Below are positions 1-64,000 of a stretch of 64,000 bases of DNA, piece by piece. The notes under the pieces were generated by a model. That model was given only the letters and a program-made list of their open reading frames with translations, did no database searches and was not told the origin of the DNA. Where the stretch lies: the IMG/VR virus record IMGVR_UViG_3300028920_001041; one strand, written 5' to 3'. Within the stretch, counting starts at the first letter, position 1, and each line of letters opens with the position of its first letter. Made by a program: the position numbers and the translations under genes. Source of the DNA: an uncultured virus (IMG/VR IMGVR_UViG_3300028920_001041) (lineage: Duplodnaviria > Heunggongvirae > Uroviricota > Caudoviricetes).

Positions 1-57
1 CGATTCCACACAAAAGGTCTTCAAACGTTCTCTCACATTTACATCTGTTCACTCGCA

Positions 58-143
58 ATTTCGGGGAAAGTTCGGGGAAGTCCCAGTGCCATTTCCGGGG
101 AAAGTTCGGGGAAGTCCCAGTGCCATTTCCGGGGCATCTGGGG
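58..143. repeat. 34-bp GC-rich direct repeat (2 copies plus a partial) with six GGGG tracts
   Basis: ATTT(C)CGGGGAAAGTTCGGGGAAGTCCCAGTGCC at 58-90 and 91-124, partial copy at 125-134. Confidence 0.9.
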
Positions 144-388
144 CATACCTGGTGTTACTTTACAATTTCATTACCACTCGCAAAAATGCCGTTTATCCTC
201 TGCCCTTGGGCAATTTAATTTTTTTAACAATTTTACAAAACGGGTCTAAATCTTGTATAATTAAAAATATAAAATAATCCTATCATACCCCACACCGTCT
301 TATTCAATTTGAATTTATACAAATAACCTGTTACCATCTGTTGTTACCTGTTGTCATGTGTAGTAATTACATGTATAGTAATTATTAC

Positions 389-856
389 CTAATGTATATT
401 ATTAAGTCTCGTCTTATAGAATAAATAAGAGTTAGGTGATTGTTTTGTTTTAGTTATATGTTTGTCTATATCTACTTGTTTGAAGTTAGCTTTTTTATGT
501 GCTTTTATAGAATTCATATTGTTTTTATTTATTACTGCATATAGACCTTTAGCTTGAGGATACTTTTTTAATAGTGTAGTAGATATAACATCTACTAACC
601 CTTTACGTCTATATTTTTGATGGATTGCTATTTGAAAGAAATGTTTTATGTTTTGTTTAGATCCCCTTAATATTATTCCTGTTGATGCGGCGCGTTTTTG
701 ATCGTACAAGACTGTATACCAATCACTATGAGGAGTGTCAAACCTTACAGCTATATCGTACTCCTTGTTAGGTATATCTATAGTTTTATGAAATTTTCTA
801 TCGAGAGGAATTAGTTCTATGTTGGATGATTCGAATAAATTAGATACAGGAATCAT
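389..856 (-). CDS. GNAT-family acetyltransferase with MISI-like N-terminal motif
   Basis: IAIHQKYRRKGL acetyl-CoA motif A; NMNSIKAHKKANF motif B; N-terminus MIPVSNLFE. Confidence 0.7.
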   Translation of the reverse strand: MIPVSNLFESSNIELIPLDRKFHKTIDIPNKEYDIAVRFDTPHSDWYTVLYDQKRAASTGIILRGSKQNIKHFFQIAIHQKYRRKGLVDVISTTLLKKYPQAKGLYAVINKNNMNSIKAHKKANFKQVDIDKHITKTKQSPNSYLFYKTRLNNIH

Positions 857-944
857 TCTATTATTCCTTAAATACTTATAATTGCTACAATGAATGTTAA
901 TAAGATTATTAGTGTTCCAGTTAGATATAGTTCTCTTGGTGTCA

Positions 945-1180
945 TTACATTTTGATCCTACTTAGCATAGTTTTAGAGCCTGATATTAAAGATCCCTTTC
1001 GTTTTGGATCTTTTACTGCGCGCGATTTCTTCGCCATCAGATCACCTAAGTTTACCGTTCCGAAGTCTTTTGTATCCTGTGTCTTACCAGTTCTACTTAT
1101 GTTTCCTAGATGTCTCATGAACTTTGTTTCTCTTTCTTTCCATTCTCTCACTTCGAATAACCCAGATATATAGAAATCAT
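945..1180 (-). pseudogene. small basic MISI-motif protein, frameshifted by an extra TA near the start
   Basis: GGAG RBS and ATG ATT TCT ATA at 1180; removing one TA gives MISISGLFEVREWK... in frame with ORF 945..1151. Confidence 0.6.
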
Positions 1181-1204
1181 AAGTCTAATTCTCCGATCAA
1201 TATA

Positions 1205-1417
1205 TTATCCTTTTTTAAACATTGCTTGAGATGTTTTAAATATCCATTGAGCCTGGTCTTTAGAAAAACCGTTATTCTCTTCACATGATTTCTTCATACC
1301 CAATGCCATCTTATGTATATCTCCACCCTTCTTTTTGGTGGCGCCAATTATTGCCTTTAATGTACCCTTTGCATTATCTGTTGCGTTTTCTTCTAATATT
1401 CTTGTGATAGATATCAT
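1205..1417 (-). CDS. small basic protein, MISI-motif family (putative internal head protein)
   Basis: GGGGAG RBS; N-terminus MISITRILEE. Confidence 0.7.
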   Translation of the reverse strand: MISITRILEENATDNAKGTLKAIIGATKKKGGDIHKMALGMKKSCEENNGFSKDQAQWIFKTSQAMFKKG

Positions 1418-1429
1418 TTTAATTCTCCC

Positions 1430-2233
1430 CTATACTTTAATTTTATGAGATGCATCTTTAGCAGCTTCTCTACTCCTCTTTATTAACGAAGCAACACCTT
1501 TAAGTTTATCTATAGCACTACCGGTTTCTCCAGTCTTTTCAAAATCATCTTTTGCTGTTTCTAATTTCTCACTACCACGTCTGATACCTTTATCACTTTT
1601 CTTTTCTTCTTTTCTGATATCACGTCTTGATTTATCTTTAATATAAGAATCTTCACCGGTGGCCTTTCTCATAGCCTTAAGCTTCTTACCTACACCATAT
1701 GCTTTCGTAGTAAAATCCGTTAATTTCTTTTCTCTTCTTAAGACTTCAGGAGACATATGCTTACCAATCACTTTGTTCTTTTTGTTGACAAAAGTCATTG
1801 CTCCAGGAGCACCTACTGGCAGTTGAGCTCTGCCCTTTTTAACAGCAGATGATAACTCGTCTGCTTCATGTCTTCGAAGGAGAGGCCCTTCTTTCTTCAA
1901 GTCTGATTTTTTAAGATGTACACCAGTCTTTAATCCAACTATAGTTCTGAAAGGAACTGAGTTTCCTTTAGGCATATTTACACCTTTACCTAAAGGACTA
2001 TCTACTGGCATAGCAAAAGGACCTGCTATATCAGATATTTTTGATTTCTTTATTTTATTACCTGTTTCCCTCAACTTGTAAGCAGTACCTTTATCAATAC
2101 CTTTCATGTATTTTTTACCAGATCGAATAGATTTAGCTACTTTAAGTTTATCTATTCCTTTCTTACTAACATTACCAGCAGCAATCATTTTTTCTGCTTT
2201 ATTAAGTTCAAATACAGCAGATATAGAAATCAT
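1430..2233 (-). CDS. Lys-rich protein, MISI-motif family (putative internal head protein)
   Basis: N-terminus MISISAVFEL; very basic; RRHEADE...HMSPEV motif. Confidence 0.75.
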   Translation of the reverse strand: MISISAVFELNKAEKMIAAGNVSKKGIDKLKVAKSIRSGKKYMKGIDKGTAYKLRETGNKIKKSKISDIAGPFAMPVDSPLGKGVNMPKGNSVPFRTIVGLKTGVHLKKSDLKKEGPLLRRHEADELSSAVKKGRAQLPVGAPGAMTFVNKKNKVIGKHMSPEVLRREKKLTDFTTKAYGVGKKLKAMRKATGEDSYIKDKSRRDIRKEEKKSDKGIRRGSEKLETAKDDFEKTGETGSAIDKLKGVASLIKRSREAAKDASHKIKV

Positions 2234-2264
2234 TTTAATTTCCTTTTATTTTATGAGTAAGAAG

Positions 2265-2558
2265 TCAGAGATTAGGGCTATAATACTTGTGGGAATCAAG
2301 CTTGTTAAAAGTTCGAAGATTTCGCCTAGTTCCATGGATTCTATCTCGTTCTTGCTCCTTCCATGCTTGTTTAGATTCTTTTTCTGCACGAGCATGGAGA
2401 TTATGATCCGCAGGAGGACCCATCCCAGGACTTATTACCGAATGAGGCCCCCATTGTCTAGGCTTTCCCCCATATATATTCTTCGACTTAAGATGTTCTG
2501 TTCTTTTTGGACTCAAATTTACTTTTGTAGCATCAAATAATGGAGTTATAGAAATCAT
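2265..2558 (-). CDS. small basic protein, MISI-motif family
   Basis: N-terminus MISITPLFDA; start overlaps the upstream stop (ATGA). Confidence 0.7.
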   Translation of the reverse strand: MISITPLFDATKVNLSPKRTEHLKSKNIYGGKPRQWGPHSVISPGMGPPADHNLHARAEKESKQAWKEQERDRIHGTRRNLRTFNKLDSHKYYSPNL

Positions 2559-2743
2559 TCGTCCTTCTCCTCATCAACTCGTTTTAATGTGTCAGTAGCG
2601 AAATATTGTCTTGTACATTCACATTCAATACAATGAAAGTTTCTAATCGCTCTTGTACCCTTCTTAACTTCAATACTCATTTTATGTCTACATACAACAC
2701 ATTCGAATTCTCGTTCTATTAATTCTTTTATACTTACACCCAT
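2555..2743 (-). CDS. small zinc-ribbon protein
   Basis: CVVC...CIEC; N-terminus MGVSIKELIE resembles the MISI motif. Confidence 0.6.
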   Translation of the reverse strand: MGVSIKELIEREFECVVCRHKMSIEVKKGTRAIRNFHCIECECTRQYFATDTLKRVDEEKDE

Positions 2744-2747
2744 ATGA

Positions 2748-2939
2748 TTATCCTTTGTTTACTCCCATTTGAGCTGATGCTAAACTTGGTTTTTTAGTCC
2801 TGCCAGGAACTGGTGTTTTATTGAGACCAATTGGCGCTTTAGCTAAACTCACATTGGGAGGATTTACTCTTCTGTAATTTTGTAGCCCGAGAGTTCGAGA
2901 TAGATCTCTTTCCGCTATAATCTTAGTTATTGATATCAT
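2748..2939 (-). CDS. small basic protein, MISI-motif family
   Basis: AAGGA RBS; N-terminus MISITKIIAER. Confidence 0.7.
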   Translation of the reverse strand: MISITKIIAERDLSRTLGLQNYRRVNPPNVSLAKAPIGLNKTPVPGRTKKPSLASAQMGVNKG

Positions 2940-2953
2940 TTTAGTTTTCCTTT

Positions 2954-2985
2954 TAGAGACACCCCGACTAAACGGGGCATCTCTA
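2954..2985 (-). terminator. intergenic stem-loop (terminator or processing site)
   Basis: TAGAGATGCCCCG-TTTAGT-CGGGGTGTCTCTA on the - strand, G-U pairs valid on this strand; no clear U tract. Confidence 0.45.
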
Positions 2986-3447
2986 TTTTTTTGGATCTGC
3001 TGTCAACTTCTCAAAGACTCTACAATCATATCTACATTCAGATGCAAACTGTCTTAGTCTATCATCTTCAATCTGTTTAATCTTCTTGTGAACGATTATT
3101 TGTGGATCAGAGGGATTATTAATATAAGTTGCATACATTCTTATAACGCCATAGTGCATTAGATTTGATGTCAAGAAATACCATTTATTTTTCTCTATTC
3201 TTTTGTTAACACTTTCTTGAAATGTGGTTATCCTAAGAATATCTCTTGTCTTCAATTTTACACTACTCAGATCTTCATAATCATTAATTAGTAATGAATC
3301 TACATTCCATCTCCGATCTTGAGTCATAATGTCTATCTTTAATAGAACTGCGTCGACGGTTTCCTCTCCAATAGTCCGTATGTAAGCCATATTGAGTTCT
3401 TCATCGACGGTCCAATACGCGTTTTCTAAGAACTCGAAGGTATACAT
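2983..3447 (-). CDS. hypothetical protein (possible STAS/SpoIIAA-like fold)
   Basis: 154-aa ORF with RBS; alternating beta/alpha pattern; fold is a guess. Confidence 0.6.
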   Translation of the reverse strand: MYTFEFLENAYWTVDEELNMAYIRTIGEETVDAVLLKIDIMTQDRRWNVDSLLINDYEDLSSVKLKTRDILRITTFQESVNKRIEKNKWYFLTSNLMHYGVIRMYATYINNPSDPQIIVHKKIKQIEDDRLRQFASECRYDCRVFEKLTADPKK

Positions 3448-3458
3448 AATATTCTCTC

Positions 3459-3884
3459 TTAGTTTTGCATATTATCTATCTCAGCTACTGTATCTTTAGT
3501 ATCTTCTTTTAGAGCTTTAAGCTTAGATACTTTGAATGTTTCTCTTACAACTATAACTGTGCCACCTAAAGAAACTGTAAAGGTGCACCATGCTATAAAC
3601 CCGTCCATTGCTACTTTAAAAAACTTAGTTACATCGGAAGCGGCAGTTGGATGTTTTATTACAAAATCCAAAAACTCATCTCGCATACCGAACAGTTTCC
3701 AAAGAAAGAACAGTGACGTTAATAATGGAAAGAAGAATATTAACATTTTCGCGGACGAGAAATTCTCTAGCATCTTCTTTATAAACGCTTTCCAATAAGG
3801 TAATAACAACCCATCTCTTCGTTCTTTACCCGACCGTCTTTCCTTACAACATACAGAAGTTTCTTGTTTATCTTGATCAGTCAT
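3459..3884 (-). CDS. membrane protein with 2 TM helices (holin-like candidate)
   Basis: hydrophobic LIFFFPLLTSLFFLW and FIAWCTFTVSLGGTVIVV; charged C-terminus; ERRSGKERR motif. Confidence 0.6.
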   Translation of the reverse strand: MTDQDKQETSVCCKERRSGKERRDGLLLPYWKAFIKKMLENFSSAKMLIFFFPLLTSLFFLWKLFGMRDEFLDFVIKHPTAASDVTKFFKVAMDGFIAWCTFTVSLGGTVIVVRETFKVSKLKALKEDTKDTVAEIDNMQN

Positions 3885-3977
3885 AATCTAGTTCCTTACA
3901 TATAAGTTAACACTTATACTTGTGTCAATAACATCAATAGGGTAGGGAGGTATTGATTTAATTGTTTTAAATGATTG

Positions 3978-4679
3978 TCATATACTCTTCTCAGAAACGA
4001 ATGCTCGATTCTTTGGTGTCCAATTATTCAGGTTTTCGAAATCATTTTTGAGAATAGCATACATAATCCTATTGGTGTATTCTTTATATGCAGAACGACC
4101 CTTAAGTTGTTTTATAATATCTTCAGCAGCTTTCTTATCAATAGATCGACTATAATTTTTATCATATAGTTTTGGTGCGCCGTCGGCAAAATTTAGAACA
4201 AATGTAATATCTGGATATTTATCTAAAAACTTACCAAAGAAGTCGGCACTATGATTATCTACAACTATATTCATTTGCCAATGAGGATTCTCTTTATACG
4301 CATCAATAACTTTCTGATCTATCTCACTTTTAACAAAGGGAGAACTAACAGCATGTATATCAATTGATTTAATATATTCTTTAAATATTTCATGATATCC
4401 CTTTATGATAAATGTACCATTAGTACAAATTTCTACAGGAACACCAACAGTAGTAAAGAATCTTGACCAAAAGTTTCGAGACAATAGACCTGGTTCTCCT
4501 CCAGACACTACATGACTTGGAAAGAGATGTTTAATCTTTCTAACTTCTTTTAATATTAATTCTTCATTGAATGTATCACCACTATAGGAAATACAATAGG
4601 GGCATTCCCAATTACAGCTATTCAATAACCCTACACAGACATTGTCAATATATAAAGTTGATCCCATATAGTTGTCCAT
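3978..4679 (-). CDS. radical SAM protein
   Basis: CNWECPYC, SGGEP, CTNG. Confidence 0.9.
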   Translation of the reverse strand: MDNYMGSTLYIDNVCVGLLNSCNWECPYCISYSGDTFNEELILKEVRKIKHLFPSHVVSGGEPGLLSRNFWSRFFTTVGVPVEICTNGTFIIKGYHEIFKEYIKSIDIHAVSSPFVKSEIDQKVIDAYKENPHWQMNIVVDNHSADFFGKFLDKYPDITFVLNFADGAPKLYDKNYSRSIDKKAAEDIIKQLKGRSAYKEYTNRIMYAILKNDFENLNNWTPKNRAFVSEKSI

Positions 4680-4701
4680 ATTAATATCACCTCACTTTAA
4701 A

Positions 4702-5043
4702 TTAATACTTAGCTGATGCGAATGTCAATGTAATTGGATCAACACCATCATTTGAAACAAAGATATCTGTCGATTCTCCATCATAAGCAAAGAACTTCAT
4801 ATTAGAGAATTCAGGATTCGTTGTGTTTCCAACCTTGATTTTAAATGGTGAATCAGAAAAGATGACCATCTGATTGATATTTGACGCCAAATTATGATCC
4901 ACTGTTGGTCCAGGTAGATTTGCCTCGCCAGCTTCATGAGAAATAGGTTCATGCATAATCATATTATCCATAAACCTAGAGGTTTTTTGTTGATCTTCAT
5001 CAGTTAATACTACACTCACACTCGTCTTCAATGTTTTCGACAT
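4702..5043 (-). CDS. hypothetical beta-rich protein (possibly structural)
   Basis: AAGGAG RBS before ATG 5043 (MSKTLKT); the ORF-track extension to 5184 crosses a non-coding hairpin region. Confidence 0.7.
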   Translation of the reverse strand: MSKTLKTSVSVVLTDEDQQKTSRFMDNMIMHEPISHEAGEANLPGPTVDHNLASNINQMVIFSDSPFKIKVGNTTNPEFSNMKFFAYDGESTDIFVSNDGVDPITLTFASAKY

Positions 5044-5059
5044 TTTAATTCTCCTTGAT

Positions 5060-5087
5060 TTAATATTCAATGTTTTTGTAAAGAAAT
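5060..5087 (+). promoter_or_regulatory. variant copy of the phage early-promoter motif
   Basis: TTAATATTCAA-N6-TGTAAAGAAAT, same spacing as the copies at 52971 and 53664. Confidence 0.55.
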
Positions 5088-5097
5088 TAGTACAATA

Positions 5098-5191
5098 ATG
5101 GGGTTTGTAACCGAGCTCCAGAAATAATTTGATAATTTTTGGTTTGGATGAAGTCCCACATATAATTGGGGCTTCATCCATCATTTTTTTT
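5098..5191 (+). ncRNA. putative ~95-nt small RNA antisense to the late operon
   Basis: promoter motif upstream; hairpins GGGGTTTG/CGAGCTCC and GGATGAAGTCCC/GGGGCTTCATCC followed by a T tract; G-U pairs favour the + strand. Confidence 0.45.
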
Positions 5192-5461
5192 GTGACGGAA
5201 TCATCATCTCATAGGAAAGGATGCCTAATCAGGTCCACCACGCCCCGTTTAGACTAAAAAACTACAAAACGAATCATCCGCCAAGATATAATCGTGCGGG
5301 CGCATCGCTACGAGAGTACCTATTTGTGATCGCGCTTTCCGGGGGTGGCAAGCGCCCAGTGATCACACGAATTACCCGCACTTTGGATTAAATACTAAGG
5401 GCTGAGGACCCATCACATTTGGTCATGATCGCTCAGAATTTTAACCCGTAGCTTAATCCAA
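5192..5461 (-). ncRNA. putative ~270-nt multi-domain structured RNA, family unknown
   Basis: GC-rich intergenic region with nested helices TGGATTAA/TTAATCCA, CTGAG/CTCAG, GTGCGGGT/GCCCGCAC, TGTGATC/GATCACA, GCGCTT/AAGCGC, TGGCGGA/TCCGTCA; wobbles favour the - strand. Confidence 0.65.
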
Positions 5462-5962
5462 TTAAATATCACTTTCTCCTACATTAACTCCACTTTTCTT
5501 TGTTGATCGATCAATAACCGAGAATATACTATCATCATCACCAGGAGGTATTACTGTGGTGTCATCCTCGGTTAATACTTCTCGCCCTTCTCTAACAGAA
5601 TCAAGAGAAGTTAAAGGAGCACTTGGACGATTATCTTCGACCTCAGTTATCGCATCAACAGTCTTTTCCTCTACTTTCGGTGGAGCAGTAAATGCCGGTT
5701 TTGTTTCTCTAGTAAGATCCGGTCCTGCTGGTTTAACTGGAGGGACAATAGTAGGCCCAGGTGGTCTTACTGGTCCTGCAGTTACTTTTTGCGCTGATTG
5801 TATCTTCGCAAAGATAGTAGTAGCCATACTTGCTTCTTTAAACCCTGTAAAACTTGCAACATTCAATTTATTGAGAATCAATCCTGCTTCCTCGCCTGAA
5901 ATAATTAATTGAAACATTTGAGGTGTTGCTGGTGCCTGTTGTGTTTGATTATTTTCAACCAT
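5462..5962 (-). CDS. hypothetical protein with Pro-rich, probably disordered C-terminal part
   Basis: GGAGG RBS; 166-aa ORF. Confidence 0.75.
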   Translation of the reverse strand: MVENNQTQQAPATPQMFQLIISGEEAGLILNKLNVASFTGFKEASMATTIFAKIQSAQKVTAGPVRPPGPTIVPPVKPAGPDLTRETKPAFTAPPKVEEKTVDAITEVEDNRPSAPLTSLDSVREGREVLTEDDTTVIPPGDDDSIFSVIDRSTKKSGVNVGESDI

Positions 5963-6008
5963 CTTTATTACGCCTCCTAAAACATTTATATTTGATTAGT
6001 ATTTAATC

Positions 6009-6347
6009 TTATCCTGGGAAATTAGCTGGTGGACCTTGGGGGAACCATGATTTTAAAAATGTAATAATTGTCATCACAATACCAATCACCCCAATAATAA
6101 TTCCCACAGACCAAAAGAATTTAGAAAAGTTGGACAATATTTTTCTTTGTTGTTCAATAACAGTATCTAATTTAATAATCGTATCTGACGGAGTTGATCC
6201 TATTGCTTTCAGTAATTCTGTTATAGCGATAGTTAATTCCTTTATCGCCTCAGTATTCCCGTCATTAGAATCTTTAACTTGTGAGAAGAGGAGTTGTACT
6301 ATTCCCTCTGAAACAAGCCCTTCTCCCTTATCTTTGTCATTTGGCAT
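6009..6347 (-). CDS. coiled-coil protein with C-terminal TM helix (holin/XhlA-like architecture)
   Basis: heptad region followed by FFWSVGIIIGVIGIVMTIITFL. Confidence 0.6.
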   Translation of the reverse strand: MPNDKDKGEGLVSEGIVQLLFSQVKDSNDGNTEAIKELTIAITELLKAIGSTPSDTIIKLDTVIEQQRKILSNFSKFFWSVGIIIGVIGIVMTIITFLKSWFPQGPPANFPG

Positions 6348-6348
6348 A

Positions 6349-6927
6349 CTATTCAACCCCTAATTTAATATTTTCAACTGCTTTGCGCAACTTCTCTCTA
6401 TCTCCATCTAATTTCTTTTCTGACTTTTCTTTATCTTCCTCTAATTCTCGTGTGAATTTAAGAAACGTTTCTTTATTTTTATTCAATTGATCTCTAACAA
6501 AGTCAAGAGATCTTTTTAATTCATCACGTTCATCAAGAAGAATCTTCTTTTCAATTGCACGAGCAGATGCACGGGTTATACCTGGAATCTGTACAGGTTT
6601 CTCTAAATAGTCGTAAACGTCTATCGAGCCAGCTTTCTTAAGACTATCAATATTTGGTCTAGCAGTAATAATTATAATCTGGATATTGTTATCTTTCTTT
6701 TTAGCATATTGTGCGACAGTCATACCGTCAAAAGCACTTCCTGGTTGTAAATATATATCTGCTATTACTAAATCAATATCCTCTTCCTCAACAGTCTGTA
6801 TTGCACTACGATAATCCAAAGATGTGAGAACTCGATACTCTTCTCTTTCTAGTGTCATTCTAAATAGTTCGACGACTTCCGGTTCATCATCAACTACTAA
6901 GACACCTGGTAACTTTATTGGGTCCAT
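6349..6927 (-). CDS. response regulator (receiver domain plus coiled coil, no HTH)
   Basis: VVDDE, IADIY (phospho-Asp), IITA, YLEKP. Confidence 0.9.
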   Translation of the reverse strand: MDPIKLPGVLVVDDEPEVVELFRMTLEREEYRVLTSLDYRSAIQTVEEEDIDLVIADIYLQPGSAFDGMTVAQYAKKKDNNIQIIIITARPNIDSLKKAGSIDVYDYLEKPVQIPGITRASARAIEKKILLDERDELKRSLDFVRDQLNKNKETFLKFTRELEEDKEKSEKKLDGDREKLRKAVENIKLGVE

Positions 6928-6929
6928 AA

Positions 6930-7526
6930 CTATTCCTCATCCCGTCTTTGGATAGATTTCACTGCATCGACAAGTTTAGATCTTACACTGGTCATCTTAC
7001 TATTAAGGTCTTTTTGATGATCAACTAACTTCTGAGCCATACTTAAATAATCATCATCTTTGACATTACACTCATCACCCGCTGCTAATTGTGCAATAGC
7101 TTCTTCGAGTTTCGTTTGAGACTCTTTATTAGCCTTCTCTAATTTACGTTGCTCTGTGAGTAACGTTTTTCTTTCTACTGCACGATTACAGATTTGAAGA
7201 AGAGTGTCACGACTAACTGGCTTTGTAAGATAATCAGTTGCTCCATATCGTAGGGCTTGTTGACTTGATTCAACAGTAGGTTCTCCAGTCATCATGATTA
7301 CTAATGTATCTGGACGAGCATCTTTAATAGCTTTTAATATTTTTAAACCACTAATTTTAGGCATCAATATATCTAGAAATACAACATCATAATCTTGTTT
7401 ACCAATAAATCCTTTTGCTTCTCCCCAATTTTCAGCAGTATCAACAACATGCTTTTGCTTTGAAAGAATCGATTTAAAAGAAAATCGTATCGATCTCTCA
7501 TCATCGACAATTAACACTTTTGCCAT
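6930..7526 (-). CDS. response regulator (NtrC-type receiver plus coiled coil, no HTH)
   Basis: IVDDE, FLDILMP, MMTG, YLTKP. Confidence 0.92.
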   Translation of the reverse strand: MAKVLIVDDERSIRFSFKSILSKQKHVVDTAENWGEAKGFIGKQDYDVVFLDILMPKISGLKILKAIKDARPDTLVIMMTGEPTVESSQQALRYGATDYLTKPVSRDTLLQICNRAVERKTLLTEQRKLEKANKESQTKLEEAIAQLAAGDECNVKDDDYLSMAQKLVDHQKDLNSKMTSVRSKLVDAVKSIQRRDEE

Positions 7527-7538
7527 AATATAAGCTCC

Positions 7539-9353
7539 TTAGAGATGAACAGCTTTTGGAAGATCAATAGTGAATTTAGTCCATTTCCCTTCCTCACTCT
7601 CTATTCTGATTTCACCTTTATGATCTTTTATGATGCCATAACTAATTGAAAGGCCTAATCCTGTACCAAAGTCTGGTCTCTTTGTTGTAAAGAATGGTTC
7701 AAATATTCTTTTTATTGCATCTTTAGGTATACCAGGCCCGTGATCTTTAAAGATTAATCGTAAATATTTATTATGTTCGCTAACTTTAATATCAATAATC
7801 TTATCAATCTCTTCGATATTAGGATACTTTTCATTTAATGCATAAATAGAATTACTCATTAGATTAAGAAGAACTTGTTGTATCTGTGATTTGCTGCACA
7901 TAATCATTTCTAAATACTCAGGTATATCAATATCAAGAGAAACTCCATGTTTCTTTAGATTTGCTTTAAACAAAGCTACAGAATCTAATACTACTTCTTT
8001 AATATCATTTGGAGTTTTATCTACTTCCTCTCTCCTAGCAAACGCAAGAAGATTCTTAACAATCTTAGCAATCCTATTCCCTTCTCTAACTATTTCGTTT
8101 CCATACCCATATTCTTCAGAGTTCGCCATTAAAATGTCTTTAAGAAGTTCACCATAAGTGATAATTCCTGTGATAGGATTATTAATTTCATGGGCAATTC
8201 CGGCAGCCATTTCTCCAAGAGAAGAAAGTCTTTGACTTTCGGCAAGTTGCTCTTGAATCTTATGGCGTTCTGTGATGTCACGTATTACTCCACGAAAACC
8301 AACAGGATTACCATCTTTTGATCTTTTAATAAATATACTAGACTCAATATGTCTTATTTCATCTTGCCCTTTAAACTTCCAATGAATATTTCTTAAATCT
8401 TGATTCATCTTATATGCATTCACAAATATTTGTTTTAATACATCAGCAGTTTTAACAGGAAAGAAATCAGTGAACTTCTTGCCTAAAATCTTATCATCAT
8501 TGAAATGAAATATAGTTAACGCTGCAGTATTTACAAAAGTGAATTTACCTTTTAAATCAACTTCATAATACCCCTCATCAGTGTTCTCGATAATCGTTCT
8601 ATATTTCTCTTCACTTTCTCGTAATTGCTCCATTGCTTCTTTATAATCTGTTACATCAGTAAAAGAATAAATATATCCTTTCTCTGACCGAACTCTATCA
8701 ATCATATTACCTATTAAAATGCAAGGAACACGTTGTCCGTCTTTATGAAGAAATTCATGCTCTAATACAACCTGACCCTTCCTATGAAACTGACTTCTTA
8801 CTTCATTATTAACTTTAATGAATTCAGCTTTATCTTCATACAAAAATCTAGACCTATATCCTACTACTTCATTAGGTTTATATCCGAGAATCTTGGTCAT
8901 AGATTCATTGCCCCAACGATTCTTATCGTTTTGCACAAAACAAATACCATGGCTTGTCGTATTGAGAACTGCAGATAACAATTCTTTGGTTCCTTCATTT
9001 TCTTCAAATTGCGACTGAAGTTTACTCTCTTTAAGCCCAAATTCTATAATAAATATTCCTAACATCAAGAATAGTACGGCAAATAAGAATCCGGCAAAGT
9101 CTTGAACATATTGCTCTAAATCGCTGCTACCTAATTTGACAAACTTATTAAATGCATCAAAATGGTAACTTACTTCAACTGCCGCGCCAAATACTATGAG
9201 ACATACACCAATGATAATATTTCTAACCTTTTGTTGTCTTAGGTTCTTTACAATTTTAATTAAATACAATATTATAATGAGCATGAATAAATAATTAGTG
9301 TATTCTAAGATCACTTTTGTCATTACTATTGTCCCACTGTCGATGTTAACCAC
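7539..9353 (-). CDS. membrane PAS-PAS sensor histidine kinase (NtrB-like)
   Basis: 3 TM segments, two PAS/PAC regions, H box AGIAHEINNP, N box QVLLNLMSN, DHGPG, FEPFFTTK, GTGLGL. Confidence 0.95.
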   Translation of the reverse strand: MVNIDSGTIVMTKVILEYTNYLFMLIIILYLIKIVKNLRQQKVRNIIIGVCLIVFGAAVEVSYHFDAFNKFVKLGSSDLEQYVQDFAGFLFAVLFLMLGIFIIEFGLKESKLQSQFEENEGTKELLSAVLNTTSHGICFVQNDKNRWGNESMTKILGYKPNEVVGYRSRFLYEDKAEFIKVNNEVRSQFHRKGQVVLEHEFLHKDGQRVPCILIGNMIDRVRSEKGYIYSFTDVTDYKEAMEQLRESEEKYRTIIENTDEGYYEVDLKGKFTFVNTAALTIFHFNDDKILGKKFTDFFPVKTADVLKQIFVNAYKMNQDLRNIHWKFKGQDEIRHIESSIFIKRSKDGNPVGFRGVIRDITERHKIQEQLAESQRLSSLGEMAAGIAHEINNPITGIITYGELLKDILMANSEEYGYGNEIVREGNRIAKIVKNLLAFARREEVDKTPNDIKEVVLDSVALFKANLKKHGVSLDIDIPEYLEMIMCSKSQIQQVLLNLMSNSIYALNEKYPNIEEIDKIIDIKVSEHNKYLRLIFKDHGPGIPKDAIKRIFEPFFTTKRPDFGTGLGLSISYGIIKDHKGEIRIESEEGKWTKFTIDLPKAVHL

Positions 9354-10029
9354 TTTTTGTTACTCCCGCTAATTCGAATATATTCCCTAGCACCACTCTA
9401 TTTTTAGGAATATGTAGTTCGCCACCTTCAATTACTTTCATAAAGTCGAACTCATATGCGGTTATAACACTTTTGACTTGACCAAATATCAATATAGACT
9501 CAAGCTGTGCATTGATTGAGATGTCTATTGAGTTCATTTCCCCTATGAATATATTAGAAAGAAAATCCACTTTTAATGTAGGTTTCTTTCTAAACTTTTG
9601 AATTACTCTAACTAAGAATGATTTTTTAATTCTTAAATCTTTAATATTTTTTTTACAGACAACAATCTGATTAGCACAATAATCATTAATTTCATTTATC
9701 AAATCTAATGTGAATATTTCTTCTCCCCTCGCTAAATATGAATTTAATAAGGTTCGAAGTATTGTTTGAACAGAGGATCTAATTTTTCCCTCGGGTGGGT
9801 CTGTATATCCAGTCTCATCATAAAGTCTTCTTTTCTCTGGATGCTTTAAGAGAGTATAAGCTTCATTAATAGCATCATATTTTTCTTCCGCATCAGCTTT
9901 TACATCTTCACTTTCAGTAGCAACTTTATCAGGATGGTATTTTTGTATTAATTCTCTATATATTCCTCTTAGATCTTCTTGTTTAACACTGCTATCAACA
10001 CCTAATACATCATACGGCGTTTGATCCAT
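9346..10029 (-). CDS. J-domain (DnaJ-like, class C) protein
   Basis: PYDVLGV...KYHPDK...AINEAYTLL...RRLYD. Confidence 0.9.
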   Translation of the reverse strand: MDQTPYDVLGVDSSVKQEDLRGIYRELIQKYHPDKVATESEDVKADAEEKYDAINEAYTLLKHPEKRRLYDETGYTDPPEGKIRSSVQTILRTLLNSYLARGEEIFTLDLINEINDYCANQIVVCKKNIKDLRIKKSFLVRVIQKFRKKPTLKVDFLSNIFIGEMNSIDISINAQLESILIFGQVKSVITAYEFDFMKVIEGGELHIPKNRVVLGNIFELAGVTKSG

Positions 10030-10056
10030 TACTATTTTCCTTCCGGACAAAGAATA

Positions 10057-10890
10057 TTAATGTAACTCATATCTTAACACCTCTATACAATTCTGACAAA
10101 TGGGGTCTATAGGTTGATTATTTATTAATTCCCCTTTAATTAATTTGTCAAAATTATCATCATTTAATTCAGTATGTGCTGTATATGAATGACTTTGTTT
10201 ACAAAATTTGATCCTTTTATTAACTAAATCAAAACCAACAAAGTGTAATTTTCTAAAGCATCGTTCTCTAAGTTGATTTAATTTCTTTTCATTGTAGTAA
10301 TGTAGTCCTCTAGAAAACAATTCTTCTTTATTGACGAAACTTGGAAATGTTTTGATTAAATAAACATAATCTTTTGGTTGCAAAGCATATTCAGTTTGAT
10401 CATCAGGAACCTTTGTGTAAAAATATTGAAACCACAATTTCATACCTAGTTTGTAATTCTTTTTTAGGAAACCTTTAAGTAATTTAACATTCTTTCTATG
10501 AATAACAATCAAGTGTGTTACTTTACGATTGATTATATCAATTTCTATTTCCTGATCTAATTCTGATACACAATGATATATTACTCTATCAATATCATCA
10601 TAATATTTTTCGAAATATCCTTTCTTAAAGAATTCTCCATTTGTTTCTACTACAACAGGATAGTTGTATGAGAAAATATGTTCTAATATATGTTCTGGGA
10701 TTAATCCAGTTTCACCACCAGATATATGCAAAGGTATATTGTTCTCCTTTGCCCATCTAGCAATCTTGAAATAATATTTAATTAAATAACTACGATCAAC
10801 ACTCTTTATATCCTGTATTCTAGGACGATCACAATATCCACAGGTCCAATTGCACCTTTCTCCTAATACTACACATATTAATTTCGGCAT
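10057..10890 (-). CDS. radical SAM protein (paralog of 3978..4679)
   Basis: CNWTCGYC, SGGE, ETNG; C-terminal CQNC. Confidence 0.9.
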   Translation of the reverse strand: MPKLICVVLGERCNWTCGYCDRPRIQDIKSVDRSYLIKYYFKIARWAKENNIPLHISGGETGLIPEHILEHIFSYNYPVVVETNGEFFKKGYFEKYYDDIDRVIYHCVSELDQEIEIDIINRKVTHLIVIHRKNVKLLKGFLKKNYKLGMKLWFQYFYTKVPDDQTEYALQPKDYVYLIKTFPSFVNKEELFSRGLHYYNEKKLNQLRERCFRKLHFVGFDLVNKRIKFCKQSHSYTAHTELNDDNFDKLIKGELINNQPIDPICQNCIEVLRYELH

Positions 10891-11873
10891 TTAATTGCCC
10901 TTTCAAGCTCATCTGAGATGATCCTTTTCTTCGGTACACACACTTCTGAATAACAGTTGTCTTCCTGACACATTATGGGATGATTAAAAATATAAAGATG
11001 TTCTCTAAAATTATCTTTAATGAGATTTAATATAGGTGGTCTATGATTTTTTCTCATTGTTAAACAGTAATGAACATCTCCATTAGAACACACTATTAGA
11101 TTCTTTCGTCCACATTGGCACCTGAAGTGTTTATAATTCGCTTTACCTTCACAATACAGTTTTATTTCGTTAAAAGAGACATTTTTTTCAACAATTTGTC
11201 CGTTATCATCATATTTTATTTGATATTTTTGGAGAACATCATTATGCTCTTGTTGAGAGATATACCATCGTAAATCTTCCATATCGAATTTCTGATCTGG
11301 ATGATAGATTATATCAATAGAACAATTAAGATTAGCTTGAACGTTCTCCATTTCTTTAAATTCTTGATACAGTCTTTTAATTTCTTCTTTGTATCTTGAA
11401 TCCCACATTACTTTTACTTGAACAAAATTAACATGTTTCGCTAGAAATAAAGCATTCTCTAAGAATCTTCCATTGTTAGAGAATTCGTAATGATACGACC
11501 CTAATATCTTTATATCTCTTCTTATTTCAATCATCGTTTTGTAAAAATCTAAAGGCATACCAAGATTTGTAAAGACTTGAAGAGGATATTTTGATTTTTT
11601 AAGTTGACTTAATATTTTAAAGAAATGTGGATCGATGGTTGGCTCTCCACCAAACAAAATAAGGTCAAGATCATAATTCTCATATAGATAATTATAAAAT
11701 TCTATTATTCTTGATTTATGTTCATAGGTATAAAATTGTTCGTGTCTATTCTCATATGTACAATAATGACACCTATAATTGCAGCGACTTGTTATGTCCC
11801 AATGGGAAAAGAATGAGTTCTTCTCCTCTATTAACATGGTGGAGCCTACTCCTAATATTTTTATCTGGTTCAT
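10878..11873 (-). CDS. radical SAM protein with C-terminal Cys cluster
   Basis: CNYRCHYC, FGGEP, CQCG...GDVHYC; likely start MNQIKILGVG. Confidence 0.9.
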   Translation of the reverse strand: MNQIKILGVGSTMLIEEKNSFFSHWDITSRCNYRCHYCTYENRHEQFYTYEHKSRIIEFYNYLYENYDLDLILFGGEPTIDPHFFKILSQLKKSKYPLQVFTNLGMPLDFYKTMIEIRRDIKILGSYHYEFSNNGRFLENALFLAKHVNFVQVKVMWDSRYKEEIKRLYQEFKEMENVQANLNCSIDIIYHPDQKFDMEDLRWYISQQEHNDVLQKYQIKYDDNGQIVEKNVSFNEIKLYCEGKANYKHFRCQCGRKNLIVCSNGDVHYCLTMRKNHRPPILNLIKDNFREHLYIFNHPIMCQEDNCYSEVCVPKKRIISDELERAIKCRN

Positions 11874-12819
11874 TATTCTTCCTTCTAAGAACCAATGTCT
11901 TTGGAAATTCTGTTTCACAACAAAACCCCATAAAATCACATATCATCCCATCTTCAAAATGATTTAGATAATCCTTAAAATTTTCTTTAACTAGATTAAG
12001 AATAGGCGTGATATGACTTTTACAGGGAAACACATCTGCATTAGAATTAACAAAAATGAGGTTCTTTCCGGCGGCACCACATTTATAGTAGTTGTTTGAT
12101 TCTAACATTGTTGTTCTCATTTCATTCCAAGATACATCTCGTTCTTTTTCTATACCATCCTCTAAATACTTTAAACGAAGAACTTCATAATCTTGTAATG
12201 GTAAAAACCAATCTAAATCTTCTGGTTTCCAATCTGCACCAGTGTCACCGATTTGATTTGGTAACACAAGATCGATAAAACATTCGTATCCTGTACGACT
12301 TTCAAATTTTTTAAAGAACTTATACTCTTCAATAGATTGTTCCTTTCGACGGGAATCTGCCATAATCTTCATACGAATCTTTTTGACATCCGAGCCAAGC
12401 AGATACCCTAATTTCTTAAGAAACATATCTTTATTTACTTTGTATATATGGTATGAGATTGATATTGTCATATCAGATCGTATAGACAATAACTTTTTAA
12501 AGAAATCAAGATCCTGACTAAGATTAGTGAATAATCTAATATAACTGTTTAATTTCGTCACTATTTTTAAGAAATCTGAATCGCAAGTTGGTTCACCACC
12601 ATACAACAATACTTTTTGTTCTCTAATTGTATCCATGTAATTAAAGAATTCTATTATTTTTTTCTTCGTCTCCCATGTTGCTAACTTTTCATTTCTGAAA
12701 ACATCACAATAATCACATTTATAATTACAATTACCAGTAACAAACCAATATGCATATAATATATTTGGGTTCTCAAACATTGTTTTCAACCCAACTTCTA
12801 AGACCTCTACTTTTTTCAT
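11773..12819 (-). CDS. radical SAM protein with C-terminal Cys cluster
   Basis: CNYKCDYC, YGGEP, CGAAG...DVFPC. Confidence 0.9.
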   Translation of the reverse strand: MKKVEVLEVGLKTMFENPNILYAYWFVTGNCNYKCDYCDVFRNEKLATWETKKKIIEFFNYMDTIREQKVLLYGGEPTCDSDFLKIVTKLNSYIRLFTNLSQDLDFFKKLLSIRSDMTISISYHIYKVNKDMFLKKLGYLLGSDVKKIRMKIMADSRRKEQSIEEYKFFKKFESRTGYECFIDLVLPNQIGDTGADWKPEDLDWFLPLQDYEVLRLKYLEDGIEKERDVSWNEMRTTMLESNNYYKCGAAGKNLIFVNSNADVFPCKSHITPILNLVKENFKDYLNHFEDGMICDFMGFCCETEFPKTLVLRRKNNEPDKNIRSRLHHVNRGEELILFPLGHNKSLQL

Positions 12820-13772
12820 TTAAGACGCTCTCTTATTTTATTAGGTAATCTTCTTCTTGGAACAACTACTTCACAACAAAATCCTTTTGCCCGGCATATA
12901 ATATCTTTATTGAACATATCTAAATAATCATTATAATCAGCATTAAACAAGTTAAAAATTGGTTTTCCTTCATTCTTCATAGTCTGACAATAAAATACAT
13001 CACCATTAGATTCTATAAACAATCCATTTCTGCCACAACTACAAGTATACGAGTAATGTTCAGGAAACCCACCAGATAATCTTCTAATTGAATTATAACC
13101 CATACGTTTCGTTGTTATTGTTCCATCATCGTTCTTAATTACGATCGCATGGGAATTATCATTTTGTATCCTATCAAAATATGTTAAATCATTATCATTC
13201 CAATCACCACCACAGTCATCATTATACACTAAATCTAGACTGCACTTAAAGTTAGTGTGATATGTTTCTAATTTTTTAAATTCATGATAAACATTCAATA
13301 TATCGTTCTTACACCTTGAGTCCCACATTACTTTTATTTTTAAAAATGGGACATAATCTAAAAGATACTTAACAATAATTAAAAATTTCTTTTTATCTGC
13401 TTTTAAATGGTGGTAAGAAGGAACAACCTTTAAATAGTTTTTTGTCTTCACTAATTCTTTATAAAAGCCTAATTCCATTGATAGATTAGTGAGAAATATT
13501 ATATTCGAATTGATACTATTAACTATTTCTATGATATCAGGATGTATTGAAGACTCTCCACCAAATAAAACTGTCTCCATTGTGTGATTATTAGATATGA
13601 AATTTATATATTTAACAATTTGTTGCCATTTATCTTTATTAACTAAATTTTCTGTTTTATATACACCACAATAGTCACATTGATAGTTACATAAATTAGT
13701 TACTGACCAATGTAGATAGAAAAGATCATTAATTTTTTTAAAGTCGTGATGCCCTACTTCTAAGATGTCCAT
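12816..13772 (-). CDS. radical SAM protein with C-terminal Cys cluster
   Basis: CNYQCDYC, FGGE, CSCG...GDVFYC; likely start MDILEVG. Confidence 0.9.
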   Translation of the reverse strand: MDILEVGHHDFKKINDLFYLHWSVTNLCNYQCDYCGVYKTENLVNKDKWQQIVKYINFISNNHTMETVLFGGESSIHPDIIEIVNSINSNIIFLTNLSMELGFYKELVKTKNYLKVVPSYHHLKADKKKFLIIVKYLLDYVPFLKIKVMWDSRCKNDILNVYHEFKKLETYHTNFKCSLDLVYNDDCGGDWNDNDLTYFDRIQNDNSHAIVIKNDDGTITTKRMGYNSIRRLSGGFPEHYSYTCSCGRNGLFIESNGDVFYCQTMKNEGKPIFNLFNADYNDYLDMFNKDIICRAKGFCCEVVVPRRRLPNKIRERLK

Positions 13773-14835
13773 CTGATATACCTTTAAAATATAGAATGTC
13801 TGTAACCCTATCTCCATAAACTGTCTTAAATTCTTCTGTTCCCCATTTAGAGTCATATGTGGCCCATATACAATCACAGATATATAGGTAACTGCATTTA
13901 AGACAACAAAATGGTTGAATAGTGATAGAACGTAAAGTGCTTTGTATTGCATTTGTTTCTAAATCCCATTTAGACCCATTTAACTCTAATGGAGGTGGAG
14001 ATTGCCCATGCCGTATCTTCTCGGACCAATGTATTATATGTTCACTCCATTCATAAGGATCAAACATCCTCTGTTTATACATGCAAAGATACTTCTCATA
14101 TCCTTCCATAACACAAAATGGAACATACCGAACATTTATTCTCATCTTCTTATCAAGAATGTCAATTGATTCTTTAACATACGGCATACTCTCTGTAAAT
14201 GTTACCATATTATCTTGAGACGCTGTATTCTCTAGTCTAAAAGGAAGAAAGTTAAAACATTCGGGATTAATTTGATTTGCTAATTCGGCAATTTTAGGAA
14301 TGTCTTTATAATTATCTTTAGCAACCACAGTGTTGATACGAATAAATACTCCTAGCTTCATTGCATGATCAATAGCTTTTCTTATTTTTCTATATGATCC
14401 TTTAACACCAGTCATACCATCATGTACTTCTTCACAACTGCCATGTAAAGAAAATAATACTTCATTAAGTCCACAATCAATACTTTCTTCAAAAAAATTA
14501 ATATCCGACAATTCATACCCATTTGTTATTACAGCTATTCGATCAGCACCAAGTTCATCTTTCATATATGATAAAAGGAGAAACCAATAAGGTAACATTG
14601 TTGGTTCTCCTCCACTTATGTCCCAATCTTTTATACCATATGAAAATCCAGCATGTAATTGATCAGATATTTCATCCTTCATATCGACATGTTTCAAATC
14701 TTTATAGAAACAAAATTTGCATTTAATATTACATAAATATCCCGTAAACAATCTTGATCTTCTTGTCAATAAATCCATATGTTGGTGTTGTTCAATTTGA
14801 TTTCTAAAGTCTATTTTAAACGACGTCGTCATCAA
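13738..14835 (-). CDS. radical SAM protein (SPASM-like C-terminus)
   Basis: CNIKCKFC, SGGEP, ITNG, VPFC, CLKCSYLYICDC. Confidence 0.9.
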   Translation of the reverse strand: MMTTSFKIDFRNQIEQHQHMDLLTRRSRLFTGYLCNIKCKFCFYKDLKHVDMKDEISDQLHAGFSYGIKDWDISGGEPTMLPYWFLLLSYMKDELGADRIAVITNGYELSDINFFEESIDCGLNEVLFSLHGSCEEVHDGMTGVKGSYRKIRKAIDHAMKLGVFIRINTVVAKDNYKDIPKIAELANQINPECFNFLPFRLENTASQDNMVTFTESMPYVKESIDILDKKMRINVRYVPFCVMEGYEKYLCMYKQRMFDPYEWSEHIIHWSEKIRHGQSPPPLELNGSKWDLETNAIQSTLRSITIQPFCCLKCSYLYICDCIWATYDSKWGTEEFKTVYGDRVTDILYFKGISDGHLRSRASRL

Positions 14836-16285
14836 ATGCTCCCTTTTCGGCGTACTGTTTATCGTTCTCTCCTATATTATTAGCAAACATTTTGTGGCAA
14901 TACGCAGATCTTAATCGATCTACTCTTTCTTTAGCAACTGATCTTGGTAACCCATCTATACTGAACTTCTTTGGTATATTAACTACAATATCACTAAGAT
15001 CAGGTAATGCATCAATATATTCATCTTCCCAACTTGTAAAAGTTATACCAAATAAATCAGGGGTTGTGTACACATTTGAATTAGGAAAGACTTTAAACAC
15101 AGTTGGACAAAGGTTAAAAAGAGTATCATATTTCTCTTTAAATTCTCCACATATTTTAAAACGAACAGCATCGTCTTCATCACTCTCGCCTGGTAATCCA
15201 ACAATTAATCCTACATTGCATGTTATATTTCTTTCAACAACTCGAGTAATTGCTTTCATAGAATTTTCAGTGTTTTGATTATGTGCTTTCTTCATAAGTG
15301 CATATAATCTGTCACTAAATCCTTCTACACCTAAAAATATGCTCCCTGCCCCTGACCTTGATAATCCATCCGCAAAGTCTTTAGTAACCATTCTAGGTAA
15401 ACCAAAGCTATGCCAGTGTTCTACACCAACTTTTTCTATCATATCACAAATTTTAAGACCTCTAGCTTCTGTAGGATTTATGATATCATCTTCCATTTCA
15501 ATACCGGTGAAATTAGTTCTCTTCTTTGTCCTCATTAAATATTCATACATGTTATCTAACTCATATCTAACATAAGGTCTACTGCTGGCACAAAACGCAC
15601 ATTTATTAGGACACCCTACTGATGTAACAAAAGGTATAGTATAACGAGATCGTATTACATCCGTTCTATTAAGTTCAGGCCAAGTCATATCTTTATTGAA
15701 TGTTCCTGTTACACTCCCATGAGTTAATCTCCCTTCAATAATGTCTAACATAGGTTGACAACCATCATCTTTAACAACTACATCAGCTATACCGCTCTTT
15801 AGAGTAAAGTCTCTAATATTGCCACTAAGATCCATATGGTATCCACCAAATACAATGGTTATATTTGGGTTTTTGTTTCTTAATTTTAATGCATAATAGC
15901 TAATATAAAAATAAGTGATATATGTTACAGTGAAACCAAAAATACTATTATTAGGAATCATTAATTGATCGACATCTTTATCAATATCTGCCAGGATGTT
16001 AAGCTGATATTCACTAAAATCATCCTCTATGCCATCTATAAAATTATCATTATCTGATCTATAGTTTTTAATCATTGTTATAAATCTAGGTAAATCTGCT
16101 ATCTCTGCAACATAGGAATTATATTCAATTTTGCTATATATGCTATACATAAAATAATAATAATCTTTGCATTCGGCATTATACCCATGATTCTTTAAAT
16201 ACTGCTGTATAATACCTGTATTTGATTTTCTTAATTCCGTTATAAGTCCATTATTAATCGAAATTAATTGTATTAATCTATCCAT
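14816..16285 (-). CDS. B12-binding-type radical SAM protein (class B methyltransferase-like)
   Basis: GFTVTY, IVFGGYH, SVGCPNKCAFC, IVGLPGES. Confidence 0.85.
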   Translation of the reverse strand: MDRLIQLISINNGLITELRKSNTGIIQQYLKNHGYNAECKDYYYFMYSIYSKIEYNSYVAEIADLPRFITMIKNYRSDNDNFIDGIEDDFSEYQLNILADIDKDVDQLMIPNNSIFGFTVTYITYFYISYYALKLRNKNPNITIVFGGYHMDLSGNIRDFTLKSGIADVVVKDDGCQPMLDIIEGRLTHGSVTGTFNKDMTWPELNRTDVIRSRYTIPFVTSVGCPNKCAFCASSRPYVRYELDNMYEYLMRTKKRTNFTGIEMEDDIINPTEARGLKICDMIEKVGVEHWHSFGLPRMVTKDFADGLSRSGAGSIFLGVEGFSDRLYALMKKAHNQNTENSMKAITRVVERNITCNVGLIVGLPGESDEDDAVRFKICGEFKEKYDTLFNLCPTVFKVFPNSNVYTTPDLFGITFTSWEDEYIDALPDLSDIVVNIPKKFSIDGLPRSVAKERVDRLRSAYCHKMFANNIGENDKQYAEKGAFDDDVV

Positions 16286-16299
16286 TAAATTACTACCTC

Positions 16300-17769
16300 C
16301 TAAACATCATCGTCAAATGCTCCCTTTTCGGCGTACTTCTTATCTGCATCCCACTTAGCCATACCAGTTGTTGGACAGGCAGCTCTAAGCTTTTCCATAC
16401 GCTCTCTAGCAACTTTCCTATCAATTCCTTCAATAGCAAACTTCTTTGGAACCTTTGCTAGAATAGGACTAAGTTCAGGGATAGCATCTATATATTTATT
16501 ATCCCAAGGTTCAAGAGTAACACCAAACACATCTGGTTCTTGATAAATTCGAGAGTTAGGAAAGAGTTTAAATGTAGTAGCTAAAAGATCAAATAAGTAT
16601 CCGTATTTCTTATAAAACCCTTCGCATATCTCGTAACGAATCTTATCGTCTTCATCTGTCTCACCAGGTAATCCTACAATAATACCAACACAAGCCATTA
16701 CTTCATGTGAACAAACACGATCAATAGCATCAATAGCATTATCTTTAGTCTGTCCCGATGCTTTATTCATAAGTTCATAAACATCATCACTAAACCCTTC
16801 GGCACCTAAGAATATACTAACAGCGTTTGATTTCTTTAATGCTTTAATAAGTTTATCTGTTAAATTTCTAGGAACACCAAAACAATGCCAATGCTCAACA
16901 CCAACTCTTTCTATCATGTCACAGATTCTAAGGCCTCTAGCTTCTGTTGCATTTATGTTGTCATCCGCCATTTCAATGCCAGTGAATCCGGTTGTTTTTC
17001 TCATCATTTTTAGATATTCATACATATCATCTAAATTATAAGTTGTATATGGTCTGCTGCTGGCACAAAACGCACATTGATTTGGACAACCTACCGAGGT
17101 AACAGATGGAATTATCTTTTTAGACATATGAACTTCAAGGCGGCTAAGTATAGGCCATGTAACATCTTTACTAAATACACCTGTCACTATCCCATGAGTT
17201 AATCTGCCTTCTATAACATCAAGCATGGGTTGGCAACCATCATCTTTAACAACTACATCAGCAATTCCGCTAGCTAAAGTAAAATCTCGATTGTTATCAC
17301 CAAACCCCATATGATACCCACCAAATACAATCTTTATATTCGGGTTTTTTCTTCTCAACATTAGCGCATAATAAGAAGTGTAGAAATGGGATATATAAGT
17401 ACAACTGAATCCGAAGACACTATTATCTGGAATAGTTAATGCTTCAACATCATCATTAATACGATTAATTATTATCATTTGATGTTCAGTGAATTCGTCC
17501 TCTATACCTTTCAAAAGAGATTTTTCATGATTCTTATAATTTTGGATCATAGGAATAAATTTAGGTACATCCGCTATCTCTGCAACATACGAATGATATT
17601 CAGTCCTATTATACCTACTATACATAATATAATAATAATCTTTGCATTCGGCATTATATCCATGATTTCTCAAAAACTGCCGTATAATGCTAGTCGTGGA
17701 CCTTCTTAATTCTGTTATAAGTCCATTGTTAATTGAAATTAACTGTATTAATCTCTCCATATTAGGCAC
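16300..17769 (-). CDS. B12-binding-type radical SAM protein (tandem paralog of 14816..16285)
   Basis: IVFGGYH, SVGCPNQCAFC, IVGLPGET; near-identical N- and C-termini to its neighbour. Confidence 0.85.
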   Translation of the reverse strand: MPNMERLIQLISINNGLITELRRSTTSIIRQFLRNHGYNAECKDYYYIMYSRYNRTEYHSYVAEIADVPKFIPMIQNYKNHEKSLLKGIEDEFTEHQMIIINRINDDVEALTIPDNSVFGFSCTYISHFYTSYYALMLRRKNPNIKIVFGGYHMGFGDNNRDFTLASGIADVVVKDDGCQPMLDVIEGRLTHGIVTGVFSKDVTWPILSRLEVHMSKKIIPSVTSVGCPNQCAFCASSRPYTTYNLDDMYEYLKMMRKTTGFTGIEMADDNINATEARGLRICDMIERVGVEHWHCFGVPRNLTDKLIKALKKSNAVSIFLGAEGFSDDVYELMNKASGQTKDNAIDAIDRVCSHEVMACVGIIVGLPGETDEDDKIRYEICEGFYKKYGYLFDLLATTFKLFPNSRIYQEPDVFGVTLEPWDNKYIDAIPELSPILAKVPKKFAIEGIDRKVARERMEKLRAACPTTGMAKWDADKKYAEKGAFDDDV

Positions 17770-17780
17770 AATCTCCTTCT

Positions 17781-18689
17781 CTACAAAATATCGAGTAATA
17801 AATCATTTTCAGACATAAATAACTCTTCTTTTACTTCTTCTGATTCTATATCTAACGGAATATGATTAATCTCACCATCTATCCCGAATAACCTTAAATA
17901 ATAGTATAGCCCATCTCGCATAAACATACCATCAGTATAGTAATTAACGATCTTGTTTTTATATAAATGCTCGAAGATAACCCGACCCATATTCTCTAGA
18001 TGTCGGCCGTCGGCAATCTTACTATTCCGTCTCTCTGTTCGCCTATAAGTAAACGTATCATGTAGCCAGGGCATAAATTCGAAACGTTTTATATTGAATT
18101 TCTGATAGTATGTATATTGTTTGCATGTAGTAGGTACGTGATTGCAAGGATTAACCAGAAATACATTATAATCAAATTTAAGAATATGACATAAATCAGA
18201 AAATATACCAAGTTTTGATTTAGTCAAATCTAAACTATCCATCACAATTAATCGCTTACAATTAATACTAATCGGTTTCCCTGCATAAATTTCATAAAGT
18301 AATCTAGCAGAACATATTATCGTATCTGCCTCAAATTCTTTATCCTCGGTTAAGCAGGAATACAATCCTAAATCTCCAAAACAACGATTATTTCTAAGAA
18401 ATGGGATTTCAGGAGTAATACCATATTTAGCAGTAGGGTTATCTATACTCAATGGTTCACAATCTGTTGTTTCTTTATTATCATATCTAAACAACTTTGT
18501 TTCTGCTAAAGGAATATTATAATATATATTATTATCCGGGTATTGTGGGTCAAGAAGATATAATTCTGGACATATTATATTAAATGTAATATCATTTCTA
18601 AACATTCTTAGATTTTGATATAAATCAATTAATGAAGTCATAACTCCATCAACGATACTAAGATAATAATGCAAAATCAGAATCTTCAT
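17781..18689 (-). CDS. putative glycosyltransferase-like protein
   Basis: MKILILHY...DGVMTSLIDL N-terminus; ENMGRVIFEHLYKNKIV GT-B-like motif. Confidence 0.5.
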   Translation of the reverse strand: MKILILHYYLSIVDGVMTSLIDLYQNLRMFRNDITFNIICPELYLLDPQYPDNNIYYNIPLAETKLFRYDNKETTDCEPLSIDNPTAKYGITPEIPFLRNNRCFGDLGLYSCLTEDKEFEADTIICSARLLYEIYAGKPISINCKRLIVMDSLDLTKSKLGIFSDLCHILKFDYNVFLVNPCNHVPTTCKQYTYYQKFNIKRFEFMPWLHDTFTYRRTERRNSKIADGRHLENMGRVIFEHLYKNKIVNYYTDGMFMRDGLYYYLRLFGIDGEINHIPLDIESEEVKEELFMSENDLLLDIL

Positions 18690-19615
18690 TTCAACAATGT
18701 CTCCACTAATTTAATAATTTCATCATCTTCTCTCAACCACAACCCTTCAAAATTTTGTTCCGTATCTAATGATCTATAATATCCTCCAGCTTTAACTGAT
18801 TCGACTATATCATGGTATACTACTTTCTTACCATAAAACTTACACTCAGGGATTAAACGAGGTGTAGCATCCCATCCATCATTATAAGGAACATATATAA
18901 GAGTATGAAACATACCCATAAAGTCTTCAATTGGAGGTACTAATAAATGAACGTTATCAATTTTATTTGCCCAAAGATAATATTTCCAATTTCTCTTTCC
19001 GACGTAAATTGCAATTTCTCCATCATATTGTTCAAATAGTTCCATCATTAACATCTTTGGAAACACTCGCTGAGGGATAGATAAATTTATCATATAATCA
19101 TATTTCGCACCATATTCTTTCTTCTTAAAAATATCGAAATATAATTTCTTACGATAAGGTTCACCAAAATCATTAAACTCAAATATTCTATCATCGTACA
19201 TAGTACGATAAGTTTTATAGTATCTTTTTGCTCGTTCATGAGTTTCTTTAATATCAGCCAATGTTACTGTATTAACTGTAATAAGCTTATTACCATGATC
19301 AAGAAACCAATAAACATCAGAGTTAGTCGCACAAAACAATACTTGAGAAATATATGGATCTTTGACAGTTGTATTGATAACAATATCTTGAACTATTAAA
19401 TTATCCCAAACAATTTGAGGTAAATCAATATATCTATCCGATAATATTTGAACTACCTGATCTCTAGTAAATTCTGTATATATTTTATAAATTACACTAG
19501 CTCTATCTCCAAACACTTTATGAAAAAGACAATAATATTCAAAGTTATCAAATAATGATCCGTTGATACAACATTTATCAAATAGAAGAAACGTTATAGT
19601 CTGTTTACTTGGCAT
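18686..19615 (-). CDS. putative glycosyltransferase-like protein
   Basis: NGSLFDNFEYY; DATPRLIPECKFYGKKV; DDEII C-terminus shared with paralogs. Confidence 0.55.
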   Translation of the reverse strand: MPSKQTITFLLFDKCCINGSLFDNFEYYCLFHKVFGDRASVIYKIYTEFTRDQVVQILSDRYIDLPQIVWDNLIVQDIVINTTVKDPYISQVLFCATNSDVYWFLDHGNKLITVNTVTLADIKETHERAKRYYKTYRTMYDDRIFEFNDFGEPYRKKLYFDIFKKKEYGAKYDYMINLSIPQRVFPKMLMMELFEQYDGEIAIYVGKRNWKYYLWANKIDNVHLLVPPIEDFMGMFHTLIYVPYNDGWDATPRLIPECKFYGKKVVYHDIVESVKAGGYYRSLDTEQNFEGLWLREDDEIIKLVETLLK

Positions 19616-20525
19616 TTAGTATTCCCCGTATAATCTTAATGATCTCATCATTTTCCTCTAATGTTAGAGTATGTACTCCTGTCTCAATATCCTTTCTTCT
19701 CCATTTGAGACCTTCATCTTCATAATCAATATTAAAAATGATATTTTTACCAAAGTAAGCACATTCTGTTATAATTCTTGAAGAACAATCAAATTTTCTA
19801 GAAACAGGACCATAAATATAAGTATCAAAGTTTTCAAAAACAAAAGGAACATGTTTATCATAACATTCAATCTTTGGATGATCTATTTTTAAACTTGATA
19901 GGAGAATATACTTATCAAAGAACGAATATTTATTAATTACATCATAAACATATTCTTCTGATTGAATCCTTGCTCCTGGTGGCATATAAATCCAAGCAGA
20001 ATTATCTAGATTTCTCTTCTCAATAAGATTAAATCTATCAAACAATATCTTTTTAACATAATGATAAGTATAATGATTAGAATATGTATTATTATAAATT
20101 CGAGTATCCTGGAGAATATGTATCTTACGAGAATGATTATCTACTCTATACAAATCTTCGGCACATCTAAACCCTGCAATATGGTTTGTAAGTATGACCT
20201 GATTTGAATCTAATAAATCATTATAATCGTATAATTCAACATAAAAGAATACTTTACTTGCAAGTTTTTGATAAATGTTTTTTTCAAAGAATCCTCTATG
20301 TGTTTCAACTATTAAATTCTCATTTAATTCAATTAATTCATCTTTGCTTAAATCATATTTATCTTTAATAGCTGTCATGAATACATCTTTATCATATCCA
20401 TGGACTAAAAATATTAGTGTGTCAAAATGTTCTTTAAGAACCATATAATATTCAAAACATTCATAAAAATGTCCAGATAGTTCCTCACGAAACATCATAG
20501 TTAAACATACATCACAGGTCCTCAA
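19605..20525 (-). CDS. putative glycosyltransferase-like protein
   Basis: SGHFYECFEYY; DCSSRIITECAYFGKNI. Confidence 0.55.
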   Translation of the reverse strand: MRTCDVCLTMMFREELSGHFYECFEYYMVLKEHFDTLIFLVHGYDKDVFMTAIKDKYDLSKDELIELNENLIVETHRGFFEKNIYQKLASKVFFYVELYDYNDLLDSNQVILTNHIAGFRCAEDLYRVDNHSRKIHILQDTRIYNNTYSNHYTYHYVKKILFDRFNLIEKRNLDNSAWIYMPPGARIQSEEYVYDVINKYSFFDKYILLSSLKIDHPKIECYDKHVPFVFENFDTYIYGPVSRKFDCSSRIITECAYFGKNIIFNIDYEDEGLKWRRKDIETGVHTLTLEENDEIIKIIRGILNAK

Positions 20526-21078
20526 TATTTATTCTCTCCCCTCCGTAAAAATGTTTAAACCCGTATTCCTTAAGAATCTCTTTCATTAAAAATTCTTCAT
20601 TATTAAAAGGAAAACAATAATGAATCGGTAAGAAACCTAAATTTATCTCAAACCATTCTAACATCAATTCTGTGTCCCTCTTTATTTCTTCTACTTTTTC
20701 TTGTAACCGTGTGCTATACGTTCTAATATGAGAATATCCGTGTCCACCAATTATAAGATCCGATGATTCTCTTACTAACACTTTAATTTCATCGACAAGC
20801 ATATAATCAAACAAGTTGCCAGTTTCTTCCCATCGAGACATAGCTTCAAAGCAAGTTGGGAAAGTCTTAAATTCTCCAGTAAAATATGGTCTTTTCGGAA
20901 AATTATTGATTAACGCTCCTGACACAAATAGAATCTTTTGTGTATTAAATGTAGATAATATTGGCCAATAATAATATTGACTATATAATGCGTCATCAAA
21001 TGTTAAAATATAATTAGATAGATTAAGAGTTAAATATCGTCTCTCTATCTCATGTATCATTAAAACAGGTTTATTCAA
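20512..21078 (-). CDS. polysaccharide deacetylase (CE4/NodB-like)
   Basis: LTFDD, GGHGYSH, YCFPFN. Confidence 0.85.
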   Translation of the reverse strand: MNKPVLMIHEIERRYLTLNLSNYILTFDDALYSQYYYWPILSTFNTQKILFVSGALINNFPKRPYFTGEFKTFPTCFEAMSRWEETGNLFDYMLVDEIKVLVRESSDLIIGGHGYSHIRTYSTRLQEKVEEIKRDTELMLEWFEINLGFLPIHYCFPFNNEEFLMKEILKEYGFKHFYGGERINIEDL

Positions 21079-22045
21079 AGGAATAAGATCTCCTATTTAG
21101 AAATTCAACTATCCTTGGGCTGAGAGTACAATAAACTCTGCAATTTGCATGATAATTAAGATTCATTAAAATATCTTCATAATATTCACTACTCATTATA
21201 TCTTTATAATGATTTGTCCTTACTTGCAACTTATCTCTATTACGAAGATACATGTCAACAAAATCGCTACCATGCTCTAACCCTCTATTTCTACGGTATA
21301 TTTCGTTTTGTGTTGAGCAATTTTTCTGATTACATATCCATAACTCTCCAGCACTATTAAGATATGTTAATCCGCGCTTTCTCGATTTGCATTCGACGGG
21401 CCGTTTAACTTTATTAAATATCTTATTTAACTCAAATTTTGTTTTGTCATTATTTGAAGGCCGTTGTATAACATCATCATACATTCGACTATTTATCAAT
21501 AAGAATTCCTTACATCCTATATCTTTAGCTAATTTCTTAGCATCTTCAACTTGATGCTCATTATGCTTAAACAAAATAAATTGCCAAATAGCTTCTCCTC
21601 CACCAGCAATGAATCCCTTCATATTATTTAGGATAATGTCACCATGCTTTAAACGATATAATTTATTAGTTTCTCCTATACCATCCAATCCAAAATATAT
21701 TAACTGCATCGTTGAAGCCAAATCTTTCCACCAAGTATAATCGTAAATTGATCCATTTGTATGCATTACCAGTTTTGTGATTGGATATGTTTTATGTATT
21801 TCTTTGACTATAGACAGAAACTCGGGATGAAAAATTGATTCTCCTCTTCCTCCAATGAAATTAATATATTCTAAACTGTTATCTTCATGAATCTCTTTTA
21901 ACAATTTAAAAACAACCCATTTAGGTAAATCAATAATATCTTTAAATTCTGTCAGTACTCTATGACAAAATCTGCAATGTCCATTACATCTTGTAGTTAA
22001 TCCTATTTCTAATTTTGTTACTTCGTAAGGCTTATAATCGCTCAT
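21071..22045 (-). CDS. radical SAM protein (twitch-like C-terminus)
   Basis: CNGHCRFC, HTNG, WQFILFKHNEHQV. Confidence 0.9.
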   Translation of the reverse strand: MSDYKPYEVTKLEIGLTTRCNGHCRFCHRVLTEFKDIIDLPKWVVFKLLKEIHEDNSLEYINFIGGRGESIFHPEFLSIVKEIHKTYPITKLVMHTNGSIYDYTWWKDLASTMQLIYFGLDGIGETNKLYRLKHGDIILNNMKGFIAGGGEAIWQFILFKHNEHQVEDAKKLAKDIGCKEFLLINSRMYDDVIQRPSNNDKTKFELNKIFNKVKRPVECKSRKRGLTYLNSAGELWICNQKNCSTQNEIYRRNRGLEHGSDFVDMYLRNRDKLQVRTNHYKDIMSSEYYEDILMNLNYHANCRVYCTLSPRIVEFLNRRSYSFE

Positions 22046-22991
22046 GATCAACTATCTCATTAAAATTAGTGTGACATTTTTCTTTACATCTATAAATATG
22101 CTCATAGTGTTTACGAATTGATTTAATATATCCGCTATCTATAGCATCATTAAAAGAGTTATAGTATAAGTTATTCTCAGTTGGTTCTTTCTTATAATCT
22201 GATATATATTTTAACCCAATTAGATCTTTAATTTGACTTTTAAAGAAAAGAGTAAAATCATCAACATAGTTATCATCTCCCATAAAACAACAAGGTCTGA
22301 TTTCTCCATAAACAGTTAGATAATATTTATCACGATGGATCATATCACAAACTATATCTTTATCTGTATTTTGATTATTTAACTCAGTTCTTGTTGTATT
22401 ATAAGAAATAAGAGGTCGTTGTAATTCATCTGTGAAACATCTTGACTGTCTTGTCCAAAACCCTACACAACCTATATCTTCAGCTAACTGTTTGACATCT
22501 TCTAATTGATGTTCATTATGTTTAAAAACAATAAACTGAATTATAGCGTTTCCACCACTCATTATAAATGCATCAATATTTTGAACTATCCGATTAAAAT
22601 CTGTACCAACTCTGTGTAAACTATGAGTGTCATTTAACCCATCCACAGCAAATATAATATGATTATTCTTATGGTATCTTATTAATTCACCAAGCTCTGC
22701 CCACCAACCAAAATCATGAACGCTCCCATTAGTCTGTATGGTTACACTTGTATTGTTATGCGAAACATCTTTGATATAAGTAATTAAATCAAAAAGTCTA
22801 GGATAGAATATTGGATCTCCACGATTACCACATAACCCAATAAATTCAAATTGATCAAATGGTATTTTATGGAATATGTTAAAATCCAAATTAATTGGTT
22901 CTAAATCTACCAATTGTGATCTATTACAGAAAGGACATTTAGCGTTACATATAGTTGTTAATTCTATTTCTAGTTCCCGCCATCTTGTCAT
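22032..22991 (-). CDS. radical SAM protein (twitch-like C-terminus; paralog of the neighbour)
   Basis: CNAKCPFC, QTNG, FIVFKHNEHQL, IRPCC. Confidence 0.9.
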   Translation of the reverse strand: MTRWRELEIELTTICNAKCPFCNRSQLVDLEPINLDFNIFHKIPFDQFEFIGLCGNRGDPIFYPRLFDLITYIKDVSHNNTSVTIQTNGSVHDFGWWAELGELIRYHKNNHIIFAVDGLNDTHSLHRVGTDFNRIVQNIDAFIMSGGNAIIQFIVFKHNEHQLEDVKQLAEDIGCVGFWTRQSRCFTDELQRPLISYNTTRTELNNQNTDKDIVCDMIHRDKYYLTVYGEIRPCCFMGDDNYVDDFTLFFKSQIKDLIGLKYISDYKKEPTENNLYYNSFNDAIDSGYIKSIRKHYEHIYRCKEKCHTNFNEIVDHERL

Positions 22992-24085
22992 TCGAAATAA
23001 TCCTCCGGTGAATCATCTCTCCTTATATCAAGAGTAGCACAATGTATTCCTCCGGCAAATAATCGACTATGTCTGAATCTGATAGGAACAGGAGTAAATC
23101 CTTTCTTCTCTAACATTTTGATTGCATTCGGAGAATCCTGATTAATAATCACATGTTCTTCGTCAATAGGGAGAACATTCACATTAATACCTGTGCTTGT
23201 TAAAATCAACTCATTATCTGTGTATTGAGTTTTATCTTTATCATCAGGAGTCATGAATATTTTATCCCATTTTTTAAGAGGCCCTGGTAGTTTATCTAAT
23301 TTCTCTTTCATATTATCAGGGTCAATAAGCAAAACACCAGGTCGAAGTGGCATAAAACATCCATCAATATGACTATCAGTTAATTCTACCATATGAATTT
23401 CAAATTTTCCTTCAAGATACTGCCGTAACCACCGTACTCCCATTCTATGATTTGCAGTTGATGCATTCATGACTATGTGCTTACCGAATTTAAAACAATT
23501 AGCAGCATCAAACATAATCTCAAACTTGTTTGCATCATTATGTACAGCATAATTAAATCCTTGATCATTAATATACGATGTATCAAAAGATTCGTCTAAC
23601 ATCATGGGTTTTGGAGCAGAAACCCAGTTTACACCCTTTCTCCAATACTCATAAAATATGTCTTTAAGTAAATCATTCTCAAAGAATCTACATCTATTAA
23701 GATGTGGAGTTTCAATTATTTCCTCACCAGCTATTAACACTTGATCTCTAGGATTATCAACTGGTTTACACATTCCCTCCCAATAAGGAGTTTTAAATCT
23801 AACTAATTTATCTAATCTCTTAGGCTTTCTAACCGTTACACCAAATTTAATTAACACTTCTTCTAAACCTGCTAAATCTTCTTCTCGTTCGTCCACAAAT
23901 CTAGCGTTCGCTTTAGAATAATCTGTTTTGTCCCAAAATATTGGATTATCTTGACAATACTTTACATTATCATGATATAATAATTTAAAACTCAAATCTT
24001 TACCTGCTACATTAAAATTGTAACATGAGGCTATTATGACCTCCTGAAGTTTACCCCACTCCGTGTAACAATGAACTGGACTCAT
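22988..24085 (-). CDS. amidinotransferase (glycine/inosamine-phosphate amidinotransferase family)
   Basis: EWGKLQEVI, PRDQ, FDAAN, HIDG, GGIHCATLD. Confidence 0.9.
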   Translation of the reverse strand: MSPVHCYTEWGKLQEVIIASCYNFNVAGKDLSFKLLYHDNVKYCQDNPIFWDKTDYSKANARFVDEREEDLAGLEEVLIKFGVTVRKPKRLDKLVRFKTPYWEGMCKPVDNPRDQVLIAGEEIIETPHLNRCRFFENDLLKDIFYEYWRKGVNWVSAPKPMMLDESFDTSYINDQGFNYAVHNDANKFEIMFDAANCFKFGKHIVMNASTANHRMGVRWLRQYLEGKFEIHMVELTDSHIDGCFMPLRPGVLLIDPDNMKEKLDKLPGPLKKWDKIFMTPDDKDKTQYTDNELILTSTGINVNVLPIDEEHVIINQDSPNAIKMLEKKGFTPVPIRFRHSRLFAGGIHCATLDIRRDDSPEDYFE

Positions 24086-25025
24086 CAGTATCTATTATCC
24101 TTTCAAAGTAACGAATAGTGTTCTTTAGTCCCTCAATTAAATTAGTCGTAGGTGCCCAACCTATTGCCTTTTTAATTTTATCAACATCTGGGCACCTTCT
24201 ATTTGGATCATCAATTGGTCGATTTAAATAGGTAATAGAAGTGCTACTTTGTGTCAAGTCCAATACTACATTCGCCAATTGAAGTATTGAGATCTCTTCT
24301 GGATTACCTAAATTAAAAGGAGATAAAAAGTATCTATCGTAATTCACTAACCTAATTACCCCGGACACAAGATCATCAATATAACAAAACGATCGAGTTT
24401 GTGAACCATCACCATGAACAGTTATTCTTTTACCTTTTATTGATTGACATACAAAATTTGAAACGACACGACCATCGTCAACTTGCATTCTTGGACCATA
24501 GGTATTGAATATTCTACCAATTCTAACATGTGTATTATGATTGCGAATATAATCATAACATAATGCTTCAGCACTTCTTTTTCCTTCATTATAGCAAGAT
24601 CGAGGACCAAAACAATTTACATTTCCAAGGTAGTCTTCTGATTGAGGGTGTACTGCTGGATCCCCATACACTTCTGAAGTTGATGCATGAAACATTATTG
24701 CGTTATTTTTTTTCGCTAATTTAAGAACATTTAATGTACCTAATACATTAGTTCTAATAGTTGATATAGTATTCTCTTGACATTTAATTGGACTTGCAGG
24801 ACTTGCAAAATTATATATTTGATCTATATCTGCAATATGGAAAGGATGTTCAATATCCTCTTTTATAAATTTAAAGTTTGATAAACCCTCCAAATGCTGT
24901 ATATTATCCATAGACCCGGTACTTAGATTGTCTAAGCAAATAATGGTATTTTCTCTGTTTTCACATAATTTTTGACAAATATGTGATCCAATGAATCCTG
25001 CGCCTCCAGTCACTAAAATTCTCAT
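24051..25025 (-). CDS. UDP-glucuronate decarboxylase (UDP-xylose synthase-like SDR)
   Basis: VTGGAGFIGSH, ASTSEVYGDP, RSCYNEGKR, RIFNTYGPRM, DGRVVSNF. Confidence 0.92.
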   Translation of the reverse strand: MRILVTGGAGFIGSHICQKLCENRENTIICLDNLSTGSMDNIQHLEGLSNFKFIKEDIEHPFHIADIDQIYNFASPASPIKCQENTISTIRTNVLGTLNVLKLAKKNNAIMFHASTSEVYGDPAVHPQSEDYLGNVNCFGPRSCYNEGKRSAEALCYDYIRNHNTHVRIGRIFNTYGPRMQVDDGRVVSNFVCQSIKGKRITVHGDGSQTRSFCYIDDLVSGVIRLVNYDRYFLSPFNLGNPEEISILQLANVVLDLTQSSTSITYLNRPIDDPNRRCPDVDKIKKAIGWAPTTNLIEGLKNTIRYFERIIDTDESSSLLHGVG

Positions 25026-25033
25026 ATTTCCCC

Positions 25034-25867
25034 TCATATAAATAACTTTACAATTTCATCATCCTTGTTTAAAAATCTATCACTTAATCCTCTATCATTT
25101 AAATCATTAAATCTATAATAACTTCCGTCTCTAACATCATATGGGTTATAATAGAAAATTTTCTTGCCATAATATGCACATTCAAGAAAGAGACGAGGAT
25201 GAGGATCAAAATATTTATTCGCATGGTAATAAATAAACCTATCAAAAAACTCAAATAAATTCTTAAAATGATCAGTTTGTTTAAAATATATAGATCGATT
25301 ACGATCTAAATTTAGTTCTTCGATAAAATTATAATTATCATTCCCGGGTGAATTTATATAATATCCTTTTCTTGTGCCATCTATTTTCCTCATTCGATCA
25401 AATAATAATTTCATTCGATACGGCGTATCTTTATATACGAAAGGCATTTCTCCATAATATGTTACATTATATAAATCTTTACGAAACATATATTCAGGAT
25501 TATCAGTATGTAAATCACTTATAATAGTTATTTCAGTAATTACATCTATTTCCCCTGCTTTTAAAATACCACGCAATCTATTAATTGTCGTGTAATCTAA
25601 TATTAAAACCTTTTCGAATACATAATGTACAATGTTGAATCTTCTTATATTTTCAATATTATCTTTCCAATTCAAGTCGTCCAAGTTATATCGTTCTTCT
25701 ATAATATTAAAGAGATATTGTTTAAACTCGACATTGAAATCTATTAGAATCATCCTCATTTCTGGATTATGTTCTAGTATAGCGAAATAATATTCAAACG
25801 CATCTATTATTGCTCCACTAACCGTTTTATGAGGATATGCATTACAAAGAAGTACAGCATTCATCAT
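25034..25867 (-). CDS. putative glycosyltransferase-like protein
   Basis: SGAIIDAFEYY; DPHPRLFLECAYYGKKI; DDEIV. Confidence 0.55.
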   Translation of the reverse strand: MMNAVLLCNAYPHKTVSGAIIDAFEYYFAILEHNPEMRMILIDFNVEFKQYLFNIIEERYNLDDLNWKDNIENIRRFNIVHYVFEKVLILDYTTINRLRGILKAGEIDVITEITIISDLHTDNPEYMFRKDLYNVTYYGEMPFVYKDTPYRMKLLFDRMRKIDGTRKGYYINSPGNDNYNFIEELNLDRNRSIYFKQTDHFKNLFEFFDRFIYYHANKYFDPHPRLFLECAYYGKKIFYYNPYDVRDGSYYRFNDLNDRGLSDRFLNKDDEIVKLFI

Positions 25868-26685
25868 TAAATACCTTTATCTGGTGTCCACCCGATGAGA
25901 GAGATATGAGAATCTATATCGTCTTCTATTGTTTCTGGTACCATGTCTTCTAAATATAAACGATCTGGGTTATTAAAGAATAAATTAAATTCTTTTCCTG
26001 CGTTCGACAGATAATCTAATTCTTCCCTCTTAACCACTTTACTATCTTCAGAATATTTACGCATATTTAAAAGATCCATAATTGTGAAATACTTATTATA
26101 TTGGGGAGTAGAATGAATAAATTTATTATGATCGAAATGTAATCCAGTTAAATTCATAACATCTTTAATTACTGATTCTTGATTTGCAATCAACGATTCA
26201 AATTTTATACTCATTACATTCGTATATTGACTAACTGGTAAAAATCTTTTAAAATGAGGAAAATAAGCAGAAGCATATTTCTTAACACCACCAACTCTAT
26301 GCTGTGTGACAACCCAACACGCTCTAGGATCTCTACCAATAAAGAATCCATAATCACAATATTTAACAAATTCTTCAGATCTAATAAAAACAAAGACATA
26401 CGGTTTATCTGTTAGATTATCATATATCTTTAATAATAGTTCTTTATTTAAATTATCTCTTACTAGATCAATAGCAAATGAATCACATCCATACGTTTTA
26501 ATTATGTGAAACATATTCTCGCCTGAAAAATCTGTTAATTTATCTAATCTAATATCGTCACCGATATGAGTGGGACTTCTATTCGAATTCATGAAGAATT
26601 GATTCTTAAAATTCTTATTAAATATATCTAAAAGGAGACTCTTTCCTCCATCAGTCATCATCATCAAACCAATTATAGTCTTCAT
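25867..26685 (-). CDS. sulfotransferase-like protein
   Basis: N-terminal GGKSLL loop, GRDPR, IKFESLI...VIKDVMNLTGL pattern. Confidence 0.5.
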   Translation of the reverse strand: MKTIIGLMMMTDGGKSLLLDIFNKNFKNQFFMNSNRSPTHIGDDIRLDKLTDFSGENMFHIIKTYGCDSFAIDLVRDNLNKELLLKIYDNLTDKPYVFVFIRSEEFVKYCDYGFFIGRDPRACWVVTQHRVGGVKKYASAYFPHFKRFLPVSQYTNVMSIKFESLIANQESVIKDVMNLTGLHFDHNKFIHSTPQYNKYFTIMDLLNMRKYSEDSKVVKREELDYLSNAGKEFNLFFNNPDRLYLEDMVPETIEDDIDSHISLIGWTPDKGI

Positions 26686-27443
26686 TAAATCTCCCCCCTT
26701 AATTTCCGCACTCTATTCTCTAAAAGACCAATCTGTTCCGATGAATCAATTCCAAACCCAATATGTTTTATCTTATACATCATAACAGGAATACTAGACT
26801 CAATAAACCTATTTTGCTCAAGACTTTCAATATCTGAGTTTTTACTCCAAATTGACGGACCATTTACTGCAAAGAGATCTCTAGGGAATATAAAAATACC
26901 TACATGCTTATTATACTCTTCTAACTTTAGTCCTTCTCCACTTCTTTTAATCGGCACAACAGCTCTAGAATTATATATCATTCTATTATTATATATTACT
27001 ATTTTACAAGAGAATAGACTAATCAAATCATCTACACTATAAAAACTTGAGTAAAACGATGATATTACATGTCTTGCAAAGTCAAATTTCGATACAACCT
27101 TGTTAACTTCATCAGGATCAATACAAGGTTCATCACTAGGGATAGATATATAATAATCAAAATCTTTATTCGATAAATAATATAAATATGACCGTTCTGA
27201 TCCACAGGATGCTTTACCTACATTGATAGCATCTACACCTATAAAATTCGTTTCTACATAATCAATAATATCTTCACTATCCGTGGCTACTACAATTTTA
27301 TTTAAGAAATCGAGTTTTAAGGCATTACTAATAACATGATGCAATATGGGTTTACCTAAAAATTCGGCAAACAATTTATTAGGGAACCGCTTAGATTTAA
27401 GTCTCGCTGGGATTACCCCTACAGCGCTGTCATTTATCTGCAT
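26685..27443 (-). CDS. kdsB: CMP-Kdo synthetase-like cytidylyltransferase
   Basis: IPARLKSKRFPNK, VVATDS, GSER, DEP, HVGIF, ESLEQNR. Confidence 0.85.
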   Translation of the reverse strand: MQINDSAVGVIPARLKSKRFPNKLFAEFLGKPILHHVISNALKLDFLNKIVVATDSEDIIDYVETNFIGVDAINVGKASCGSERSYLYYLSNKDFDYYISIPSDEPCIDPDEVNKVVSKFDFARHVISSFYSSFYSVDDLISLFSCKIVIYNNRMIYNSRAVVPIKRSGEGLKLEEYNKHVGIFIFPRDLFAVNGPSIWSKNSDIESLEQNRFIESSIPVMMYKIKHIGFGIDSSEQIGLLENRVRKLRGEI

Positions 27444-28269
27444 ATCTAGAGTTTATCTCCTTCATCGCCCTAAGAAATATAGAGTTATGTACAGTTCTAA
27501 ACATATGTTCAGTTCGATCGTCTGTTTTATATCGAAAACAATGAACTCCAATAACTCTAACTTCTTTCATACCTTCTCGCATATAATAAACACCATCGCG
27601 AACATAACAGTCTCTAACGACACAATTCCATTTATATGCATTACCTTTATCATTATTAAAATCAAAGAAATAATTAAGATAAAACTGTTCTGCACACCAA
27701 TTAGCAATAATAAACATATTAGCAAGACATTGTTTAAATCCTAATAGTTTCCTTTTTATTTGAATCACATGACCACCTAAAAGTCCGGCGTTAACAGTTC
27801 CTCCAAATGTTTTAATTAATTTAGCATTTGTTTTTAATTCTTTTTCTTTAATTCTTGGTTCCTTTGGCCCTCTATATATCTTTTTATTTAGATAATCTAA
27901 AGGTATCTTCTCACATGCCATTAAACAGCCAGTGGTTAATTCAATCATTGGCCACAACCCACTAACACTGCCCTGAAACCAGATATCTACATCCATAATA
28001 ACAACATTATAATTTTCATACTTATCTAATAACGGAATTAAATCAATGTATCTCGCTACTCCTGTTACTTCCTCTACTCGCAACATACAATTTACTATCT
28101 TCGCTCCTAACAACTTACAGCGAGCAATTATATCATCATTAATTCCATAGTTTAATATTAGAATTTCTCCATCGTACACTCCTAATGTTCTTAAACTAAT
28201 TATCCAATCTAATAATAATTCTTCTGTCGCTTTACTTGCTGCGCCACATATTAAAGTTTTATTTTCCAT
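27430..28269 (-). CDS. GT-A-fold glycosyltransferase-like protein
   Basis: MDVDIWFQ DxD motif, NAGLLGG, EQFYLN. Confidence 0.65.
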   Translation of the reverse strand: MENKTLICGAASKATEELLLDWIISLRTLGVYDGEILILNYGINDDIIARCKLLGAKIVNCMLRVEEVTGVARYIDLIPLLDKYENYNVVIMDVDIWFQGSVSGLWPMIELTTGCLMACEKIPLDYLNKKIYRGPKEPRIKEKELKTNAKLIKTFGGTVNAGLLGGHVIQIKRKLLGFKQCLANMFIIANWCAEQFYLNYFFDFNNDKGNAYKWNCVVRDCYVRDGVYYMREGMKEVRVIGVHCFRYKTDDRTEHMFRTVHNSIFLRAMKEINSRYADK

Positions 28270-28852
28270 TGATATATTCTTTATAATCAGATATTGCTCG
28301 ATGGTTAGTAAAACATTTCTTTAAGACAGCAGGTGGTACAGTTGCATAATCTGCTCCCTCTAACATTGCGAATATGACATCTGCTTTTTCACGAAAACTT
28401 GCAGCGATAATCCTTGTTTTATATTTGTAGTTCGTTCTAATCCTATTGCATTCATAAAGAAGACCTCTATTTTCATTTTTAGCAATCAGAACTATGCAAT
28501 AATCACAACCTAAGTCACAAGATTGATGAAATTGTAGTACATCATATGTTGTCGTTCCACATACTCTTATACTAGGAGTATCGACCAATTTTCTAATAAG
28601 ATCAAATTTTTGTTTGATTAATGGAACTTTATAAACCATTCTTCCTTTAGCTGCAGGTAAATCTTCCCATATTTGGTTTTCATTATCAATCTGGAGGAAT
28701 ATGTTATCAAACATTCCTGCCATTTTTGAGACAAAATCAGGAGTCTTAACATTCGCTTTTTTAAGAAGGTGAGGATTTGTTGTTACCCCCTCAACATAAT
28801 CTTTCCATTCGACAATTTGTTCTGTATCAGCAGTATCAATAAAGTACTTCAT
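28259..28852 (-). CDS. transaldolase / fructose-6-phosphate aldolase family
   Basis: FIDTA, GVTTNP, VYKVP (Schiff-base Lys), IAASFR, TVPP. Confidence 0.9.
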   Translation of the reverse strand: MKYFIDTADTEQIVEWKDYVEGVTTNPHLLKKANVKTPDFVSKMAGMFDNIFLQIDNENQIWEDLPAAKGRMVYKVPLIKQKFDLIRKLVDTPSIRVCGTTTYDVLQFHQSCDLGCDYCIVLIAKNENRGLLYECNRIRTNYKYKTRIIAASFREKADVIFAMLEGADYATVPPAVLKKCFTNHRAISDYKEYINGK

Positions 28853-28853
28853 A

Positions 28854-29768
28854 TTACACTTTCCTATAGTTTGTTGAAGTTCTATTTAATCTATCGTCAC
28901 CAGAAAATTTACTATTATAAATTACGGCATCTTGTTGGTCTCTTCGTTGGTCACAATTTTTACATATATAATTTGATTCTGCTAATGTTCCATCTATGTG
29001 CTGCTTTTTTAAATCAATAAAAGCATCAGAATTAAATATCTCTTCTAATGTTTGAGTCATAAAATCACCCAATAATAGTATTCCATTATAATCGAAACAA
29101 CACATGTTAATTGTTCCATCTACTTGAATCTGTAATGGACTATTTATTGGACGACCACAGGAATTTTTAACAATGGGTCCTTTCCTATAATCTAAAATGT
29201 CTACCCAATTATGAGGACGCCAAATCTCAAGAAGATCAACTCTATCTGAATACATTTCAATAATATTATCTATTTCATCCTTATTAATATCTATAACATC
29301 TATTGTGATAACTAGACGAGTGCATTCTTTGTTGTTAATAATATATTCAATATTCTTTAATACTTTTTTATGCTGAACAGGAGAAGCTCCCGTTATCTTA
29401 CAATAATTATCGGTATCTATCGAATGTAAGCTAATTCTAATATCTTCAACAGCTGTGTCGAATAATATATCAATTTGATTTTCATCTAATGTGCTTCCAT
29501 TAGTTAATATGTGAACGAGAAACCCTCGTTCTCTAGAATATTTAATCTTTTCAAAAATAGTAGGATCTAAAAATGCCTCACCAAATCCAGAAATAGTTGT
29601 TTCGTGTATATATGGTGCTTCAATCTTTAGTTTATCAATAATAAATCGATATATTTCCAACGACATGATCTCTTTTTTTCGAGTGAAATGTGTTGGATGT
29701 GTACAGAATTTGCAACGATAGTTACACTTTGTACAAGTCTCTATCCTTGCTTCGTTAGTTATTAGCAT
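28854..29768 (-). CDS. radical SAM protein with SPASM/twitch domain
   Basis: CNYRCKFC, GFGEA, CGRP...DGTINMCCFD...CKNC. Confidence 0.9.
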   Translation of the reverse strand: MLITNEARIETCTKCNYRCKFCTHPTHFTRKKEIMSLEIYRFIIDKLKIEAPYIHETTISGFGEAFLDPTIFEKIKYSRERGFLVHILTNGSTLDENQIDILFDTAVEDIRISLHSIDTDNYCKITGASPVQHKKVLKNIEYIINNKECTRLVITIDVIDINKDEIDNIIEMYSDRVDLLEIWRPHNWVDILDYRKGPIVKNSCGRPINSPLQIQVDGTINMCCFDYNGILLLGDFMTQTLEEIFNSDAFIDLKKQHIDGTLAESNYICKNCDQRRDQQDAVIYNSKFSGDDRLNRTSTNYRKV

Positions 29769-30514
29769 TATTTCATAACTCCACAAGTTCTTAATATACT
29801 TATTAATTCAGTAATTGGTAATTGTGTATCAGCATCACATAATGCATTATCAGGATCTGTGTGACATTCTATGAACAACCCATCAGACCCACAAGCAATA
29901 GAAGATTTTGCTAAATCATAAGCATATGTATAATTGTTCCAATATTTATTGGGATGAGTGATATCAGTCACAACTTTAAACTTATAAGGGGTTTTCCCCT
30001 TCATTACTCTGATGAATCTAGGATCCATAATTAAGTAATCGAATCCAAAACTGGTTCCTCTATCTCCTATTATTAATTCAGCGTCTTTATTTAATTCAAA
30101 TACTTTAGTAACTATCTGCCCTATCTTAAAAGGATTAAGATGCTGTGGCTTTTTAATATGAATCGGAAGATCTCTTTTTACTGCCGCTTCAATTATAGAT
30201 GTTTGCATTGCTAAGAATGCAGGAATTTGAATCAAATCAACTCTATATGCATAATGATTAATTTGATCAACACTATGAAAATCTGTTGTTATCTTAATAT
30301 TGAATGATGTGCTGATATCTTCTAATGCCGCTAATCCATCTTCAAATCCTGGTCCATAATAATTTTCTAATTTAGTTCTATTATCCTTAATACAAGATGC
30401 TTTAAAATAAAAATCTATGTCTTTAATGTTTTTAATAACATCATTAATTTTCTTAGCTGTTATGAACAGCTTCTCAGGATCTTCTATTACACATGGACCA
30501 CAAATTAAAATCAT
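29768..30514 (-). CDS. kdsA: Kdo-8-phosphate synthase-like enzyme
   Basis: ICGPCVIE, FKAS..KDNRT, QIPAFL, IKKPQ, RGTSFG, DITH, FIECH..PDNALCD. Confidence 0.88.
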   Translation of the reverse strand: MILICGPCVIEDPEKLFITAKKINDVIKNIKDIDFYFKASCIKDNRTKLENYYGPGFEDGLAALEDISTSFNIKITTDFHSVDQINHYAYRVDLIQIPAFLAMQTSIIEAAVKRDLPIHIKKPQHLNPFKIGQIVTKVFELNKDAELIIGDRGTSFGFDYLIMDPRFIRVMKGKTPYKFKVVTDITHPNKYWNNYTYAYDLAKSSIACGSDGLFIECHTDPDNALCDADTQLPITELISILRTCGVMK

Positions 30515-31410
30515 ATTACTTCTCCAACAACCCAATCAATAAAAGTGCTGTATTTTGATCTATCTAAAATATACTCAAAATTATTATCGAACACATTCTT
30601 ATAAAAATTTTTAAATAATGACGAATTAAAAGGAATATTGTCATTATGAATATATGCCCCCGGTATAAATCTATCATGAACCTTTACAAAATCTTTAATA
30701 TCATCTATCCCATCACAATGCAGCCTTCCTTCTAATACAGGGGATATTATCTCTTTATTATTCTGAATTGCTTCTATTAAAGAATACGGCAAAGGATCGA
30801 TATAGTTTCTAGATTGTGGATAAACGTAATGAGTTATATTTGAGAAAAATACTTGTTGATCAAAAGTATGATGATGATTTAAAACATATTTAAACCTTTT
30901 ACTAAAATCATGTCTAGTATTTTGCCCCATCGTGTATACGTCAACATAAGAATATAAATCATTTAACATTCCTAAAAAATAATCAAACGAATCCCTTGTT
31001 ATATAGTTTCTTATATAAAATCCCAAACAAGGTCTAGTGACCTCTGATTGTTTCACTATAAAATCTGTAATCATAGGAATGAAATTCTTAATACTGTCAC
31101 ATTCATGAGTATAATAAAAACCATTATTACATGATTTATTTCCGAAGTAGTTATATTCATTTCGAACATATATTAAATAATCAATATCAATTAAAGAAAC
31201 AATATTAACAGGGAACGAATAATTACTCGGAACCTGAGTAACAAATATAAGCTTTTTGTATTTCTCATTTAACTCTCTTAAATTAACTACATCTTTTGAT
31301 TCTAGATGATCTAGATATTCCGAGTGTTCATTAGCCATTCTTTCTGAAACTGTAAATGCTCCACGTTTAAGATTTCCGTAGGCTACAGATATCAATAAGT
31401 ATTTCTTCAT
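30511..31410 (-). CDS. putative glycosyltransferase-like protein
   Basis: KRGAFTV N-terminal loop; DPLPYSLIEAIQNNKEI GT-B-like motif. Confidence 0.5.
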   Translation of the reverse strand: MKKYLLISVAYGNLKRGAFTVSERMANEHSEYLDHLESKDVVNLRELNEKYKKLIFVTQVPSNYSFPVNIVSLIDIDYLIYVRNEYNYFGNKSCNNGFYYTHECDSIKNFIPMITDFIVKQSEVTRPCLGFYIRNYITRDSFDYFLGMLNDLYSYVDVYTMGQNTRHDFSKRFKYVLNHHHTFDQQVFFSNITHYVYPQSRNYIDPLPYSLIEAIQNNKEIISPVLEGRLHCDGIDDIKDFVKVHDRFIPGAYIHNDNIPFNSSLFKNFYKNVFDNNFEYILDRSKYSTFIDWVVGEVI

Positions 31411-31427
31411 AATTATTAACAATAACG

Positions 31428-31456
31428 GGAGGTAAATATATGAAATATTTACCTCC
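31428..31456 (-). terminator. stem-loop between the Cys-repeat operon and the sugar cluster
   Basis: GGAGGTAAATAT/ATATTTACCTCC perfect 12-bp stem. Confidence 0.6.
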
Positions 31457-31470
31457 AGTCATTATATTAT

Positions 31471-32064
31471 TTAACCAAACTGTGAGTAGAAACTGTCTGT
31501 CATTGATCTAACTTGTTCAACAGAGGTCGCAGTATCAAGATCTCTCGAAAACTGTAACCACTGTTTGTACATAAAATTACCTTCAGATAATTTATCTAAT
31601 AGTGCCAAATATTCTTCCAAAGAAGAAATCAGATCTGAATCCCCAGTGTTTACGATTTCTAAATACTTTTCTTCCCTATTTGAATCTGAAATAATATACC
31701 CAGCAGCACCAAGTTTATTATTTAAAAGTTGAAAAGAAAAGAATTCAAACATACTTATATATCCAACTCTATAAGCTACAAAATGTTTTGATCGAATTAT
31801 AGCACCTTGTCTTTCGGCAGCAATCGGATCCGGAATATCTTGAATAATTAAATCTCTAAATGTTAGAGGGTAATCGATACCTTTCGGGAAAAATACTTCT
31901 TTCCCGTTCTCCATAGCATCCTCGATCTGTTTCTTTAAATCATAGCTAGGAATCTCATAATATTTAACACCACTATGTTCAAAAATCTGACCTTCATCCC
32001 CCTCTAAAACAGAAATTACTCTGTAGTTGATACCAACATCAGCTACACCTGCTAGAATCTTCAT
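31471..32064 (-). CDS. hypothetical protein (possible fibre-assembly accessory protein)
   Basis: GGAGG RBS; last gene of the Cys-repeat operon; function is a positional guess. Confidence 0.7.
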   Translation of the reverse strand: MKILAGVADVGINYRVISVLEGDEGQIFEHSGVKYYEIPSYDLKKQIEDAMENGKEVFFPKGIDYPLTFRDLIIQDIPDPIAAERQGAIIRSKHFVAYRVGYISMFEFFSFQLLNNKLGAAGYIISDSNREEKYLEIVNTGDSDLISSLEEYLALLDKLSEGNFMYKQWLQFSRDLDTATSVEQVRSMTDSFYSQFG

Positions 32065-32078
32065 ATTTTCCTCCAAAA

Positions 32079-32591
32079 TTAATTATCTTTTAACATTGAA
32101 TCATTATTACATTGACAAGTACAATGATAATCACAATTGCATGTACATGAGTAATTACATTGACAAGTACATGAATAGTCACACTGACAAGTACATTGAT
32201 AATCACAATTGCATGTACATGAGTAATTACAATCACATACACATACACCAATATTTTCTTTATTGATAGGTTCTTTAGGATCTACATCATATTTACTTAA
32301 TAGTAATTCTATTTTCTCTAACAATTCAGGAAGTAATTCAACCATTTCAATTATTTCCTGTAGAGCTTTTATAAGCAATGGAGAGAATTGTCCGTAATCT
32401 ACTTTAAAATAATTTGATTGTTGATCTTTTGAAACTATCGAATATTTATCAGGACTAAATATCTTTGTTAAGTCTTGGGCTATTACACCAAAGAAAATTC
32501 TTTCATCTTCAATATGATCAGGATGTTTTTCTTTATCATATCGAAATTTAACTGCTTTAAACCGTTTAACTAATTCTAAATATTCTCCCAT
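32079..32591 (-). CDS. stand-alone body of a peptidase-S74 (tail-fibre chaperone) domain plus 6 Cys repeats
   Basis: KAVKFRY, FGVIAQDL, VDYGQFSPLLIKALQE; lacks the SDxxxK start; C-terminal CxCxCxY repeats. Confidence 0.8.
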   Translation of the reverse strand: MGEYLELVKRFKAVKFRYDKEKHPDHIEDERIFFGVIAQDLTKIFSPDKYSIVSKDQQSNYFKVDYGQFSPLLIKALQEIIEMVELLPELLEKIELLLSKYDVDPKEPINKENIGVCVCDCNYSCTCNCDYQCTCQCDYSCTCQCNYSCTCNCDYHCTCQCNNDSMLKDN

Positions 32592-33353
32592 TTAAAGATA
32601 TTCAACCTCAAGTTTAAGATTTTCATCTGAATAATTACAATCACATGTGCAATTGTAATCACAATCACAGGTACAATAGTTACAATCACAGGTACAATAG
32701 TTACAATCACAAGTACACGGATAATTACAGTTACATGTGCATGCATAGTTGCATTGACAAGTACATGCATAGTTGCATTGACAAGTACATGCATAATTAC
32801 ACTTACAAGTACAGGTATAATCACATTGGCAACTACAACCATAATTGCAATTACATACACATTCAGATTCTAGAAAATTCATCCTATCTCTTAACGCTAC
32901 AATAGGTTCATCTCTAATCTGATCACCATCTTCAAGAACTGAATTAGCTAAATCACCTGGATATGCCCAACCAGGAGATAACGTCGCAATTGCAGACCGT
33001 AACTCTAGAATCGTCTCATTATTAATAACCCCACCTGCAGAAACCGCTGGTGGTGGAACACCAGGTTCACCACGACGACCTGCTTCATTAAGAATAGCAG
33101 TTCTTAATTCGTTAATATGAACAGCTTTAATTTGAAATTGTGTAGTAAGACCAGGATCAGTCCATACTGTAGGCGTAACAGGATCTATTCTTCCAGTGTG
33201 AGTAGGACAAACATCACTTCCCCCAACATGGCCAGGGCAAGATGTAGTAACTGAATGTGCTGTACAAGCAATTGTAGCTGCGTGTCCGCTACAAGATGGT
33301 AAATTTGTGTGACCTGTGCAAGTTGTAGTATTTGAATGTGCCGTACAAGCCAT
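32592..33353 (-). CDS. Cys-rich repeat protein (putative fibre or rSAM substrate)
   Basis: CxxH N-terminal repeats, WTD...IKAVHINELRTAI, 10 CxCxC(N/D)Y repeats, ends YSDENLKLEVEYL. Confidence 0.88.
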   Translation of the reverse strand: MACTAHSNTTTCTGHTNLPSCSGHAATIACTAHSVTTSCPGHVGGSDVCPTHTGRIDPVTPTVWTDPGLTTQFQIKAVHINELRTAILNEAGRRGEPGVPPPAVSAGGVINNETILELRSAIATLSPGWAYPGDLANSVLEDGDQIRDEPIVALRDRMNFLESECVCNCNYGCSCQCDYTCTCKCNYACTCQCNYACTCQCNYACTCNCNYPCTCDCNYCTCDCNYCTCDCDYNCTCDCNYSDENLKLEVEYL

Positions 33354-33374
33354 AATTTTCCTCCAAGAAATTTA

Positions 33375-34259
33375 TTATAGATATTCAATATCTCTTTTGA
33401 CTCTTTCATCTGAGTAATTACAGTTACATACACAAGGATAGTTGCAATTACAGGTACACGGATAGTTACAGTTACAGGTGCATGCATAGTTACAATTACA
33501 GGTACATGCGTAATTACATTGACAGGTACAACCATAGTTGCATTGACAGGTACATGCGTAGTTACAATTACAAGTACATGCGTAGTTGCATTGACAGGTA
33601 CATGCGTAATTACATTGACAAGTGCAACCATAGTTGCATTGACAGGTACAACCATAGTTGCATTGACAGGTACATGCGTAATTACATTGACATACACAGA
33701 CTTGTTCAAAAGTATTAAGCCCTGTTCGTAAACTTTCTAGTTGCTCATTTTGTATTACATCACCTTCCTCTAAATTCACAAGATCTAATGACGAATGTGC
33801 AGACCAAGGGCCAAACAGATTCAATGCTGCTCTGAATGATATAACAGTTGCATTATCAACTGCACTACCAACAGAAACTGCTGCAGGGATAGTCGCCCCG
33901 GCAGATCTTCTTGTATTTTCATTAGATATTGCAGTTCTTAGCTCATTAATATGTTGAGCTTTAATAGCAACACCAGTAAGAGCAGAATCTGTCCAAGTAG
34001 TAGGCGTTATAGGGGCTACAAATCCAGTACAACCACTCGCAGGATCAGTTGCTGAATGTGTTGCACAAGTTGTTGTGTTTGCATGACCAGAACAATATGT
34101 CGTTGCTGAATGTGCTGCACATGATACTGTGTTTGAATGTGATACGCAAGCTAATGTATTTGAATGTGCTGTACATGGACCCGCAGCATGTCCGTAACAT
34201 GATACTGTGTTTGAATGTGATACGCAAGCTAATGTATTTGAATGCGCCGTACAAGCCAT
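33375..34259 (-). CDS. Cys-rich repeat protein (paralog)
   Basis: CxxH N-terminal repeats, WTD...IKAQHINELRTAI, 12 CxCxCNY repeats, ends YSDERVKRDIEYL. Confidence 0.88.
   Translation of the reverse strand: MACTAHSNTLACVSHSNTVSCYGHAAGPCTAHSNTLACVSHSNTVSCAAHSATTYCSGHANTTTCATHSATDPASGCTGFVAPITPTTWTDSALTGVAIKAQHINELRTAISNENTRRSAGATIPAAVSVGSAVDNATVISFRAALNLFGPWSAHSSLDLVNLEEGDVIQNEQLESLRTGLNTFEQVCVCQCNYACTCQCNYGCTCQCNYGCTCQCNYACTCQCNYACTCNCNYACTCQCNYGCTCQCNYACTCNCNYACTCNCNYPCTCNCNYPCVCNCNYSDERVKRDIEYL
33414..33698. repeat. 24-bp coding tandem repeat (Cys octapeptide)
   Basis: units such as CATAGTTGCATTGACAGGTACAAC; related arrays at about 32630-32863 and 32105-32246. Confidence 0.9.
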
Positions 34260-34282
34260 AATTTTCCTCCAAAGATTTAATT

Positions 34283-35434
34283 CTATACAATCTGTTTTAA
34301 TGCTTTAGTAATTTTACCATTAATTTTATAAAATCTACAAAGTCTCGGTTGAGTAGCGTAATCTCTCCACTTATCAATATAAGTGTCTTTATTACTAGAT
34401 TCATACTTAACTGGGTTACATCGTAGACAATAATCTGCTTCACAATCCATACATTCAATAGGCTGATATCCAAAATTAGTATTATGCAATGTATGGGAAG
34501 CACTTAATTTATCTATAAAATCTTCATCTTTTAAATTGGAAACAATATGATCATCAACTTTATCGTCATAAACACTTCCATGACATTTATAAATTTTGCC
34601 ACCTACCCCGACACAAACCATATCTCTTCCGGCACAACAAAGAGCTTTATTAGGATTAAACCACGCAAAGAAGAACTGATTATTGTTCTTCTTACGAAAG
34701 TCTATCTCTTTTGCTGCGATTTCAGCAAGGACATTTTCTAGATCAACACAATATTCATCTATTTCTGCATCACTATATTTATCTAAGTGATAATAATCGA
34801 TTGTTGGAAAATAATTGCCAGAATGAAAGAATTGCTGACCTAGATATTGTTCATAAATATCTCTTATATCCTCATAAGCAGATAGCAAGTACTTAAAAGC
34901 ATCAGGAGGTATAGTTGACTTGACTGTACTTGGAATTCTATTATTATACACCTTTAAAATATTATTTCTAACTGTGTTTGATGTTAACACTCCATCTTTT
35001 CTGGTTCGATATATGTCATGAACAGGTATCCCATCATAAGACATCTGAATACAAAACTTAGGGTGTCCACCTTCAATAAATTGATCTTTAAGTCTAATAA
35101 GAGTATCCCAAATACCATCTAAATAATACCCATTACTAAAGATAAAAAATTTAACTCTAGGATTATTTTCATAATAGCTTATAATATTATTTACAAGCTT
35201 GTGGGCTAATGTGGGTTCGCCACCCCAAAGACCAATATTTAATGCATCATATTTTTCGTTAAAAAAATTCGAATTTAATAATTCGTCAGCTTTAGTCTTA
35301 AATAATTCAATGTCTTTAAAAAATGTATTCCTGAAATGTCCATCTTCAAAACAATATTTACATCCAAAGTTACAAGAATCTGTTAGTGTTAAATCTATGT
35401 TATACATACGAACTTGATTGAAAGTTTTACTCAT
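34283..35434 (-). CDS. radical SAM/SPASM peptide-maturase-like enzyme
   Basis: CNFGCKYC, WGGEP, SYDG, CCAG...KIYKCH...CMDC...CLRC...C. Confidence 0.9.
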   Translation of the reverse strand: MSKTFNQVRMYNIDLTLTDSCNFGCKYCFEDGHFRNTFFKDIELFKTKADELLNSNFFNEKYDALNIGLWGGEPTLAHKLVNNIISYYENNPRVKFFIFSNGYYLDGIWDTLIRLKDQFIEGGHPKFCIQMSYDGIPVHDIYRTRKDGVLTSNTVRNNILKVYNNRIPSTVKSTIPPDAFKYLLSAYEDIRDIYEQYLGQQFFHSGNYFPTIDYYHLDKYSDAEIDEYCVDLENVLAEIAAKEIDFRKKNNNQFFFAWFNPNKALCCAGRDMVCVGVGGKIYKCHGSVYDDKVDDHIVSNLKDEDFIDKLSASHTLHNTNFGYQPIECMDCEADYCLRCNPVKYESSNKDTYIDKWRDYATQPRLCRFYKINGKITKALKQIV

Positions 35435-35448
35435 TTCATCTCCACTTT

Positions 35449-36456
35449 CTAAAATTGACTGAACTTCACTTTTGTCTCTTTATTTGCATAAGTTATACCA
35501 GTTGTCGGAGATAAATACGCATTACCAACGCTTGTTGATTTATCACACCGTCCACAAGCAACGCATGTTACACCACAAAAAGGAATATTATATAGTAAAT
35601 ACACATGTTCTAAGTATGGTCGTAATTGATTTCGCAATACCTCAGCATAACCTGGGGGACCAACAGAATCTAAATCTTTATGAGCAAAACTAAGAGCAAT
35701 TTTATCACAAGTAGGCCATCTTTCACATATTTCGATCATATCTTCTACAACTTTATCATAGTTCCCAGCATGAACTGTATAACTCATACTAAAGAATATA
35801 TAATGTTTAACAAGATTATCAACTGCTCGTTCAACATATGGTTTAGAACTTGCACCATTAGGAAACTTTCTACGATAATGTCCTGACCCATCATAACTTA
35901 CTTCGATACTAAGATATACATTCTTATTCTCAACTGATGCCTTTAATTCTTTATATTGTAGAATTAATCGTTCATCTAGGAACAATAATGCGTTAGTGGT
36001 TATAGGAATTGCCCAACCTCCACCTTTAGGTAAATCAGCTGCTTTTCTAACTAAATATTCATAAAGATCAAATTTTAACAAAGGTTCTCCACCCATTACA
36101 ACAATACATGAATTTAGATTTCCCTCTCTTTCGTGAATTTCATGAAGAAAAGAATCTAACATCTCTGTAGAACAATTAGCATGATCTGGAAGACCTTCGC
36201 GACTATCTTCTTCATAACAATATTCGCAACGAAGATTACAATTAGTATTTAAATAAACAACATTGGTTCTTGTCGTTCCTTGTGCATCATTAATCTGTTT
36301 AACTAATTTTTGTTCACCATATATTGTATTATCTTGATCACACCCTTGCCCATCTTTGCATGACTGACAAGAATCGCATACTTGATTTTTTTCACCTAAT
36401 GTCTCTTTAATATCAGTCATAAATATATTTATATCTTCCTTAGTTACATGACTCAT
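35449..36456 (-). CDS. radical SAM protein (maturase-like core, Cys-rich N-terminus, no full SPASM)
   Basis: CNLRCEYC, MGGEP, TTNA, SYDG; N-terminal CDSCQSC...C. Confidence 0.9.
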   Translation of the reverse strand: MSHVTKEDINIFMTDIKETLGEKNQVCDSCQSCKDGQGCDQDNTIYGEQKLVKQINDAQGTTRTNVVYLNTNCNLRCEYCYEEDSREGLPDHANCSTEMLDSFLHEIHEREGNLNSCIVVMGGEPLLKFDLYEYLVRKAADLPKGGGWAIPITTNALLFLDERLILQYKELKASVENKNVYLSIEVSYDGSGHYRRKFPNGASSKPYVERAVDNLVKHYIFFSMSYTVHAGNYDKVVEDMIEICERWPTCDKIALSFAHKDLDSVGPPGYAEVLRNQLRPYLEHVYLLYNIPFCGVTCVACGRCDKSTSVGNAYLSPTTGITYANKETKVKFSQF

Positions 36457-36459
36457 TTA

Positions 36460-36984
36460 TCACTTCCCCATTTTAGACCGTATTTTTGAGACAAGATCCT
36501 TAACATCACTTTCTATCTCATTAACTGATGTTGGATTACCAACACCAATGCCCTGCCCTGATGCATTTTTACCATGAATAGGACAGTCACAATCTACACC
36601 TTGACCCATAGCATTCTTACCATGAATAGGGCAATTCTCATCACTTGAAGTATTACTACCCTGTAATCCGCCAGCGCCATGCCCTCGACATTCTTGAGGA
36701 TCAGCATTTATATGACCTACACAAATCTGGTCTTTGTTTACATCCGCTTCTGACGCCTCACTAGCAGTACTAAATGATAGAACCTTACTACCACTAGGTG
36801 TTGGCGCCATATTATCTAGCGAACAAGATTGTTCTTCTTTCGGTTGACAACATTCAACAATTTTAAGAAGTTTATCAGATATATACAAACATAGATCACT
36901 AAGACTATTATCAAATTCTTTTATTTCTTGTGATACTTTTAACATTCCTTGCGCCGAATTAAAGATTTTAGCTTGGTCCATCAT
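36460..36984 (-). CDS. Cys/His/Gly-rich protein with CPIHGKNA repeat
   Basis: two CPIHGKNAxGQG repeats; CxGH motifs. Confidence 0.75.
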   Translation of the reverse strand: MMDQAKIFNSAQGMLKVSQEIKEFDNSLSDLCLYISDKLLKIVECCQPKEEQSCSLDNMAPTPSGSKVLSFSTASEASEADVNKDQICVGHINADPQECRGHGAGGLQGSNTSSDENCPIHGKNAMGQGVDCDCPIHGKNASGQGIGVGNPTSVNEIESDVKDLVSKIRSKMGK

Positions 36985-36993
36985 TCGCCTCCA

Positions 36994-38112
36994 TTAGCCA
37001 ACATTTTGAATAGATCCTTTTACCATTTCTTGGAATAATTCATTGTCTTTTAATTCATGAACAATTCTCATCGATTGTTTATATAAGATATGTAATAATT
37101 CACAAACACCATCTACTGGTTCACAATAGTTAGCATTTGATTCATCAGTTTTTAATTGCTGAAAAGTACATCCAGCGTTACAATATTGATATAATTCACA
37201 TGTTTGACATTTATCATAGACTCGAGGATTAGCAACTTGTGGCGATTGCATAATATTAACAGTGTCACCAAATTCGATATTATTTATTGAATCATATAAT
37301 GGATTAATATCATTTGATCCAAATCTTGCACATGGATACACTAAACCATCTGGCATAAAACCAGCACCATTAACTCCAGCAAAACACCCAAATGGTCTTT
37401 TACCATAAGTTGTTCCAAAAAGAAGATCTAAAATATATAATTGGAAGAATCCAATAGTGGTTCTTATACCACTTTTAATATATTTTATCATTTGGGCTGC
37501 CAGTTTTTCTGCCTCTATTTCAAATCTCTTTACATCATCTTCTGTCCAGATATTATCTCGAACAATTGAGAAATCTGGACTTGGTAAATTAAATTCCTCA
37601 ACGAACCATTTATAGTTATCAACTAAAGTATCGATACTCTCAGGAGATACCATCACTTTACACCCTCCTTGTCCACTAAATCTAGACTTAAGAGGCTCTT
37701 CTAAATAAAGACTTAGACTAGAACTTCCGTCTTTAAGAGGTCTATTATGTTGATTCCATAGTCCGTCAAAAGATAGCGAAATCGCCAAATTATTTTTTTG
37801 AAAGTAATCCCACTTGTCACCATCCACAAACTCTAAACCATTAGTCATTGCTATAATAAAAGTACATCTAGGATCTTTTTTAAAGATTGGAACAATATAT
37901 TCAATTAATTTCCAATTTAATAGTGGTTCTCCACCAAATAAAGCTGCGTGATAATCATGTCGATTATATTTTTTCATCATTTTCGGCAGAGTATTATAAT
38001 AATGCGCATCAAAAACCTCTCGAGTCATATCTTTTGGCTTCTGATTAATATAACAATATGTACACGCCATATTACATCGTTCTGTAAGTACTAATTGAAA
38101 CTCAAATGACAT
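36994..38112 (-). CDS. radical SAM/SPASM peptide-maturase-like enzyme
   Basis: CNMACTYC, FGGEP, SFDG, GCFAG...GLVYPC...CQTC...CNAGC...C. Confidence 0.92.
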   Translation of the reverse strand: MSFEFQLVLTERCNMACTYCYINQKPKDMTREVFDAHYYNTLPKMMKKYNRHDYHAALFGGEPLLNWKLIEYIVPIFKKDPRCTFIIAMTNGLEFVDGDKWDYFQKNNLAISLSFDGLWNQHNRPLKDGSSSLSLYLEEPLKSRFSGQGGCKVMVSPESIDTLVDNYKWFVEEFNLPSPDFSIVRDNIWTEDDVKRFEIEAEKLAAQMIKYIKSGIRTTIGFFQLYILDLLFGTTYGKRPFGCFAGVNGAGFMPDGLVYPCARFGSNDINPLYDSINNIEFGDTVNIMQSPQVANPRVYDKCQTCELYQYCNAGCTFQQLKTDESNANYCEPVDGVCELLHILYKQSMRIVHELKDNELFQEMVKGSIQNVG

Positions 38113-38123
38113 TCAATTTCACC

Positions 38124-38726
38124 TTATTTGATTACACATTCGACAAGTTTTTCAGAGGGCGAATCATTTGTTTCTAATGACATACCAATCTTATCAAGTT
38201 TTTCATTCATGTTTTCAATCGCTCTTGCGCAGCCACCACCAGCAGATACAATTGGTTGGCCTTTTCTAATCTGTCCCACAATTCTTACCGGAACACGACC
38301 TGTTAAACCAACTGCTTCCCCTTCTCCTGCAAAATTCATAAGATACGCAGGATTAGGAGAAAATACACCAACTACATTCTCAGCTAATTCATCATCGCAA
38401 ATCTGTAAATCTGCATCATCATCATCACAGACGCGTAATACTGTGCCTTCTGGAACAGTACCTTCTTTTATACTAAATCTTTCCGCTAAGTCGGCATATT
38501 TAGCGTAACTCGCAGTTCCCACAAAACTAACACTATAAACTGCTTTATACCTTTGACCGCTTCTTCCAAGGTCAATAGTGTTATCCGTATTTGGGGACAT
38601 TTCATCTGAATCGACAAAAATTCCACCTGAATGAAGATTTGAATAATATCCATCATTCCATCTTTTAGCAGGAGTACCAATGCTACCTTCACCAGTAGCT
38701 CGAGGAACTATATTTCTCGTAGCCAT
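38124..38726 (-). CDS. short fibre-type protein with peptidase-G2-like autoprocessing domain
   Basis: YADLAERF...GVFSPNPAYLMN...GRVPVRIVG. Confidence 0.75.
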   Translation of the reverse strand: MATRNIVPRATGEGSIGTPAKRWNDGYYSNLHSGGIFVDSDEMSPNTDNTIDLGRSGQRYKAVYSVSFVGTASYAKYADLAERFSIKEGTVPEGTVLRVCDDDDADLQICDDELAENVVGVFSPNPAYLMNFAGEGEAVGLTGRVPVRIVGQIRKGQPIVSAGGGCARAIENMNEKLDKIGMSLETNDSPSEKLVECVIK

Positions 38727-38751
38727 TCGATTAACCTCCAAAAATTATAAT

Positions 38752-39726
38752 TTATGCAGCCTGTAAAGTTAAATCATCATTACCATCAAGTTCAAAGAAC
38801 ACATCCGGATCTGATGATGGGGAAGCAAGAGGCGTTAAATCACCGCTGCCATCATCTTCAAACAAACCATTTATAATTGGGTCTTCTTCACTAGGAGCTA
38901 CATTGCCAGAAGCATCAGTAACCCAACCATATCCAATTGTTGAGGGACCAACACCACCAACGGCGTCATTAATAAACTGAACAAAATCGCTCCATGCTAT
39001 TTCACTGTATCTTTTAGTCACTGGGTTGTAAAGAATAAATTGATCAGATGATTGTACTTGATCTGTTATTGGAGCAGCATCTGTAAGAACTTCTCTCCAT
39101 TTAGCATCTACTCCCGGAGAACACTCAGTACAAACAAAAGTTTTATCAGTGGCTCTATTAATCCATTGCTGTCCTATAAAATGTCCAGCATCCCTATTAT
39201 CAGATGGTAAAGGATCTCTAGACTCAGTAGAAACTGTATTAACAATGGGAAACAGTTTTGATCCGCCGTCTATCCATGTACCAGAAAGCCAATGACCAGC
39301 AGGTTCGTCCCACTTTAAATAAGCGGATGCTAAATCTCCTCGACGAACTCTTAGCTGACCATAAGGGTCTGGAACTCCTGATATATTATTCTTATTTACT
39401 GTAATCGTACCACCATCAAAAGAAGCATTACCAATAGCATTTAAAACAAAATTATTAGCATCTACAGTGAAATTACCATCACCCAAATCAAAATGAGCAG
39501 CTTGGTCGGATCCATCGCCGAAGACAATTCCTCCGGCGAGTAGATCCGAAGATAGCACGATGACCCATTTGCCAGTGTCCCTATCTATTAATGTGAATAT
39601 TCTACCAGTAGTTTTGTTTACCCATATCGTACCTTCAACAAAACCTTCAGACTTGTTTTGGGCAGGAGTTGGGTCAGATAATTCAACAACAACTCTTGGG
39701 AAACTGATAACAGAAAGGTCAGACAT
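38752..39726 (-). CDS. putative tail-fibre/structural protein
   Basis: GTIWVN and GQQWIN repeats; RRGDLASAYLKWDE motif shared with neighbouring fibre genes. Confidence 0.65.
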   Translation of the reverse strand: MSDLSVISFPRVVVELSDPTPAQNKSEGFVEGTIWVNKTTGRIFTLIDRDTGKWVIVLSSDLLAGGIVFGDGSDQAAHFDLGDGNFTVDANNFVLNAIGNASFDGGTITVNKNNISGVPDPYGQLRVRRGDLASAYLKWDEPAGHWLSGTWIDGGSKLFPIVNTVSTESRDPLPSDNRDAGHFIGQQWINRATDKTFVCTECSPGVDAKWREVLTDAAPITDQVQSSDQFILYNPVTKRYSEIAWSDFVQFINDAVGGVGPSTIGYGWVTDASGNVAPSEEDPIINGLFEDDGSGDLTPLASPSSDPDVFFELDGNDDLTLQAA

Positions 39727-39740
39727 ACTTTCCTCCAATT

Positions 39741-42700
39741 TTACTTGATTATACACATTACGAGTTTTTCTTCATTCTCAAGATTTTCTTCAATAGACTG
39801 TCCTATCTTGTAAAGAAGTTCACTCTCTTTTCTAATTGCACGAGCAGCACCTTTTCCCGCAGAAACGATTACTTGTCCTTTACCAATAGGTCCTATAATT
39901 CTAACAGGAACCTTACCAGTAAGACCCACAACTACACCATCTGATTCATCATTCATCAAATAGCCAGGATCTGCAGAACAAACACCAGCGACGTTTTTAC
40001 AGAGTTCAGTACCACACTCCTCAACTTCGTATTCTCCAGAATCACAAGCCTTCATGATTGTTCCTGGATATACGTCATCTTCAGCACAGGTATATTTTTC
40101 GGCAAGATCAGCGTAACGAGCAGATGTTGCTTGCCCTGATACAATACCACTGGTCCAAATATTATTTCCTAATGCAGCAGTTGGACTACCGTTTTGTGCC
40201 CATACAAGCTGATGACCTACTGCTCTTAAGGATGCACTATACTGATATGCTGCACCATAGAGATTACCAAAATCGGCACCTGAGGCACTATTCCTAAAAG
40301 ACGTACCCATAGACCAAATATGCTGAGTCTTAGTTTGGTCATAAGTACCAAATATACCTTCATCTCTATTAGCATCTGGAACAACAATAGCAGAAACTAA
40401 GTAATCATCTTCTCCAGATTTCAAAAGATTAGAGGCATTATATCCATCAACAGTGTCCGCGTCAAGACCATTTCCTGCCCCCTCATCTGCAACTGTGAGA
40501 ACTCTATTGTTAAAAACTAGAACTTCATCTGCAACACCACCGGATGCGGTAATTCTTAAAGGATAAGGAGTCGTACCCGTATTTGGATACCGAATAGTGA
40601 ACGCCTCACCATCAGCAGTTAGATGCCAATCACCAGCAACATCATCTGATTCACTAAGTATAAATTGTGGTGCAATATTATTAATAGCAATATTTCCAAT
40701 AGTGATTTGATGACTTACATCTTTTCTCAAAATATTGGCAGCTTCAACACCATCAACAGTATCTGCATCTAGACCTGATCCAGTACCATCATTACCAGCG
40801 TGCCAAATTTCATTACCTTTCCACTCGAAGAAGTCTTTATCAATATAGACTAACTCTCTAGCGGCATCATGCCTAACACTCTCATCACATGTGATCAATA
40901 AAGCCCCATCCATTGTCGGGTTACCATCCACCAGATTCATTAAACGAGTATCATTAGGTTGATGTGCCCCTAGCGTCGGAGTGCCTGTACGATCACCGCC
41001 ATCCTGAAATGATAAACCTTCTCCTATTTGTGACATATATAATGGTCTTGAATTACCTGCTATCGATAAAGTACCATTGAATGTATCATCAACATTACTT
41101 CTCAAATAAGCACTACCATTAACGCCATCAAGCAACTCAGAATCTGCAGCTTTCGCAGTGGTTCCTAATTTACCTGCAAGACCATTGTCAACGTAAGTTT
41201 TAGCAGCAAGTTGACTTGGATAATCACTATCGGAAGCTGATCCTCCACCTAACCCTGTATCGGTGTTTAGATTATTCAGATTGGCATAGTTATTGACAAT
41301 TTCTGTTTCAGTGTAATAACGATTATCATGATTATGACTATCATTCGCAACAGTCGCAACAATATTAACATTCGCAGAACCGTCAAACGATACAGAACCT
41401 GTAACATCACCTGACAAGCTAATATCTCTAGCATTGTTAAGTTTTGCTGCATTTTCCGCAACACCCTTAAACGTCTGGGCATAGATTTCAGCGAAACGAT
41501 GTGTAGCATCACCGATATCATATGTAATATCTGCGCTCGGTGTAGTATTAGCGTTTCTTCTCAAAAATCTTGTATCTTGCTCTGTTTCTGTATAATATCG
41601 AGTATCATGAGTATGACTATCGTTTACAACAGCGGCAGTTATACCAGCGTCACCTGTACCATCAAAAGAAACTGTACCTGTGACATCCCCTGACAATGTA
41701 ATATTACGAGCGGTTTCTAGCGCTGTCGCCGTAGCGGCATTGCCATCTAATTCGCCATGAATAGTCGTGCCATGTATATCAGAGAATTTAGCACCTGCTG
41801 AACCAAGACTATGCGTATCATCCGCATCTGGTAAAGCATCAGCATTACGACGTAAATATACAGAATCATGATTATGAACACTTAATTCGAGATCGGTCAT
41901 AGATCCTGTAATACCTGCTTGCCATTTATCTGTTGCTTCATTATATATAAGTCTAGCATTCGGCAAATTGCCGCGTTCAATTTCAATACCACCAGACCCT
42001 GCAGTTATACCATCCCCAGTTTGATTCTTATTAAGAACAATTTCATTATCCTCAACCTGAAGAGTTGCAGTATCAACAGTGGTTGTCTCACCATTAACAT
42101 AAAGATTTCCTTGAACAGTTAAATCTCCACTACTTTCCACTTCCCCTGCTGTGATTTTACCAGCAGCATCTAGAGTGACGTTATTTGCAATAATTGTAAA
42201 ATCATTAGCAGCGCCACAATTGACAGCAATATCATCATTACCATCACCCAAAGTAGCTTGTTCGCCAAAAGTAACTGGCGTCTGTACATCAAGAACACCT
42301 TTAATACTAATAGTGTTATTATCATCATAACCGAGATCAACATCTCCATCTACTCTAAGACTCTGATCAAATCTGACCTCAGCAGTACCCGTTGTTCGAA
42401 TTGAATCTACAGTTGCTACACCACTTGCTTCAAGATCTTTACAAGCGATAACACCTTGTCCGACATTTCCTTGTGCATCAAAGGAAAATTTATTGTTAAC
42501 CGTATCAAAAGATATCGGATAGTTTTGCCCGCCAACTTGAAACTGAAATACTGGTCTAACCTCAATTTCTCCACCACCTGGATTATATGTAAACGGCTTC
42601 AATGTAATATTCGAAGCTTGAATAGTAGGTACTTCAGCTGCCGAAGTCGGAGAAGCTCCAGCATCAATCGCTAGAGATGTACCTTCAAAGGTAGCATTAT

Positions 42701-43355
42701 CACCTACATGTACTGTGGTAGCAGATACATAAAGATCTTTAATCTTCTTAGTAGCAGAACCAATGTTAAGACTAGAATCATTTTCAGGAATTAAATCTCC
42801 TTTAAATGTAATCTCTTCAGTAGTTCCATTCCAGGAAAACATAGCATTTAAATCAGTTTGAGTCTGATCAAGAAGTGCAACAATATCTACACCGCTTACA
42901 GTAATGCTTGTCCCTTCTAATGTAATATTATCACCAACATTGAGAATTCCTGCGTTAACAGCAGGAGCATATTGTTCTGACGCTCCAAATACAACACATT
43001 TACCCTTTTCACCACTCAAGAAAGTTAATGTAATTTGATTTTCACTATCAATTGTTACACTACTCGGAATCATTTGTACATTATTTTCATCATATACAAT
43101 AAAGATAACATCTTCGGTTTGTAGATTATGACCGATGACCCAAGATGTTGATGAAATTCCCTGAGTAAATACATAATGTTGGTTTTTATTTGTAAGAGGA
43201 TACCAGGTTTCACTAGAATCAATAATGGCATAAAGATACAACACACCGCCCTTGAAACAAAATTGACCTACAGTAGGACTACCTGGAAAGTCAGTTTCCT
43301 CATCAAGAACAATGGTTGAACTGTTCATCAATAGATTGGTTAATACTTTTGCCAT
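39741..43355 (-). CDS. long tail-fibre protein with C-terminal peptidase-G2-like chaperone
   Basis: ARNITLSGDVTG repeats, HDxRYYTETE, WHAGNDGTGSGLDADTVDG, C-terminal YADLAEKY...PGYLMN...GKVPVR. Confidence 0.85.
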   Translation of the reverse strand: MAKVLTNLLMNSSTIVLDEETDFPGSPTVGQFCFKGGVLYLYAIIDSSETWYPLTNKNQHYVFTQGISSTSWVIGHNLQTEDVIFIVYDENNVQMIPSSVTIDSENQITLTFLSGEKGKCVVFGASEQYAPAVNAGILNVGDNITLEGTSITVSGVDIVALLDQTQTDLNAMFSWNGTTEEITFKGDLIPENDSSLNIGSATKKIKDLYVSATTVHVGDNATFEGTSLAIDAGASPTSAAEVPTIQASNITLKPFTYNPGGGEIEVRPVFQFQVGGQNYPISFDTVNNKFSFDAQGNVGQGVIACKDLEASGVATVDSIRTTGTAEVRFDQSLRVDGDVDLGYDDNNTISIKGVLDVQTPVTFGEQATLGDGNDDIAVNCGAANDFTIIANNVTLDAAGKITAGEVESSGDLTVQGNLYVNGETTTVDTATLQVEDNEIVLNKNQTGDGITAGSGGIEIERGNLPNARLIYNEATDKWQAGITGSMTDLELSVHNHDSVYLRRNADALPDADDTHSLGSAGAKFSDIHGTTIHGELDGNAATATALETARNITLSGDVTGTVSFDGTGDAGITAAVVNDSHTHDTRYYTETEQDTRFLRRNANTTPSADITYDIGDATHRFAEIYAQTFKGVAENAAKLNNARDISLSGDVTGSVSFDGSANVNIVATVANDSHNHDNRYYTETEIVNNYANLNNLNTDTGLGGGSASDSDYPSQLAAKTYVDNGLAGKLGTTAKAADSELLDGVNGSAYLRSNVDDTFNGTLSIAGNSRPLYMSQIGEGLSFQDGGDRTGTPTLGAHQPNDTRLMNLVDGNPTMDGALLITCDESVRHDAARELVYIDKDFFEWKGNEIWHAGNDGTGSGLDADTVDGVEAANILRKDVSHQITIGNIAINNIAPQFILSESDDVAGDWHLTADGEAFTIRYPNTGTTPYPLRITASGGVADEVLVFNNRVLTVADEGAGNGLDADTVDGYNASNLLKSGEDDYLVSAIVVPDANRDEGIFGTYDQTKTQHIWSMGTSFRNSASGADFGNLYGAAYQYSASLRAVGHQLVWAQNGSPTAALGNNIWTSGIVSGQATSARYADLAEKYTCAEDDVYPGTIMKACDSGEYEVEECGTELCKNVAGVCSADPGYLMNDESDGVVVGLTGKVPVRIIGPIGKGQVIVSAGKGAARAIRKESELLYKIGQSIEENLENEEKLVMCIIK

Positions 43356-43361
43356 AACAAA

Positions 43362-43595
43362 TTACTCTCCTGTTGAATTTGATTCAGTTTTCCATCCTTG
43401 AAGAAGCGTCTTACCTTGTTTCGCATCTCTTAGGACGAATATTAATCTGTATTGTTCACCTAATGCTTCTTTTACTCTACTGTAATGTCCATTCTCAAAA
43501 TCTTTTTCAATAGACCCAAGATTTTTTACTATTTGATCGACCCACATGTGCACTCTAGCAGCCATCAAATTTTTAGGATCGCTAAATGTTGGCAT
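43362..43595 (-). CDS. hypothetical protein
   Basis: 77-aa ORF with GGAG RBS, overlapping the upstream gene. Confidence 0.6.
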   Translation of the reverse strand: MPTFSDPKNLMAARVHMWVDQIVKNLGSIEKDFENGHYSRVKEALGEQYRLIFVLRDAKQGKTLLQGWKTESNSTGE

Positions 43596-43830
43596 TTTTA
43601 GATTTCTCCAACTTTATTAAATTAAGTTCTAATTTAGAAAATCTACCATGGATTATTTGGAGAAGTTCTTCAAATTTTTTATCATCCATATATGAGTACT
43701 TGAGTTGATCTGTCTCACTTCTTAAAAACTTAATAATCTTTCTAGATGATTCTTGTAAATTAACAACAGAACTATCTCCTTGCGGTTGAAACTCAACCGG
43801 ATTTTTTAACACACCACTATCTTCTTCCAT
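43582..43830 (-). CDS. hypothetical protein
   Basis: 82-aa ORF with GAGG RBS. Confidence 0.6.
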   Translation of the reverse strand: MEEDSGVLKNPVEFQPQGDSSVVNLQESSRKIIKFLRSETDQLKYSYMDDKKFEELLQIIHGRFSKLELNLIKLEKSKNANI

Positions 43831-43851
43831 TGAAAAATCCTCTGAACTTAT

Positions 43852-43883
43852 GAGGAGGGGTGCAAATTTCTACACCCCTCTTC
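43852..43883 (-). terminator. stem-loop after the fibre gene
   Basis: GAGGAGGGGTG/CACCCCTCTTC stem. Confidence 0.5.
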
Positions 43884-43892
43884 TCTCAAAAA

Positions 43893-45053
43893 TTAGGACA
43901 ATGCAGCAGTCGATCTCACAATAGCCTTAATGTCGCGAGATTCAGTAAGATCAACAGTTACAGAATTACCATCGGTGACAGTAATACCAACCAAATCATT
44001 ACGATATTTCAGATCATCATCTTTTACCCATACAGTGACATCTACCATTTGATCACCCAAGTTATGGGTAACCGTGTGAGAAGTAGCGGCAGAACTTGAA
44101 GTAAAGGTGAAGACTAGAGCGTCAATAGCGGTTTCGAGAGTATTTACAGCACTTGTGACAGCAGTTCCACGATCAGTAATTTCAGTAGCTAGACCATCAG
44201 TGACAGTCTTTAGCTGTGCGTCAAGGTCAATAAGATCTGCAGTTACATCAGCATTACCATTGATATAGTTTTTACCACTATGAGCAACATAAGCACCAGC
44301 GGTACTTACCATAGCACCCATAGCACCTTCAATTGCATCAACTTCATTTTGAACACCAGTAACAGCACTCCCACGATTGGTAATTTCAGTCTGGAGAGCA
44401 GTATCAAGATCCAAAAGATCTGTAGTGATATTCGTATTTCCATCAATAAAATTACTTGTGGTGTGTGCAACATAAACACCAGAAGCATTTACAACAGCAC
44501 CAAGAGAAGTTTCCAGGGCATCAATTTCAGTCTGAGCTGTACCCCGAGCATCGGAGACTGCCTTAAGGGAAGTATCAAGATCCAAAAGATCTGCAGTGAT
44601 AGAAGCATTACCATCAATGTAATTAGAACCACTATGAGCAACATAAGCTCCAGCGGCACTAATTGCGGCACCAATAGCGGCTTCCATTGCATTAATTTCA
44701 TCCTGAGCGGAATCAAGACCCGTATCTAGATCTGTTAAATCCTCAGAAACAGCAGCATTACCATTAATATAGTTGGTTCCACTAAAGGCCACATAATTAC
44801 CATCAGTTCCAACTACTCCACCCATAGCACCTTCGATGTTATCAACTTCAGTCTGAAGTGCAACAATCGTAGTACCAGTAGCTGCACCAATTGCATCAGC
44901 ATTTGCTTTAATCTGAGTATCCAAATCCAGAAGATCAGTTGTTACATTGGTGTTGGCATTAATGTAGTTGGTTCCAGTATGAGCAACATAATCACCAGAA
45001 GTGTCAACCATAGCACCCAGAGCAGCTTCAATACCATCTACTTCATCATTCAA
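43893..45053 (-). CDS. C-terminal part of a repeat-rich fibre protein (frameshift-separated)
   Basis: ~45-aa repeats (GxYVAHxGxNYIxGN...DLxDLD); no RBS; continues the repeat pattern of 45050..46843. Confidence 0.75.
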   Translation of the reverse strand: MNDEVDGIEAALGAMVDTSGDYVAHTGTNYINANTNVTTDLLDLDTQIKANADAIGAATGTTIVALQTEVDNIEGAMGGVVGTDGNYVAFSGTNYINGNAAVSEDLTDLDTGLDSAQDEINAMEAAIGAAISAAGAYVAHSGSNYIDGNASITADLLDLDTSLKAVSDARGTAQTEIDALETSLGAVVNASGVYVAHTTSNFIDGNTNITTDLLDLDTALQTEITNRGSAVTGVQNEVDAIEGAMGAMVSTAGAYVAHSGKNYINGNADVTADLIDLDAQLKTVTDGLATEITDRGTAVTSAVNTLETAIDALVFTFTSSSAATSHTVTHNLGDQMVDVTVWVKDDDLKYRNDLVGITVTDGNSVTVDLTESRDIKAIVRSTAALS

Positions 45054-46843
45054 GGTATAATATTATCTTGGAGAGTACCATCAGCATTACCTCGAGCAGT
45101 AGCTTCATTACCAACAGCAGTTCCTCTATCGATAACCTCTTGTGCAATGTCATCCTCATTCGATTTAATTGCAGTATCAAGAGCAGACATACCATTAACG
45201 ATAGAAGTTGATCCGCCCAAGTAATTAGAAGCAGGAGCCGTATACGCCCCACCAGTACCAAGTCCAGCACCAGCCTCCGTAGCATCTAATTCACTCTGAA
45301 TTGCACTATCACCGTTGGTACGATTTGTTATTTCAGTAGATAACCCGTCAGTATTGGTTTTGATTTGATCATCCAGAAGTGAATCAGCATTTGTGAGAGA
45401 GGTAGCACCACTAATGTAATCTGCACTACCATCAGCTGAATAAGCTCCACCAGTACCAAGACCGGCACCTGTCTGAGTATTATCAAGTTCAGTCTGAATA
45501 TTAGAGATATTTGTCATGACACTATCAGTAACCTTCAAACCAGATGCTCCAAGAGTAAGAGTAGCACCATCCAATTTGATACCAATTTCAGCAGCAGAAG
45601 CAGTTGAAGGAGTACTACCATCTTCAGTTAACTGAAGACCACCAGTAGCATAAAGATCAATTCCGATTTCATCACCAGGCAATTCAACAATACCAGCACC
45701 AAAATTCAGATAAATTTCATTACCAGTCTTGGCAATACCAGCACCTGCTGTAAGTTGTCCTGCACCTGAGAACTGTACCCAAACAATATCATCAGTTCCA
45801 ACATCAACATTACCTGTAAACTGAACAACAAATCCCATATTCTGATATGATGTACCTTCTTCAACAAAGCAGAAAGATCCACCTGATACTTCATTAGCAG
45901 GCGTACCATCAAAATCAGTCGTTCTAGTCCATGCTCCACCATCAACAGCAAGATAAATACCATTGTCTACTGCACTAGCCTGTGCTCTAACCAAAACACG
46001 ATCACCAGCAGCAACATTAACACCATCAACTGTCTGAAGACCGGATAGGGTAATAGCAGCAGTAGTTGCACATCGAGCAGATTCTTTAGGATCAAGACCT
46101 GCGCTGAAAGCATCCACATAATTCTTCGTTGCAGCATCTCCGGAATCAACAGGCTCTGCAAGCCCAGTAACCCGATAAGTTCCACCAAATCCCAGGCTTC
46201 CACTCATTGTTCCGCCAGTGAGATTTACTTTAAGGGCATCCTGAGATGCTCGAGTACTAGCTTCACTAGAAATAGCTGCTGCATTTGCTGCTGCTGCAGC
46301 ATCCAATTTAGCATCTGCATCATGCAAACTGGTAGCACTATCTAGGTAATCAGAACCGGAAGGTTGCTGATATTGCCCATCAGAAGCCAAACCAGCACCA
46401 GTCTGAGTGGTATCCAATTCAGTCTGAAGACCAGATAGGGAAGTTCCAGATCCACCAGTTACATCATCAATATCCTGCATTGCTTGATCGACATTGTTCA
46501 GAAGCAAGTCTAGGGCGTCTGCAACTGTACCTGCAGTAAGTGAAAGTTGTCCCTGTGCACCAACTTGTCCATCATAACCCATAACGGAGGCACCAGAAGA
46601 ATCTCCAGTTTGGGCTGTGATACTTGCTACAAATGTATCATAATCTTCTTTGTCTTTAATAGACCTAATGATAACTTGTCCACCACCATTAAGTGTTGAG
46701 AATTTAAAAAGCTTTGAGGTTTCGTTAAACCAAGCTCGACCAGGCTCTACAACTGTAGGATCGGAGGCAAGGCTTTCTACGACCATATTTTCAATATAAC
46801 CATTTTGTGCAACTGTTAATCCATGTGCCTTTTGAAACGCCAT
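45050..46843 (-). CDS. N-terminal part of a fibre/decoration protein
   Basis: AAGGAG RBS; DAATKNYVD, ITLSGLQTVDGV...GDRVLV...NGIY motif of phage fibre proteins. Confidence 0.82.
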   Translation of the reverse strand: MAFQKAHGLTVAQNGYIENMVVESLASDPTVVEPGRAWFNETSKLFKFSTLNGGGQVIIRSIKDKEDYDTFVASITAQTGDSSGASVMGYDGQVGAQGQLSLTAGTVADALDLLLNNVDQAMQDIDDVTGGSGTSLSGLQTELDTTQTGAGLASDGQYQQPSGSDYLDSATSLHDADAKLDAAAAANAAAISSEASTRASQDALKVNLTGGTMSGSLGFGGTYRVTGLAEPVDSGDAATKNYVDAFSAGLDPKESARCATTAAITLSGLQTVDGVNVAAGDRVLVRAQASAVDNGIYLAVDGGAWTRTTDFDGTPANEVSGGSFCFVEEGTSYQNMGFVVQFTGNVDVGTDDIVWVQFSGAGQLTAGAGIAKTGNEIYLNFGAGIVELPGDEIGIDLYATGGLQLTEDGSTPSTASAAEIGIKLDGATLTLGASGLKVTDSVMTNISNIQTELDNTQTGAGLGTGGAYSADGSADYISGATSLTNADSLLDDQIKTNTDGLSTEITNRTNGDSAIQSELDATEAGAGLGTGGAYTAPASNYLGGSTSIVNGMSALDTAIKSNEDDIAQEVIDRGTAVGNEATARGNADGTLQDNIIP

Positions 46844-46900
46844 AATTTAAATCTCCTTGTAATTCTCTTTTGGGATCAATTGTCTAAGTCACTTTCAATA

Positions 46901-48148
46901 TTATTTTACTTCTTGCACTGTAACCTTAATAATGCTAGATTCTGTTAATTCTACATAAAAAATATTATTATCAAAATATTCTATACCTACTAAATCTCTT
47001 TGCCAAATTCCTGTAATAGGATTTTGTACCATAATATGAATTAATAAATCTTGAGTATTAAGATTGTGCATTATGGTATGAAAGACTGATGGAACCATAG
47101 AGTGATATTTATAAGTTTCAAGTTTGGTATCACCCCAGTTTAGAACAGTTAGGTCACCTCCCTCAACACCAATTCTCCATACATCGTCTTCTTCATCCCA
47201 TAGTAAGAGCGCAGCAGGGAGAGATCCTCGATTTACTCGCAAACCGGCAAATCTCCCTGTTACACCAGAATTAAGCTCATTCGCATTGAGCATAATTTCT
47301 CGATCATCTATTTCGACATCGTCGGATTGTAATAGTATTCTATCACCTTGGGCTTTAAAAATTCCTTGAATTGTTAAATCCTCTGCTACATTAAGATCAT
47401 GCGCAATATACACATTCTCACCATTAAGTGAGGTATCACCTCCTACTTCTAATCCTTCAGAGATAACAACATCATCAGTGATAACAGTTGGATTTGTAGG
47501 TGACGGTGTAGTAGGTTCTCCACCACCGCCAGTAGTCACTTCAAATTTATCAAGAAACCAATTAACATAACGCAAAAGCGTTATACTACTTTCACCTAGT
47601 CCATATTTATAGTAACTTCTCATTCCGACTGAAGTGTCTATTTCAATAAACTCATCTGTGGATTCTGTAATAGAGGTCAGATTGCCCTCTACATCTTTAG
47701 TGAAATCAAAGAACGTTAGTACCGTAGAATTTCTATTGTGATCCCAGCCATCAGCAGCTACTCCTGTCTGGGCGATATGTTGAATTCCAAATCGTATAGG
47801 GTTGTCTTGAACGGTGTTTAAATACTGGTATTGAACGTAAACTGCAAATTTACCATCTACATCATAAACGCTGGCTTCAGGCAGGGATAATTGAGTTGTA
47901 GATCTTATTTCGATCAATGTATGGTTCTGTATTAGGACGCCATCACTAATCTCAACAACAACACCATTGTTACCATCCAATGAAGCAGTTACATCCAATC
48001 CTTTTAATACTACATTATTACCAATTACTCTCAAAAGATTATTAATAATTACTGGTAATTGATACATGTAGTTTGATGCATTGACTTGGGAGTATTCGCT
48101 GAGATCAATGTACTTGCTAGCATCGCTAGGTCTTCGTAAATCAGCCAT
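46901..48148 (-). CDS. putative baseplate/tail structural protein
   Basis: N-terminal domain paralogous to 48191..49471; RGSLPAALLLWDE and HNLNT motifs shared with fibre genes. Confidence 0.7.
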   Translation of the reverse strand: MADLRRPSDASKYIDLSEYSQVNASNYMYQLPVIINNLLRVIGNNVVLKGLDVTASLDGNNGVVVEISDGVLIQNHTLIEIRSTTQLSLPEASVYDVDGKFAVYVQYQYLNTVQDNPIRFGIQHIAQTGVAADGWDHNRNSTVLTFFDFTKDVEGNLTSITESTDEFIEIDTSVGMRSYYKYGLGESSITLLRYVNWFLDKFEVTTGGGGEPTTPSPTNPTVITDDVVISEGLEVGGDTSLNGENVYIAHDLNVAEDLTIQGIFKAQGDRILLQSDDVEIDDREIMLNANELNSGVTGRFAGLRVNRGSLPAALLLWDEEDDVWRIGVEGGDLTVLNWGDTKLETYKYHSMVPSVFHTIMHNLNTQDLLIHIMVQNPITGIWQRDLVGIEYFDNNIFYVELTESSIIKVTVQEVK

Positions 48149-48190
48149 AATCACTGCCTTTAATTTTGCATAGTTTTATTCACTCCCTAA

Positions 48191-49471
48191 TTATAAACCA
48201 TAATTGCAATCACAAGTACATCCATAGTTACAATTACAGCTACAAACAGCAGGTTCAGTTAAAAATTCAATCTTTGTTACTTGCGCTAGAGGGGCATTGC
48301 TAGCTACATATATTTTATCAATATCTTCATCTACTCCTATCATATTAAGTTCTTCGCCAGAATTATGATGTAAGTTTTGCCCTTCACTCAAAATTGTCCC
48401 TGTAGCACTTTCAACCCAAACCTTACGTTGTGTAGAACCTTCAGTCCAAGATACCCTCATCTTAGTAGGCCTATATGCTGTGGCCCATGGTTTGCCTCCA
48501 ACATCTAAGATCATGTTGTCTCTAGAAGCTTGTAATGTATAATACTTATCATTCCATGATGCGCCTTCTACAATTACCCAATTATCTGGACCCATAAAGT
48601 TATTGTAAAATGGAACATTTGAGAAATATGCATGTGAATCTAATCCTAGATCAGTCATATGCATATTACCATCACGGAATATCTGATTAAAATCTTTAAG
48701 AAATTGTGGTAAACTAGATTCATTATCAATTGATAATGAACTAATATCAAAGAAACCTTTCGATCCTGTGTTATTCGTACCATAATATTTTGCAGCACCA
48801 GGAGATTCTACATCACCTTTAAGAACTATACCTTCTTCGGGATCAAGTATTACAGAAGATCCACCAGATAGTTCAAATAATTGATGTATCATATAACGGG
48901 TTAAGACTCTATTCGTATCACTATATCCGCGAATCCAATAATTCTCACCATTCACTGTTATATATTCATCAATAGATGGGGTAAAAGAGATAACATTATC
49001 TGCCCCATCCTTACTAAAATTGAATATTCCTAATAATAAACGATCCCTAGAATTCACAAATGAATATAACGGGTTTCCTGTAGAATCAATATAATTCATG
49101 TTAAATGAGTGTTTGTTCTGTTCGAATGTCTGAAGAAATCCATAATTACAGAATACGACGATTCTACCTGATGGGTCCAGACCAGATACACCGTCTAATT
49201 GTAATACTACATTTTCTTCTGTAGTTATGAGAGTGTTATCTTGCAGAGCATTGCCAGCTTCCACTGCTAGAGTAACTGAATCAGAAGAATAGGAGACATT
49301 GGTGAGCTCTAACCCACTCATTACAATATCGTCTCCAAAAATTCTATAAACTGAATTTGCTACTCTACTCAAAAACACATCACTTTTCTCAGTGTCATAC
49401 TGAAATACCCTTTGGTCAAAAGGTTCAATGTAGTGCCTTTGAGACGACGGTTCGACAACCCTGTTCGCCAT
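48191..49471 (-). CDS. putative structural protein ending in two CxCxCNYG repeats
   Basis: GGAGG RBS; LKGDVESPGAAKYYGT fibre-like motif; C-terminus CSCNCNYGCTCDCNYGL. Confidence 0.75.
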   Translation of the reverse strand: MANRVVEPSSQRHYIEPFDQRVFQYDTEKSDVFLSRVANSVYRIFGDDIVMSGLELTNVSYSSDSVTLAVEAGNALQDNTLITTEENVVLQLDGVSGLDPSGRIVVFCNYGFLQTFEQNKHSFNMNYIDSTGNPLYSFVNSRDRLLLGIFNFSKDGADNVISFTPSIDEYITVNGENYWIRGYSDTNRVLTRYMIHQLFELSGGSSVILDPEEGIVLKGDVESPGAAKYYGTNNTGSKGFFDISSLSIDNESSLPQFLKDFNQIFRDGNMHMTDLGLDSHAYFSNVPFYNNFMGPDNWVIVEGASWNDKYYTLQASRDNMILDVGGKPWATAYRPTKMRVSWTEGSTQRKVWVESATGTILSEGQNLHHNSGEELNMIGVDEDIDKIYVASNAPLAQVTKIEFLTEPAVCSCNCNYGCTCDCNYGL

Positions 49472-49709
49472 TAAATAATCCTCCCTTTACCAGTATTTTC
49501 CAAAGTTCATAAATCGTTAAAATTAATCTAATTCTTAGATTCGCTTGAGTCAAAGATAAACCCGTTCCGACAAGTATAAGTTAGTCCCCAAACCAGGCCC
49601 AGAAACATTTAAAGGGTGGTAAGAAATTCTAATTTCATAAGTTGAATTTTTTTCTCATGAGTTTTTAAGATTCGAATCTACTATTTAATATCTTATTTTT
49701 GACCTTTTT

Positions 49710-49720
49710 TATATAGAAAT
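49710..49720 (+). promoter_or_regulatory. putative phage early promoter core TATATAGAAAT
   Basis: one of 11 intergenic copies in the right arm. Confidence 0.75.
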
Positions 49721-49827
49721 AATGTTATCAGTTAGTCACAAAAGGTAATACAAAGATTTTATTACTTGTGCGACATAAACCCTATTCGTAGGGTTTATGT
49801 TTGCCCTAAATATGAAAGGAGAATTAG

Positions 49828-50184
49828 ATGGATCTATTATTTCAGCAGTTTTCGTTATACCCAACAATGTTAATTAGTATGTTTGGTATTGACATGTTAC
49901 GGGCAAGACCTAAAGAAGACTTCAAAACATTAGAAGCGAATAGTAAAAAAGTGTGTTTCATTGAATTCGCTACTTTCCCTTTAGCAGGAGAATCAATGGG
50001 ATTAGGATTATTACTTGATATTGAAGGTGCGAGAGTAATTCCAGCATTTATGCGATTTCAAATAATGGATGATGGTGAATATATATTACTTCAATATATA
50101 GAGATAAAAGATGAAGAATATAGAGATAAATTCAATGGGGATTTTAGATCATCTATGGGCGAAGTATTAAGGGAAATAGAATAA
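49828..50184 (+). CDS. hypothetical protein
   Basis: AAGGAG RBS; 118-aa ORF. Confidence 0.75.
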   Translation: MDLLFQQFSLYPTMLISMFGIDMLRARPKEDFKTLEANSKKVCFIEFATFPLAGESMGLGLLLDIEGARVIPAFMRFQIMDDGEYILLQYIEIKDEEYRDKFNGDFRSSMGEVLREIE

Positions 50185-50187
50185 TAA

Positions 50188-50226
50188 TATAGACCGTCAT
50201 TTGGCGGTCTATAATCTTATTTTTAA
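50188..50226 (+). terminator. intrinsic terminator
   Basis: TATAGACCGTCA-TT-TGGCGGTCTATA followed by a T-rich tract. Confidence 0.7.
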
Positions 50227-50232
50227 TTATTA

Positions 50233-50243
50233 TATATAGAAAT
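50233..50243 (+). promoter_or_regulatory. putative early promoter core
   Basis: TATATAGAAAT just after a terminator. Confidence 0.75.
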
Positions 50244-50297
50244 TAATGTTATACGACGATATATAATCGTCGCAACTCGACTTAGAGAGGAGAGACT

Positions 50298-50339
50298 ATG
50301 TGTAAAAACTCAAAAGTATCGAAAGGAAACGGAAGATAA
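50298..50339 (+). CDS. possible 13-aa peptide MCKNSKVSKGNGR
   Basis: GAGAGGAG RBS inside a promoter-to-T-tract cassette. Confidence 0.35.
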   Translation: MCKNSKVSKGNGR

Positions 50340-50433
50340 TATGTTACACATAAGAGATTCGGAACAAATCAAGGTATCGAACCTCTTATTATCGCGTTTT
50401 TTTTGCCCTAAAAATTTAGTTTTTTTGACTCAA

Positions 50434-50444
50434 TATATAGAAAT
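50434..50444 (+). promoter_or_regulatory. putative early promoter core
   Basis: TATATAGAAAT about 60 bp before ORF 50504. Confidence 0.75.
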
Positions 50445-50503
50445 AATATACTCATAGTACACAATCATGTGTATTATAACCCCAACTTAAAAAGGAGAGA
50501 GCA

Positions 50504-51100
50504 ATGTTTGAACCTACGATTCTAATAAGTACTGTCTATAAACTTTTAGCAGGTGTAGGTGGAATAGGACTATCAACCTATGCAGGAAGACAATTGATAC
50601 TTCTAACGGCTATGGAATTCGATGATAAATTCAGTGCCTTTAAGGATGCCGAAGAAGATAAAATCAATCAAGCCATTAAAGCCGGCAAGAAAGGCAAAGA
50701 CCTTCGCAAGATAAAATCAAAGGTCAAGAAAGCAATTAGCGCCGAGAAGAAACGCCTCATTCAACTTAAGATCTCAGAAAAAGGGATCAAAGCAATGTTG
50801 CGTAAACTACGGAAAGCAGGCGATGATAATGCTGCCGACAATCTTAGCAAGTTCGCTAAGAAACACGGCACGAAAGCGACTAAAACTGCGAAAGAAGCAG
50901 AAGTCGTGCCTGATGAAGAGACGACATCTGTCGACTCTGAAGAAGGTAAGAAAGCGGCACCAGCGAAAACGGCCGAAACTTCAGATTCGAAGCCTGCCGC
51001 TAAAACTGCAGAATCCAAGTCAAAGAAGAAACCTGCCAAAAAAACAACTGTCAAAAAACGTGGCCCTGGCCGCCCAAAAACATCGGGCGCCACAGCTTAA
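50504..51100 (+). CDS. Lys/Ala-rich protein with N-terminal hydrophobic segment and AT-hook-like tail
   Basis: AAGGAG RBS; KKPAKK...KKRGPGRPK; histone-H1-like composition. Confidence 0.8.
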   Translation: MFEPTILISTVYKLLAGVGGIGLSTYAGRQLILLTAMEFDDKFSAFKDAEEDKINQAIKAGKKGKDLRKIKSKVKKAISAEKKRLIQLKISEKGIKAMLRKLRKAGDDNAADNLSKFAKKHGTKATKTAKEAEVVPDEETTSVDSEEGKKAAPAKTAETSDSKPAAKTAESKSKKKPAKKTTVKKRGPGRPKTSGATA

Positions 51101-51113
51101 CGACTTAGATATC

Positions 51114-51155
51114 ACCCGGGTGGTTTATCCACCCGGGTTGGATATTGTTTATTTT
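51114..51155 (+). terminator. intrinsic terminator
   Basis: ACCCGGGTGG/CCACCCGGGT stem followed by a T-rich tract. Confidence 0.7.
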
Positions 51156-51169
51156 AGAAAGGAGAATAT

Positions 51170-52108
51170 ATGATCTTCGATAAAGTTTGTCGGGTTGCTG
51201 AAAGAGCAATGCCTGACTTGGCAAGCATGTTAAGTAAATCGAAATTGTTTTGGTTTGATGGAAAACCACATGAATTCTTACCAAAGGAAATCACTGATAA
51301 AGACATGGAGTTCCTTTCTGAACAATTTATGCTACCCTTCCCCATTGTGGCTATTGAAGACGTGGGAAGCTTAGTTATTCTATACGATTTAGACCCTGGG
51401 ATTAGAGGTATAAACACAAAAAGAGGATTTATTGACGTCACTAGAATGGAAACTGACATATCTGCATATGACGATGCAGATAAAGTTAAAGAACAGAAAT
51501 ATCAAAAAGCTTGGGAAAAAGCTGGTATGGCAAACAAAGATCCTATGACAATTTCTTTCGGGGTAATTCATGAAGTAAAATTCATAAATAAGGAAGACTT
51601 TTACACAATCGGATCAGTACATCGAATAGTCCAGGCTTGTGCAAAAGCACGAGATGATGATATCATTTTTGTGGACTACTGTGATCCTGTGCAAATGCGT
51701 GAATTAGGACAAAAAGTTGTTGATAATCATTTAAGAGCTATGTTAAAAAATGCGATGTGTGCAATGCAAGAAGTATTGTACGCAAACACACCAAATAAGT
51801 TTATCTTAGAAGAGTCTCCAGTAAATCGTAGACCTGCAAGAAGAGGAAAGCTATCAAGGTCAAATGATAGACCAGTCTACACATTACTTAAACCTGGGCA
51901 AATTAGATCTAAAATGGAAATAACTGAATCATCAGACGGCGAAAAACAAACTCGGTTATTCCTCGGAAGAAGAGCCCACCCGAGAACATACCATGACCCA
52001 CGGTATGTTAACATGCAGGGGAAGACGGTTATGATACCTGCTGTTTGGCCCGGAGAAAATACTAAAATTGTTGGAGCCAAGCGTTATAAGGTAATGCTTG
52101 ATTTATAA
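51170..52108 (+). CDS. hypothetical phage protein
   Basis: AAGGAG RBS; C-terminal RRAHPR...W motif. Confidence 0.8.
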   Translation: MIFDKVCRVAERAMPDLASMLSKSKLFWFDGKPHEFLPKEITDKDMEFLSEQFMLPFPIVAIEDVGSLVILYDLDPGIRGINTKRGFIDVTRMETDISAYDDADKVKEQKYQKAWEKAGMANKDPMTISFGVIHEVKFINKEDFYTIGSVHRIVQACAKARDDDIIFVDYCDPVQMRELGQKVVDNHLRAMLKNAMCAMQEVLYANTPNKFILEESPVNRRPARRGKLSRSNDRPVYTLLKPGQIRSKMEITESSDGEKQTRLFLGRRAHPRTYHDPRYVNMQGKTVMIPAVWPGENTKIVGAKRYKVMLDL

Positions 52109-52119
52109 GGAGGAGATAT

Positions 52120-52395
52120 ATGTCAACAGAAAAGAAGATATTTGAGGCTACAAGAATAGCTATAGACAAAGTAGATAAAAAAGATAGATTTCTTACATTT
52201 CAACCAGAGAGGGATAAAATTCTTACACTTGATTTAAAAGAAGTAAAGCGTATAGAGTGTAACCCAGAAAAGAAAACTATTTTCATCAATGATGATTTAT
52301 TTGTGTATTTTCCTGGACTAAATTTGGATATCAGCTTTGCTGATTATTATGCCCAGTTGGTAGGTGCCTGGGTTAAATTTAAACACCGAGTTTAA
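52120..52395 (+). CDS. hypothetical protein
   Basis: AAGGAGG RBS. Confidence 0.75.
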   Translation: MSTEKKIFEATRIAIDKVDKKDRFLTFQPERDKILTLDLKEVKRIECNPEKKTIFINDDLFVYFPGLNLDISFADYYAQLVGAWVKFKHRV

Positions 52396-52397
52396 GA

Positions 52398-52434
52398 GGG
52401 GGGGATCCTATTAAGTAGGATCCTTCCACATTTT
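52398..52434 (+). terminator. intrinsic terminator
   Basis: GGGGGGGATCCTA/TAGGATCCTTCC stem. Confidence 0.65.
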
Positions 52435-52440
52435 CATTAA

Positions 52441-52451
52441 TATATAGAAAT
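52441..52451 (+). promoter_or_regulatory. putative early promoter core
   Basis: TATATAGAAAT after a terminator. Confidence 0.75.
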
Positions 52452-52497
52452 TGTACTAATGAATCTACTTTTTATTTTTATTAACAGGAGAATCAAT

Positions 52498-52974
52498 GTG
52501 GAATTATATACATTTGAAGAAGTAAGAGATAGGGTGAATCATTTCATTAACGTTGTTAAAAAGAATGGGGAATGGGATGTTATACTTTATGAGATGCTAA
52601 CCGCTGAGTTTAAGAATTATTATACACCTAATATTCCATATGATTATAATCAACCATATCAATCCCAAGATTGTAAGATCTATATTAAGAACGGCACATT
52701 TGAAATTGAAATATGTCAAAATATTGAATCCGTATATCCCACTGTTAATGTATTTCAAATAGATGGTACATCAAACCCAGATCAGATAGATACAATATCT
52801 ATGAGAGAATGGTTATATGTTTACTCTAACCCAGAAGGAATGACTCTATTAGAAAAAGTAGAATTCACAATTGAAAACACAGATTGGCAACAATTAGATG
52901 AGGAAAGAAGAAAAAGGTTAGGGCAGGGGATGAGACCAGATGATATTGAATACGATGATGATATTCCCTTTTAA
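52498..52974 (+). CDS. hypothetical protein with SSB-like acidic C-terminal tail (YDDDIPF)
   Basis: AGGAG RBS, GTG start; ends PDDIEYDDDIPF. Confidence 0.75.
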   Translation: MELYTFEEVRDRVNHFINVVKKNGEWDVILYEMLTAEFKNYYTPNIPYDYNQPYQSQDCKIYIKNGTFEIEICQNIESVYPTVNVFQIDGTSNPDQIDTISMREWLYVYSNPEGMTLLEKVEFTIENTDWQQLDEERRKRLGQGMRPDDIEYDDDIPF

Positions 52975-52998
52975 TATTCAACACGATTATATAGAAAT
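52971..52998 (+). promoter_or_regulatory. putative early promoter (extended motif)
   Basis: TTAATATTCAA-N6-TATATAGAAAT. Confidence 0.78.
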
Positions 52999-53029
52999 TA
53001 GAGTTATAAACATTAATTCTGGGAGGATT

Positions 53030-53422
53030 ATGAAAACTAATGAAGACTATTGTAAAGATATGTTAATCGGTATTTTTAAGAGGTTAAATCAGTTACCCAT
53101 GAAAAGGTCTACGGATTGGATAATGGAGATTATCAAAGAACGTGTCGAACTAAACATCGACATATTTAAAAATGCTGAATTAACTATAAAGTTGTGCGGC
53201 AAGAATATTGCAGACTTAGAAAGGCTCCCTGAAGCACGAAGAAACTCAGATTTCGGGGTATCTCTATTGCGAGAAAAGTTTGGCAGTATTATTCATTTAA
53301 TGGGTAATCCTGACAACGAATACCAGAAAGGAGGTGGTGGGGATAAGTTTGCCAAAACTAAAAAAGAAATTGAAGACCTGGCTAGAGGAGAACAACAAAG
53401 TAATAATGGCGAAGGAGATTAA
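53030..53422 (+). CDS. hypothetical protein
   Basis: GGGAGG RBS before ATG 53030. Confidence 0.72.
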   Translation: MKTNEDYCKDMLIGIFKRLNQLPMKRSTDWIMEIIKERVELNIDIFKNAELTIKLCGKNIADLERLPEARRNSDFGVSLLREKFGSIIHLMGNPDNEYQKGGGGDKFAKTKKEIEDLARGEQQSNNGEGD

Positions 53423-53627
53423 GCGTGTCACTAAGGGAGGATATGCTATTCTCGTATCAAAAGGATCTCGATCACAAGAGATCCTTTTTAGTCAAGGCCA
53501 CCAAATAGTTGCTGTGCAAGTTGCATTTAGATTAGGCTGGTTTAAGCCTATGAGATGCGGTTCGCATAATGAAACTATATATGGTTTCGAATATGGAGAA
53601 AATCGCGAGAAATATTTGCGATTTTAG
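53406..53627 (+). CDS. hypothetical protein
   Basis: ORF overlapping the upstream gene, followed by a terminator. Confidence 0.5.
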   Translation: MAKEIKRVTKGGYAILVSKGSRSQEILFSQGHQIVAVQVAFRLGWFKPMRCGSHNETIYGFEYGENREKYLRF

Positions 53628-53629
53628 TG

Positions 53630-53665
53630 ATGCCCGGAGCAATCCGGGCATACAACTCTTTTTTT
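53630..53665 (+). terminator. intrinsic terminator with GCAA tetraloop
   Basis: ATGCCCGGA-GCAA-TCCGGGCAT followed by a T tract. Confidence 0.75.
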
Positions 53666-53691
53666 AATATTCAAGAATTTCATATAGAAAT
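53664..53691 (+). promoter_or_regulatory. putative early promoter (extended motif)
   Basis: TTAATATTCAA-N6-CATATAGAAAT. Confidence 0.78.
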
Positions 53692-53699
53692 AGTGTTAA

Positions 53700-53890
53700 C
53701 ATAGATAGGGTGGATACATTTTTTATGTTTCCACTTTACTATCCTAGGGGGCTTTTAGCTTCCTCCGGCGTGATTATCTAATATCTTCGGATGTTAGGTG
53801 ATCAGGTTAAGTCGGTTCGTCTGCCCGAACAGGGGGACGTTGGTGAATATATCTTCGGATATGTTCACCAACGCCCTTCTGTTTGCAGTA
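53700..53890 (+). ncRNA. putative ~190-nt structured RNA with two cUUCGg-capped long hairpins
   Basis: own promoter, no ORF; TGATTATCTAATATC-TTCG-GATGTTAGGTGATCA and AACAGGGGGACGTTGGTGAATATATC-TTCG-GATATGTTCACCAACGCCCTTCTGTT. Confidence 0.7.
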
Positions 53891-53899
53891 AAATTAGTT

Positions 53900-53927
53900 T
53901 TAATAATTAACCTTTTTATATAGAAAT
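53900..53927 (+). promoter_or_regulatory. putative early promoter (extended motif)
   Basis: TTAATAATTAA-N6-TATATAGAAAT. Confidence 0.75.
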
Positions 53928-54087
53928 AATTAATACATAAAGTTCGAACTTTACGAGGGCCATTCAAATATCCTCGGAAAGAGTCTATTTTAGGCTGTTT
54001 TCTACAAAGCGGAAGGGGAGTGTTTTTGTAAACATTAGATAATATACGGGTACCTATGAGCCTAAAACTAAAAGCTAAAGGAGAATC

Positions 54088-54552
54088 ATGTTTACTGAAA
54101 AGGAGATCGAATTTCTAAAAACCTTGGTATTTACTGATTTAAATCTTAAATATACAGGGGATAGTATTGAATCACTATTAAATTGTGGATATATTAACTT
54201 CAATATTCCCAGAGAAGACGTAATATTTAGGAGAACTCTTCTCACCAAGTTGATGTCCGCTAAAATTAGAACCCACGACAATAGGCCTTCTCCACCATCT
54301 ATATTCAGTCCGGGAGTAGTTCCTAATGCTGTCAACAAAGCTAAAAAGCTTACTGCTGCTCAGATTAATATAATAGCAGGATTGATTATGGAACAAAAGA
54401 AGCTCGAGGCTATTAAAATGTTTCGAACTTACACTGGATTAGGTTTAAAGGATGCGAAGGAGTTTATGGACTTGTTTATTCCAATGGGACATACACCAAG
54501 CAACTTCTCGTATATTAGTGCGTCAAACGCATTCTCGGATATATGTGTATAA
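54088..54552 (+). CDS. protein with ribosomal L7/L12 C-terminal-like domain
   Basis: KKLEAIKMFRTYTGLGLKDAKEFMD; AAGGAG RBS. Confidence 0.8.
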   Translation: MFTEKEIEFLKTLVFTDLNLKYTGDSIESLLNCGYINFNIPREDVIFRRTLLTKLMSAKIRTHDNRPSPPSIFSPGVVPNAVNKAKKLTAAQINIIAGLIMEQKKLEAIKMFRTYTGLGLKDAKEFMDLFIPMGHTPSNFSYISASNAFSDICV

Positions 54553-54562
54553 GGAGATCAAT

Positions 54563-55087
54563 ATGAAGGGTAATCCAATTCCATTTGCTAGGACCTTTCT
54601 TTGGCTAACATGCGAAGAAGATGGTCTTCAAAAAGTTGAACAATTTCAGGGGCAAACATTACTCAAAGCAATTATGTTGCAATTTCAGCATAACCATAGT
54701 TTTATATGTTGGATTGATGATGATTTTGAGAAAGGGATTTCTATTACCGAGAAAGCAGAGATGACGCTTTCTAGATTAGAGAATGGAGATCATGAGATAC
54801 CTATCATTATTATGGATATCACCAACTCGGTTAATCCTTATAGTAAGGTTATTGATCCTATAATAATATTCCCGTCTGATTCTCGAAAACATGAATTCGA
54901 CGATAGCTTCATCGGTTATCAATATGTCATTGATGCTTATATTAAAGCAAATGAAGAAGATGATCAAATCAAATTCAATAGCTTGCAAGAAGCTAAAAAC
55001 GAAGCAAACAATCTTCGGGCAATACAACCTGAAAATATTTATAGAGTTAGAAATGTAACAATACAAGAAGATATTGTTACAACTTGA
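54563..55087 (+). CDS. hypothetical protein
   Basis: AAGGAG RBS before ATG 54563. Confidence 0.72.
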   Translation: MKGNPIPFARTFLWLTCEEDGLQKVEQFQGQTLLKAIMLQFQHNHSFICWIDDDFEKGISITEKAEMTLSRLENGDHEIPIIIMDITNSVNPYSKVIDPIIIFPSDSRKHEFDDSFIGYQYVIDAYIKANEEDDQIKFNSLQEAKNEANNLRAIQPENIYRVRNVTIQEDIVTT

Positions 55088-55123
55088 CCTATTATTATTT
55101 ATCAAGCAGTTGGGAGGCTGATA

Positions 55124-55163
55124 GGGGATAGTCTTGTACTATCCCCAACCTATTTTTCTTTTT
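55124..55163 (+). terminator. intrinsic terminator
   Basis: GGGGATAGT/ACTATCCCC stem followed by a T tract. Confidence 0.7.
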
Positions 55164-55189
55164 AATATTTATAAGTAATATATAGAAAT
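55162..55189 (+). promoter_or_regulatory. putative early promoter (extended motif)
   Basis: TTAATATTTAT-N6-TATATAGAAAT. Confidence 0.75.
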
Positions 55190-55237
55190 ATATAATATAC
55201 ACAATTGACTTTTTGATTAATTAGAAAGGAGAATAGC

Positions 55238-55528
55238 ATGGAGAGATCAAGACAACAATTAATTGATGCACTTGACAAAATGATTTCAATAAGCAAAGCG
55301 AGAGAAATAGATTTTTCAGGTTGCGCATACTTGGAATTTAGAAACCCAGTTGTATCTGGAGATGATTTCGAGAATATTGATGTAACAACTATCCTTGTTC
55401 CTCTGTCAGAAATGAGCTGTGGTTTTGAGGGACGTGAAGTAATTTTACAAAAAGAGAAATTCTTAGACGGTGGGAACAAACCAATCTCAACGTTCAAAGA
55501 GGTATTTTCTTTTAAGGAGATTGCATGA
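55238..55528 (+). CDS. hypothetical protein
   Basis: AAGGAG RBS. Confidence 0.72.
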   Translation: MERSRQQLIDALDKMISISKAREIDFSGCAYLEFRNPVVSGDDFENIDVTTILVPLSEMSCGFEGREVILQKEKFLDGGNKPISTFKEVFSFKEIA

Positions 55529-55695
55529 AATTAATTATCCGATATAAAGATCCGATTCCTATCAAAATGAGACAGTTATATGAAAGAGCATTCAAAGTAG
55601 CATTTGGAGATTGTGTCATTTCTTGGTGGAATCTTAAAGTAATTCGAATAGCAAACATTAAAAATATGGACATCGAGATTCAAGAAGATGATTAA
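55525..55695 (+). CDS. 56-aa hypothetical protein (not in the ORF track)
   Basis: AAGGAG RBS, ATGA overlap, MKLIIRYKDP...QEDD. Confidence 0.65.
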   Translation: MKLIIRYKDPIPIKMRQLYERAFKVAFGDCVISWWNLKVIRIANIKNMDIEIQEDD

Positions 55696-55933
55696 AAAAA
55701 TTGATAAACATTTTGAAGAATTCTGTTTGTTTAATACATGGGTTATAATGCGATGCGTAGTCGCCTTTGCTCCAAATCACCCATGGTATTACAATCGTCC
55801 TACTCTTGATGGTTGGTTCAAAAATAGCACCCCGTTAAACATTAGAATGAGTCGTATAATTACATTCGGTTTAATAATATCTTGGGAATTGATTATATTT
55901 ATAATAGTTAAAATAATAAAGGGTGGAATATGA
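55688..55933 (+). CDS. small membrane protein
   Basis: C-terminal hydrophobic helix; overlaps both neighbours. Confidence 0.6.
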   Translation: MIKKIDKHFEEFCLFNTWVIMRCVVAFAPNHPWYYNRPTLDGWFKNSTPLNIRMSRIITFGLIISWELIIFIIVKIIKGGI

Positions 55934-56439
55934 CAACTTGGTTTTCAGCAGATTTACATCTTGGTCACGCAAACATTATATGGAGATGCAATCGTCCGTA
56001 TAAGAATATACACAAGATGCAAACTAATTTAATAAAGAACATTAATAACATCATACAAGTCAAAGATAAGTTTATAATAATCGGTGACTTTTCAATGTAT
56101 GGTGTTGTTCAAAAGCATATTGTGAAACAAATTCGAGAACAAATTAATTGTCGTAGTATAATATTAATATTAGGCAACCATGATGCATTATATCCTTTCG
56201 ACTACACAGATTTCTGTGGTTTTGAATCCGTTCATACTAGATTAGAATACGAAGGATTTATATTAAATCATGATCCTGGGAAAGCCTATGAGGAACCCAA
56301 TAAGGTATGGTTAACAGGTCATGTACATACTCATTGGAAAACTCAAAGAAACTGCATCAATGTAGGAGTCGATGTTCGTGATTATTGCCCTATACATATC
56401 GATTCAATCTATCAAATAGTAAGAGGACTAGACATGTGA
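55930..56439 (+). CDS. calcineurin-like metallophosphoesterase
   Basis: ADLHLGH, GDF, GNHD, NH, GHVH, NVGVD. Confidence 0.92.
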   Translation: MTTWFSADLHLGHANIIWRCNRPYKNIHKMQTNLIKNINNIIQVKDKFIIIGDFSMYGVVQKHIVKQIREQINCRSIILILGNHDALYPFDYTDFCGFESVHTRLEYEGFILNHDPGKAYEEPNKVWLTGHVHTHWKTQRNCINVGVDVRDYCPIHIDSIYQIVRGLDM

Positions 56440-56933
56440 AAAGACCAACAGATCGTCAAATTCGTAAATACGCACATATGATTATTGAACGAGCGAAAGG
56501 TGATCCTATTGTTCTCGAAGATATATTTAATGATATTCTTCCTGGGATTGTATATGAGTCATTTTTCATGAATACCACATCAGGAGGATCAACTAAAAAA
56601 CATCAATATCAAAAGAGAGATGACGGGATATTAAAATTCAATATTAGTAAGGAAGCCGCTAAAAAAGCTAAAATTAATCCGTATCATAGACAGGAGTATA
56701 CAGTCTATGTTGCTAACTATTATGAACTAAGTGAAAGATTACCACCTATCGAAATTGATAGTCCTCCAATAGATCAAGAGGATGGATATATTATGACTAA
56801 AATTCTGATCCATTCGAGACCTAGCGCAAAACATAGAAAACAATTCGAGATATTTGGATTCTTGAGAGTATTGACGAAATTAGATCCTGATGTACTATTA
56901 AGGATAGAAGGGCGGATGTTAGCACACGCATGA
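56436..56933 (+). CDS. hypothetical protein
   Basis: GAGG RBS; GTGA overlap with the upstream stop. Confidence 0.65.
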   Translation: MKRPTDRQIRKYAHMIIERAKGDPIVLEDIFNDILPGIVYESFFMNTTSGGSTKKHQYQKRDDGILKFNISKEAAKKAKINPYHRQEYTVYVANYYELSERLPPIEIDSPPIDQEDGYIMTKILIHSRPSAKHRKQFEIFGFLRVLTKLDPDVLLRIEGRMLAHA

Positions 56934-56967
56934 TTAAATCAAAAGTCAAAATCTTTAGGGAGGAAAA

Positions 56968-57621
56968 ATGACCAACAATAATAAACCGCATGACTATCTC
57001 TTAACTTTTTGGTTTACCGGTGAACAAGATGTTGAACATTTAATATCCAGAGGTCTCAATGAAGAAGAGGCTTTACAATTAGCAGAAGAGATTAGAGGAG
57101 AGCTTCCAGAAAATATTAAGATTGAGAAGGTATCAGATATTCCTAAAGTTACAACCAAAGAAATAACTATACAGGAAATTATGAAGACTAGCTTCTCAAA
57201 TGATCATTTAAGAAACTCAATTAACTTATTTGAGATCATGATTATTCAACAAAAAGTAACTCTCGAAAAGTTTCTTGAGATCTTTTCCCCATATGGATAT
57301 TATAGAGGAGGGGACGATAAAAGATCAACTGTGACCACTATTAATTTTAATTACTTTGACCAACCAACAAACTTTGAGTTTAAGATGACTGATTTTGGAT
57401 TCAGATATCTTCCAAAAAAGAATCCTCCTTTTGGTCATGATATTCATCGTTATGATATGGTGTCTCAAAGTATTGGTACTCTTCATAAGAATAAAAGAAA
57501 GATTGTATTTAAAACGCCAAAAAAAGAAGAGATCAATTTCTTAGATTTCTTAATGGAAACCAGAAAACTAATACCTGACTTTCCCATTCGATTGGAGAAA
57601 GTTATGATATCATGTTTATAG
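56968..57621 (+). CDS. hypothetical protein
   Basis: GGGAGG RBS. Confidence 0.75.
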   Translation: MTNNNKPHDYLLTFWFTGEQDVEHLISRGLNEEEALQLAEEIRGELPENIKIEKVSDIPKVTTKEITIQEIMKTSFSNDHLRNSINLFEIMIIQQKVTLEKFLEIFSPYGYYRGGDDKRSTVTTINFNYFDQPTNFEFKMTDFGFRYLPKKNPPFGHDIHRYDMVSQSIGTLHKNKRKIVFKTPKKEEINFLDFLMETRKLIPDFPIRLEKVMISCL

Positions 57622-57627
57622 GGGATT

Positions 57628-57987
57628 ATGTTCATGATAGTTATCTTTGAAGCGATAGATCTAATCACAGGAAATAATGATAAGCCGATGAAAGAATTAG
57701 GTACCAAGCATTTACAAACAGCGAATTGGAAATCATTAAGTCAAAGCAGATCATCATTCTTAATAAAGAAGGGGGAAATGAAGATTCTCAAAGAACGTGA
57801 AACTATAAAAATGAGAATAGATGGATACGAAATAGAAGAACTATTCTGGTATTTATATCACAAACTTCGGCGAGAACATAATATCTCTATTCCTTCAACA
57901 ATATTACATTTGGCTAACGAATTAAATTCAAAACAAATCGAAATATTAATTAAACAATTGGAAGCAAAGGCATTCGCAAAAATATGA
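57628..57987 (+). CDS. hypothetical protein (start uncertain, possibly 57778)
   Basis: ORF within an operon; ATGA overlap with the next gene. Confidence 0.55.
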   Translation: MFMIVIFEAIDLITGNNDKPMKELGTKHLQTANWKSLSQSRSSFLIKKGEMKILKERETIKMRIDGYEIEELFWYLYHKLRREHNISIPSTILHLANELNSKQIEILIKQLEAKAFAKI

Positions 57988-58400
57988 ATTATCTACAAGA
58001 TTTATGTCATATATTTCACGGCTCATTAACTCCAGAACATTGCTTTACTAGAAACGTGTTGAATAGGATATCTATATATATGTATCCTAGTAAAATAATA
58101 AATACTCAAATAATTAAACAAAATGATAAAATTGTCAAAGCGATTGAATATTCAACTAAGGTTCAGACTGTTAAGTTCCCTGACATTAAATTAAAGCATT
58201 GTTTTCTGCAACCTGACACTGAATACCATGCAAGAACAATCTTTTATCATGATGGAAGTTGTGGTGTTAGATTATACAGAAATAAAGATTGGAAAATCGA
58301 CCGACCAAAAACGGATCTGCTTAACTTTCTAACACAATTAACAATAATCGACAACCAAGTAATTCTTAACTTTGAGAAGTTAATATTCCAACATATTTAG
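57984..58400 (+). CDS. hypothetical protein
   Basis: operonic ORF; C-terminus (LLNFL..L) resembles those of neighbours 56436 and 56968. Confidence 0.65.
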   Translation: MNYLQDLCHIFHGSLTPEHCFTRNVLNRISIYMYPSKIINTQIIKQNDKIVKAIEYSTKVQTVKFPDIKLKHCFLQPDTEYHARTIFYHDGSCGVRLYRNKDWKIDRPKTDLLNFLTQLTIIDNQVILNFEKLIFQHI

Positions 58401-58408
58401 GAGGAGAG

Positions 58409-58627
58409 ATGACAGCAAGAATTAGTATGCTCTATGTTATATTAGAAAAAGATGTTCGTATAGATGAGATAGACAAACTTGCAGATGCAATAGCACAATT
58501 TAATAATGTTTTAGAAGTTAAAACACACATTAAAGAAGCAACTGAAGACATTGCTCAAGATCGAGCAAAACATGAGCTTAGTCAGAAATTATTAGAAGTA
58601 TTATATCCCATAAAGGAGAAAATTTGA
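58409..58627 (+). CDS. hypothetical protein
   Basis: AGGAGG RBS. Confidence 0.72.
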   Translation: MTARISMLYVILEKDVRIDEIDKLADAIAQFNNVLEVKTHIKEATEDIAQDRAKHELSQKLLEVLYPIKEKI

Positions 58628-58938
58628 ACCTATTTGAATACATGGATAAGCATAGTTTGACATCGATATTCTTGATAATTCCTATTGCTGGATTTATCTT
58701 AACAGTTGCTCTATTAATACTTGAAAAAATTATTAATAATATATTTCAAATACCACGATTATATATGCGACATAAAACTATAAGGAAAGTGGGGTGGCCA
58801 CCTTATAATAATATGGACGCAGACGGCGATATAATGACAATAGACGATGAAGAAGAAGGAGACAAAATTGTTGATACTAATAGACGACCAGATGATCTCG
58901 ATGGTTCATCAGATCATAAGAGACAATCCGAAGGATGA
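58624..58938 (+). CDS. small membrane protein with acidic tail
   Basis: AAGGAG RBS, TTG start, one TM helix, GWPP...DADGD. Confidence 0.68.
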   Translation: MNLFEYMDKHSLTSIFLIIPIAGFILTVALLILEKIINNIFQIPRLYMRHKTIRKVGWPPYNNMDADGDIMTIDDEEEGDKIVDTNRRPDDLDGSSDHKRQSEG

Positions 58939-59176
58939 TTTCTGGGAGGCCGAAGATAATGAATTTCTCTTCGATGATATCGTATCTATGTGTAAATCTG
59001 ATGGGTACGATATGTTCATTGTTCCTACAAAAAATAAGGAACAGCATATTCTCACAGATTTCCTAATTAATGGATCGGTAGAAGGTAAACAAATGCTCTT
59101 AGAGAATGGTATAGATCCAGATGCTTACAAAAACTTATTTAAAAGTATTGAAAAAGCATTACTTAATAAGGAGTAA
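58847..59176 (+). CDS. hypothetical protein
   Basis: ORF overlapping the upstream gene; start uncertain. Confidence 0.6.
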   Translation: MKKKETKLLILIDDQMISMVHQIIRDNPKDDFWEAEDNEFLFDDIVSMCKSDGYDMFIVPTKNKEQHILTDFLINGSVEGKQMLLENGIDPDAYKNLFKSIEKALLNKE

Positions 59177-59178
59177 TT

Positions 59179-59730
59179 ATGACACCATTGATTATTGATA
59201 AGAATGTGAGGGAAGACATTAGAAACTTAATTAAATTTGCATTTGAACCCACCAGTATTGTCCGTATAGAACAAATGGTAATAAATGGCGAATTAAAACA
59301 AGGAACACCTAATCCTATTGGGGATGATCCTCGTCATTCAATCATCATTCCGGCAAACTTTAAAGTCGTTTATTCGATCGAAGATCAAGGCGAAGGAATA
59401 GGTGAAAGACAAGGATTAGGATTGTGTAGACATCTCTCAATGTCAGTCGGTGTAATAGGCAGAGTACCTAATCCGGTTGGACTTGATATGATAGTTGAAG
59501 AATTCGGATTTGATGGTGCATTATACCAATGTATATTCTGGGCTGAGGATTTTGGTGTAGGGGATCAGAAAGCATTCAACGTACTTGAGCCAATCAAAGG
59601 ATGGCCGAATGATCTTAAACTCGACGTAGAAAATGACGCAATTAAAAGATTAGGTAGTCCTATGGTAATGACGATGAAACAAAGGAGATTACACTCATCT
59701 AGACAATCTATCACAGAAGTGATACTATAA
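59179..59730 (+). CDS. hypothetical phage protein
   Basis: AAGGAG RBS; VVYSIE...CRHLSMSV...P motif. Confidence 0.75.
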   Translation: MTPLIIDKNVREDIRNLIKFAFEPTSIVRIEQMVINGELKQGTPNPIGDDPRHSIIIPANFKVVYSIEDQGEGIGERQGLGLCRHLSMSVGVIGRVPNPVGLDMIVEEFGFDGALYQCIFWAEDFGVGDQKAFNVLEPIKGWPNDLKLDVENDAIKRLGSPMVMTMKQRRLHSSRQSITEVIL

Positions 59731-59744
59731 GGGGGGAACAGCCT

Positions 59745-60362
59745 ATGAGGATGTGGATGGTATCGCCCAAATGGATCTGCAATCAGCATCTATTAGGTGA
59801 GCATCGAGAGTTACATGCTATAATCGGAATATTGCATAAAGGAACGTCAATATATGGTTATATTCAAAATAACTGTTTAGAAGTTTCATCCATATATAAA
59901 AGACATAATGCCCTCGTAAATGAAATGTATATAAGAGGGTACAAACACAAAACACCAATCATTGAATCAGAAATTGTGTTTGAGCATTTACCAATAACAC
60001 ATCAAGAATATAAAATTGATAGAACAAAATCTGCGGCAGATTTATTCTCACGATGTTCGGATTGTGCTAAAAGATGTGAAATATACAGCACTATTAATTT
60101 GGACTTCACAGATGCCTTCTATTGTGACGATACTATCGTTTTTCAAAACCAACAAGGGATATGCGGCTTAATGCAAACTGAAATCCAGCAAAGTGAATGT
60201 TACACATGTAGTAACTGGGATTGGGAAGGATATCAATGGAGTCACGGAGAGTACAAAATTGACGGTAAAAACAAAGGATTATGTACCGCTAATAATCGCA
60301 ATAAACCAACTAATTGGTCTCAACTTTGTGATATTGGTGCGTATAAATGTAAACCCCTATAA
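59745..60362 (+). CDS. pyrimidine-dimer DNA glycosylase (T4 endonuclease V family) with Cys-rich C-terminal extension
   Basis: MRMW...NQHLLGEHRELH...RHNALVNEMYIRGYKH. Confidence 0.82.
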   Translation: MRMWMVSPKWICNQHLLGEHRELHAIIGILHKGTSIYGYIQNNCLEVSSIYKRHNALVNEMYIRGYKHKTPIIESEIVFEHLPITHQEYKIDRTKSAADLFSRCSDCAKRCEIYSTINLDFTDAFYCDDTIVFQNQQGICGLMQTEIQQSECYTCSNWDWEGYQWSHGEYKIDGKNKGLCTANNRNKPTNWSQLCDIGAYKCKPL

Positions 60363-60373
60363 GGAGATTAAAT

Positions 60374-60841
60374 ATGATCTGTTTGAATTGTGGATTATGT
60401 TGTATCCAATTCGATGTTGTAATCATTTCCCCAGATTATGCAAGAGAAGGAATAATATTCAAAAAGTTACCAGAGGACGCGTTCATAATTAAGAGAGGTA
60501 GAACGCCATGCCCGCACCTATATTGGGAAGTAGAAGAATCAAGATGTATGATTCATAATTACAGTTGGTATGAGCAAACCCCATGTTATGATTTTACTCA
60601 AGTTGAATCTAAATCTAGCGATTTTTGCAGGATCGGACAATATTCAATTAAAACCGATGGGCCTGAACACTGGAGATTATATTCTGAAATAATTCATAAT
60701 GAAGTGTTAAGTCCTAAAGAATTAACAGAATCATTTAGTGCTTCTATTAGAAAAGGATTGAAAAATGCCAAAGACACAACAAGACAGATTCTTCCACCAG
60801 AAGCATTGCGACAGATGTCAGGAGGAATTACAAGGGGCTAG
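60374..60841 (+). CDS. YkgJ-like CxxCxxCC cysteine-cluster protein
   Basis: CLNCGLCC...CPHL...CMIH...PC. Confidence 0.75.
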   Translation: MICLNCGLCCIQFDVVIISPDYAREGIIFKKLPEDAFIIKRGRTPCPHLYWEVEESRCMIHNYSWYEQTPCYDFTQVESKSSDFCRIGQYSIKTDGPEHWRLYSEIIHNEVLSPKELTESFSASIRKGLKNAKDTTRQILPPEALRQMSGGITRG

Positions 60842-61004
60842 GACAACATCTTGGTTTACTGAACAAACCATCTGCATGGAATGTTCAGATAAAGAAACAG
60901 ACATTAAAACTAAATTAAGGGAAGGTGGAATGAATCCTGACGATTATGAAGGATGTGGATTCATTCCAACGGAAGGGATACTTAAAAATCTCAATAAAAG
61001 GTAA
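60765..61004 (+). CDS. small zinc-finger protein
   Basis: CDRC...SWF...ICMEC. Confidence 0.7.
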   Translation: MPKTQQDRFFHQKHCDRCQEELQGARTTSWFTEQTICMECSDKETDIKTKLREGGMNPDDYEGCGFIPTEGILKNLNKR

Positions 61005-61009
61005 AGTAG

Positions 61010-61456
61010 ATGGTTAAAATTTATATTCCTGAATCGAATAAACCTCAACATAGAGGTCCTTTAAAGCTTAATAAATATAATCATATAATAGAAGGACATA
61101 GTAAACGTCGTTTTATACAAAGAAAGCTAAAGGAAACTTGGATCTCTACAACTATTGAGAACGGCAGACTTGTAAGATGTGATTTGAAAGGGAAGAAAGT
61201 TGTTGAACTTAAATCAGAAGCAATTAAACAAATAATCAAATCACTTGAACAAGAAGTTGAACGCCTTAAACTTATGCCAAGAGATTATTCAATTAGAATT
61301 GCTGAGCTAAACTTGAAAATTAAAGATCTAGGAGAGTTGTATAAATTAGAAGGTATGAGAGTTGTATATAATATTGTGGCAAAAAAAATTATCACAGCTT
61401 TCACATTCGGAGATCCTTGGAAAGATCGAATTATGTATAAAAGAAGACTTAAATGA
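61010..61456 (+). CDS. hypothetical protein (possible RelE/DUF4258-like motif)
   Basis: HSKRRFIQR...RVVY...IITAF with a coiled-coil insert. Confidence 0.65.
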   Translation: MVKIYIPESNKPQHRGPLKLNKYNHIIEGHSKRRFIQRKLKETWISTTIENGRLVRCDLKGKKVVELKSEAIKQIIKSLEQEVERLKLMPRDYSIRIAELNLKIKDLGELYKLEGMRVVYNIVAKKIITAFTFGDPWKDRIMYKRRLK

Positions 61457-61486
61457 AGGGTGTGAATTCATTCCAACGGAGGTAAT

Positions 61487-61690
61487 ATGAAAGCATTGAT
61501 ACTATATCTCAATAAAAAATGGGATAATCTACCAGAACCACAATGGACTATTGTAATGGTTATCCTTGTTATAGTAATAGTAGTCGGAGTAACATCTAAA
61601 ATACCAATGGTCAGATCAATATCAATTCCCATATTAATGATATTTTGTCTTATCAGATTATGGGGGATAGGATTGACTAAAAAGAATTAA
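61487..61690 (+). CDS. small 2-TM membrane protein
   Basis: GGAGG RBS; two hydrophobic segments. Confidence 0.7.
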   Translation: MKALILYLNKKWDNLPEPQWTIVMVILVIVIVVGVTSKIPMVRSISIPILMIFCLIRLWGIGLTKKN

Positions 61691-61693
61691 TCA

Positions 61694-61734
61694 GGAGTGT
61701 AGCGCTCGTATGCTACACTTCACTTTTTATTTTT
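61694..61734 (+). terminator. intrinsic terminator
   Basis: GGAGTGTAGC/GCTACACTTC stem followed by a T tract. Confidence 0.72.
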
Positions 61735-61742
61735 AAGATACA

Positions 61743-61753
61743 TATATAGAAAT
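61743..61753 (+). promoter_or_regulatory. putative early promoter core
   Basis: TATATAGAAAT after a terminator. Confidence 0.75.
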
Positions 61754-61790
61754 TGTATTAACACAACTTAAAAAAGAGGGGAGATGCTTG

Positions 61791-63119
61791 ATGCCAAAAA
61801 AGAAGATTCGAGGTCCAGATGATCTATTTGATACCATTCCAAGAGAAAAGACAGCAGTTGAACGATTTAGTTTTGTTCCGTATTTACCTGGGCAAAAAAT
61901 TTATCGAACACTCAGAGCAGTTGCTTGGAGAGAAGGTGGTAATCCAATGGAGATAAACCTCGATTTTCCATATGCGGATCAGTACACCTTCGAAACAAAA
62001 GCAATCCTTGAGAAAAAAATAATGCTCGGACATGTCTCGATACCAAATGCTGACGAACAAATTGACATAAAATGCATGCCAGCAGAAATCATATCTCCTC
62101 ATCCTGATTATAGGGGGATATCTAACTATGAATATGTAGATGAAACAATTAATGAATTTCGAGAAAGAAATGAGAGATTTAAGAAAATTCGTGGATACCT
62201 AAACAGAATAATGAATGTTATGGTATTTAATCTGGATCTGAAGCTTATACCTATATATAAAAAGCTTCAGATTCCGTATCCATCAGAGGACGCTAATATT
62301 GAGAGAAAAAGATTTATAAATAGACACAGCAAATCTAAAATTATTAAAGCAATAACTGATTCACCTGTGCAACCGTTAGTTGATAGAGGGAGGCGTAAAA
62401 AGGTTATAAATCTTGATCCTAAACATTTATGTGTACAAGCGTTCACGTCACAATTAGGTCAACTTCTAGAAATTGAGATATTTAAAAATCTTATGTCGAT
62501 AGGAATTGACCCTAGTAATGAGGAGTTTGAAGTTGAGAGAAGAAGATTCTTGAGACAAACTCGAAACTCGAAACTTTTACAACATCTTGGTGTTATGCCA
62601 AAACCAAAAAAGAAGATACTTTCTCGAAAGAAAACCAAGTTGTTTAAAGATTACAAACCTGAAATATTCAAACCTGAAAGAGTCACTGTTACAGTTGCAA
62701 AAGAGATAGTAGCTACTATCTCTAAGAAAAAATTAAAAGATTTACATAACAATCACGTAGCCTGGTCTAAATTTCAACCACAACAGTTCAAAATGTTAAA
62801 ATCAGCATTAGATATTAATGCATTCTCACATACTCTTGGATTTACCCAAAATCAACTTGCAAAAATTTGGAGTTGGGTAGATATACCAAAAGACTTTACA
62901 AAATGTTGGGAATGGAGAGGAGAGTATTATACAGTCGGACCTTACATCGGGCAAGGAATATATGTATCAATGGATAGTGGTACATCATATCCGATTCATA
63001 AAATGATCTTTATGATGTATTACAAAGGGAAACTACCACAAATAGATTTAGAGGTATATCACAAATGTAATAATAGAATATGTGTCAACCCAAGTCATAT
63101 GACACATGTTCCTTATTAA
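61791..63119 (+). CDS. protein with C-terminal HNH endonuclease domain
   Basis: CWEWRG...HK...HKCNNRICVNPSHM. Confidence 0.8.
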   Translation: MPKKKIRGPDDLFDTIPREKTAVERFSFVPYLPGQKIYRTLRAVAWREGGNPMEINLDFPYADQYTFETKAILEKKIMLGHVSIPNADEQIDIKCMPAEIISPHPDYRGISNYEYVDETINEFRERNERFKKIRGYLNRIMNVMVFNLDLKLIPIYKKLQIPYPSEDANIERKRFINRHSKSKIIKAITDSPVQPLVDRGRRKKVINLDPKHLCVQAFTSQLGQLLEIEIFKNLMSIGIDPSNEEFEVERRRFLRQTRNSKLLQHLGVMPKPKKKILSRKKTKLFKDYKPEIFKPERVTVTVAKEIVATISKKKLKDLHNNHVAWSKFQPQQFKMLKSALDINAFSHTLGFTQNQLAKIWSWVDIPKDFTKCWEWRGEYYTVGPYIGQGIYVSMDSGTSYPIHKMIFMMYYKGKLPQIDLEVYHKCNNRICVNPSHMTHVPY

Positions 63120-63121
63120 CC

Positions 63122-63160
63122 GTGGTGCGGTATTACCCCGCACCACTATCTATTTTTTTT
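63122..63160 (+). terminator. intrinsic terminator
   Basis: GTGGTGCGG/CCGCACCAC stem followed by a T tract. Confidence 0.75.
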
Positions 63161-63162
63161 GC

Positions 63163-63360
63163 AAAAAAACAAGAAGCGACCGCAACCTAAGACGAATCTC
63201 AAGTTACAGTCACATCTTGCTGGAGGACGATAAATTAAATGTAAGTCGATTAACCGAAACGACGAAACACAGTAATTAGTATACACTGTTCAGTTTCAAG
63301 CCACGTCGGTATCGACTTTATGTATTAATTAATATTAATAGAGCGAGTCTATCAATATTA
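63163..63360 (-). ncRNA. putative ~195-nt structured small RNA
   Basis: promoter at 63369-63379 (-); AAGTCGAT/ATCGACTT helix; long G-U-rich hairpin with TTCG loop followed by a T7 tract. Confidence 0.62.
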
Positions 63361-63368
63361 CTATTAAT

Positions 63369-63379
63369 ATTTCTATATG
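63369..63379 (-). promoter_or_regulatory. putative early promoter core
   Basis: CATATAGAAAT on the - strand. Confidence 0.7.
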
Positions 63380-63392
63380 ATTTTTTTAAAAA

Positions 63393-63490
63393 TTAAAAAG
63401 AACGGCCCTCCCCGGAGAAGGGAGGGCCAACCTAGAAAAGGAATTCAGTGATACGACTGTGAAAATGATCATATCAAAAGAACTTCCGCA
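63393..63490 (-). ncRNA. putative ~95-nt small RNA
   Basis: promoter at 63497-63507 (-); 5' hairpin GATATGA/TCGTATC; terminator GGCCCTCCC/GGGAGGGCC with T tract. Confidence 0.58.
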
Positions 63491-63496
63491 TTTAAT

Positions 63497-63507
63497 ATTT
63501 CTATATA
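63497..63507 (-). promoter_or_regulatory. putative early promoter core
   Basis: TATATAGAAAT on the - strand. Confidence 0.7.
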
Positions 63508-63527
63508 ACTGGTTGAAATTATTTAAT

Positions 63528-63965
63528 TCATAAGAGACAATCATTAAATACTGTCTTCTTATAAAATGTGTAATAGTATGGTATTACTATTTGAAATACA
63601 ATAAACAATATTGTTATATACCTAATACTCTCTGGGTGTGGAAGGTTATCAATAACAACTCTATAATAATCATAAGTGTTATCCATACTCTCCGGCAAAT
63701 TTTGGTTTGTTAGAATATTCTTAGTAAGAATCGGAAACAAGTTTATTATTTCCTTAGGTAAGTCTTCTATTAGAGTTACTGATCCTGCTTGCTTTATATA
63801 ATCCATTACATACTTAAATGTTTTAGTTATTATATTATCTTCAATTACCTCATAGTACAAATAATTTGTTAAAATTATATCATCAGACATAACAGGATCT
63901 ATTGTTCCATTAGGATCAATAAAACTAGATTTCTTAACTTTCTTACTAATCTCAATTGACTTCAT
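63528..63965 (-). CDS. hypothetical protein
   Basis: 145-aa ORF. Confidence 0.55.
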   Translation of the reverse strand: MKSIEISKKVKKSSFIDPNGTIDPVMSDDIILTNYLYYEVIEDNIITKTFKYVMDYIKQAGSVTLIEDLPKEIINLFPILTKNILTNQNLPESMDNTYDYYRVVIDNLPHPESIRYITILFIVFQIVIPYYYTFYKKTVFNDCLL

Positions 63966-64000
63966 TATATTATTTAAATCTATTATTTTTTTATTCGAGA

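What the first reader, a model, noticed from the sequence alone, without database searches (positions are those of the whole stretch)
3978..38112. Fourteen radical SAM genes in several paralog sub-families
Seen: CxxxCxxC motifs in the ORFs at 3978, 10057, 10878, 11773, 12816, 13738, 14816, 16300, 21071, 22032, 28854, 34283, 35449 and 36994. They group as a trio sharing an N-terminal (I/V)LxVG and K(V/I)MxDSR (10878/11773/12816), a pair with FKHNEHQ (21071/22032), a B12-type pair, a pair 3978/10057, and the maturase-like trio. Inference: local expansion by duplication, and an anaerobic host with good Fe-S and cobalamin supply.
Basis: partly seen in the sequence, partly recalled or inferred. Interest (0 to 1): 0.7.

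Follow-up and report, generated by a model that had tools for sequence, protein, structure and literature searches.

The report
Radical-SAM-rich island beside phage tail fibres
A giant phage packs 14 genuine radical-SAM enzyme genes next to its tail-fibre genes, three of them paired with cysteine-ladder fibre proteins and the rest mixed with sugar-building genes: a recurring, still unexplained phage kit that probably decorates a surface structure used in host recognition.

Summary
All 14 named ORFs carry CxxxCxxC and match Pfam Radical_SAM (12 of 14 above the curated cut-off). None of the 58 other ORFs scanned does. The trio, the FKHNEHQ pair and the B12-like pair are real paralogs. 3978/10057 are only loosely related, and the three "maturases" are old, distinct lineages.

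The genes lie on one strand directly behind tail-fibre genes of a phage contig of about 306 kb. Two parts emerge. (1) A conserved core: three SPASM-type maturases, cysteine-ladder fibre proteins ([CxCxCNYx]n) and a few partner genes, found together in 30 of 36 viral loci. (2) A variable array of 10 radical-SAM genes mixed with Kdo synthesis, an amidinotransferase, a sugar dehydratase/epimerase and GT-B-like genes. An 11th radical-SAM gene, 3978, lies apart.

Duplications are mostly old and shared with related phages. Equally dense arrays occur elsewhere: 10 in 17 kb, and 11-12 in Campylobacter phages (PMC2853527). The host could not be determined, and an anaerobic host does not follow from these genes.

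The likely function is stapling of fibre proteins plus tailoring of an unusual surface glycan. No experiment has shown either.

The parts
36994..38112 (-). Radical SAM/SPASM maturase A (core). It is the first gene after the tail-fibre genes.
   Evidence: PF04055 38.3 bits. NCBIfam SPASM domain TIGR04085 36.4 bits against a cut-off of 27. Best family is PapB, 135 bits against a cut-off of 340. Nearest solved structure is CteB 5wgg, E 2e-15. 37% identical to CP220 gp023. Orthologs at 38-59% identity sit in the same position in many viral loci.
36460..36984 (-). Small protein with four CxxH motifs, lying between maturases A and B. It could be a helper or a second substrate.
   Evidence: Sequence and motif count. 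Homologs in the same position in G002 and L107. No significant family hit.
35449..36456 (-). Radical SAM maturase B (core), with a short C-terminal Cys cluster.
   Evidence: PF04055 46.5 bits. PapB family 50 bits, phrog_19488. Ortholog at 43% in G002. 26% identical to CP220 gp099.
34283..35434 (-). Radical SAM/SPASM maturase C (core).
   Evidence: PF04055 30.3 bits. CX2CX5CX3C motif at residue 328. Hits to PapB, the anaerobic sulfatase maturase and the CXXX-repeat maturase families, all below their cut-offs. Ortholog at 55% in G002.
33375..34259 (-). Cysteine-ladder fibre protein. It has 8 CxxH motifs, a helical middle domain, 12 CxCxC(N/D)Y repeats and a C-terminal SDERVKRDIEYL tail.
   Evidence: Family alignment A2. 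More than 324 relatives, none with a Pfam domain. AF2 model: middle domain pLDDT about 90, repeats about 72 and modelled as 5-residue strands.
32592..33353 (-). Second cysteine-ladder fibre protein, with 10 repeats. It ends with the first 12 residues of a Peptidase_S74 chaperone domain.
   Evidence: 50% identical to 33375. Repeat count. Read through the in-frame TAA with X, the S74 match covers profile positions 1-53 of 58 at 32.9 bits.
32079..32591 (-). The remainder of the split S74 chaperone domain, followed by 6 cysteine-ladder repeats.
   Evidence: PF13884 25.7 bits, profile positions 16-53. Tail-fibre and tail-spike PHROG hits. Repeat count.
31471..32076 (-). Conserved partner of unknown function (phrog_25260). 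It follows the ladder protein in most loci.
   Evidence: phrog_25260 E 2.8e-16. Present in 23 of 36 ladder-centred loci. 33% identical to CP220 gp015, which lies next to the baseplate hub.
31428..31456 (-). 12-bp-stem hairpin in the 48-nt gap between the core and the sugar/radical-SAM array. It may be a terminator or attenuator.
   Evidence: Terminator-like scan. The total number of such sites is not above the shuffled controls.
30511..31422 (-). Glycosyltransferase-like protein.
   Evidence: No Pfam hit. Protein-atlas neighbours include viral GT1 clusters at score 0.95 with 171 shared features; this is a lead only. Orthologs at 47-50% in L003 and G002.
29768..30535 (-). Kdo-8-phosphate synthase-like protein (KdsA).
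   Evidence: PF00793 140 bits. NF003543 219 bits against a cut-off of 242.
28854..29786 (-). Radical SAM/SPASM enzyme embedded in the Kdo block.
   Evidence: PF04055 64 bits and SPASM PF13186 38.8 bits. The C-terminal domain is nearest to BtrN 4m7s, E 1.7e-7. Its orthologs are flanked by KdsA, an FSA-like gene and KdsB in 3 of 3 further viral loci.
28259..28852 (-). Transaldolase / fructose-6-phosphate aldolase-like protein.
   Evidence: PF00923 59.6 bits. TIGR00875 61.9 bits, below its cut-off.
26685..27443 (-). CMP-Kdo synthetase-like cytidylyltransferase (KdsB).
   Evidence: PF02348 87 bits. NF003952 140 bits against a cut-off of 193.
25034..25867 (-). GT-B-like transferase. It is one of three paralogs, with 18686 and 19605.
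   Evidence: Atlas structure neighbours are GT4 and Kdo-transferase families at TM 0.59-0.63; this is a lead only. Paralogy at 24-29% identity, E 1e-9 to 1e-10. phrog_14526. 23% identical to CP220 gp077.
24051..25037 (-). NDP-sugar 4,6-dehydratase/epimerase of the SDR family.
   Evidence: PF16363 173 bits and PF01370 160 bits.
22988..24085 (-). Amidinotransferase.
   Evidence: Solved relatives over the full length: SxtG E 8e-53, inosamine-phosphate amidinotransferase 1bwd E 2e-49, AGAT E 1e-47. 35% identical to CP220 gp086.
22032..22991 (-). Radical SAM enzyme, FKHNEHQ pair, member 1.
   Evidence: PF04055 40.5 bits. 37% identical to 21071. Hits to the N-terminal-twitch and tungsten-cofactor maturase families, below their cut-offs.
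21071..22051 (-). Radical SAM enzyme, FKHNEHQ pair, member 2.
   Evidence: PF04055 40.1 bits. Pairwise identity. Homologs in CP220 are gp083 and gp084.
20512..21078 (-). Polysaccharide-deacetylase-like protein.
   Evidence: PF01522 21.4 bits, below the cut-off of 23.1. phrog_26430 E 7e-11. Conserved in L003, G002, L061 and others.
17781..20525 (-). Three genes: 19605 and 18686 (GT-B-like paralogs of 25034) and 17781 (conserved, function unknown).
16300..17769 (-). B12-type (class B-like) radical SAM enzyme, copy 1.
   Evidence: PF04055 57 bits; PF02310 20.5 bits, below the cut-off of 32.1. The best NCBIfam families are all B12-binding radical-SAM methyltransferases, far below their cut-offs. 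Fifteen of 16 remote homologs carry PF02310.
14816..16285 (-). B12-type radical SAM enzyme, copy 2. This is the more diverged copy.
   Evidence: 63% identical to 16300. 57-59% identical to the outside homologs P0141-P0143.
13738..14835 (-). Radical SAM enzyme with HxsC-like architecture.
   Evidence: PF04055 64.9 bits. HxsC4 matched over its full length at 65.8 bits, against a cut-off of 500. Nearest solved structure is BlsE 7vob, E 4e-9. phrog_27238 E 2e-53. Ortholog at 60% in L081.
12816..13952 (-). Radical SAM trio member. The likely start is at about 13772.
11773..12819 (-). Radical SAM trio member, with a twitch/SPASM-type fold.
   Evidence: AF2 model pLDDT 76.6. Foldseek neighbours are MoaA, SuiB, CteB, BlsE and BtrN at E 1e-8 to 2e-6.
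10878..11939 (-). Radical SAM trio member. The likely start is at about 11873.
10057..10890 (-). Small radical SAM enzyme. It is the last gene of the array.
   Evidence: PF04055 26.8 bits, just below the cut-off. Orthologs at 46% in L081 and L002, in the same position. The family has four copies in G002.
3978..4679 (-). Small radical SAM enzyme lying outside the island, beyond a two-component system.
   Evidence: PF04055 26.3 bits. 33% identical to 10057 over 116 aa. It sits on a long branch and is not sister to 10057.
38124..49471 (-). Tail-fibre gene block immediately upstream on the same strand. The protein of 48191 ends in two CxCxCNY repeats.
   Evidence: PHROG tail-fibre hits, for example 39741 to phrog_11011 at E 4.5e-39. 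Repeat count. Gaps between genes.

Best explanation
The 14 genes are true radical-SAM enzymes. Thirteen of them belong to one co-directional, tightly packed island that continues the tail-fibre operon of a phage of about 306 kb. This is a host-recognition-type island made of two separable parts.

Part 1 is a conserved core. Three SPASM-class maturases (36994, 35449, 34283) act on cysteine-ladder fibre proteins (33375, 32592, 32079, and the C-terminal tip of 48191). They most likely install thioether cross-links between Cys and the Asn/Asp of the repeated (N/D)YxC motif. This would covalently staple a beta-strand ladder that folds with the help of a split S74 chaperone domain.

Part 2 is a variable array. 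Ten radical-SAM enzymes of twitch/SPASM and B12-like classes work together with Kdo-8-P synthase, CMP-Kdo synthetase, an aldolase, an NDP-sugar dehydratase/epimerase, an amidinotransferase, a deacetylase-like protein and four GT-B-like transferases. Together they would make and transfer a heavily tailored sugar. The most likely acceptor is the phage's own fibre proteins; the host envelope is the alternative.

Shown here: enzyme family identity, gene order, paralogy, and conservation of the core across many viral contigs. Inferred: the chemistry, the substrates and where the glycan ends up.
For: Identity. PF04055 matches 14 of 14 ORFs.

Operon-like layout. 33 of 38 gene junctions from 10057 to 49471 are 23 nt or less, or overlap. 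PHROG tail-fibre hits lie directly upstream.

The core is conserved.
- Of 36 viral loci found by the ladder motif alone, 30 have a maturase-like gene within 10 kb and 23 have the 31471 partner.
- In the other direction, 22 of 33 loci whose maturase is at least 33% identical to 36994 have a CxCxC(N/D)Y ladder nearby.
- The same gene order is seen in G002 and L086.

Maturase class. 36994 best matches the PapB family and CteB.

Precedents for the chemistry.
- NxxcB makes a beta-thioether from Cys to Asn in NxxC motifs (PMC9389541, passages).
- CrpC installs thioethers on a cysteine-rich protein (PMC13692751, abstract).

The ladder proteins are fibre-like. They carry an S74 chaperone signature and give tail-fibre PHROG hits.

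Sugar role of the array.
- 28854 sits inside a KdsA/FSA-like/KdsB block in 3 of 3 further loci.
- In L222 that block lies between the ladder gene and 31471.
- The nearest solved relatives are sugar-tailoring enzymes: BlsE for 13738, BtrN for 28854, and inosamine-phosphate amidinotransferase for 22988.
- 25034 has GT-B-like structural neighbours.

The array is a separate module. 23 of 78 loci found by trio-like radical-SAM patterns hold 3 or more such genes, and 0 of 78 have a ladder or a maturase within 10 kb.
Against: No experiment bears on any step.

The maturases score far below the curated cut-offs of every named family (PapB 135 against 340), so the type of cross-link is a guess.

The GT-B assignment rests on atlas look-alikes at TM about 0.6 with no Pfam hit.

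The fold of the trio does not separate peptide from sugar substrates. Its neighbours include MoaA, SuiB, CteB, BlsE and BtrN.

The accessory arrays occur without ladder genes in 78 of 78 trio-centred loci. Nothing therefore ties their product to the fibre proteins except adjacency in this phage and its nearer relatives.

The authors who described similar islands in pelagimyophages proposed modification of the host O-chain instead (PMC7029224, passages).

Six of 36 ladder loci lack a maturase within reach. CP220 and CPt10 keep the parts dispersed around the genome.
Confidence: 0.45

Rival explanations
1. Host-surface remodelling. The sugar genes, transferases and accessory radical-SAM enzymes alter the host's LPS or capsule during infection, for example to block superinfection. 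Only the three core maturases would concern the virion.
For: This is the published interpretation for the glycosyltransferase-rich host-recognition clusters of pelagimyophages. In the two most similar of those genomes the clusters differ only by added radical-SAM gene cassettes (PMC7029224, passages). Kdo is an LPS sugar, and KdsA- and KdsB-like genes are present. The accessory arrays occur without ladder genes in 78 of 78 loci.
Against: No lipid-carrier, flippase, polymerase or ligase gene turned up in the Pfam scans of the island. The island continues the late tail-fibre block on the same strand with minimal gaps. In L222 the Kdo block is inserted between the ladder gene and its partner 31471.
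Confidence: 0.25
2. Protein hypermodification only. Most or all 14 radical-SAM enzymes act on the cysteine-ladder proteins (several cross-link types, epimerisation, C-methylation), as in heavily modified RiPPs. The sugar genes would be unrelated neighbours.
For: The trio's fold neighbours include the peptide enzymes SuiB, CteB, SkfB and EpeE. The B12-like pair hits RiPP C-methyltransferase families weakly. 13738 resembles HxsC of a peptide system. There are 30 ladder repeats with three Cys each, giving many possible sites.
Against: Accessory arrays of 3 or more genes occur in 23 of 78 loci with no ladder or maturase within 10 kb. 28854 is locked into a Kdo block. The nearest solved relatives of 13738, 28854 and 22988 are sugar or cyclitol tailoring enzymes.
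Confidence: 0.15
3. DNA hypermodification. The transferases glycosylate phage DNA bases and the radical-SAM enzymes tailor the adduct, protecting the genome from restriction.
For: A T4 glucosyltransferase cluster is among the weak atlas neighbours of 25034, at score 0.88. Radical-SAM enzymes take part in thymidine hypermodification (PMC8989533, seen only as a search listing and abstract start).
Against: No base hydroxymethylase, kinase or other hypermodification hallmark was found among the 58 non-radical-SAM ORFs scanned. The island is placed among fibre genes. The atlas score is below the tool's own 0.9 bar.
Confidence: 0.06
4. General metabolic help for the host at low oxygen, or production of a diffusible guanidino-sugar or RiPP compound.
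For: [quoted passage not shown] A cyanophage paper read a similar gene set (aminotransferase, radical-SAM maturase, amidinotransferase; the same paper also names kdsA and kdsB in that genome) as antibiotic synthesis (PMC12801897, passages).
Against: None of the 14 reaches the cut-off of any housekeeping radical-SAM family. No export or immunity genes were seen. The tight and conserved linkage to fibre proteins is unexplained by this reading.
Confidence: 0.06

Closest known systems
Radical-SAM-rich Campylobacter phages CP220 and CPt10 (Firehammervirus; Timms et al. 2010, PMC2853527)
   Same: The paper reports 11 and 12 radical-SAM proteins, and the Pfam search here finds 11 in CP220. Homologous genes are present:
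- gp023 is 37% identical to 36994.
- gp099 is 26% identical to 35449.
- gp083 and gp084 match the FKHNEHQ pair.
- gp086 (amidinotransferase) is 35% identical to 22988.
- gp077 matches 25034 and gp015 matches 31471.
- CPt10 gp145 holds a CTCDCNY ladder.
   Different: In those phages the parts are scattered over the genome, and their radical-SAM block lies behind the baseplate spike and PAAR genes. Here 13 of the 14 sit in one 28-kb run behind the tail fibres. The window also adds a trio, a B12-like pair and a Kdo block. Identities are only 23-37%.
Host recognition cluster of pelagi- and cyanomyophages (Zaragoza-Solas et al. 2020, PMC7029224)
   Same: A hypervariable island within the structural genes. 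It holds tail fibres, many glycosyltransferases, LPS-type sugar genes and radical-SAM gene cassettes that come and go between close relatives (passages).
   Different: That paper describes no cysteine-ladder proteins and no maturases in the passages I read. Whether its cassettes are homologous to these genes was not tested. Its proposed target is the host O-chain.
CrpC/CrpA of Methanococcus voltae (Dieter et al. 2026, PMC13692751)
   Same: A SPASM radical-SAM enzyme shown to install thioether (ranthionine) cross-links on a cysteine-rich protein rather than on a short peptide (abstract).
   Different: It is an archaeal cellular system, not a virion protein. Sequence relatedness to the phage maturases was not tested here. 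The repeat pattern of CrpA was not compared.
Ranthipeptide and beta-thioether maturases PapB and NxxcB, and the SCIFF maturase CteB
   Same: 36994 is best matched by the PapB family (135 bits) and by CteB among solved structures. The ladder repeat contains (N/D)YxC, which is an NxxC motif, in 24 places across four proteins. NxxcB links Cys to Asn C-beta (PMC9389541, passages).
   Different: Scores lie far below the family cut-offs. The substrates are 170-430-residue fibre-type proteins with 2-12 repeats, not leader-core peptides. No RRE-type N-terminal domain is apparent, since the CxxxCxxC motif begins at residue 13 or 21 in 36994 and 34283.
Sugar- and cyclitol-tailoring radical-SAM enzymes BlsE and BtrN, and amidinotransferase StrB1, of antibiotic pathways
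   Same: They are the nearest solved relatives of 13738, of the C-terminal domain of 28854, and of 22988.
   Different: For the two radical-SAM enzymes the E-values are only 1e-7 to 1e-9 over part of the protein. There is no evidence that the same substrates are used.

Membership tests
Radical SAM superfamily (PF04055) | A CxxxCxxC motif that binds the [4Fe-4S] cluster near the start of the core. | tested here: met
   14 of 14 ORFs.
Radical SAM superfamily (PF04055) | Profile match at or above the Pfam gathering score of 29.5 bits. | tested here: met
   12 of 14 pass. 3978 (26.3 bits) and 10057 (26.8 bits) fall just short, but both hit phage radical-SAM PHROG 13987 at E 4e-8 and 1e-9.
SPASM/twitch subgroup | A C-terminal auxiliary Fe-S cluster domain (PF13186 or TIGR04085, or the CX2CX5CX3C motif). 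| tested here: met
   28854: PF13186 38.8 bits. 36994: TIGR04085 36.4 bits against a cut-off of 27. 34283 and 36994 carry the Cys motif. The trio, 13738, the FKHNEHQ pair and 35449 have 4-10 C-terminal Cys but no model hit, which is inconclusive for them.
Class B (cobalamin-dependent) radical SAM | An N-terminal B12-binding domain (PF02310) ahead of the radical-SAM core. | tested here: inconclusive
   16300 scores 20.5 bits against a cut-off of 32.1, and 14816 gives no hit. The core lies at residues 220-375, behind an N-terminal domain of about 200 residues. Fifteen of 16 remote homologs (P0147-P0162) carry PF02310, but the 5 close ones do not. There is no solved relative.
PapB family ranthipeptide maturase (NF047865) | Score at or above the curated cut-off of 340 bits. 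| tested here: not met
   36994 scores 135.4 bits, 34283 scores 75.8 and 35449 scores 50.0. They work-alike at best and are not members.
CXXX-repeat maturase system (TIGR04115 / TIGR04119) | Score at or above the cut-offs (350 and 150 bits), with a target that has Cys at every fourth residue. | tested here: not met
   34283 scores 38.1 and 23.2 bits, and 36994 scores 58.8 bits. The target repeat here is CxCxCNYx, with period 8 and three Cys per unit.
NxxC / NxxcB beta-thioether system | A substrate with NxxC motifs and an NxxcB-type enzyme. | tested here: inconclusive
   The (N/D)YxC motif is present 24 times. Enzyme homology to NxxcB could not be tested, because no model or sequence of it was among the hits.
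Peptidase_S74 intramolecular chaperone (PF13884) on the ladder proteins | A complete domain with the N-terminal Ser-x4-Lys cleavage signature. | tested here: met
   It is met only across two ORFs. 32592 ends in SDENLKLEVEYL and 32079 supplies the rest. Read through the single in-frame TAA with X, the match is 32.9 bits over profile positions 1-53 of 58. That Ser and Lys form the catalytic dyad is recalled knowledge, not from a call.
Kdo activation pathway (KdsA, KdsB) | Equivalog-level scores for both enzymes. | tested here: not met
   KdsA-like: 219 bits against 242 (NF003543). KdsB-like: 140 bits against 193 (NF003952). Both are clearly of these Pfam families, but the sugar made may differ from Kdo.
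Amidinotransferase (pentein fold) | Full-length similarity to characterised amidinotransferases. | tested here: met
   22988 matches SxtG, StrB1 and AGAT at E 8e-53 to 1e-47 over residues 3-364.

The most novel reading that the evidence does not exclude
Large phages of many lineages build part of their host-recognition apparatus by radical chemistry. A trimeric cysteine-ladder fibre would be covalently stapled by three dedicated SPASM enzymes and released by a split, trans-acting S74 chaperone. It would then be decorated with a guanidinylated, Kdo-type glycan whose structure is diversified by a fast-turning-over cassette of up to a dozen radical-SAM tailoring enzymes. That cassette would be the viral counterpart of an O-antigen locus, setting host range or shielding the particle.
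Probability: 0.25. Interest if true: 0.85.

Novelty: new variant of a known kind. Interest (0 to 1): 0.6.

Why it matters
Radical-SAM-rich phages have been on record since 2010 without a functional explanation (PMC2853527). Radical-SAM cassettes in marine phage host-recognition islands were noted in 2020 (PMC7029224).

This window shows the fullest consolidated version I could find. In one place it links three peptide-stapling-type enzymes to a widespread, unnamed family of cysteine-ladder fibre proteins, and a variable radical-SAM array to a sugar pathway.

If the reading holds, it has three consequences:
- Virions would carry enzymatically cross-linked and unusually glycosylated parts.
- The role of a large class of unexplained phage genes would become testable by simple co-expression and mass spectrometry.
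- It would offer new radical enzymes that act on whole proteins and on sugars.

It also warns against reading radical-SAM counts as a marker of anaerobic hosts.

Tried and rejected
Searches that returned nothing or were uninformative:
- Whole-genome search of the window's own assembly: no genome is held.
- Megablast of 38-58 kb against isolated phages: no match.
- Viral-contig scan with 16300 alone: no pattern match.
- tblastn of the ladder protein against isolated phages: no match, probably because of the low-complexity filter. The motif scan later found CP21 and CPt10.
- PDB sequence searches: nothing for 16300 or 27430.
- Foldseek of the ladder model against the PDB: no match at E <= 0.001. 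There were only weak beta-solenoid look-alikes (ice-binding proteins, left-handed beta-helix proteins), so the fold stays unassigned.
- Earlier-findings look-ups by place and by sequence: nothing.

Homotrimer prediction of the ladder protein (residues 75-294, three copies): the tool gave no verdict, score 0.00. This counts neither for nor against trimerisation.

Host inference:
- No tRNA genes.
- The histidine-kinase scan of genome contigs gave only 27-39% identities spread over Proteobacteria, Nitrospiraceae, Desulfobacula, Methanomicrobia, Rickettsiales and Clostridia. This is uninformative.

Promoter and terminator scans: counts were not above the shuffled controls.

Readings I considered and dropped:
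- 3978 as an anaerobic ribonucleotide reductase activase. Its best NCBIfam hit is NrdG2 at 30.5 bits against a cut-off of 131, and no NrdD is in the window.
- The N-terminal CxxH repeats as a His-Xaa-Ser (Hxs) target. The spacing does not fit.

Literature: four searches for a described link between radical SAM, cysteine-rich proteins and tail fibres or virion proteins found none. The supplementary tables of the IBB_35 virion proteome (PMC3322345) are old .doc files and were not read. They may show whether the ladder protein is in particles.

Full report
**The observation.** The window is AT-rich (30-41% GC). From about base 390 to 49471 nearly all ORFs lie on the minus strand. I translated 52 minus-strand ORFs. 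The motif also appears in a TAL/FSA-like ORF (28259), in the Cys repeats of 32592, and a second time in 35449, so the motif alone over-counts. Pfam PF04055 matches 14 of 14. Twelve reach the gathering score, and 3978 and 10057 fall just short at 26.3 and 26.8 bits. None of the other 37 minus-strand ORFs or 21 further ORFs hits PF04055. NCBIfam places none of the 14 in a named equivalog; every hit is far below its cut-off.

**Paralog groups.** BLASTP among the 14 confirms three of the groups:
- The trio 10878/11773/12816 is 34-35% identical over the full length.
- The B12-like pair is 63% identical.
- The FKHNEHQ pair is 37% identical.

The pair 3978/10057 shares only 33% over 116 residues. The three "maturases" share 24-28%. 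The quoted motifs are present. ORF calls 10878 and 12816 carry false N-terminal extensions, as alignment A1 shows.

**What the sequence is.** The proteins encoded at 38124-49471 hit tail-fibre PHROGs, for example 39741 to the long tail fibre distal subunit at E 4.5e-39. The window's own proteins are recorded on a contig of 306,383 bases. This is therefore a jumbo-phage fragment. No whole genome is held, and no isolated phage matches at the DNA level. From 49471 down to 10057, 33 of 38 gene junctions are 23 nt or less, or overlap. The island thus continues the fibre gene block.

**The core: maturases and ladder proteins.** Directly after the last fibre gene come, in order:
- 36994, a SPASM enzyme whose best family is PapB and whose nearest solved structure is CteB;
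- 36460, a small CxxH protein;
- 35449 and 34283, two further maturase-type enzymes;
- three cysteine-rich proteins, with 12, 10 and 6 CxCxC(N/D)Y repeats.

Two more repeats end the fibre-like protein 48191.

The ladder family has more than 324 relatives in metagenomes and no Pfam domain. In alignment A2 it shows an N-terminal CxxH repeat, a helical middle domain, the ladder, and in most members a C-terminal SDxxLKxxIxY(L/I/M/F) tail. An AlphaFold model gives the middle domain pLDDT about 90 and the ladder about 72, as a row of 5-residue strands. Foldseek found no significant match for it.

The C-terminal tail is the start of a Peptidase_S74 chaperone domain, and 32079 begins with the rest. 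Read through the single in-frame TAA with X, the match covers profile positions 1-53 of 58. This marks the ladder proteins as fibre-type proteins.

**How conserved the core is.** A motif scan of IMG/VR for CTC[NQD]CNY gave 36 loci; some are near-identical pairs. Of these, 30 have a gene like 36994, 35449 or 34283 within 10 kb, and 23 have the partner 31471. The six without a maturase are L106 (ladder gene at the contig end), L108, L118, L119, L122 and L123.

In the other direction, 382 viral stretches encode relatives of 36994, and the best 76 loci were kept. Of the 33 loci with at least 33% identity, 22 have the ladder nearby and two more have other extremely Cys-dense frames. Of the 43 more distant loci, 1 has this ladder and 24 have a 60-residue window with 12 or more Cys; loci without such a window peak at 5-9.

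The gene order fibre tip, 36994, 36460, 35449, 34283, ladder, 31471, 30511, 25034 is the same in G002. It is nearly the same in L086.

There are chemical precedents. NxxcB links Cys to Asn C-beta in NxxC motifs, PapB makes beta-thioethers and CteB gamma-thioethers (PMC9389541, passages). CrpC puts thioethers on a cysteine-rich protein (PMC13692751, abstract). The ladder holds 24 (N/D)YxC motifs.

**The variable array.** Between 31422 and 10057 lie 10 radical-SAM genes. They are mixed with:
- KdsA-like, KdsB-like and FSA/TAL-like genes;
- an SDR sugar dehydratase/epimerase;
- a deacetylase-like and a weak sulfotransferase-like gene;
- a clear amidinotransferase, matching SxtG and StrB1 at E 1e-49 to 1e-53;
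- three paralogous proteins whose atlas structure neighbours are GT-B transferases, plus a fourth GT-like protein.

28854 is flanked by KdsA, an FSA-like gene and KdsB in 3 of 3 further viral loci. In L222 that block lies between the ladder gene and 31471. The nearest solved relatives are BlsE for 13738 and BtrN for the C-terminal domain of 28854. The trio's model is a twitch/SPASM-type fold whose neighbours include both peptide and sugar enzymes.

One result cuts two ways. Of 78 viral loci found through trio-like patterns, 23 hold three or more array-type genes, and none has a ladder or a maturase within 10 kb. The array is therefore a module of its own. This argues against the accessory enzymes acting on the ladder. 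It also removes any general tie between their product and the fibre.

**How unusual is the count of fourteen?** The same Pfam search finds:
- 11 matches in CP220 (the paper reports 11, and 12 in CPt10; PMC2853527, passages);
- 16 matches in 15 frames in the 207-kb contig G002;
- 5 to 11 in seven other large viral contigs.

L053 has 10 radical-SAM ORFs among 17 scanned in about 17 kb, and L020 has 7 of 19. Fourteen in 34 kb is at the high end but is not unique. CP220 and CPt10 share homologs of the core and of several array genes at 23-37% identity. CPt10 gp145 carries a CTCDCNY ladder that the record annotates only as a 21-bp repeat. Pelagimyophage host-recognition clusters hold fibres, glycosyltransferases and radical-SAM cassettes that differ between close relatives (PMC7029224, passages).

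**Duplication history.** I built trees from ORFs of at least 150 aa whose best hit covered at least 60% of the window protein. Identical rows were merged, and L080, L039, L099-L101 were replaced by one merged G002 stretch.
- Each trio gene groups with orthologs from other contigs (support 97-100). The three clades form one group (support 94). L081 and L084 keep the tandem order. The triplication is old and shared.
- The B12-like pair are sisters in a small tree. With closer homologs the order is unresolved. L081 lacks the pair between 17781 and 13738, which shows gene flux.
- 3978 is not sister to 10057.
- The FKHNEHQ pair is unresolved.
- Other phages expanded other families: G002 has four 10057-like genes.

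**Host.** There are no tRNAs, and the kinase scan was uninformative. A close homolog of 16300 is labelled by its source as coming from a Heimdallarchaeota MAG, which may be a mis-binned viral contig. Carriers of related modules infect microaerophilic Campylobacter. Similar cassettes are reported in phages of SAR11, which I recall to be aerobic. An anaerobic host is therefore possible but not implied.

**Verdict.** The best reading is a host-recognition-type island. Three enzymes staple ladder fibre proteins. The others tailor an unusual sugar that GT-B-like enzymes pass to a surface structure, either the fibre itself or the host envelope. Notes from this scan describe similar ladder-plus-maturase modules in other phages. 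They are leads and not independent evidence.

Noticed in passing
window 32079-33353 (-), junction at 32589-32594: A Peptidase_S74 chaperone domain is split by one in-frame TAA followed directly by ATG. 32592 ends with the first 12 residues (SDENLKLEVEYL) and 32079 supplies the rest. Most members of the ladder family end at the same point (alignment A2). The stop therefore looks conserved, which suggests a chaperone supplied in trans, or read-through.
   Followed up: partly
window 6349-10050 (-): A phage-encoded two-component set lies between radical-SAM genes 3978 and 10057. It comprises a PAS-HisKA-HATPase histidine kinase (7539-9353), two receiver-only response regulators with coiled-coil tails (6349, 6930; 26% identical to each other) and a DnaJ-domain protein (9346).
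   Followed up: partly
L144:6087-7691 (CPt10 gp145, NC_027996.1 160086-161690): The 21-bp 'repeat region x' annotated in CPt10 encodes a seven-residue CTCDCNY ladder inside a 534-residue hypothetical protein. That protein lies near a T4 gp63-like 'tail fiber attachment catalyst' and a radical-SAM gene.
   Followed up: partly
window 38124-38741 and 39741-43355 (-): Two fibre proteins share a 131-residue C-terminal module (53% identity) with a weak Peptidase_G2 autoproteolytic-domain hit. This would be a second kind of self-cleaving chaperone end in the same fibre set.
   Followed up: no
window 54088-54552 (+): An ORF with a short match to the ribosomal protein L7/L12 C-terminal domain (27.3 bits, cut-off 25.9).
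   Followed up: no
window 59745-60362 (+) and 61788-63119 (+): A DenV-like pyrimidine-dimer DNA glycosylase and an HNH endonuclease-containing ORF in the plus-strand block.
   Followed up: no
L053 (IMG/VR contig of 21.7 kb) and L020: Very dense radical-SAM arrays: 10 of 17 and 7 of 19 ORFs. Several have an N-terminal SPASM domain. A QueC-like gene, a UDP-glucose dehydrogenase and an Asp/Asn beta-hydroxylase-like gene lie nearby. There are no ladder proteins within reach.
   Followed up: partly
window 31428-31456 (-): A hairpin with a 12-bp stem in the only sizeable gap (48 nt) between the maturase/ladder core and the sugar/radical-SAM array.
   Followed up: no
window 389-856 (-): A GNAT acetyltransferase ORF at the far end of the minus-strand block.
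   Followed up: no

Follow-up and report, generated by a model that had tools for sequence, protein, structure and literature searches.

The 418-nt gap between two minus-strand genes of what looks like a huge sediment phage harbors a conserved, uncatalogued structured RNA. This RNA is real, and it is a modular hairpin array, not a 270-nt pseudoknotted machine. Its hairpins, here called D1, D2 and D3, form a new RNA family of narrow distribution, known so far from four related genomes. We demonstrate its structures, its strand, its position, its conservation through compensatory changes and its absence from Rfam. The first-pass annotation had proposed a novel structured RNA at this place, and that proposal stands: the fold is strand-specific, the pairing is maintained in relatives and Rfam 15 holds no family for it. 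Huge sediment phages are almost unexplored at the RNA level, and the gap provides a compact case in which RNA structure was kept while sequence drifted at the synonymous rate, and in which the gain and loss of modules reveals the core part, D2. We regard the finding as solid and its reach as moderate, given a narrow family with a putative function.

Strand-specific fold of the gap

Throughout the text "the window" denotes the whole stretch of DNA that was analysed, 64 kb in length. It is AT-rich (overall GC 0.336) and looks like part of a phage of about 306 kb from marine-sediment metagenomes: a contig of 306,383 nt encodes the window's own 113-aa protein, and a 1204-aa ORF in the window is similar to distal tail fibres from large Vibrio, Aeromonas and Erwinia phages. 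The minus strand carries nearly all genes from 0.4 to 49.5 kb, and the label "late operon" previously given to this block is plausible. The features of the gap and its borders are listed below in the direction of minus-strand transcription.

5462 to 5962, minus strand: upstream 166-aa gene, from the ORF list and its translation; its stop codon (5464-5462) ends 1 nt before D1
5383 to 5461, minus strand: D1, an irregular hairpin of 79 nt, with fold z -4.32 and an ortholog in L003
5293 to 5382, minus strand: D2, the core module in all four genomes, from covariance-model (CM) orthologs and covariation
5192 to 5284, minus strand: D3, a hairpin of 93 nt, with fold z -3.25 and an ortholog in L005
5145 to 5191, plus strand: intrinsic terminator, from a terminator scan and inverted repeat I1, outside the structured RNA
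5079 to 5087, plus strand: promoter-like box TAAAGAAAT, one base off TATAGAAAT, pointing towards the plus-strand terminator
4702 to 5043, minus strand: downstream 113-aa gene for a hypothetical viral protein, whose strong ribosome-binding site is AAGGAG

The gap extends from the stop of the upstream ORF (5462-5962, minus strand) to the downstream start codon, an ATG at 5043. This start is fixed by ten homologs of the downstream protein (113-121 aa, 60-100% identity), so that the 160-aa ORF of the program-made list is too long. The neighbours of the 113-aa protein in the Atlas are viral, and it has no Pfam, PHROG or PDB match; the 166-aa protein has no Pfam or PHROG match. A coding role of the gap itself was considered and rejected, as neither the plus-strand ORF at 5221-5391 (56 aa) nor the small minus-strand ORFs are conserved in relatives.

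In 100-nt windows the GC content of the island in the gap is 0.44-0.52, with a peak of 0.56 at 5261-5440. The island had been described as filling the gap, which holds for 5192-5461 and fails for 5044-5191, where the plus-strand terminator and the promoter and ribosome-binding-site region lie. The minus strand of 5192-5461 folds with a minimum free energy of -94.8 kcal/mol (z -3.91; none of 200 shuffles as good), versus -67.5 kcal/mol for the plus strand (z -0.28; 86 of 200 as good). Three nested-helix domains are predicted on the minus strand, in agreement with the earlier reading of the letters, and D1 and D3 folded alone (z -4.32 and -3.25) were each matched by 0 of 200 shuffles. Because the GC island coincides with a strand-specific fold beyond that of shuffles, we consider the element at 5192-5461 real and its coordinates good.

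Known families do not account for it. In the comparison with Rfam that had been proposed, no Rfam 15 family reached its gathering score anywhere in the 64-kb window, and nothing matched the orthologous RNAs of the relatives L003-L005; in E-value mode over 4900-5700 its seven matches, at 14.7-17.1 bits against thresholds of 40-100, are noise. ARAGORN found no tRNA or tmRNA gene in the window, and together with the negative Rfam 15 search this upholds the remark that the RNA matches none of tRNA, tmRNA, RNase P, SRP and 6S. Among GenBank phages there was no close DNA homolog of the 418-nt gap and no relative of the 166-aa or the 113-aa protein, and in the IMG/VR subset searches with exact and gapped RNA patterns and with four flanking proteins returned nothing related; the single IMG/VR match (L001) is a chance one inside a high-GC coding region. 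Twelve loci that match the D2 pattern in species genomes have folds that, by reading, lack the D2 architecture, and were rejected as chance matches for that reason. The sequencing-run contigs (X2-X5) are all identical to the window and contributed no variants, joints or ends, and BLAST with +1/-1 scoring matched the window itself alone; homologs of the RNA are detectable only by CM or by synteny. A limited full-text search of the literature found nothing relevant.

Modules and their orthologs

From 10 cluster representatives of the 113-aa protein (60-100% identity) in a large protein collection we built a profile (A1) that retrieved nine metagenome loci (L002-L010), of which L010, a partial match of 32 residues, was left out of the comparison. 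L002 is identical to the window. The identity of the 113-aa protein to that of the window is 90-91% in L003-L005, 62-64% in L006-L008 and 45% in L009. The equivalent slot in L003-L005, located by the conserved C-terminal coding sequence of the 166-aa gene, was taken from this conserved end of the upstream gene to a run of eight A residues (A8) followed by a hairpin. Its contents differ: the window holds D1, D2 and D3, L003 holds D1 and D2, L004 holds D2 only, with a 12-nt remnant of the 5' arm of D1, and L005 holds D2 and D3. The first module starts 1-13 nt past the stop codon in all four close genomes. The first-pass annotation had described a single multi-domain RNA of ~270 nt; since relatives carry D2 alone, D1 with D2 or D2 with D3, the 270 nt are not one obligatory unit, and D2 is, judged by these sequences, the core module.

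The first helix of D2 (P1) is GUGCGGG/CCCGCAC and its helices P2-P4 covary; the hairpin has a C-rich apical loop (CCCC) and a 3' bulge carrying ACUC(U)C. A CM made from the window D2 and its predicted structure only (R1), searched with filters off over 93.6 kb, found exactly three D2 orthologs, in L003-L005 (33.3, 26.7 and 24.7 bits; E 1.4e-5 to 1.9e-3), with the next-best match at 14.8 bits (E 0.53), and D2 is present in four of four close genomes: the window (= L002), L003, L004 and L005. The alignment of these four sequences (A6) was fitted to the model structure. Of its 104 cells 96.2% pair, and double changes are seen in 12 of the 26 pairs; no column shuffle out of 500 was as good, and structures slid by 1-3 columns had at most four double-change pairs. 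Pairwise identity in D2 (59.6-72.8%) is close to the third-codon-position identity of the adjacent gene (64.0-70.2%), so the sequence evolves nearly neutrally while the structure is kept. The stems contain G-U pairs, and the refined D2 model scores 11.7-11.8 bits on the opposite strand versus 72-93 bits on the minus strand; both observations argue that selection acts on a minus-strand RNA and not on DNA. The sole invariance that stands out is that of P1 (UGCGGG/CCCGCA, with arms of 7 nt), on both strands. Overall, 32 of about 90 columns are invariant. With neutral identity near 65% in four genomes, we estimate that chance alone would leave roughly 40% of the columns invariant, so the conservation of 4-6-nt motifs is not significant.

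D1 consists of an outer stem, a GGG/CCC helix, a UAAAAUU loop and a CUGAG/CUCAG helix, and its ortholog at 3668-3746 of L003 has a matching architecture (z -3.53). In a consensus made by RNAalifold without fitting, the two sequences share 15 pairs, two with double and five with one-sided changes. D3 is built from a P1 of 7 bp, a UGAU/UGAU loop, a P2 of 11 bp, an internal loop of a U-rich strand opposite UCCUUUCC, and a P3 of 10 bp that carries a GUGGUGG loop. Its ortholog at 3701-3792 of L005 scores 42.4 bits (E 4.4e-8) with model R3. D1 and D3 are each known from two genomes. The CM alignment of D3, fitted like that of D2 to the model structure, has 98.2% of its 55 cells paired and double changes in 7 of 28 pairs, five of them within P2; seven of 500 shuffles were as good, and slid structures had at most two double-change pairs.

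The D3 model picks up the D2 copies of L005, L003 and L004 weakly (22.5, 18.1 and 14.0 bits), and the D2 model matches the window D3 end to end (13.4 bits) and leaves the D3 of L005 unmatched. From this mutual recognition, D2 and D3 may be old duplicates with a common basal part. Neither has a second copy in the 64-kb window or in the about 30 kb of its relatives.

The slot of the more distant loci L006-L009 holds extra small ORFs. In L006, L008 and L009 it contains one long hairpin with a U run behind it (z -3.6 to -5.0; 3484-3600, 186-300 and 3470-3580, respectively; closing stem of 12-16 bp) and then a small ORF beginning MIS.., and this hairpin looks like a terminator or 3'-end structure. 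On the other side of the 113-aa gene, the 233-aa radical SAM gene that lies just downstream of it in the window (3978-4679 (-)) is absent from that place in L003 and L005, where a gene of 141/142 aa directly follows the 113-aa gene; the difference is an insertion or deletion in a plastic region.

Functional interpretation of the modules

Our best explanation, held tentatively, is that D1-D3 are structure-dependent 3'-UTR/intercistronic elements that would stabilise or process the end of the upstream mRNA. The modules would be transcribed with the upstream 166-aa gene, in its 3' untranslated or intercistronic part; their rod-like hairpins, with about 20-25 stacked pairs, would block 3'-to-5' exonucleases and could be processing sites for a double-strand-specific (RNase III-type) enzyme; and such sites would set and shield the 3' end of the upstream mRNA and decouple it from the following gene. 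A number of modules that varies from one to three would fit a generic, additive function. That the modules are cleaved or stabilising we infer from their position after the stop codon, their specificity for the gene strand, their rod-like shape (about two or more turns), their variable number and the hairpin of the distant relatives, all of which favour a 3'-end role. The duplex expected of an RNase III site or stabiliser, at least about 20 bp of coaxial irregular helix on the mRNA strand between cistrons, is found in D3 (7 bp, a 4x4 loop, 11 bp and 10 bp) and in D2 (26 pairs in P1-P4). If the modules define mRNA ends, they offer a way into the question of how phages of this kind cut and stabilise transcription units about 50 kb long.

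In phage T7, RNase III hairpins lie between the cistrons of polycistronic mRNAs, and the upstream message is protected by the hairpin that stays at its 3' end. Like these sites, the modules are irregular hairpins with an internal loop and about two helical turns, placed between genes on the gene strand. They differ in having no sequence or Rfam relation to them, in their larger size (79-93 nt, with three or four helices), in standing up to three in tandem and in that their cleavage is a prediction. Several points speak against the 3'-end role: a simple hairpin would suffice for a plain stabiliser and the modules are elaborate; the invariant P1 of D2 hints at sequence-specific recognition; the tandem G-A UGAU loop by the basal helix suggests a specific partner; the comparison covers four genomes, with two each for D1 and D3, and its CM alignments follow the model structure; and no canonical minus-strand terminator or known RNase site was found.

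The second and third of these points lead to an alternative that we consider unlikely, in which the array would be a regulatory RNA, either a small RNA derived from the 3' UTR or a sponge for protein or RNA, whose C/U-rich motifs would bind Shine-Dalgarno regions or a protein. The CCCC loop and ACUC(U)C bulge of D2 and UCCUUUCC of D3 complement the most strongly enriched Shine-Dalgarno 5-mers before 97 ORF starts of the window (GGGAG 8, AGGGG 7, GGGGA 9, AAGGA 21 and AAAGG 20 occurrences, each 12-16 times expectation), and the counterpart of UCCUUUCC in the D3 of L005, UCUCCUUUCC, is also a Shine-Dalgarno complement. These C/U-rich motifs sit in loops and bulges while the stems covary, and the invariant P1 and the UGAU/UGAU loop would suit a specific partner. 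The motifs of 4-6 nt are, however, not significantly conserved in the four genomes, L003 and L004 lack D3, and an own promoter or terminator was not seen. No target emerges either, since complements of the D2 and D3 motifs in the window form no telling pattern (GGGAGTA, for instance, occurs seven times there, patternless). RsaE and RoxS are base-pairing sRNAs with C-rich loops, and the modules share with them unpaired, C-rich, Shine-Dalgarno-complementary motifs on stable hairpins; they differ in having no Rfam match, no promoter or terminator of their own and no target, and with four sequences their motif conservation is not significant. A more specific form of this idea, which strikes us as improbable, is a processed riboregulator whose stable hairpins would display anti-Shine-Dalgarno segments like the 16S tail (UCUCCUUUCC, ACUCCC, CCCC) together with the G-A loop, and would titrate the Shine-Dalgarno regions of selected mRNAs, from host or phage, or bind a dedicated protein of either. 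If the modules are riboregulators they would represent a new class of phage RNA, and in this more specific form translation control would be tied to the adjacent phage-encoded two-component system.

Somewhat less probable than a regulatory RNA in general are selfish or cassette-like hairpins, in the manner of REP/MITE elements or of T4-type stem-loop cassettes, that would lodge behind genes of a plastic region and have no dedicated phage function. Modules have been gained and lost among phages whose flanking protein is 90% identical, an arm of D1 persists as a remnant in L004, D2 and D3 look like diverged copies in that the D3 model picks up D2, and the slot is hypervariable (with the extra ORFs of L006-L009 and the radical SAM gene missing from L003 and L005). 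Against such mobility speak the finding of only one locus in the 64-kb window and about 30 kb from relatives, the orthologous position with pairing kept across divergence of synonymous level, the G-U pairs and strand asymmetry, which indicate selection at the RNA level and not at the DNA level, and the lack of a transposase nearby. REP/BIME elements are short palindromes, highly repeated genome-wide, that are mobilised by RAYT transposases and stabilise upstream mRNA. The modules are like them as GC-rich hairpins directly after stop codons whose number varies between relatives, and in the predicted stabilisation at the RNA level; they are unlike them in occurring at one locus in the about 94 kb searched and in having no RAYT-type transposase nearby.

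It is improbable that the modules end transcription of the upstream operon as leaky or unconventional terminators. The slot of L006, L008 and L009 does contain a long hairpin with a U run, and UUAUUUUUU follows the D2 of L005 and AAUAUUUU that of L003, so that the U tract after D2 reads as good in L005 and moderate in L003. It is poor in the window and in L004, however: D2 and D3 of the window and D2 of L004 lack a U tract, a scan of 5044-5461 found no intrinsic terminator on the minus strand, and the modules are far more elaborate than terminator hairpins.

Least probable is a single RNA of ~270 nt, held together by a pseudoknot and a k-turn and acting as a ribozyme, riboswitch or other cis-regulatory sensor. 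The three domains are adjacent, and a cofactor sensor would be at home in an operon with many radical SAM genes; the modules nevertheless occur separately, neither the window nor the relatives have a match to an Rfam ribozyme or riboswitch, and the array sits upstream of a plus-strand terminator and a promoter-like box and not in a clean 5' leader. The pairing of loops that the first-pass annotation had read as a possible pseudoknot exists in the window as complementary words (GCCACCCCC at 5349 and GGGGCGTGGTGG at 5246), and the duplex of the D2 and D3 apices there reaches -19.4 kcal/mol versus -14.6 +/- 2.6 kcal/mol for shuffles, a marginal excess (4% of 500 as good). It is not kept in relatives: in L005, where the D2 apex has no CCAC, the apex-apex duplex (-10.7 kcal/mol; 72% of shuffles as good) is in another register and uses stem nucleotides, and L003 and L004 have no D3.

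The kink-turn-like element fared similarly. The TGAT/TGATGA words are present and flank a helix, at the P1/P2 junction of D3, where they form a symmetric 4x4 UGAU/UGAU internal loop in which tandem G-A pairs are possible. A k-turn has a three-nucleotide bulge and then tandem sheared G-A/A-G pairs between a canonical and a non-canonical stem; the UGAU loop of D3 and D2 is like it in its tandem G-A/A-G next to a G-C helix and differs in being symmetric, with one nucleotide instead of three before the GA and no 3-nt bulge. The loop occurs in D3 of the window and in D2 of L003 (as UGAU/UGAA), L004 and L005, and is absent from D2 of the window and D3 of L005, such that exactly one module per genome (four of four) has it, beside a GCGG(G/A) helix.

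There is no sign of a ribozyme or of a ligand-sensing element, and cis-regulation through the downstream gene has a predicted effect of nil: opening its Shine-Dalgarno sequence costs 1.74/0.89, 2.82/2.21, 1.52/1.54 and 1.58/1.37 kcal/mol in the full versus the short transcript of the four genomes, and with differences of at most 0.85 kcal/mol with versus without modules we rejected sequestration. In this the modules differ from T4 gene e, where read-through transcripts sequester the Shine-Dalgarno sequence in cis, as they leave the predicted accessibility of the downstream ribosome-binding site unchanged in four genomes. Further architectures were considered and set aside. An ENE-like triple helix between the U-rich loop of D3 and the A8 run would have to span about 18 pairs, the run lying at the base of P1, and the run is also present where D3 is absent; for hammerhead, HDV-like, type III antitoxin-repeat and translational-bypass elements, by reading, core motifs are unconserved or the gene context is missing.

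Flanking elements and genomic surroundings

The plus-strand terminator below D3 is a 14-bp hairpin (5145-5180) with a T run to 5191. Read on the minus strand, 5145-5191 is the A8 run and then a hairpin, with no U tail. This pair of features is kept in L003-L005 with different stem sequences, and in L006-L009 it terminates a small opposite-strand ORF. In L002-L005 the box TAAAGAAAT precedes the ATG of the 113-aa gene by 36-53 nt and lies on the strand opposite to that of the gene. As box and terminator keep their place in L002-L005, a short plus-strand transcript is possible, a candidate RNA of about 100 nt with no ORF from 5079-5191 (+); the arrangement is kept in L003-L005 and encodes a small opposite-strand protein in L006-L009. 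For the related word TATAGAAAT we counted 14 occurrences in the window (in the range 49712-63505 and elsewhere), where 3.2 would be expected. Nine of them, all on the plus strand, precede plus-strand genes at 49.7-61.8 kb, a distribution suggestive of a phage promoter motif. At 1169, 2222 and 2547, three other copies each overlap the start codon of a small minus-strand gene beginning ATGATTTCTATA.

Directly upstream of the RNA, at 6349-10050 (-), lie genes for a DnaJ-domain protein, a PAS histidine kinase of 604 aa and two receiver-domain proteins that have coiled-coil-like tails and in which no output domain is recognised. The link between the RNA and these signalling genes that had been suggested comes down to their adjacency. 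We considered ANTAR-type RNA-binding response regulators and rejected them, as the two upstream regulators have only a receiver domain by Pfam and their tails read as charged helices.

Radical SAM domains match in at least 15 ORFs at 3978-38112 (-) of the window, one of them with SPASM, a concentration that is extraordinary for a phage. Between them lie genes that are CMP-KDO-synthetase-like, KDO8P/DAHP-synthase-like, GDP-mannose-dehydratase-like and transaldolase-like, and nucleotide-sugar genes belong to the same block.

Two minor features lie elsewhere in the window. A GC-rich tandem direct repeat at 58-134 (period 34, 2.3 copies, 97% matches) sits in an island of 0.58 GC at 21-210, with no fold signal on either strand, and could be iteron- or binding-site-like. 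The ORF at 54088-54552 (+), of 154 aa, weakly matches ribosomal protein L7/L12 in its C-terminal domain (E 4.5e-6; 27.3 bits against a cut-off of 25.9).

Follow-up and report, generated by a model that had tools for sequence, protein, structure and literature searches.

What do the enzymes encoded directly behind the tail-fibre genes of a giant uncultured phage make, and what is their acceptor? The window, the 64-kb stretch of DNA analysed here in full, contains 23 co-oriented minus-strand ORFs at 10057-31422, mostly overlapping or abutting (ORF listing), in agreement with the co-oriented gene run that a preliminary description made from the sequence had placed at 10057-31410; the longest ORF of the first island gene reaches 31422, and 31410 is an ATG five codons inside that ORF. 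Contigs from another public run span this island with 0 differences and also read across the 30511/31471 junction. A phage source, as opposed to a cellular locus, is supported by tail-fibre PHROG matches, by relatives in viral contigs only and by rSAM homologues in Campylobacter phage CP220. The island encodes 10 radical SAM (rSAM) proteins, KdsA-like and KdsB-like proteins, a TalC/FSA-type aldolase, a UDP-glucuronate decarboxylase, a StrB1/SxtG-type amidinotransferase, a sulfotransferase-fold protein, a weakly matching CE4 deacetylase and, as leads only, about six glycosyltransferase (GT)-like proteins; these enzyme identities back the earlier proposal of a pathway building and decorating nucleotide sugars. 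Similar islands had been noted before in pelagimyophages, CP220 and cyanophage S-SCSM2R, a published class that the proposal of an unusual-glycan island had overlooked; what the present island adds is a portable KdsA-rSAM-aldolase-KdsB-sulfotransferase cassette and its number of rSAMs. Our favoured but tentative reading is that the island forms the variable part, or 'tailoring arm', of a supercluster for fibre-linked modification, a cytoplasmic sugar pathway with the phage's own fibres as likeliest acceptor.

The genes immediately upstream of the island are the following:

31471-32076 (−): conserved 200-aa hinge protein, between fibre genes and island (phrog_25260, 2.8e-16)
32079-32591 (−): remainder of a Peptidase_S74 chaperone domain (PF13884, 1.4e-5), then C-T-C-x-C-N-Y repeats; 18 Cys
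32592-34259 (−): two Cys-repeat fibre-like proteins (sequences, alignment with 9 relatives, repeat statistics and S74-start endings)
34283-38112 (−): three SPASM-type rSAMs, 34283-35434, 35449-36456 and 36994-38112 (PF04055; PapB family, 2.5e-39, under cut-off)
36460-36984 (−): 174-aa Cys-containing ORF within the SPASM rSAM block

Described earlier simply as virion fibres, these proteins are indeed fibre-like, but their Cys-repeat nature and their own three SPASM rSAM maturases had been overlooked. The pair (32592-33353 with 36 Cys, 33375-34259 with 45 Cys) is mutually 50% identical, and 32079-32591 begins in frame immediately past the TAA of 32592-33353. The three rSAMs flank these fibre-like proteins, whose ends are C-T-C-x-C-N-Y repeat arrays; the profile of the trio (22 homologues) shows an invariant CX3CX2C and seven further Cys, and its closest solved relative is 5wgg (2.4e-40; anSME, 2.3e-21). 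This CteB/anSME-like trio probably cross-links the Cys-repeat proteins through thioethers, for which CrpC/CrpA (PMC13692751), where a SPASM rSAM introduces cross-links into a Cys-rich protein, offers an experimental precedent. The hinge protein has homologues in 35/39 loci, and its AF2 model (pLDDT 90) gave 0 matches at E<=0.001 in a PDB fold search.

Dozens of uncultured phage contigs show the same order: fibre gene, rSAM trio, Cys-repeat proteins, the conserved 200-aa protein and then an arm of variable content with many rSAMs and glycosyltransferases. Thirty-six loci selected by the Cys-repeat DNA motif alone contained 227 CX3CX2C ORFs in 0.66 Mb, against 2 in 1.08 Mb of 74 control S74-fibre loci; rSAM density at Cys-repeat loci exceeds chance, and rSAM-motif genes almost never occur in control fibre loci. 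Homologues of rSAM 36994 and of the hinge protein were present in 33 and 32 of these 36 contigs, respectively, and one Cys-repeat locus, on a 23%-complete fragment (L009), had zero rSAMs. Within 22 representative loci, rSAMs accounted for 79 of 253 downstream ORFs, with at least one in 21/22 and GT2 in 10/22. A second anchor, 60 loci chosen by the GT-B-like family, yielded at least three CX3CX2C ORFs in 55, a trio homologue in 45 and a fibre sign in 42; many test loci are mutually close relatives, and all these counts overstate independent events. The SPASM trio was missing from 15 of the 60, indicating that arm and Cys-repeat module are separable.

In many unrelated phage contigs an rSAM/GT arm of this kind follows fibre genes directly, which gives real though indirect support to the fibre target suggested earlier. 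This conserved linkage, the sole basis for that choice, makes the upstream-encoded Cys-repeat proteins the most likely acceptors; against this, the linkage might instead stem from late timing common to both gene sets or from a hot spot of recombination. Closer parallels than giant-virus fibril glycosylation, the analogy drawn in the description, are mycobacteriophage virion glycosylation and the pelagimyophage 'host recognition cluster'. Passages of PMC7029224 describe the latter as hypervariable and, for genes of this kind, prefer a role in modifying host O-chains.

Five genes within 25867-30535 are considered together:

29768-30535 (−): KdsA-like, resembling Kdo-8-phosphate synthase of the metal-dependent type (PF00793, 6.4e-41)
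28854-29786 (−): rSAM with C-terminal SPASM/twitch-type cluster domain (PF04055, 2.2e-17; PF13186, 1.2e-9)
28259-28852 (−): TalC/FSA-type class I aldolase, 197 aa (PF00923, 4.2e-16)
26685-27443 (−): KdsB-like, resembling CMP-Kdo-synthetase cytidylyltransferase (PF02348, 1.6e-24)
25867-26685 (−): sulfotransferase-fold protein (PF00685, 2.2e-3, below cut-off; AF2 and Foldseek)

The KdsA-like, KdsB-like and transaldolase assignments made earlier agree with these matches. The KdsA-like protein aligns with Aquifex KDO8PS (3.8e-44), retaining the Cys/His/Glu/Asp columns, and reads 'FLAMQT' where the latter has 'FLCRQT', placing Met at the position of Arg in KDO8P synthases, as does its L006 homologue. 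This Met, together with scores under the NCBIfam equivalog cut-offs for both proteins (KdsA-like, NF003543, 4.5e-65, 219 bits, cut-off 242; KdsB-like, NF003952, 4.8e-41, 140.5 bits, cut-off 193), counts against the favoured reading. The aldolase matches TIGR00875 under cut-off (5.4e-17) and PDB transaldolase 1vpx at 1.1e-14, in an alignment that matches 'DTA', 'GVTTNP' and the 'K[IV]P' Lys and retains the Schiff-base Lys column. For the rSAM, the closest solved relative is BtrN (1.7e-7, via the C-terminal domain). The sulfotransferase-like label, weak in Pfam, is borne out by fold: the AF2 model (pLDDT 89.3, pTM 0.83) gave 19 Foldseek matches at E<=1e-3 (TM 0.4-0.5), led by sulfotransferases, namely the CurM ST domain (1.2e-5), tyrosylprotein sulfotransferases and NDST, and the protein has just 7 relatives among 5.8 billion proteins searched. 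In L006 the five genes keep their order (KdsA 52%, rSAM 55%, aldolase 43%, KdsB 46% and sulfotransferase-like 38% identity; the rSAM in the same position), directly behind a Cys-repeat gene yet in a different slot from the present island. On sequence grounds, the five form one portable cassette.

The product is probably an unusual acidic sugar chain, built and decorated by the island's enzymes. The aldolase would supply an aldose phosphate, which the KdsA-like enzyme would join to PEP; a host phosphatase would take off the phosphate, and the KdsB-like enzyme would produce a CMP-activated Kdo-type acid. KdsC and KdsD, reported as absent in the description, had no match within the 64-kb window, from which UDP-glucose dehydrogenase is also absent, a point against the scheme; UDP-xylose would come from host UDP-GlcA via UXS. 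The GT-like proteins would then build up a short glycan within the cytoplasm, and rSAMs, sulfotransferase, amidinotransferase and deacetylase would decorate it.

Kdo is also an LPS core sugar, and the CMP-Kdo-type and UDP-xylose donors could, with the transferases, alter the LPS core, the O-chain or the capsule of the host during infection, one possible purpose being a block on superinfection, although we consider this unlikely. The glycosyltransferases and LPS genes of the pelagimyophage fibre-linked hypervariable cluster are read in this way in passages of PMC7029224, and the kdsA and kdsB of S-SCSM2R are taken as cell-wall modification genes in part of PMC12801897. However, the island is predicted from its sequence to encode soluble enzymes only: membrane segments were found in 0/23 proteins, and searches for a flippase, polymerase, ligase or lipid-carrier (polyprenyl-phosphate) transferase gave no match, which supports the fibre target. 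Moreover, the GT-like families are virus-only in ESM Atlas, LPS pathways contain nothing comparable to the ten rSAMs and the placement directly behind fibre genes is conserved.

Three further enzymes of the island are:

24051-25037 (−): UDP-glucuronate decarboxylase (UDP-xylose synthase)-like SDR (PF16363, 1.1e-50; PF01370, 9.1e-47)
22988-24085 (−): amidinotransferase, SxtG/StrB1/AGAT family (PDB SxtG, 7.7e-53; StrB1, 1.8e-49; AGAT, 1.4e-47)
20512-21078 (−): CE4-type polysaccharide deacetylase-like, weak (PF01522, 2.7e-4, under cut-off; phrog_26430, 6.6e-11)

The first two had been named correctly: the decarboxylase matches human UXS1 at 1.7e-103, and the amidinotransferase aligns over its full length with all three solved relatives (also phrog_25854, 1.8e-48) and has homologues in L015, L016, L024, L034 and L029. 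The deacetylase call is favoured by its PHROG match and weakened by its Pfam score; homologues occur in L017 and L025.

Besides 28854-29786, the island rSAMs are:

22032-22991 (−): family C, paralogue 1 (PF04055, 4.3e-10; NF033640 twitch rSAM, 4.1e-14, under cut-off)
21071-22051 (−): family C, paralogue 2 (PF04055, 5.5e-10; CX3CX2C at residue 22)
16300-17769 (−): class-B (B12-type), candidate C-/P-methyltransferase, paralogue 1 (PF04055, 2.8e-15; PF02310, 4.3e-4, under cut-off)
14816-16285 (−): class-B-like, paralogue 2 (PF04055, 1.1e-13; BLASTP 63% to 16300-17769, 488 aa)
13738-14835 (−): HxsC-like/BlsE-like (PF04055, 1.3e-17; HxsC, 1.8e-20, under cut-off)
12816-13952 (−): family A, paralogue 3 (PF04055, 2.5e-8; ~34% identity to 10878 and 11773)
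11773-12819 (−): family A, paralogue 2 (PF04055, 2.6e-8; BLASTP)
10878-11939 (−): family A, paralogue 1, motif CNY.C.YC (PF04055, 5.5e-9)
10057-10890 (−): small rSAM with QueE/viperin-like N-terminus, last island gene (PF04055, 6.8e-6, 26.8 bits vs cut-off 29.5)

All ten claimed rSAMs match PF04055, nine of them above the Pfam gathering score, and carry CX3CX2C; four more beyond the island, 3978-4679 and the SPASM trio, had been missed. The last gene (CX3CX2C at residue 13) is a paralogue of 3978-4679 (BLASTP 3e-10), and the family C proteins are 37% identical (BLASTP). For 16300-17769, a PDB sequence search gave no match, and the PhpK family matched at 1.9e-17 (63 bits, cut-off 600). The closest solved relative of 13738-14835 is the cytosylglucuronate decarboxylase BlsE (3.8e-9); its homologues occur in 24/39 and 46/60 loci, and at 35% in CP220-group phages. 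Family A is found in 28/39 and 42/60 loci, and in L039 (4846-6414) a member sharing the CNY.C.YC motif carries a fused GT2 domain, which ties family-A chemistry to glycosyl transfer.

Peptides are methylated by B12-rSAMs in some systems, and most island rSAMs might act on the fibre polypeptide (further cross-links, methylations, epimerisations), glycosylation being minor. The fibre-side trio is clearly of a peptide-modifying type, family-A and HxsC-like rSAMs accompany Cys-repeat genes also at loci that show no sugar-nucleotide genes, and many of the weak NCBIfam matches are RiPP maturases. We nevertheless regard this as improbable given the L039 fusion, the rSAM 28854 locked within the Kds cassette in two phages, the sugar-acting nature of the solved relatives nearest to 28854 and 13738, and the arms found without Cys-repeat genes. 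Those relatives, BtrN (butirosin) and BlsE (blasticidin S), together with the StrB1/SxtG-type amidinotransferase, B12-type rSAM methylase-like proteins, UXS and GT-like proteins, would also suit a diffusible aminoglycoside- or nucleoside-like glycoside rather than a polymer decoration, and part of PMC12801897 terms the amidinotransferase and rSAM of S-SCSM2R 'antibiotic synthesis genes'. A small molecule is doubtful, however: the rSAMs resemble these relatives weakly (E 1e-7 to 1e-9), the island lacks exporter, resistance and regulator genes, the window lacks an aminotransferase and a cyclitol synthase, and the arm is linked to fibre genes across many phages.

For the favoured fibre-linked glycan, assembly would fall to the GT-like proteins. 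The six candidates match the number given earlier as leads only, curated family thresholds being passed by 0/6:

30511-31422 (−): GT-B-like, first island gene (ESM Atlas neighbours, lead only; hhalign)
27430-28269 (−): possible GT-A (GT8-like) with D-x-D motif (PF01501, E 0.011 only, lead)
25034-25867 (−): GT-B-like, 'FEYY' family paralogue (BLASTP to 18686/19605, ~1e-9 to 1e-10; phrog_14526, 5.5e-16)
19605-20525 (−): GT-B-like, 'FEYY' family (ESM Atlas virus-only clusters; structure lead)
18686-19615 (−): GT-B-like, 'FEYY' family paralogue (BLASTP to 19605, 1e-10)
17781-18689 (−): unassigned, distant 'FEYY' family relative (hhalign to A4, prob 90%, E 1.7e-6, N-terminal 52 columns)

GT-B folds also serve DNA hypermodification, and passages of bioRxiv 10.1101/2023.12.21.572611 indicate that phage DNA glycosyltransferases can put Kdo-like or other sugars on 5-hydroxymethylcytosine. 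That the sugars are joined to phage genome bases here is highly improbable: the island lies within the structural module, away from replication genes, and cytosine methyltransferase, TET/JBP-type oxygenase and dCMP hydroxymethylase had no match in the 64-kb window.

Searches gave no match for 17781-18689 in Pfam and PHROG, for 30511-31422 in Pfam and for 27430-28269, which contains a 'DVD' motif, among PDB sequences. In ESM Atlas, 30511-31422 falls into virus-only clusters with Glycos_transf_1 as nearest named family (lead only); it aligns to the 19605 family (hhalign, prob 47%, E 2e-4, 47 columns) and has homologues of 39-49% identity in 5 loci, its family including homologues in L017, L025, L006 and L027. 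Homologues of 25034-25867, 18686-19615 and 19605-20525 occur in 16, 22 and 28 of 39 loci, respectively. The structure of the last resembles GT4/GT28-type transferases (TM 0.62-0.70, ESM Atlas, lead), and its 26% homologue in CP220 adjoins an rSAM.

The island consists of 23 abutting or overlapping ORFs on the minus strand (10057-31422), within a minus-strand run spanning 389-49471 overall, and has a GC content of ~0.29-0.33. Radical_SAM (PF04055) was matched in ten of these ORFs, nine exceeding the Pfam gathering score, and all ten contain the CX3CX2C motif. They correspond to the ten radical SAM enzymes (rSAMs) of the preliminary description, which had missed four others outside the island: 3978-4679 and a trio of SPASM rSAMs (34283, 35449 and 36994) located among the fibre genes. 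Genes 6349-10050 constitute a phage-encoded two-component system.

rSAM families of the island and adjoining features (ORFs named by start or start-end coordinates)
10878, 11773, 12816; minus; rSAM family A, ~34% identical
14816, 16300; minus; B12-type-like rSAM pair, 63% identical
21071, 22032; minus; rSAM family C, 37% identical
10057; minus; small rSAM, paralogue of 3978-4679 outside the island
13738, 28854; minus; singleton rSAMs, no paralogue set
31471-38112; minus; fibre-side module: the SPASM rSAM trio, a 174-aa Cys-containing ORF, two Cys-repeat proteins, the remainder of an S74 domain, and the hinge protein (31471-32076)
9346-10050; minus; DnaJ-domain protein, directly beyond the island
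7539-9353; minus; PAS histidine kinase whose N-terminus has three hydrophobic segments
6349-6927, 6930-7526; minus; response-regulator receiver proteins, beyond the island on the same strand

The nearest solved relatives were BtrN for rSAM 28854 and BlsE for the HxsC-like rSAM 13738, both of which work on sugar-like substrates; that the rSAMs act chiefly on polypeptides appears to us rather improbable. For the B12-type-like pair, the B12-binding domain PF02310 was matched below its cut-off (4.3e-4) and in 16300-17769 only, the best NCBIfam match was PhpK (63 bits versus a cut-off of 600), and PDB sequences gave no match. A Kyte-Doolittle scan found membrane segments in 0 of the 23 island proteins, and we take the island as a cytoplasmic arm for sugar building and sugar tailoring. 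Promoter and terminator scans of 9000-28900 were uninformative on operon structure because their counts were at chance level (138 vs. 129.4 ± 9.6 and 7 vs. 4.7 ± 2.0, respectively), and a tRNA scan found none.

Database matches establish, at the level of sequence, the identities of the sugar-building enzymes, in agreement with the preliminary description: KdsA-like, KdsB-like, TalC/FSA-type aldolase, UDP-glucuronate decarboxylase and amidinotransferase. The KdsA-like protein has the DAHP_synth_1 fold (PF00793, 6.4e-41) and matched 40 KDO8PS sequences in the PDB at E ≤ 1e-10, the best being that of Aquifex (3.8e-44, residues 8-249), with which it shares the aligned columns 'GPCVIE', 'ITHP' and 'ECHTDPDNALCD'. 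The Cys, His, Glu and Asp in these conserved columns are presumably the metal ligands of the metal-dependent KDO8PS class. Nevertheless, the protein scores below the NCBIfam equivalog cut-offs (219.4 vs. 242 for NF003543; 214.8 vs. 314 for TIGR01362) and, like its homologue in the related viral locus L006, reads 'FLAMQ' where Kdo8P synthases have 'FL.RQ' ('FL.RQT'), the Arg of which we take to contact the phosphate of arabinose-5-P. The KdsB-like protein exceeds the cut-off for CTP_transf_3 (PF02348, 1.6e-24), but its best NCBIfam KdsB model reached 140.5 bits versus a cut-off of 193. A Pfam search of the 68 window ORFs gave no match to a KdsD-type SIS/CBS isomerase or a KdsC-type HAD phosphatase. 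We therefore uphold the earlier caution that something other than plain Kdo may be made, because both Kds-like proteins fall short of their equivalog cut-offs, 'FLAMQ' replaces the usual motif, and KdsC and KdsD are absent from the window.

The UDP-glucuronate decarboxylase matched human UXS1 at 1.7e-103 over residues 4-317, with the next family (other epimerases) at 1e-40. The amidinotransferase is similar over its full length to seven PDB sequences, from 7.7e-53 (SxtG) to 8.3e-46 and including StrB1 (1.8e-49). Pfam matches were weak for the proposed CE4 deacetylase and sulfotransferase. For the latter, an AF2 model was built from its seven known relatives, and in a Foldseek search with this model sulfotransferases led the list (prob 1.00, TM 0.4-0.5). 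The Pfam score of the protein lies under the cut-off, and the motifs 'GGKS' and 'RDPR', presumably the PAPS-binding loops, are invariant in the alignment. As for the approximately six glycosyltransferase (GT)-like proteins described previously, we also counted six candidates (30511, 27430, 25034, 19605, 18686 and 17781), but they are identified from leads: Pfam and NCBIfam gave no curated GT family match for 30511, 25034, 19605, 18686 or 17781, and the GT-B-like proteins are linked by Atlas structure and feature leads and by profile links among themselves only.

Five of these genes, encoding the KdsA-like protein (29768), an rSAM (28854), the aldolase (28259), the KdsB-like protein (26685) and the sulfotransferase-fold protein (25867), form a cassette that we encountered in two places, the window and L006. 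The search covered 60 GT-anchored loci, none of which contained it, and 39 loci anchored on a Cys-repeat motif, among which it was present in L006 only. In L006, the cassette is located between a Cys-repeat gene and the homologue of 31471, whereas in the window it lies beyond 31471 and one GT-like gene. These different slots therefore indicate that the cassette moves as a unit. Islands of such genes are already in print; what is novel here is the portable five-gene module, predicted to serve an activated Kdo-like acid, together with the number of rSAMs. Between the cassette rSAM and the aldolase, L006 has an additional gene (2667-3413) that, by eye, looks like a second sulfotransferase-like paralogue, with a P-loop-like motif and 'RDPR'.

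Between the SPASM trio and the island, the fibre-side module encodes two Cys-repeat proteins, with 36 and 45 Cys. Both contain C-x-x-H motifs near the N-terminus, a central domain bearing 'H.NELR.AI..E..RR' and a C-terminal C-T-C-x-C-N-Y(-x) array; in 47 unique relatives we counted 341 units of this type, spaced by 7 or 8 residues. As a rule, the arrays terminate in 'SD.R[LV]K..I.Y[LM]' and a stop codon. We take this ending to be where Peptidase_S74, the domain that serves tail spikes as an intramolecular chaperone, begins, because the next ORF matches Pfam S74 and because of the motif itself. The S74 domain is split at 32589-32594: ORF 32592-33353 ends in '...SDENLKLEVEYL' and TAA, and the next ORF continues in frame from the following codon with the remainder of the domain. 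The same split occurs in the related locus L026, and in 16/18 other cases the 12-residue S74 start is simply the C-terminus. We rejected programmed read-through of the TAA at 32592, since an in-frame S74 remainder followed only 2 of the 18 S74-start endings. We also discarded the idea that the N-terminal C-x-x-H-S is a His-Xaa-Ser (HxsA) repeat, since the order of motifs differs and the loci nearest to the Cys proteins of the window lack the HxsC-like rSAM.

The profile of the 36994 family contains the invariant CX3CX2C plus seven more Cys, and matched PDB entry 5wgg (CteB, the SCIFF maturase) at 2.4e-40, from residue 101 of that protein on, and anSME at 2.3e-21. The family aligns over the full core and SPASM domains of 5wgg and lacks its N-terminal part. 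In Methanococcus voltae, the SPASM rSAM CrpC installs thioether (ranthionine) cross-links on the adjoining Cys-rich CrpA (PMC13692751). The likeness to CrpC and CteB concerns the fibre-side trio, not the island itself, and the trio would differ in its substrates, which would be large, fibre-like and furnished with C-x-C-x-C-N-Y units of seven or eight residues. The module very probably cross-links the Cys-repeat fibre proteins; it probably forms thioether-stapled fibre tips and recurs in dozens of phage contigs. In searches of the literature outside subscription journals, we found no report of such a module, combining rSAMs, tail fibres and Cys-rich or thioether-linked proteins. The hinge (200 aa) gave a confident AF2 model with no PDB fold match at E ≤ 0.001, and a predicted complex with Cys-repeat protein 32592-33353 had no support. 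When homologues of the central domain of the latter were sought by word matching, eight were returned, all without names.

Separately, the fibre block is headed by a protein of 426 aa (48191-49471) that, by BLASTP, ends in two C-x-C-x-C-N-Y units resembling those of the Cys-repeat proteins. Distant relatives of 36994 (20-30%) in L085, L089, L114, L078, L083 and other loci adjoin other hyper-cysteine proteins, with different repeats (CTGTC, C-x-x-C-Q-x-C) and up to 107 Cys in 568 aa; several of these share an '..E..RR[SG]' domain.

A degenerate DNA pattern of two repeat units, used as a Cys-repeat anchor, retrieved 39 loci from 36 IMG/VR contigs. A homologue of rSAM 36994 was present in 33 of these contigs; two of the remaining three are cut by the contig end, and the last is L009, a fragment (23% complete) in which no rSAM occurs. 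The gene order is conserved, comprising a fibre C-terminal-domain gene, an rSAM, a small ORF, two rSAMs, one to four Cys-repeat genes, the 31471 homologue and a co-oriented variable arm. Among 22 representative loci, rSAMs accounted for 79 of the 253 arm ORFs of at least 100 aa, with at least one in 21 loci; the arms also encode GT2 proteins (10 loci), SDR/RmlD-type proteins (four) and DegT aminotransferases (three), as well as 2OG oxygenases, a carbamoyltransferase, transketolase halves and others. One arm ORF of 522 aa (L039:4846-6414) joins a GT2 domain (5-151) to a family-A-type rSAM domain (237-339, CNYKCTYC), which in sister loci are separate adjoining genes.

Anchoring on the rSAM 36994 profile yielded 76 loci, 48 of them with a Cys-repeat ORF or one of >9% Cys. 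With the GT-B-like anchor we obtained 60 loci, including 55 with at least three CX3CX2C ORFs, 45 with a trio homologue, 46 with an HxsC-like rSAM and 42 with a fibre sign. In a control of 74 S74-motif fibre loci (1.08 Mb), we found two CX3CX2C ORFs and four loci with a >9%-Cys ORF, compared with 227 CX3CX2C ORFs in 36 test loci (0.66 Mb), many of which are close relatives of one another and not independent events. Three features favour fibre proteins as the acceptor, as previously suggested: the linkage conserved across these loci, the solubility of the enzymes and the restriction of the GT families to viruses. This acceptor above all, but also each step of the pathway, is what we infer. A small-molecule product is an unlikely outcome. 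DNA hypermodification, for which Kdo on 5hmC offers a precedent, seems to us highly improbable.

The gene content of the window matches that of the host recognition cluster (HRC) of pelagimyophages, a single hypervariable block in which T4-like phages bring GT, LPS-type and rSAM cassettes together with genes for fibres; the only baseplate genes of T4-like type that we saw were those of the related locus L009. HRC genes of pelagimyophages and cyanomyophages have been assigned to modification of the host O-chain (Zaragoza-Solas et al. 2020, PMC7029224). The host LPS or envelope is thus the target proposed in print for pelagimyophage clusters, and for this island we regard it as improbable, given the evidence favouring fibre proteins. 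The available text of PMC7029224 gives for the HRC no Kdo cassette, Cys-repeat fibre proteins or SPASM trio, whereas the window has all three.

The CP220/CPt10 group of Campylobacter phages includes the sole cultured phages in which we found homologues of window rSAMs (36994 at 37%, 13738 at 35%). They have 11-12 rSAMs per genome, a putative amidinotransferase, a sugar epimerase and deacetylases (PMC2853527), and in CP220 a homologue of the GT-B-like 'FEYY' family (19605, 18686 and 25034) lies directly beside an rSAM. However, these genes are scattered, in contrast to the single 21-kb run of the window, and they contain no Kds genes and no Cys-repeat protein adjoining the 36994 homologue. A metabolic benefit at low oxygen was proposed for these rSAM modules (Timms et al. 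2010, PMC2853527). The cultured T4-like cyanophage S-SCSM2R contains adjacent kdsA and kdsB, an amidinotransferase, an rSAM maturase and 13 glycosyltransferases (PMC12801897); such genes were interpreted there as cell-wall and 'antibiotic' genes. Its KdsA is 31% identical to the KdsA-like protein of the window, but the available text reports no aldolase, rSAM or sulfotransferase between kdsA and kdsB, and the functions are those of annotation. In mycobacteriophages, GTs whose genes adjoin structural genes reportedly act on virion proteins of the same phage (Freeman et al. 2023, cited in PMC12619734), although the targets there are reportedly the C-termini of capsid and tail-tube proteins, with no rSAMs, ulosonic-acid pathway or sequence relation to the window. 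Fibre-linked or rSAM/Kds genes have thus been noted before, with no function found in these reports (PMC2853527, PMC7029224, PMC12801897).

Our fullest reading is tentative, and more apt to fail at some step than to hold throughout. The phage would make a CMP-activated, non-standard Kdo-type ulosonic acid, with the aldolase replacing KdsD, an rSAM editing the sugar and the sulfotransferase sulfating the acid or a neighbouring Tyr of C-N-Y; Cys-ladder fibre tips, stapled by thioethers, would receive the acid along with xylose and a guanidino group, and up to nine more rSAMs would tailor the glycan. If true, it would give phage virions their first ulosonic-acid glycoprotein and would be the first case of rSAM chemistry tailoring a protein glycan. 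Fibre-linked islands of GTs and rSAMs are widespread in large aquatic phages, and the window is an unusually complete case, in which five genes that would provide an activated Kdo-like acid, forming a self-contained and portable module, stand with UXS, the amidinotransferase and ten rSAMs, all physically joined to the fibre module. If the glycan is on the fibres, host recognition would depend on chemistry invisible in the protein sequence, affecting the prediction of hosts from genomes, and the editing of sugars by rSAMs and the making of Kdo-type acids without KdsD would be added as new reactions. The island proteins are soluble, and few enough for co-expression.

The phage origin of the window was borne out by upstream ORFs matching tail-fibre PHROGs and by the confinement of its relatives to viral contigs. 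A megablast search of 50,697 phage records with the island gave no match, single-protein searches for related loci (KdsA-like; B12-type-like rSAM) found no relatives, and tblastn of 33375-34259 and 48191-49471 against cultured phages yielded no match. ORF 45050-46843 matched only through a promiscuous 150-residue domain, present in 178 records from many hosts, which gives no taxonomic placement. Contigs from two marine-sediment metagenome runs, one of which may be the source of this DNA, cover 20000-39000, the part compared; no RNA data set was among the runs listed. The listed pieces of the second run showed 0 differences over the island, one of them spanning the junction between the island and 31471. 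Contigs of both runs also contained an apparent joint from 23119 to 32297, skipping 9177 bases, which we set aside as probably noise or related sequence; its short side has only 21 matching letters, and nine foreign letters lie between the two sides. The closest relatives of the two halves of the window, L006 (at a contig start) and L019 (at a contig end), break inside Cys-repeat genes. Cys-repeat arrays seem to break assemblies, and the same stretch was split into short unitigs in the window's own runs. The other arm of the window carries a T4 endonuclease V-like gene and an HNH gene, and a 154-aa plus-strand ORF (54088-54552) weakly matched the C-terminal domain of ribosomal L7/L12 (PF00542, 4.5e-6).
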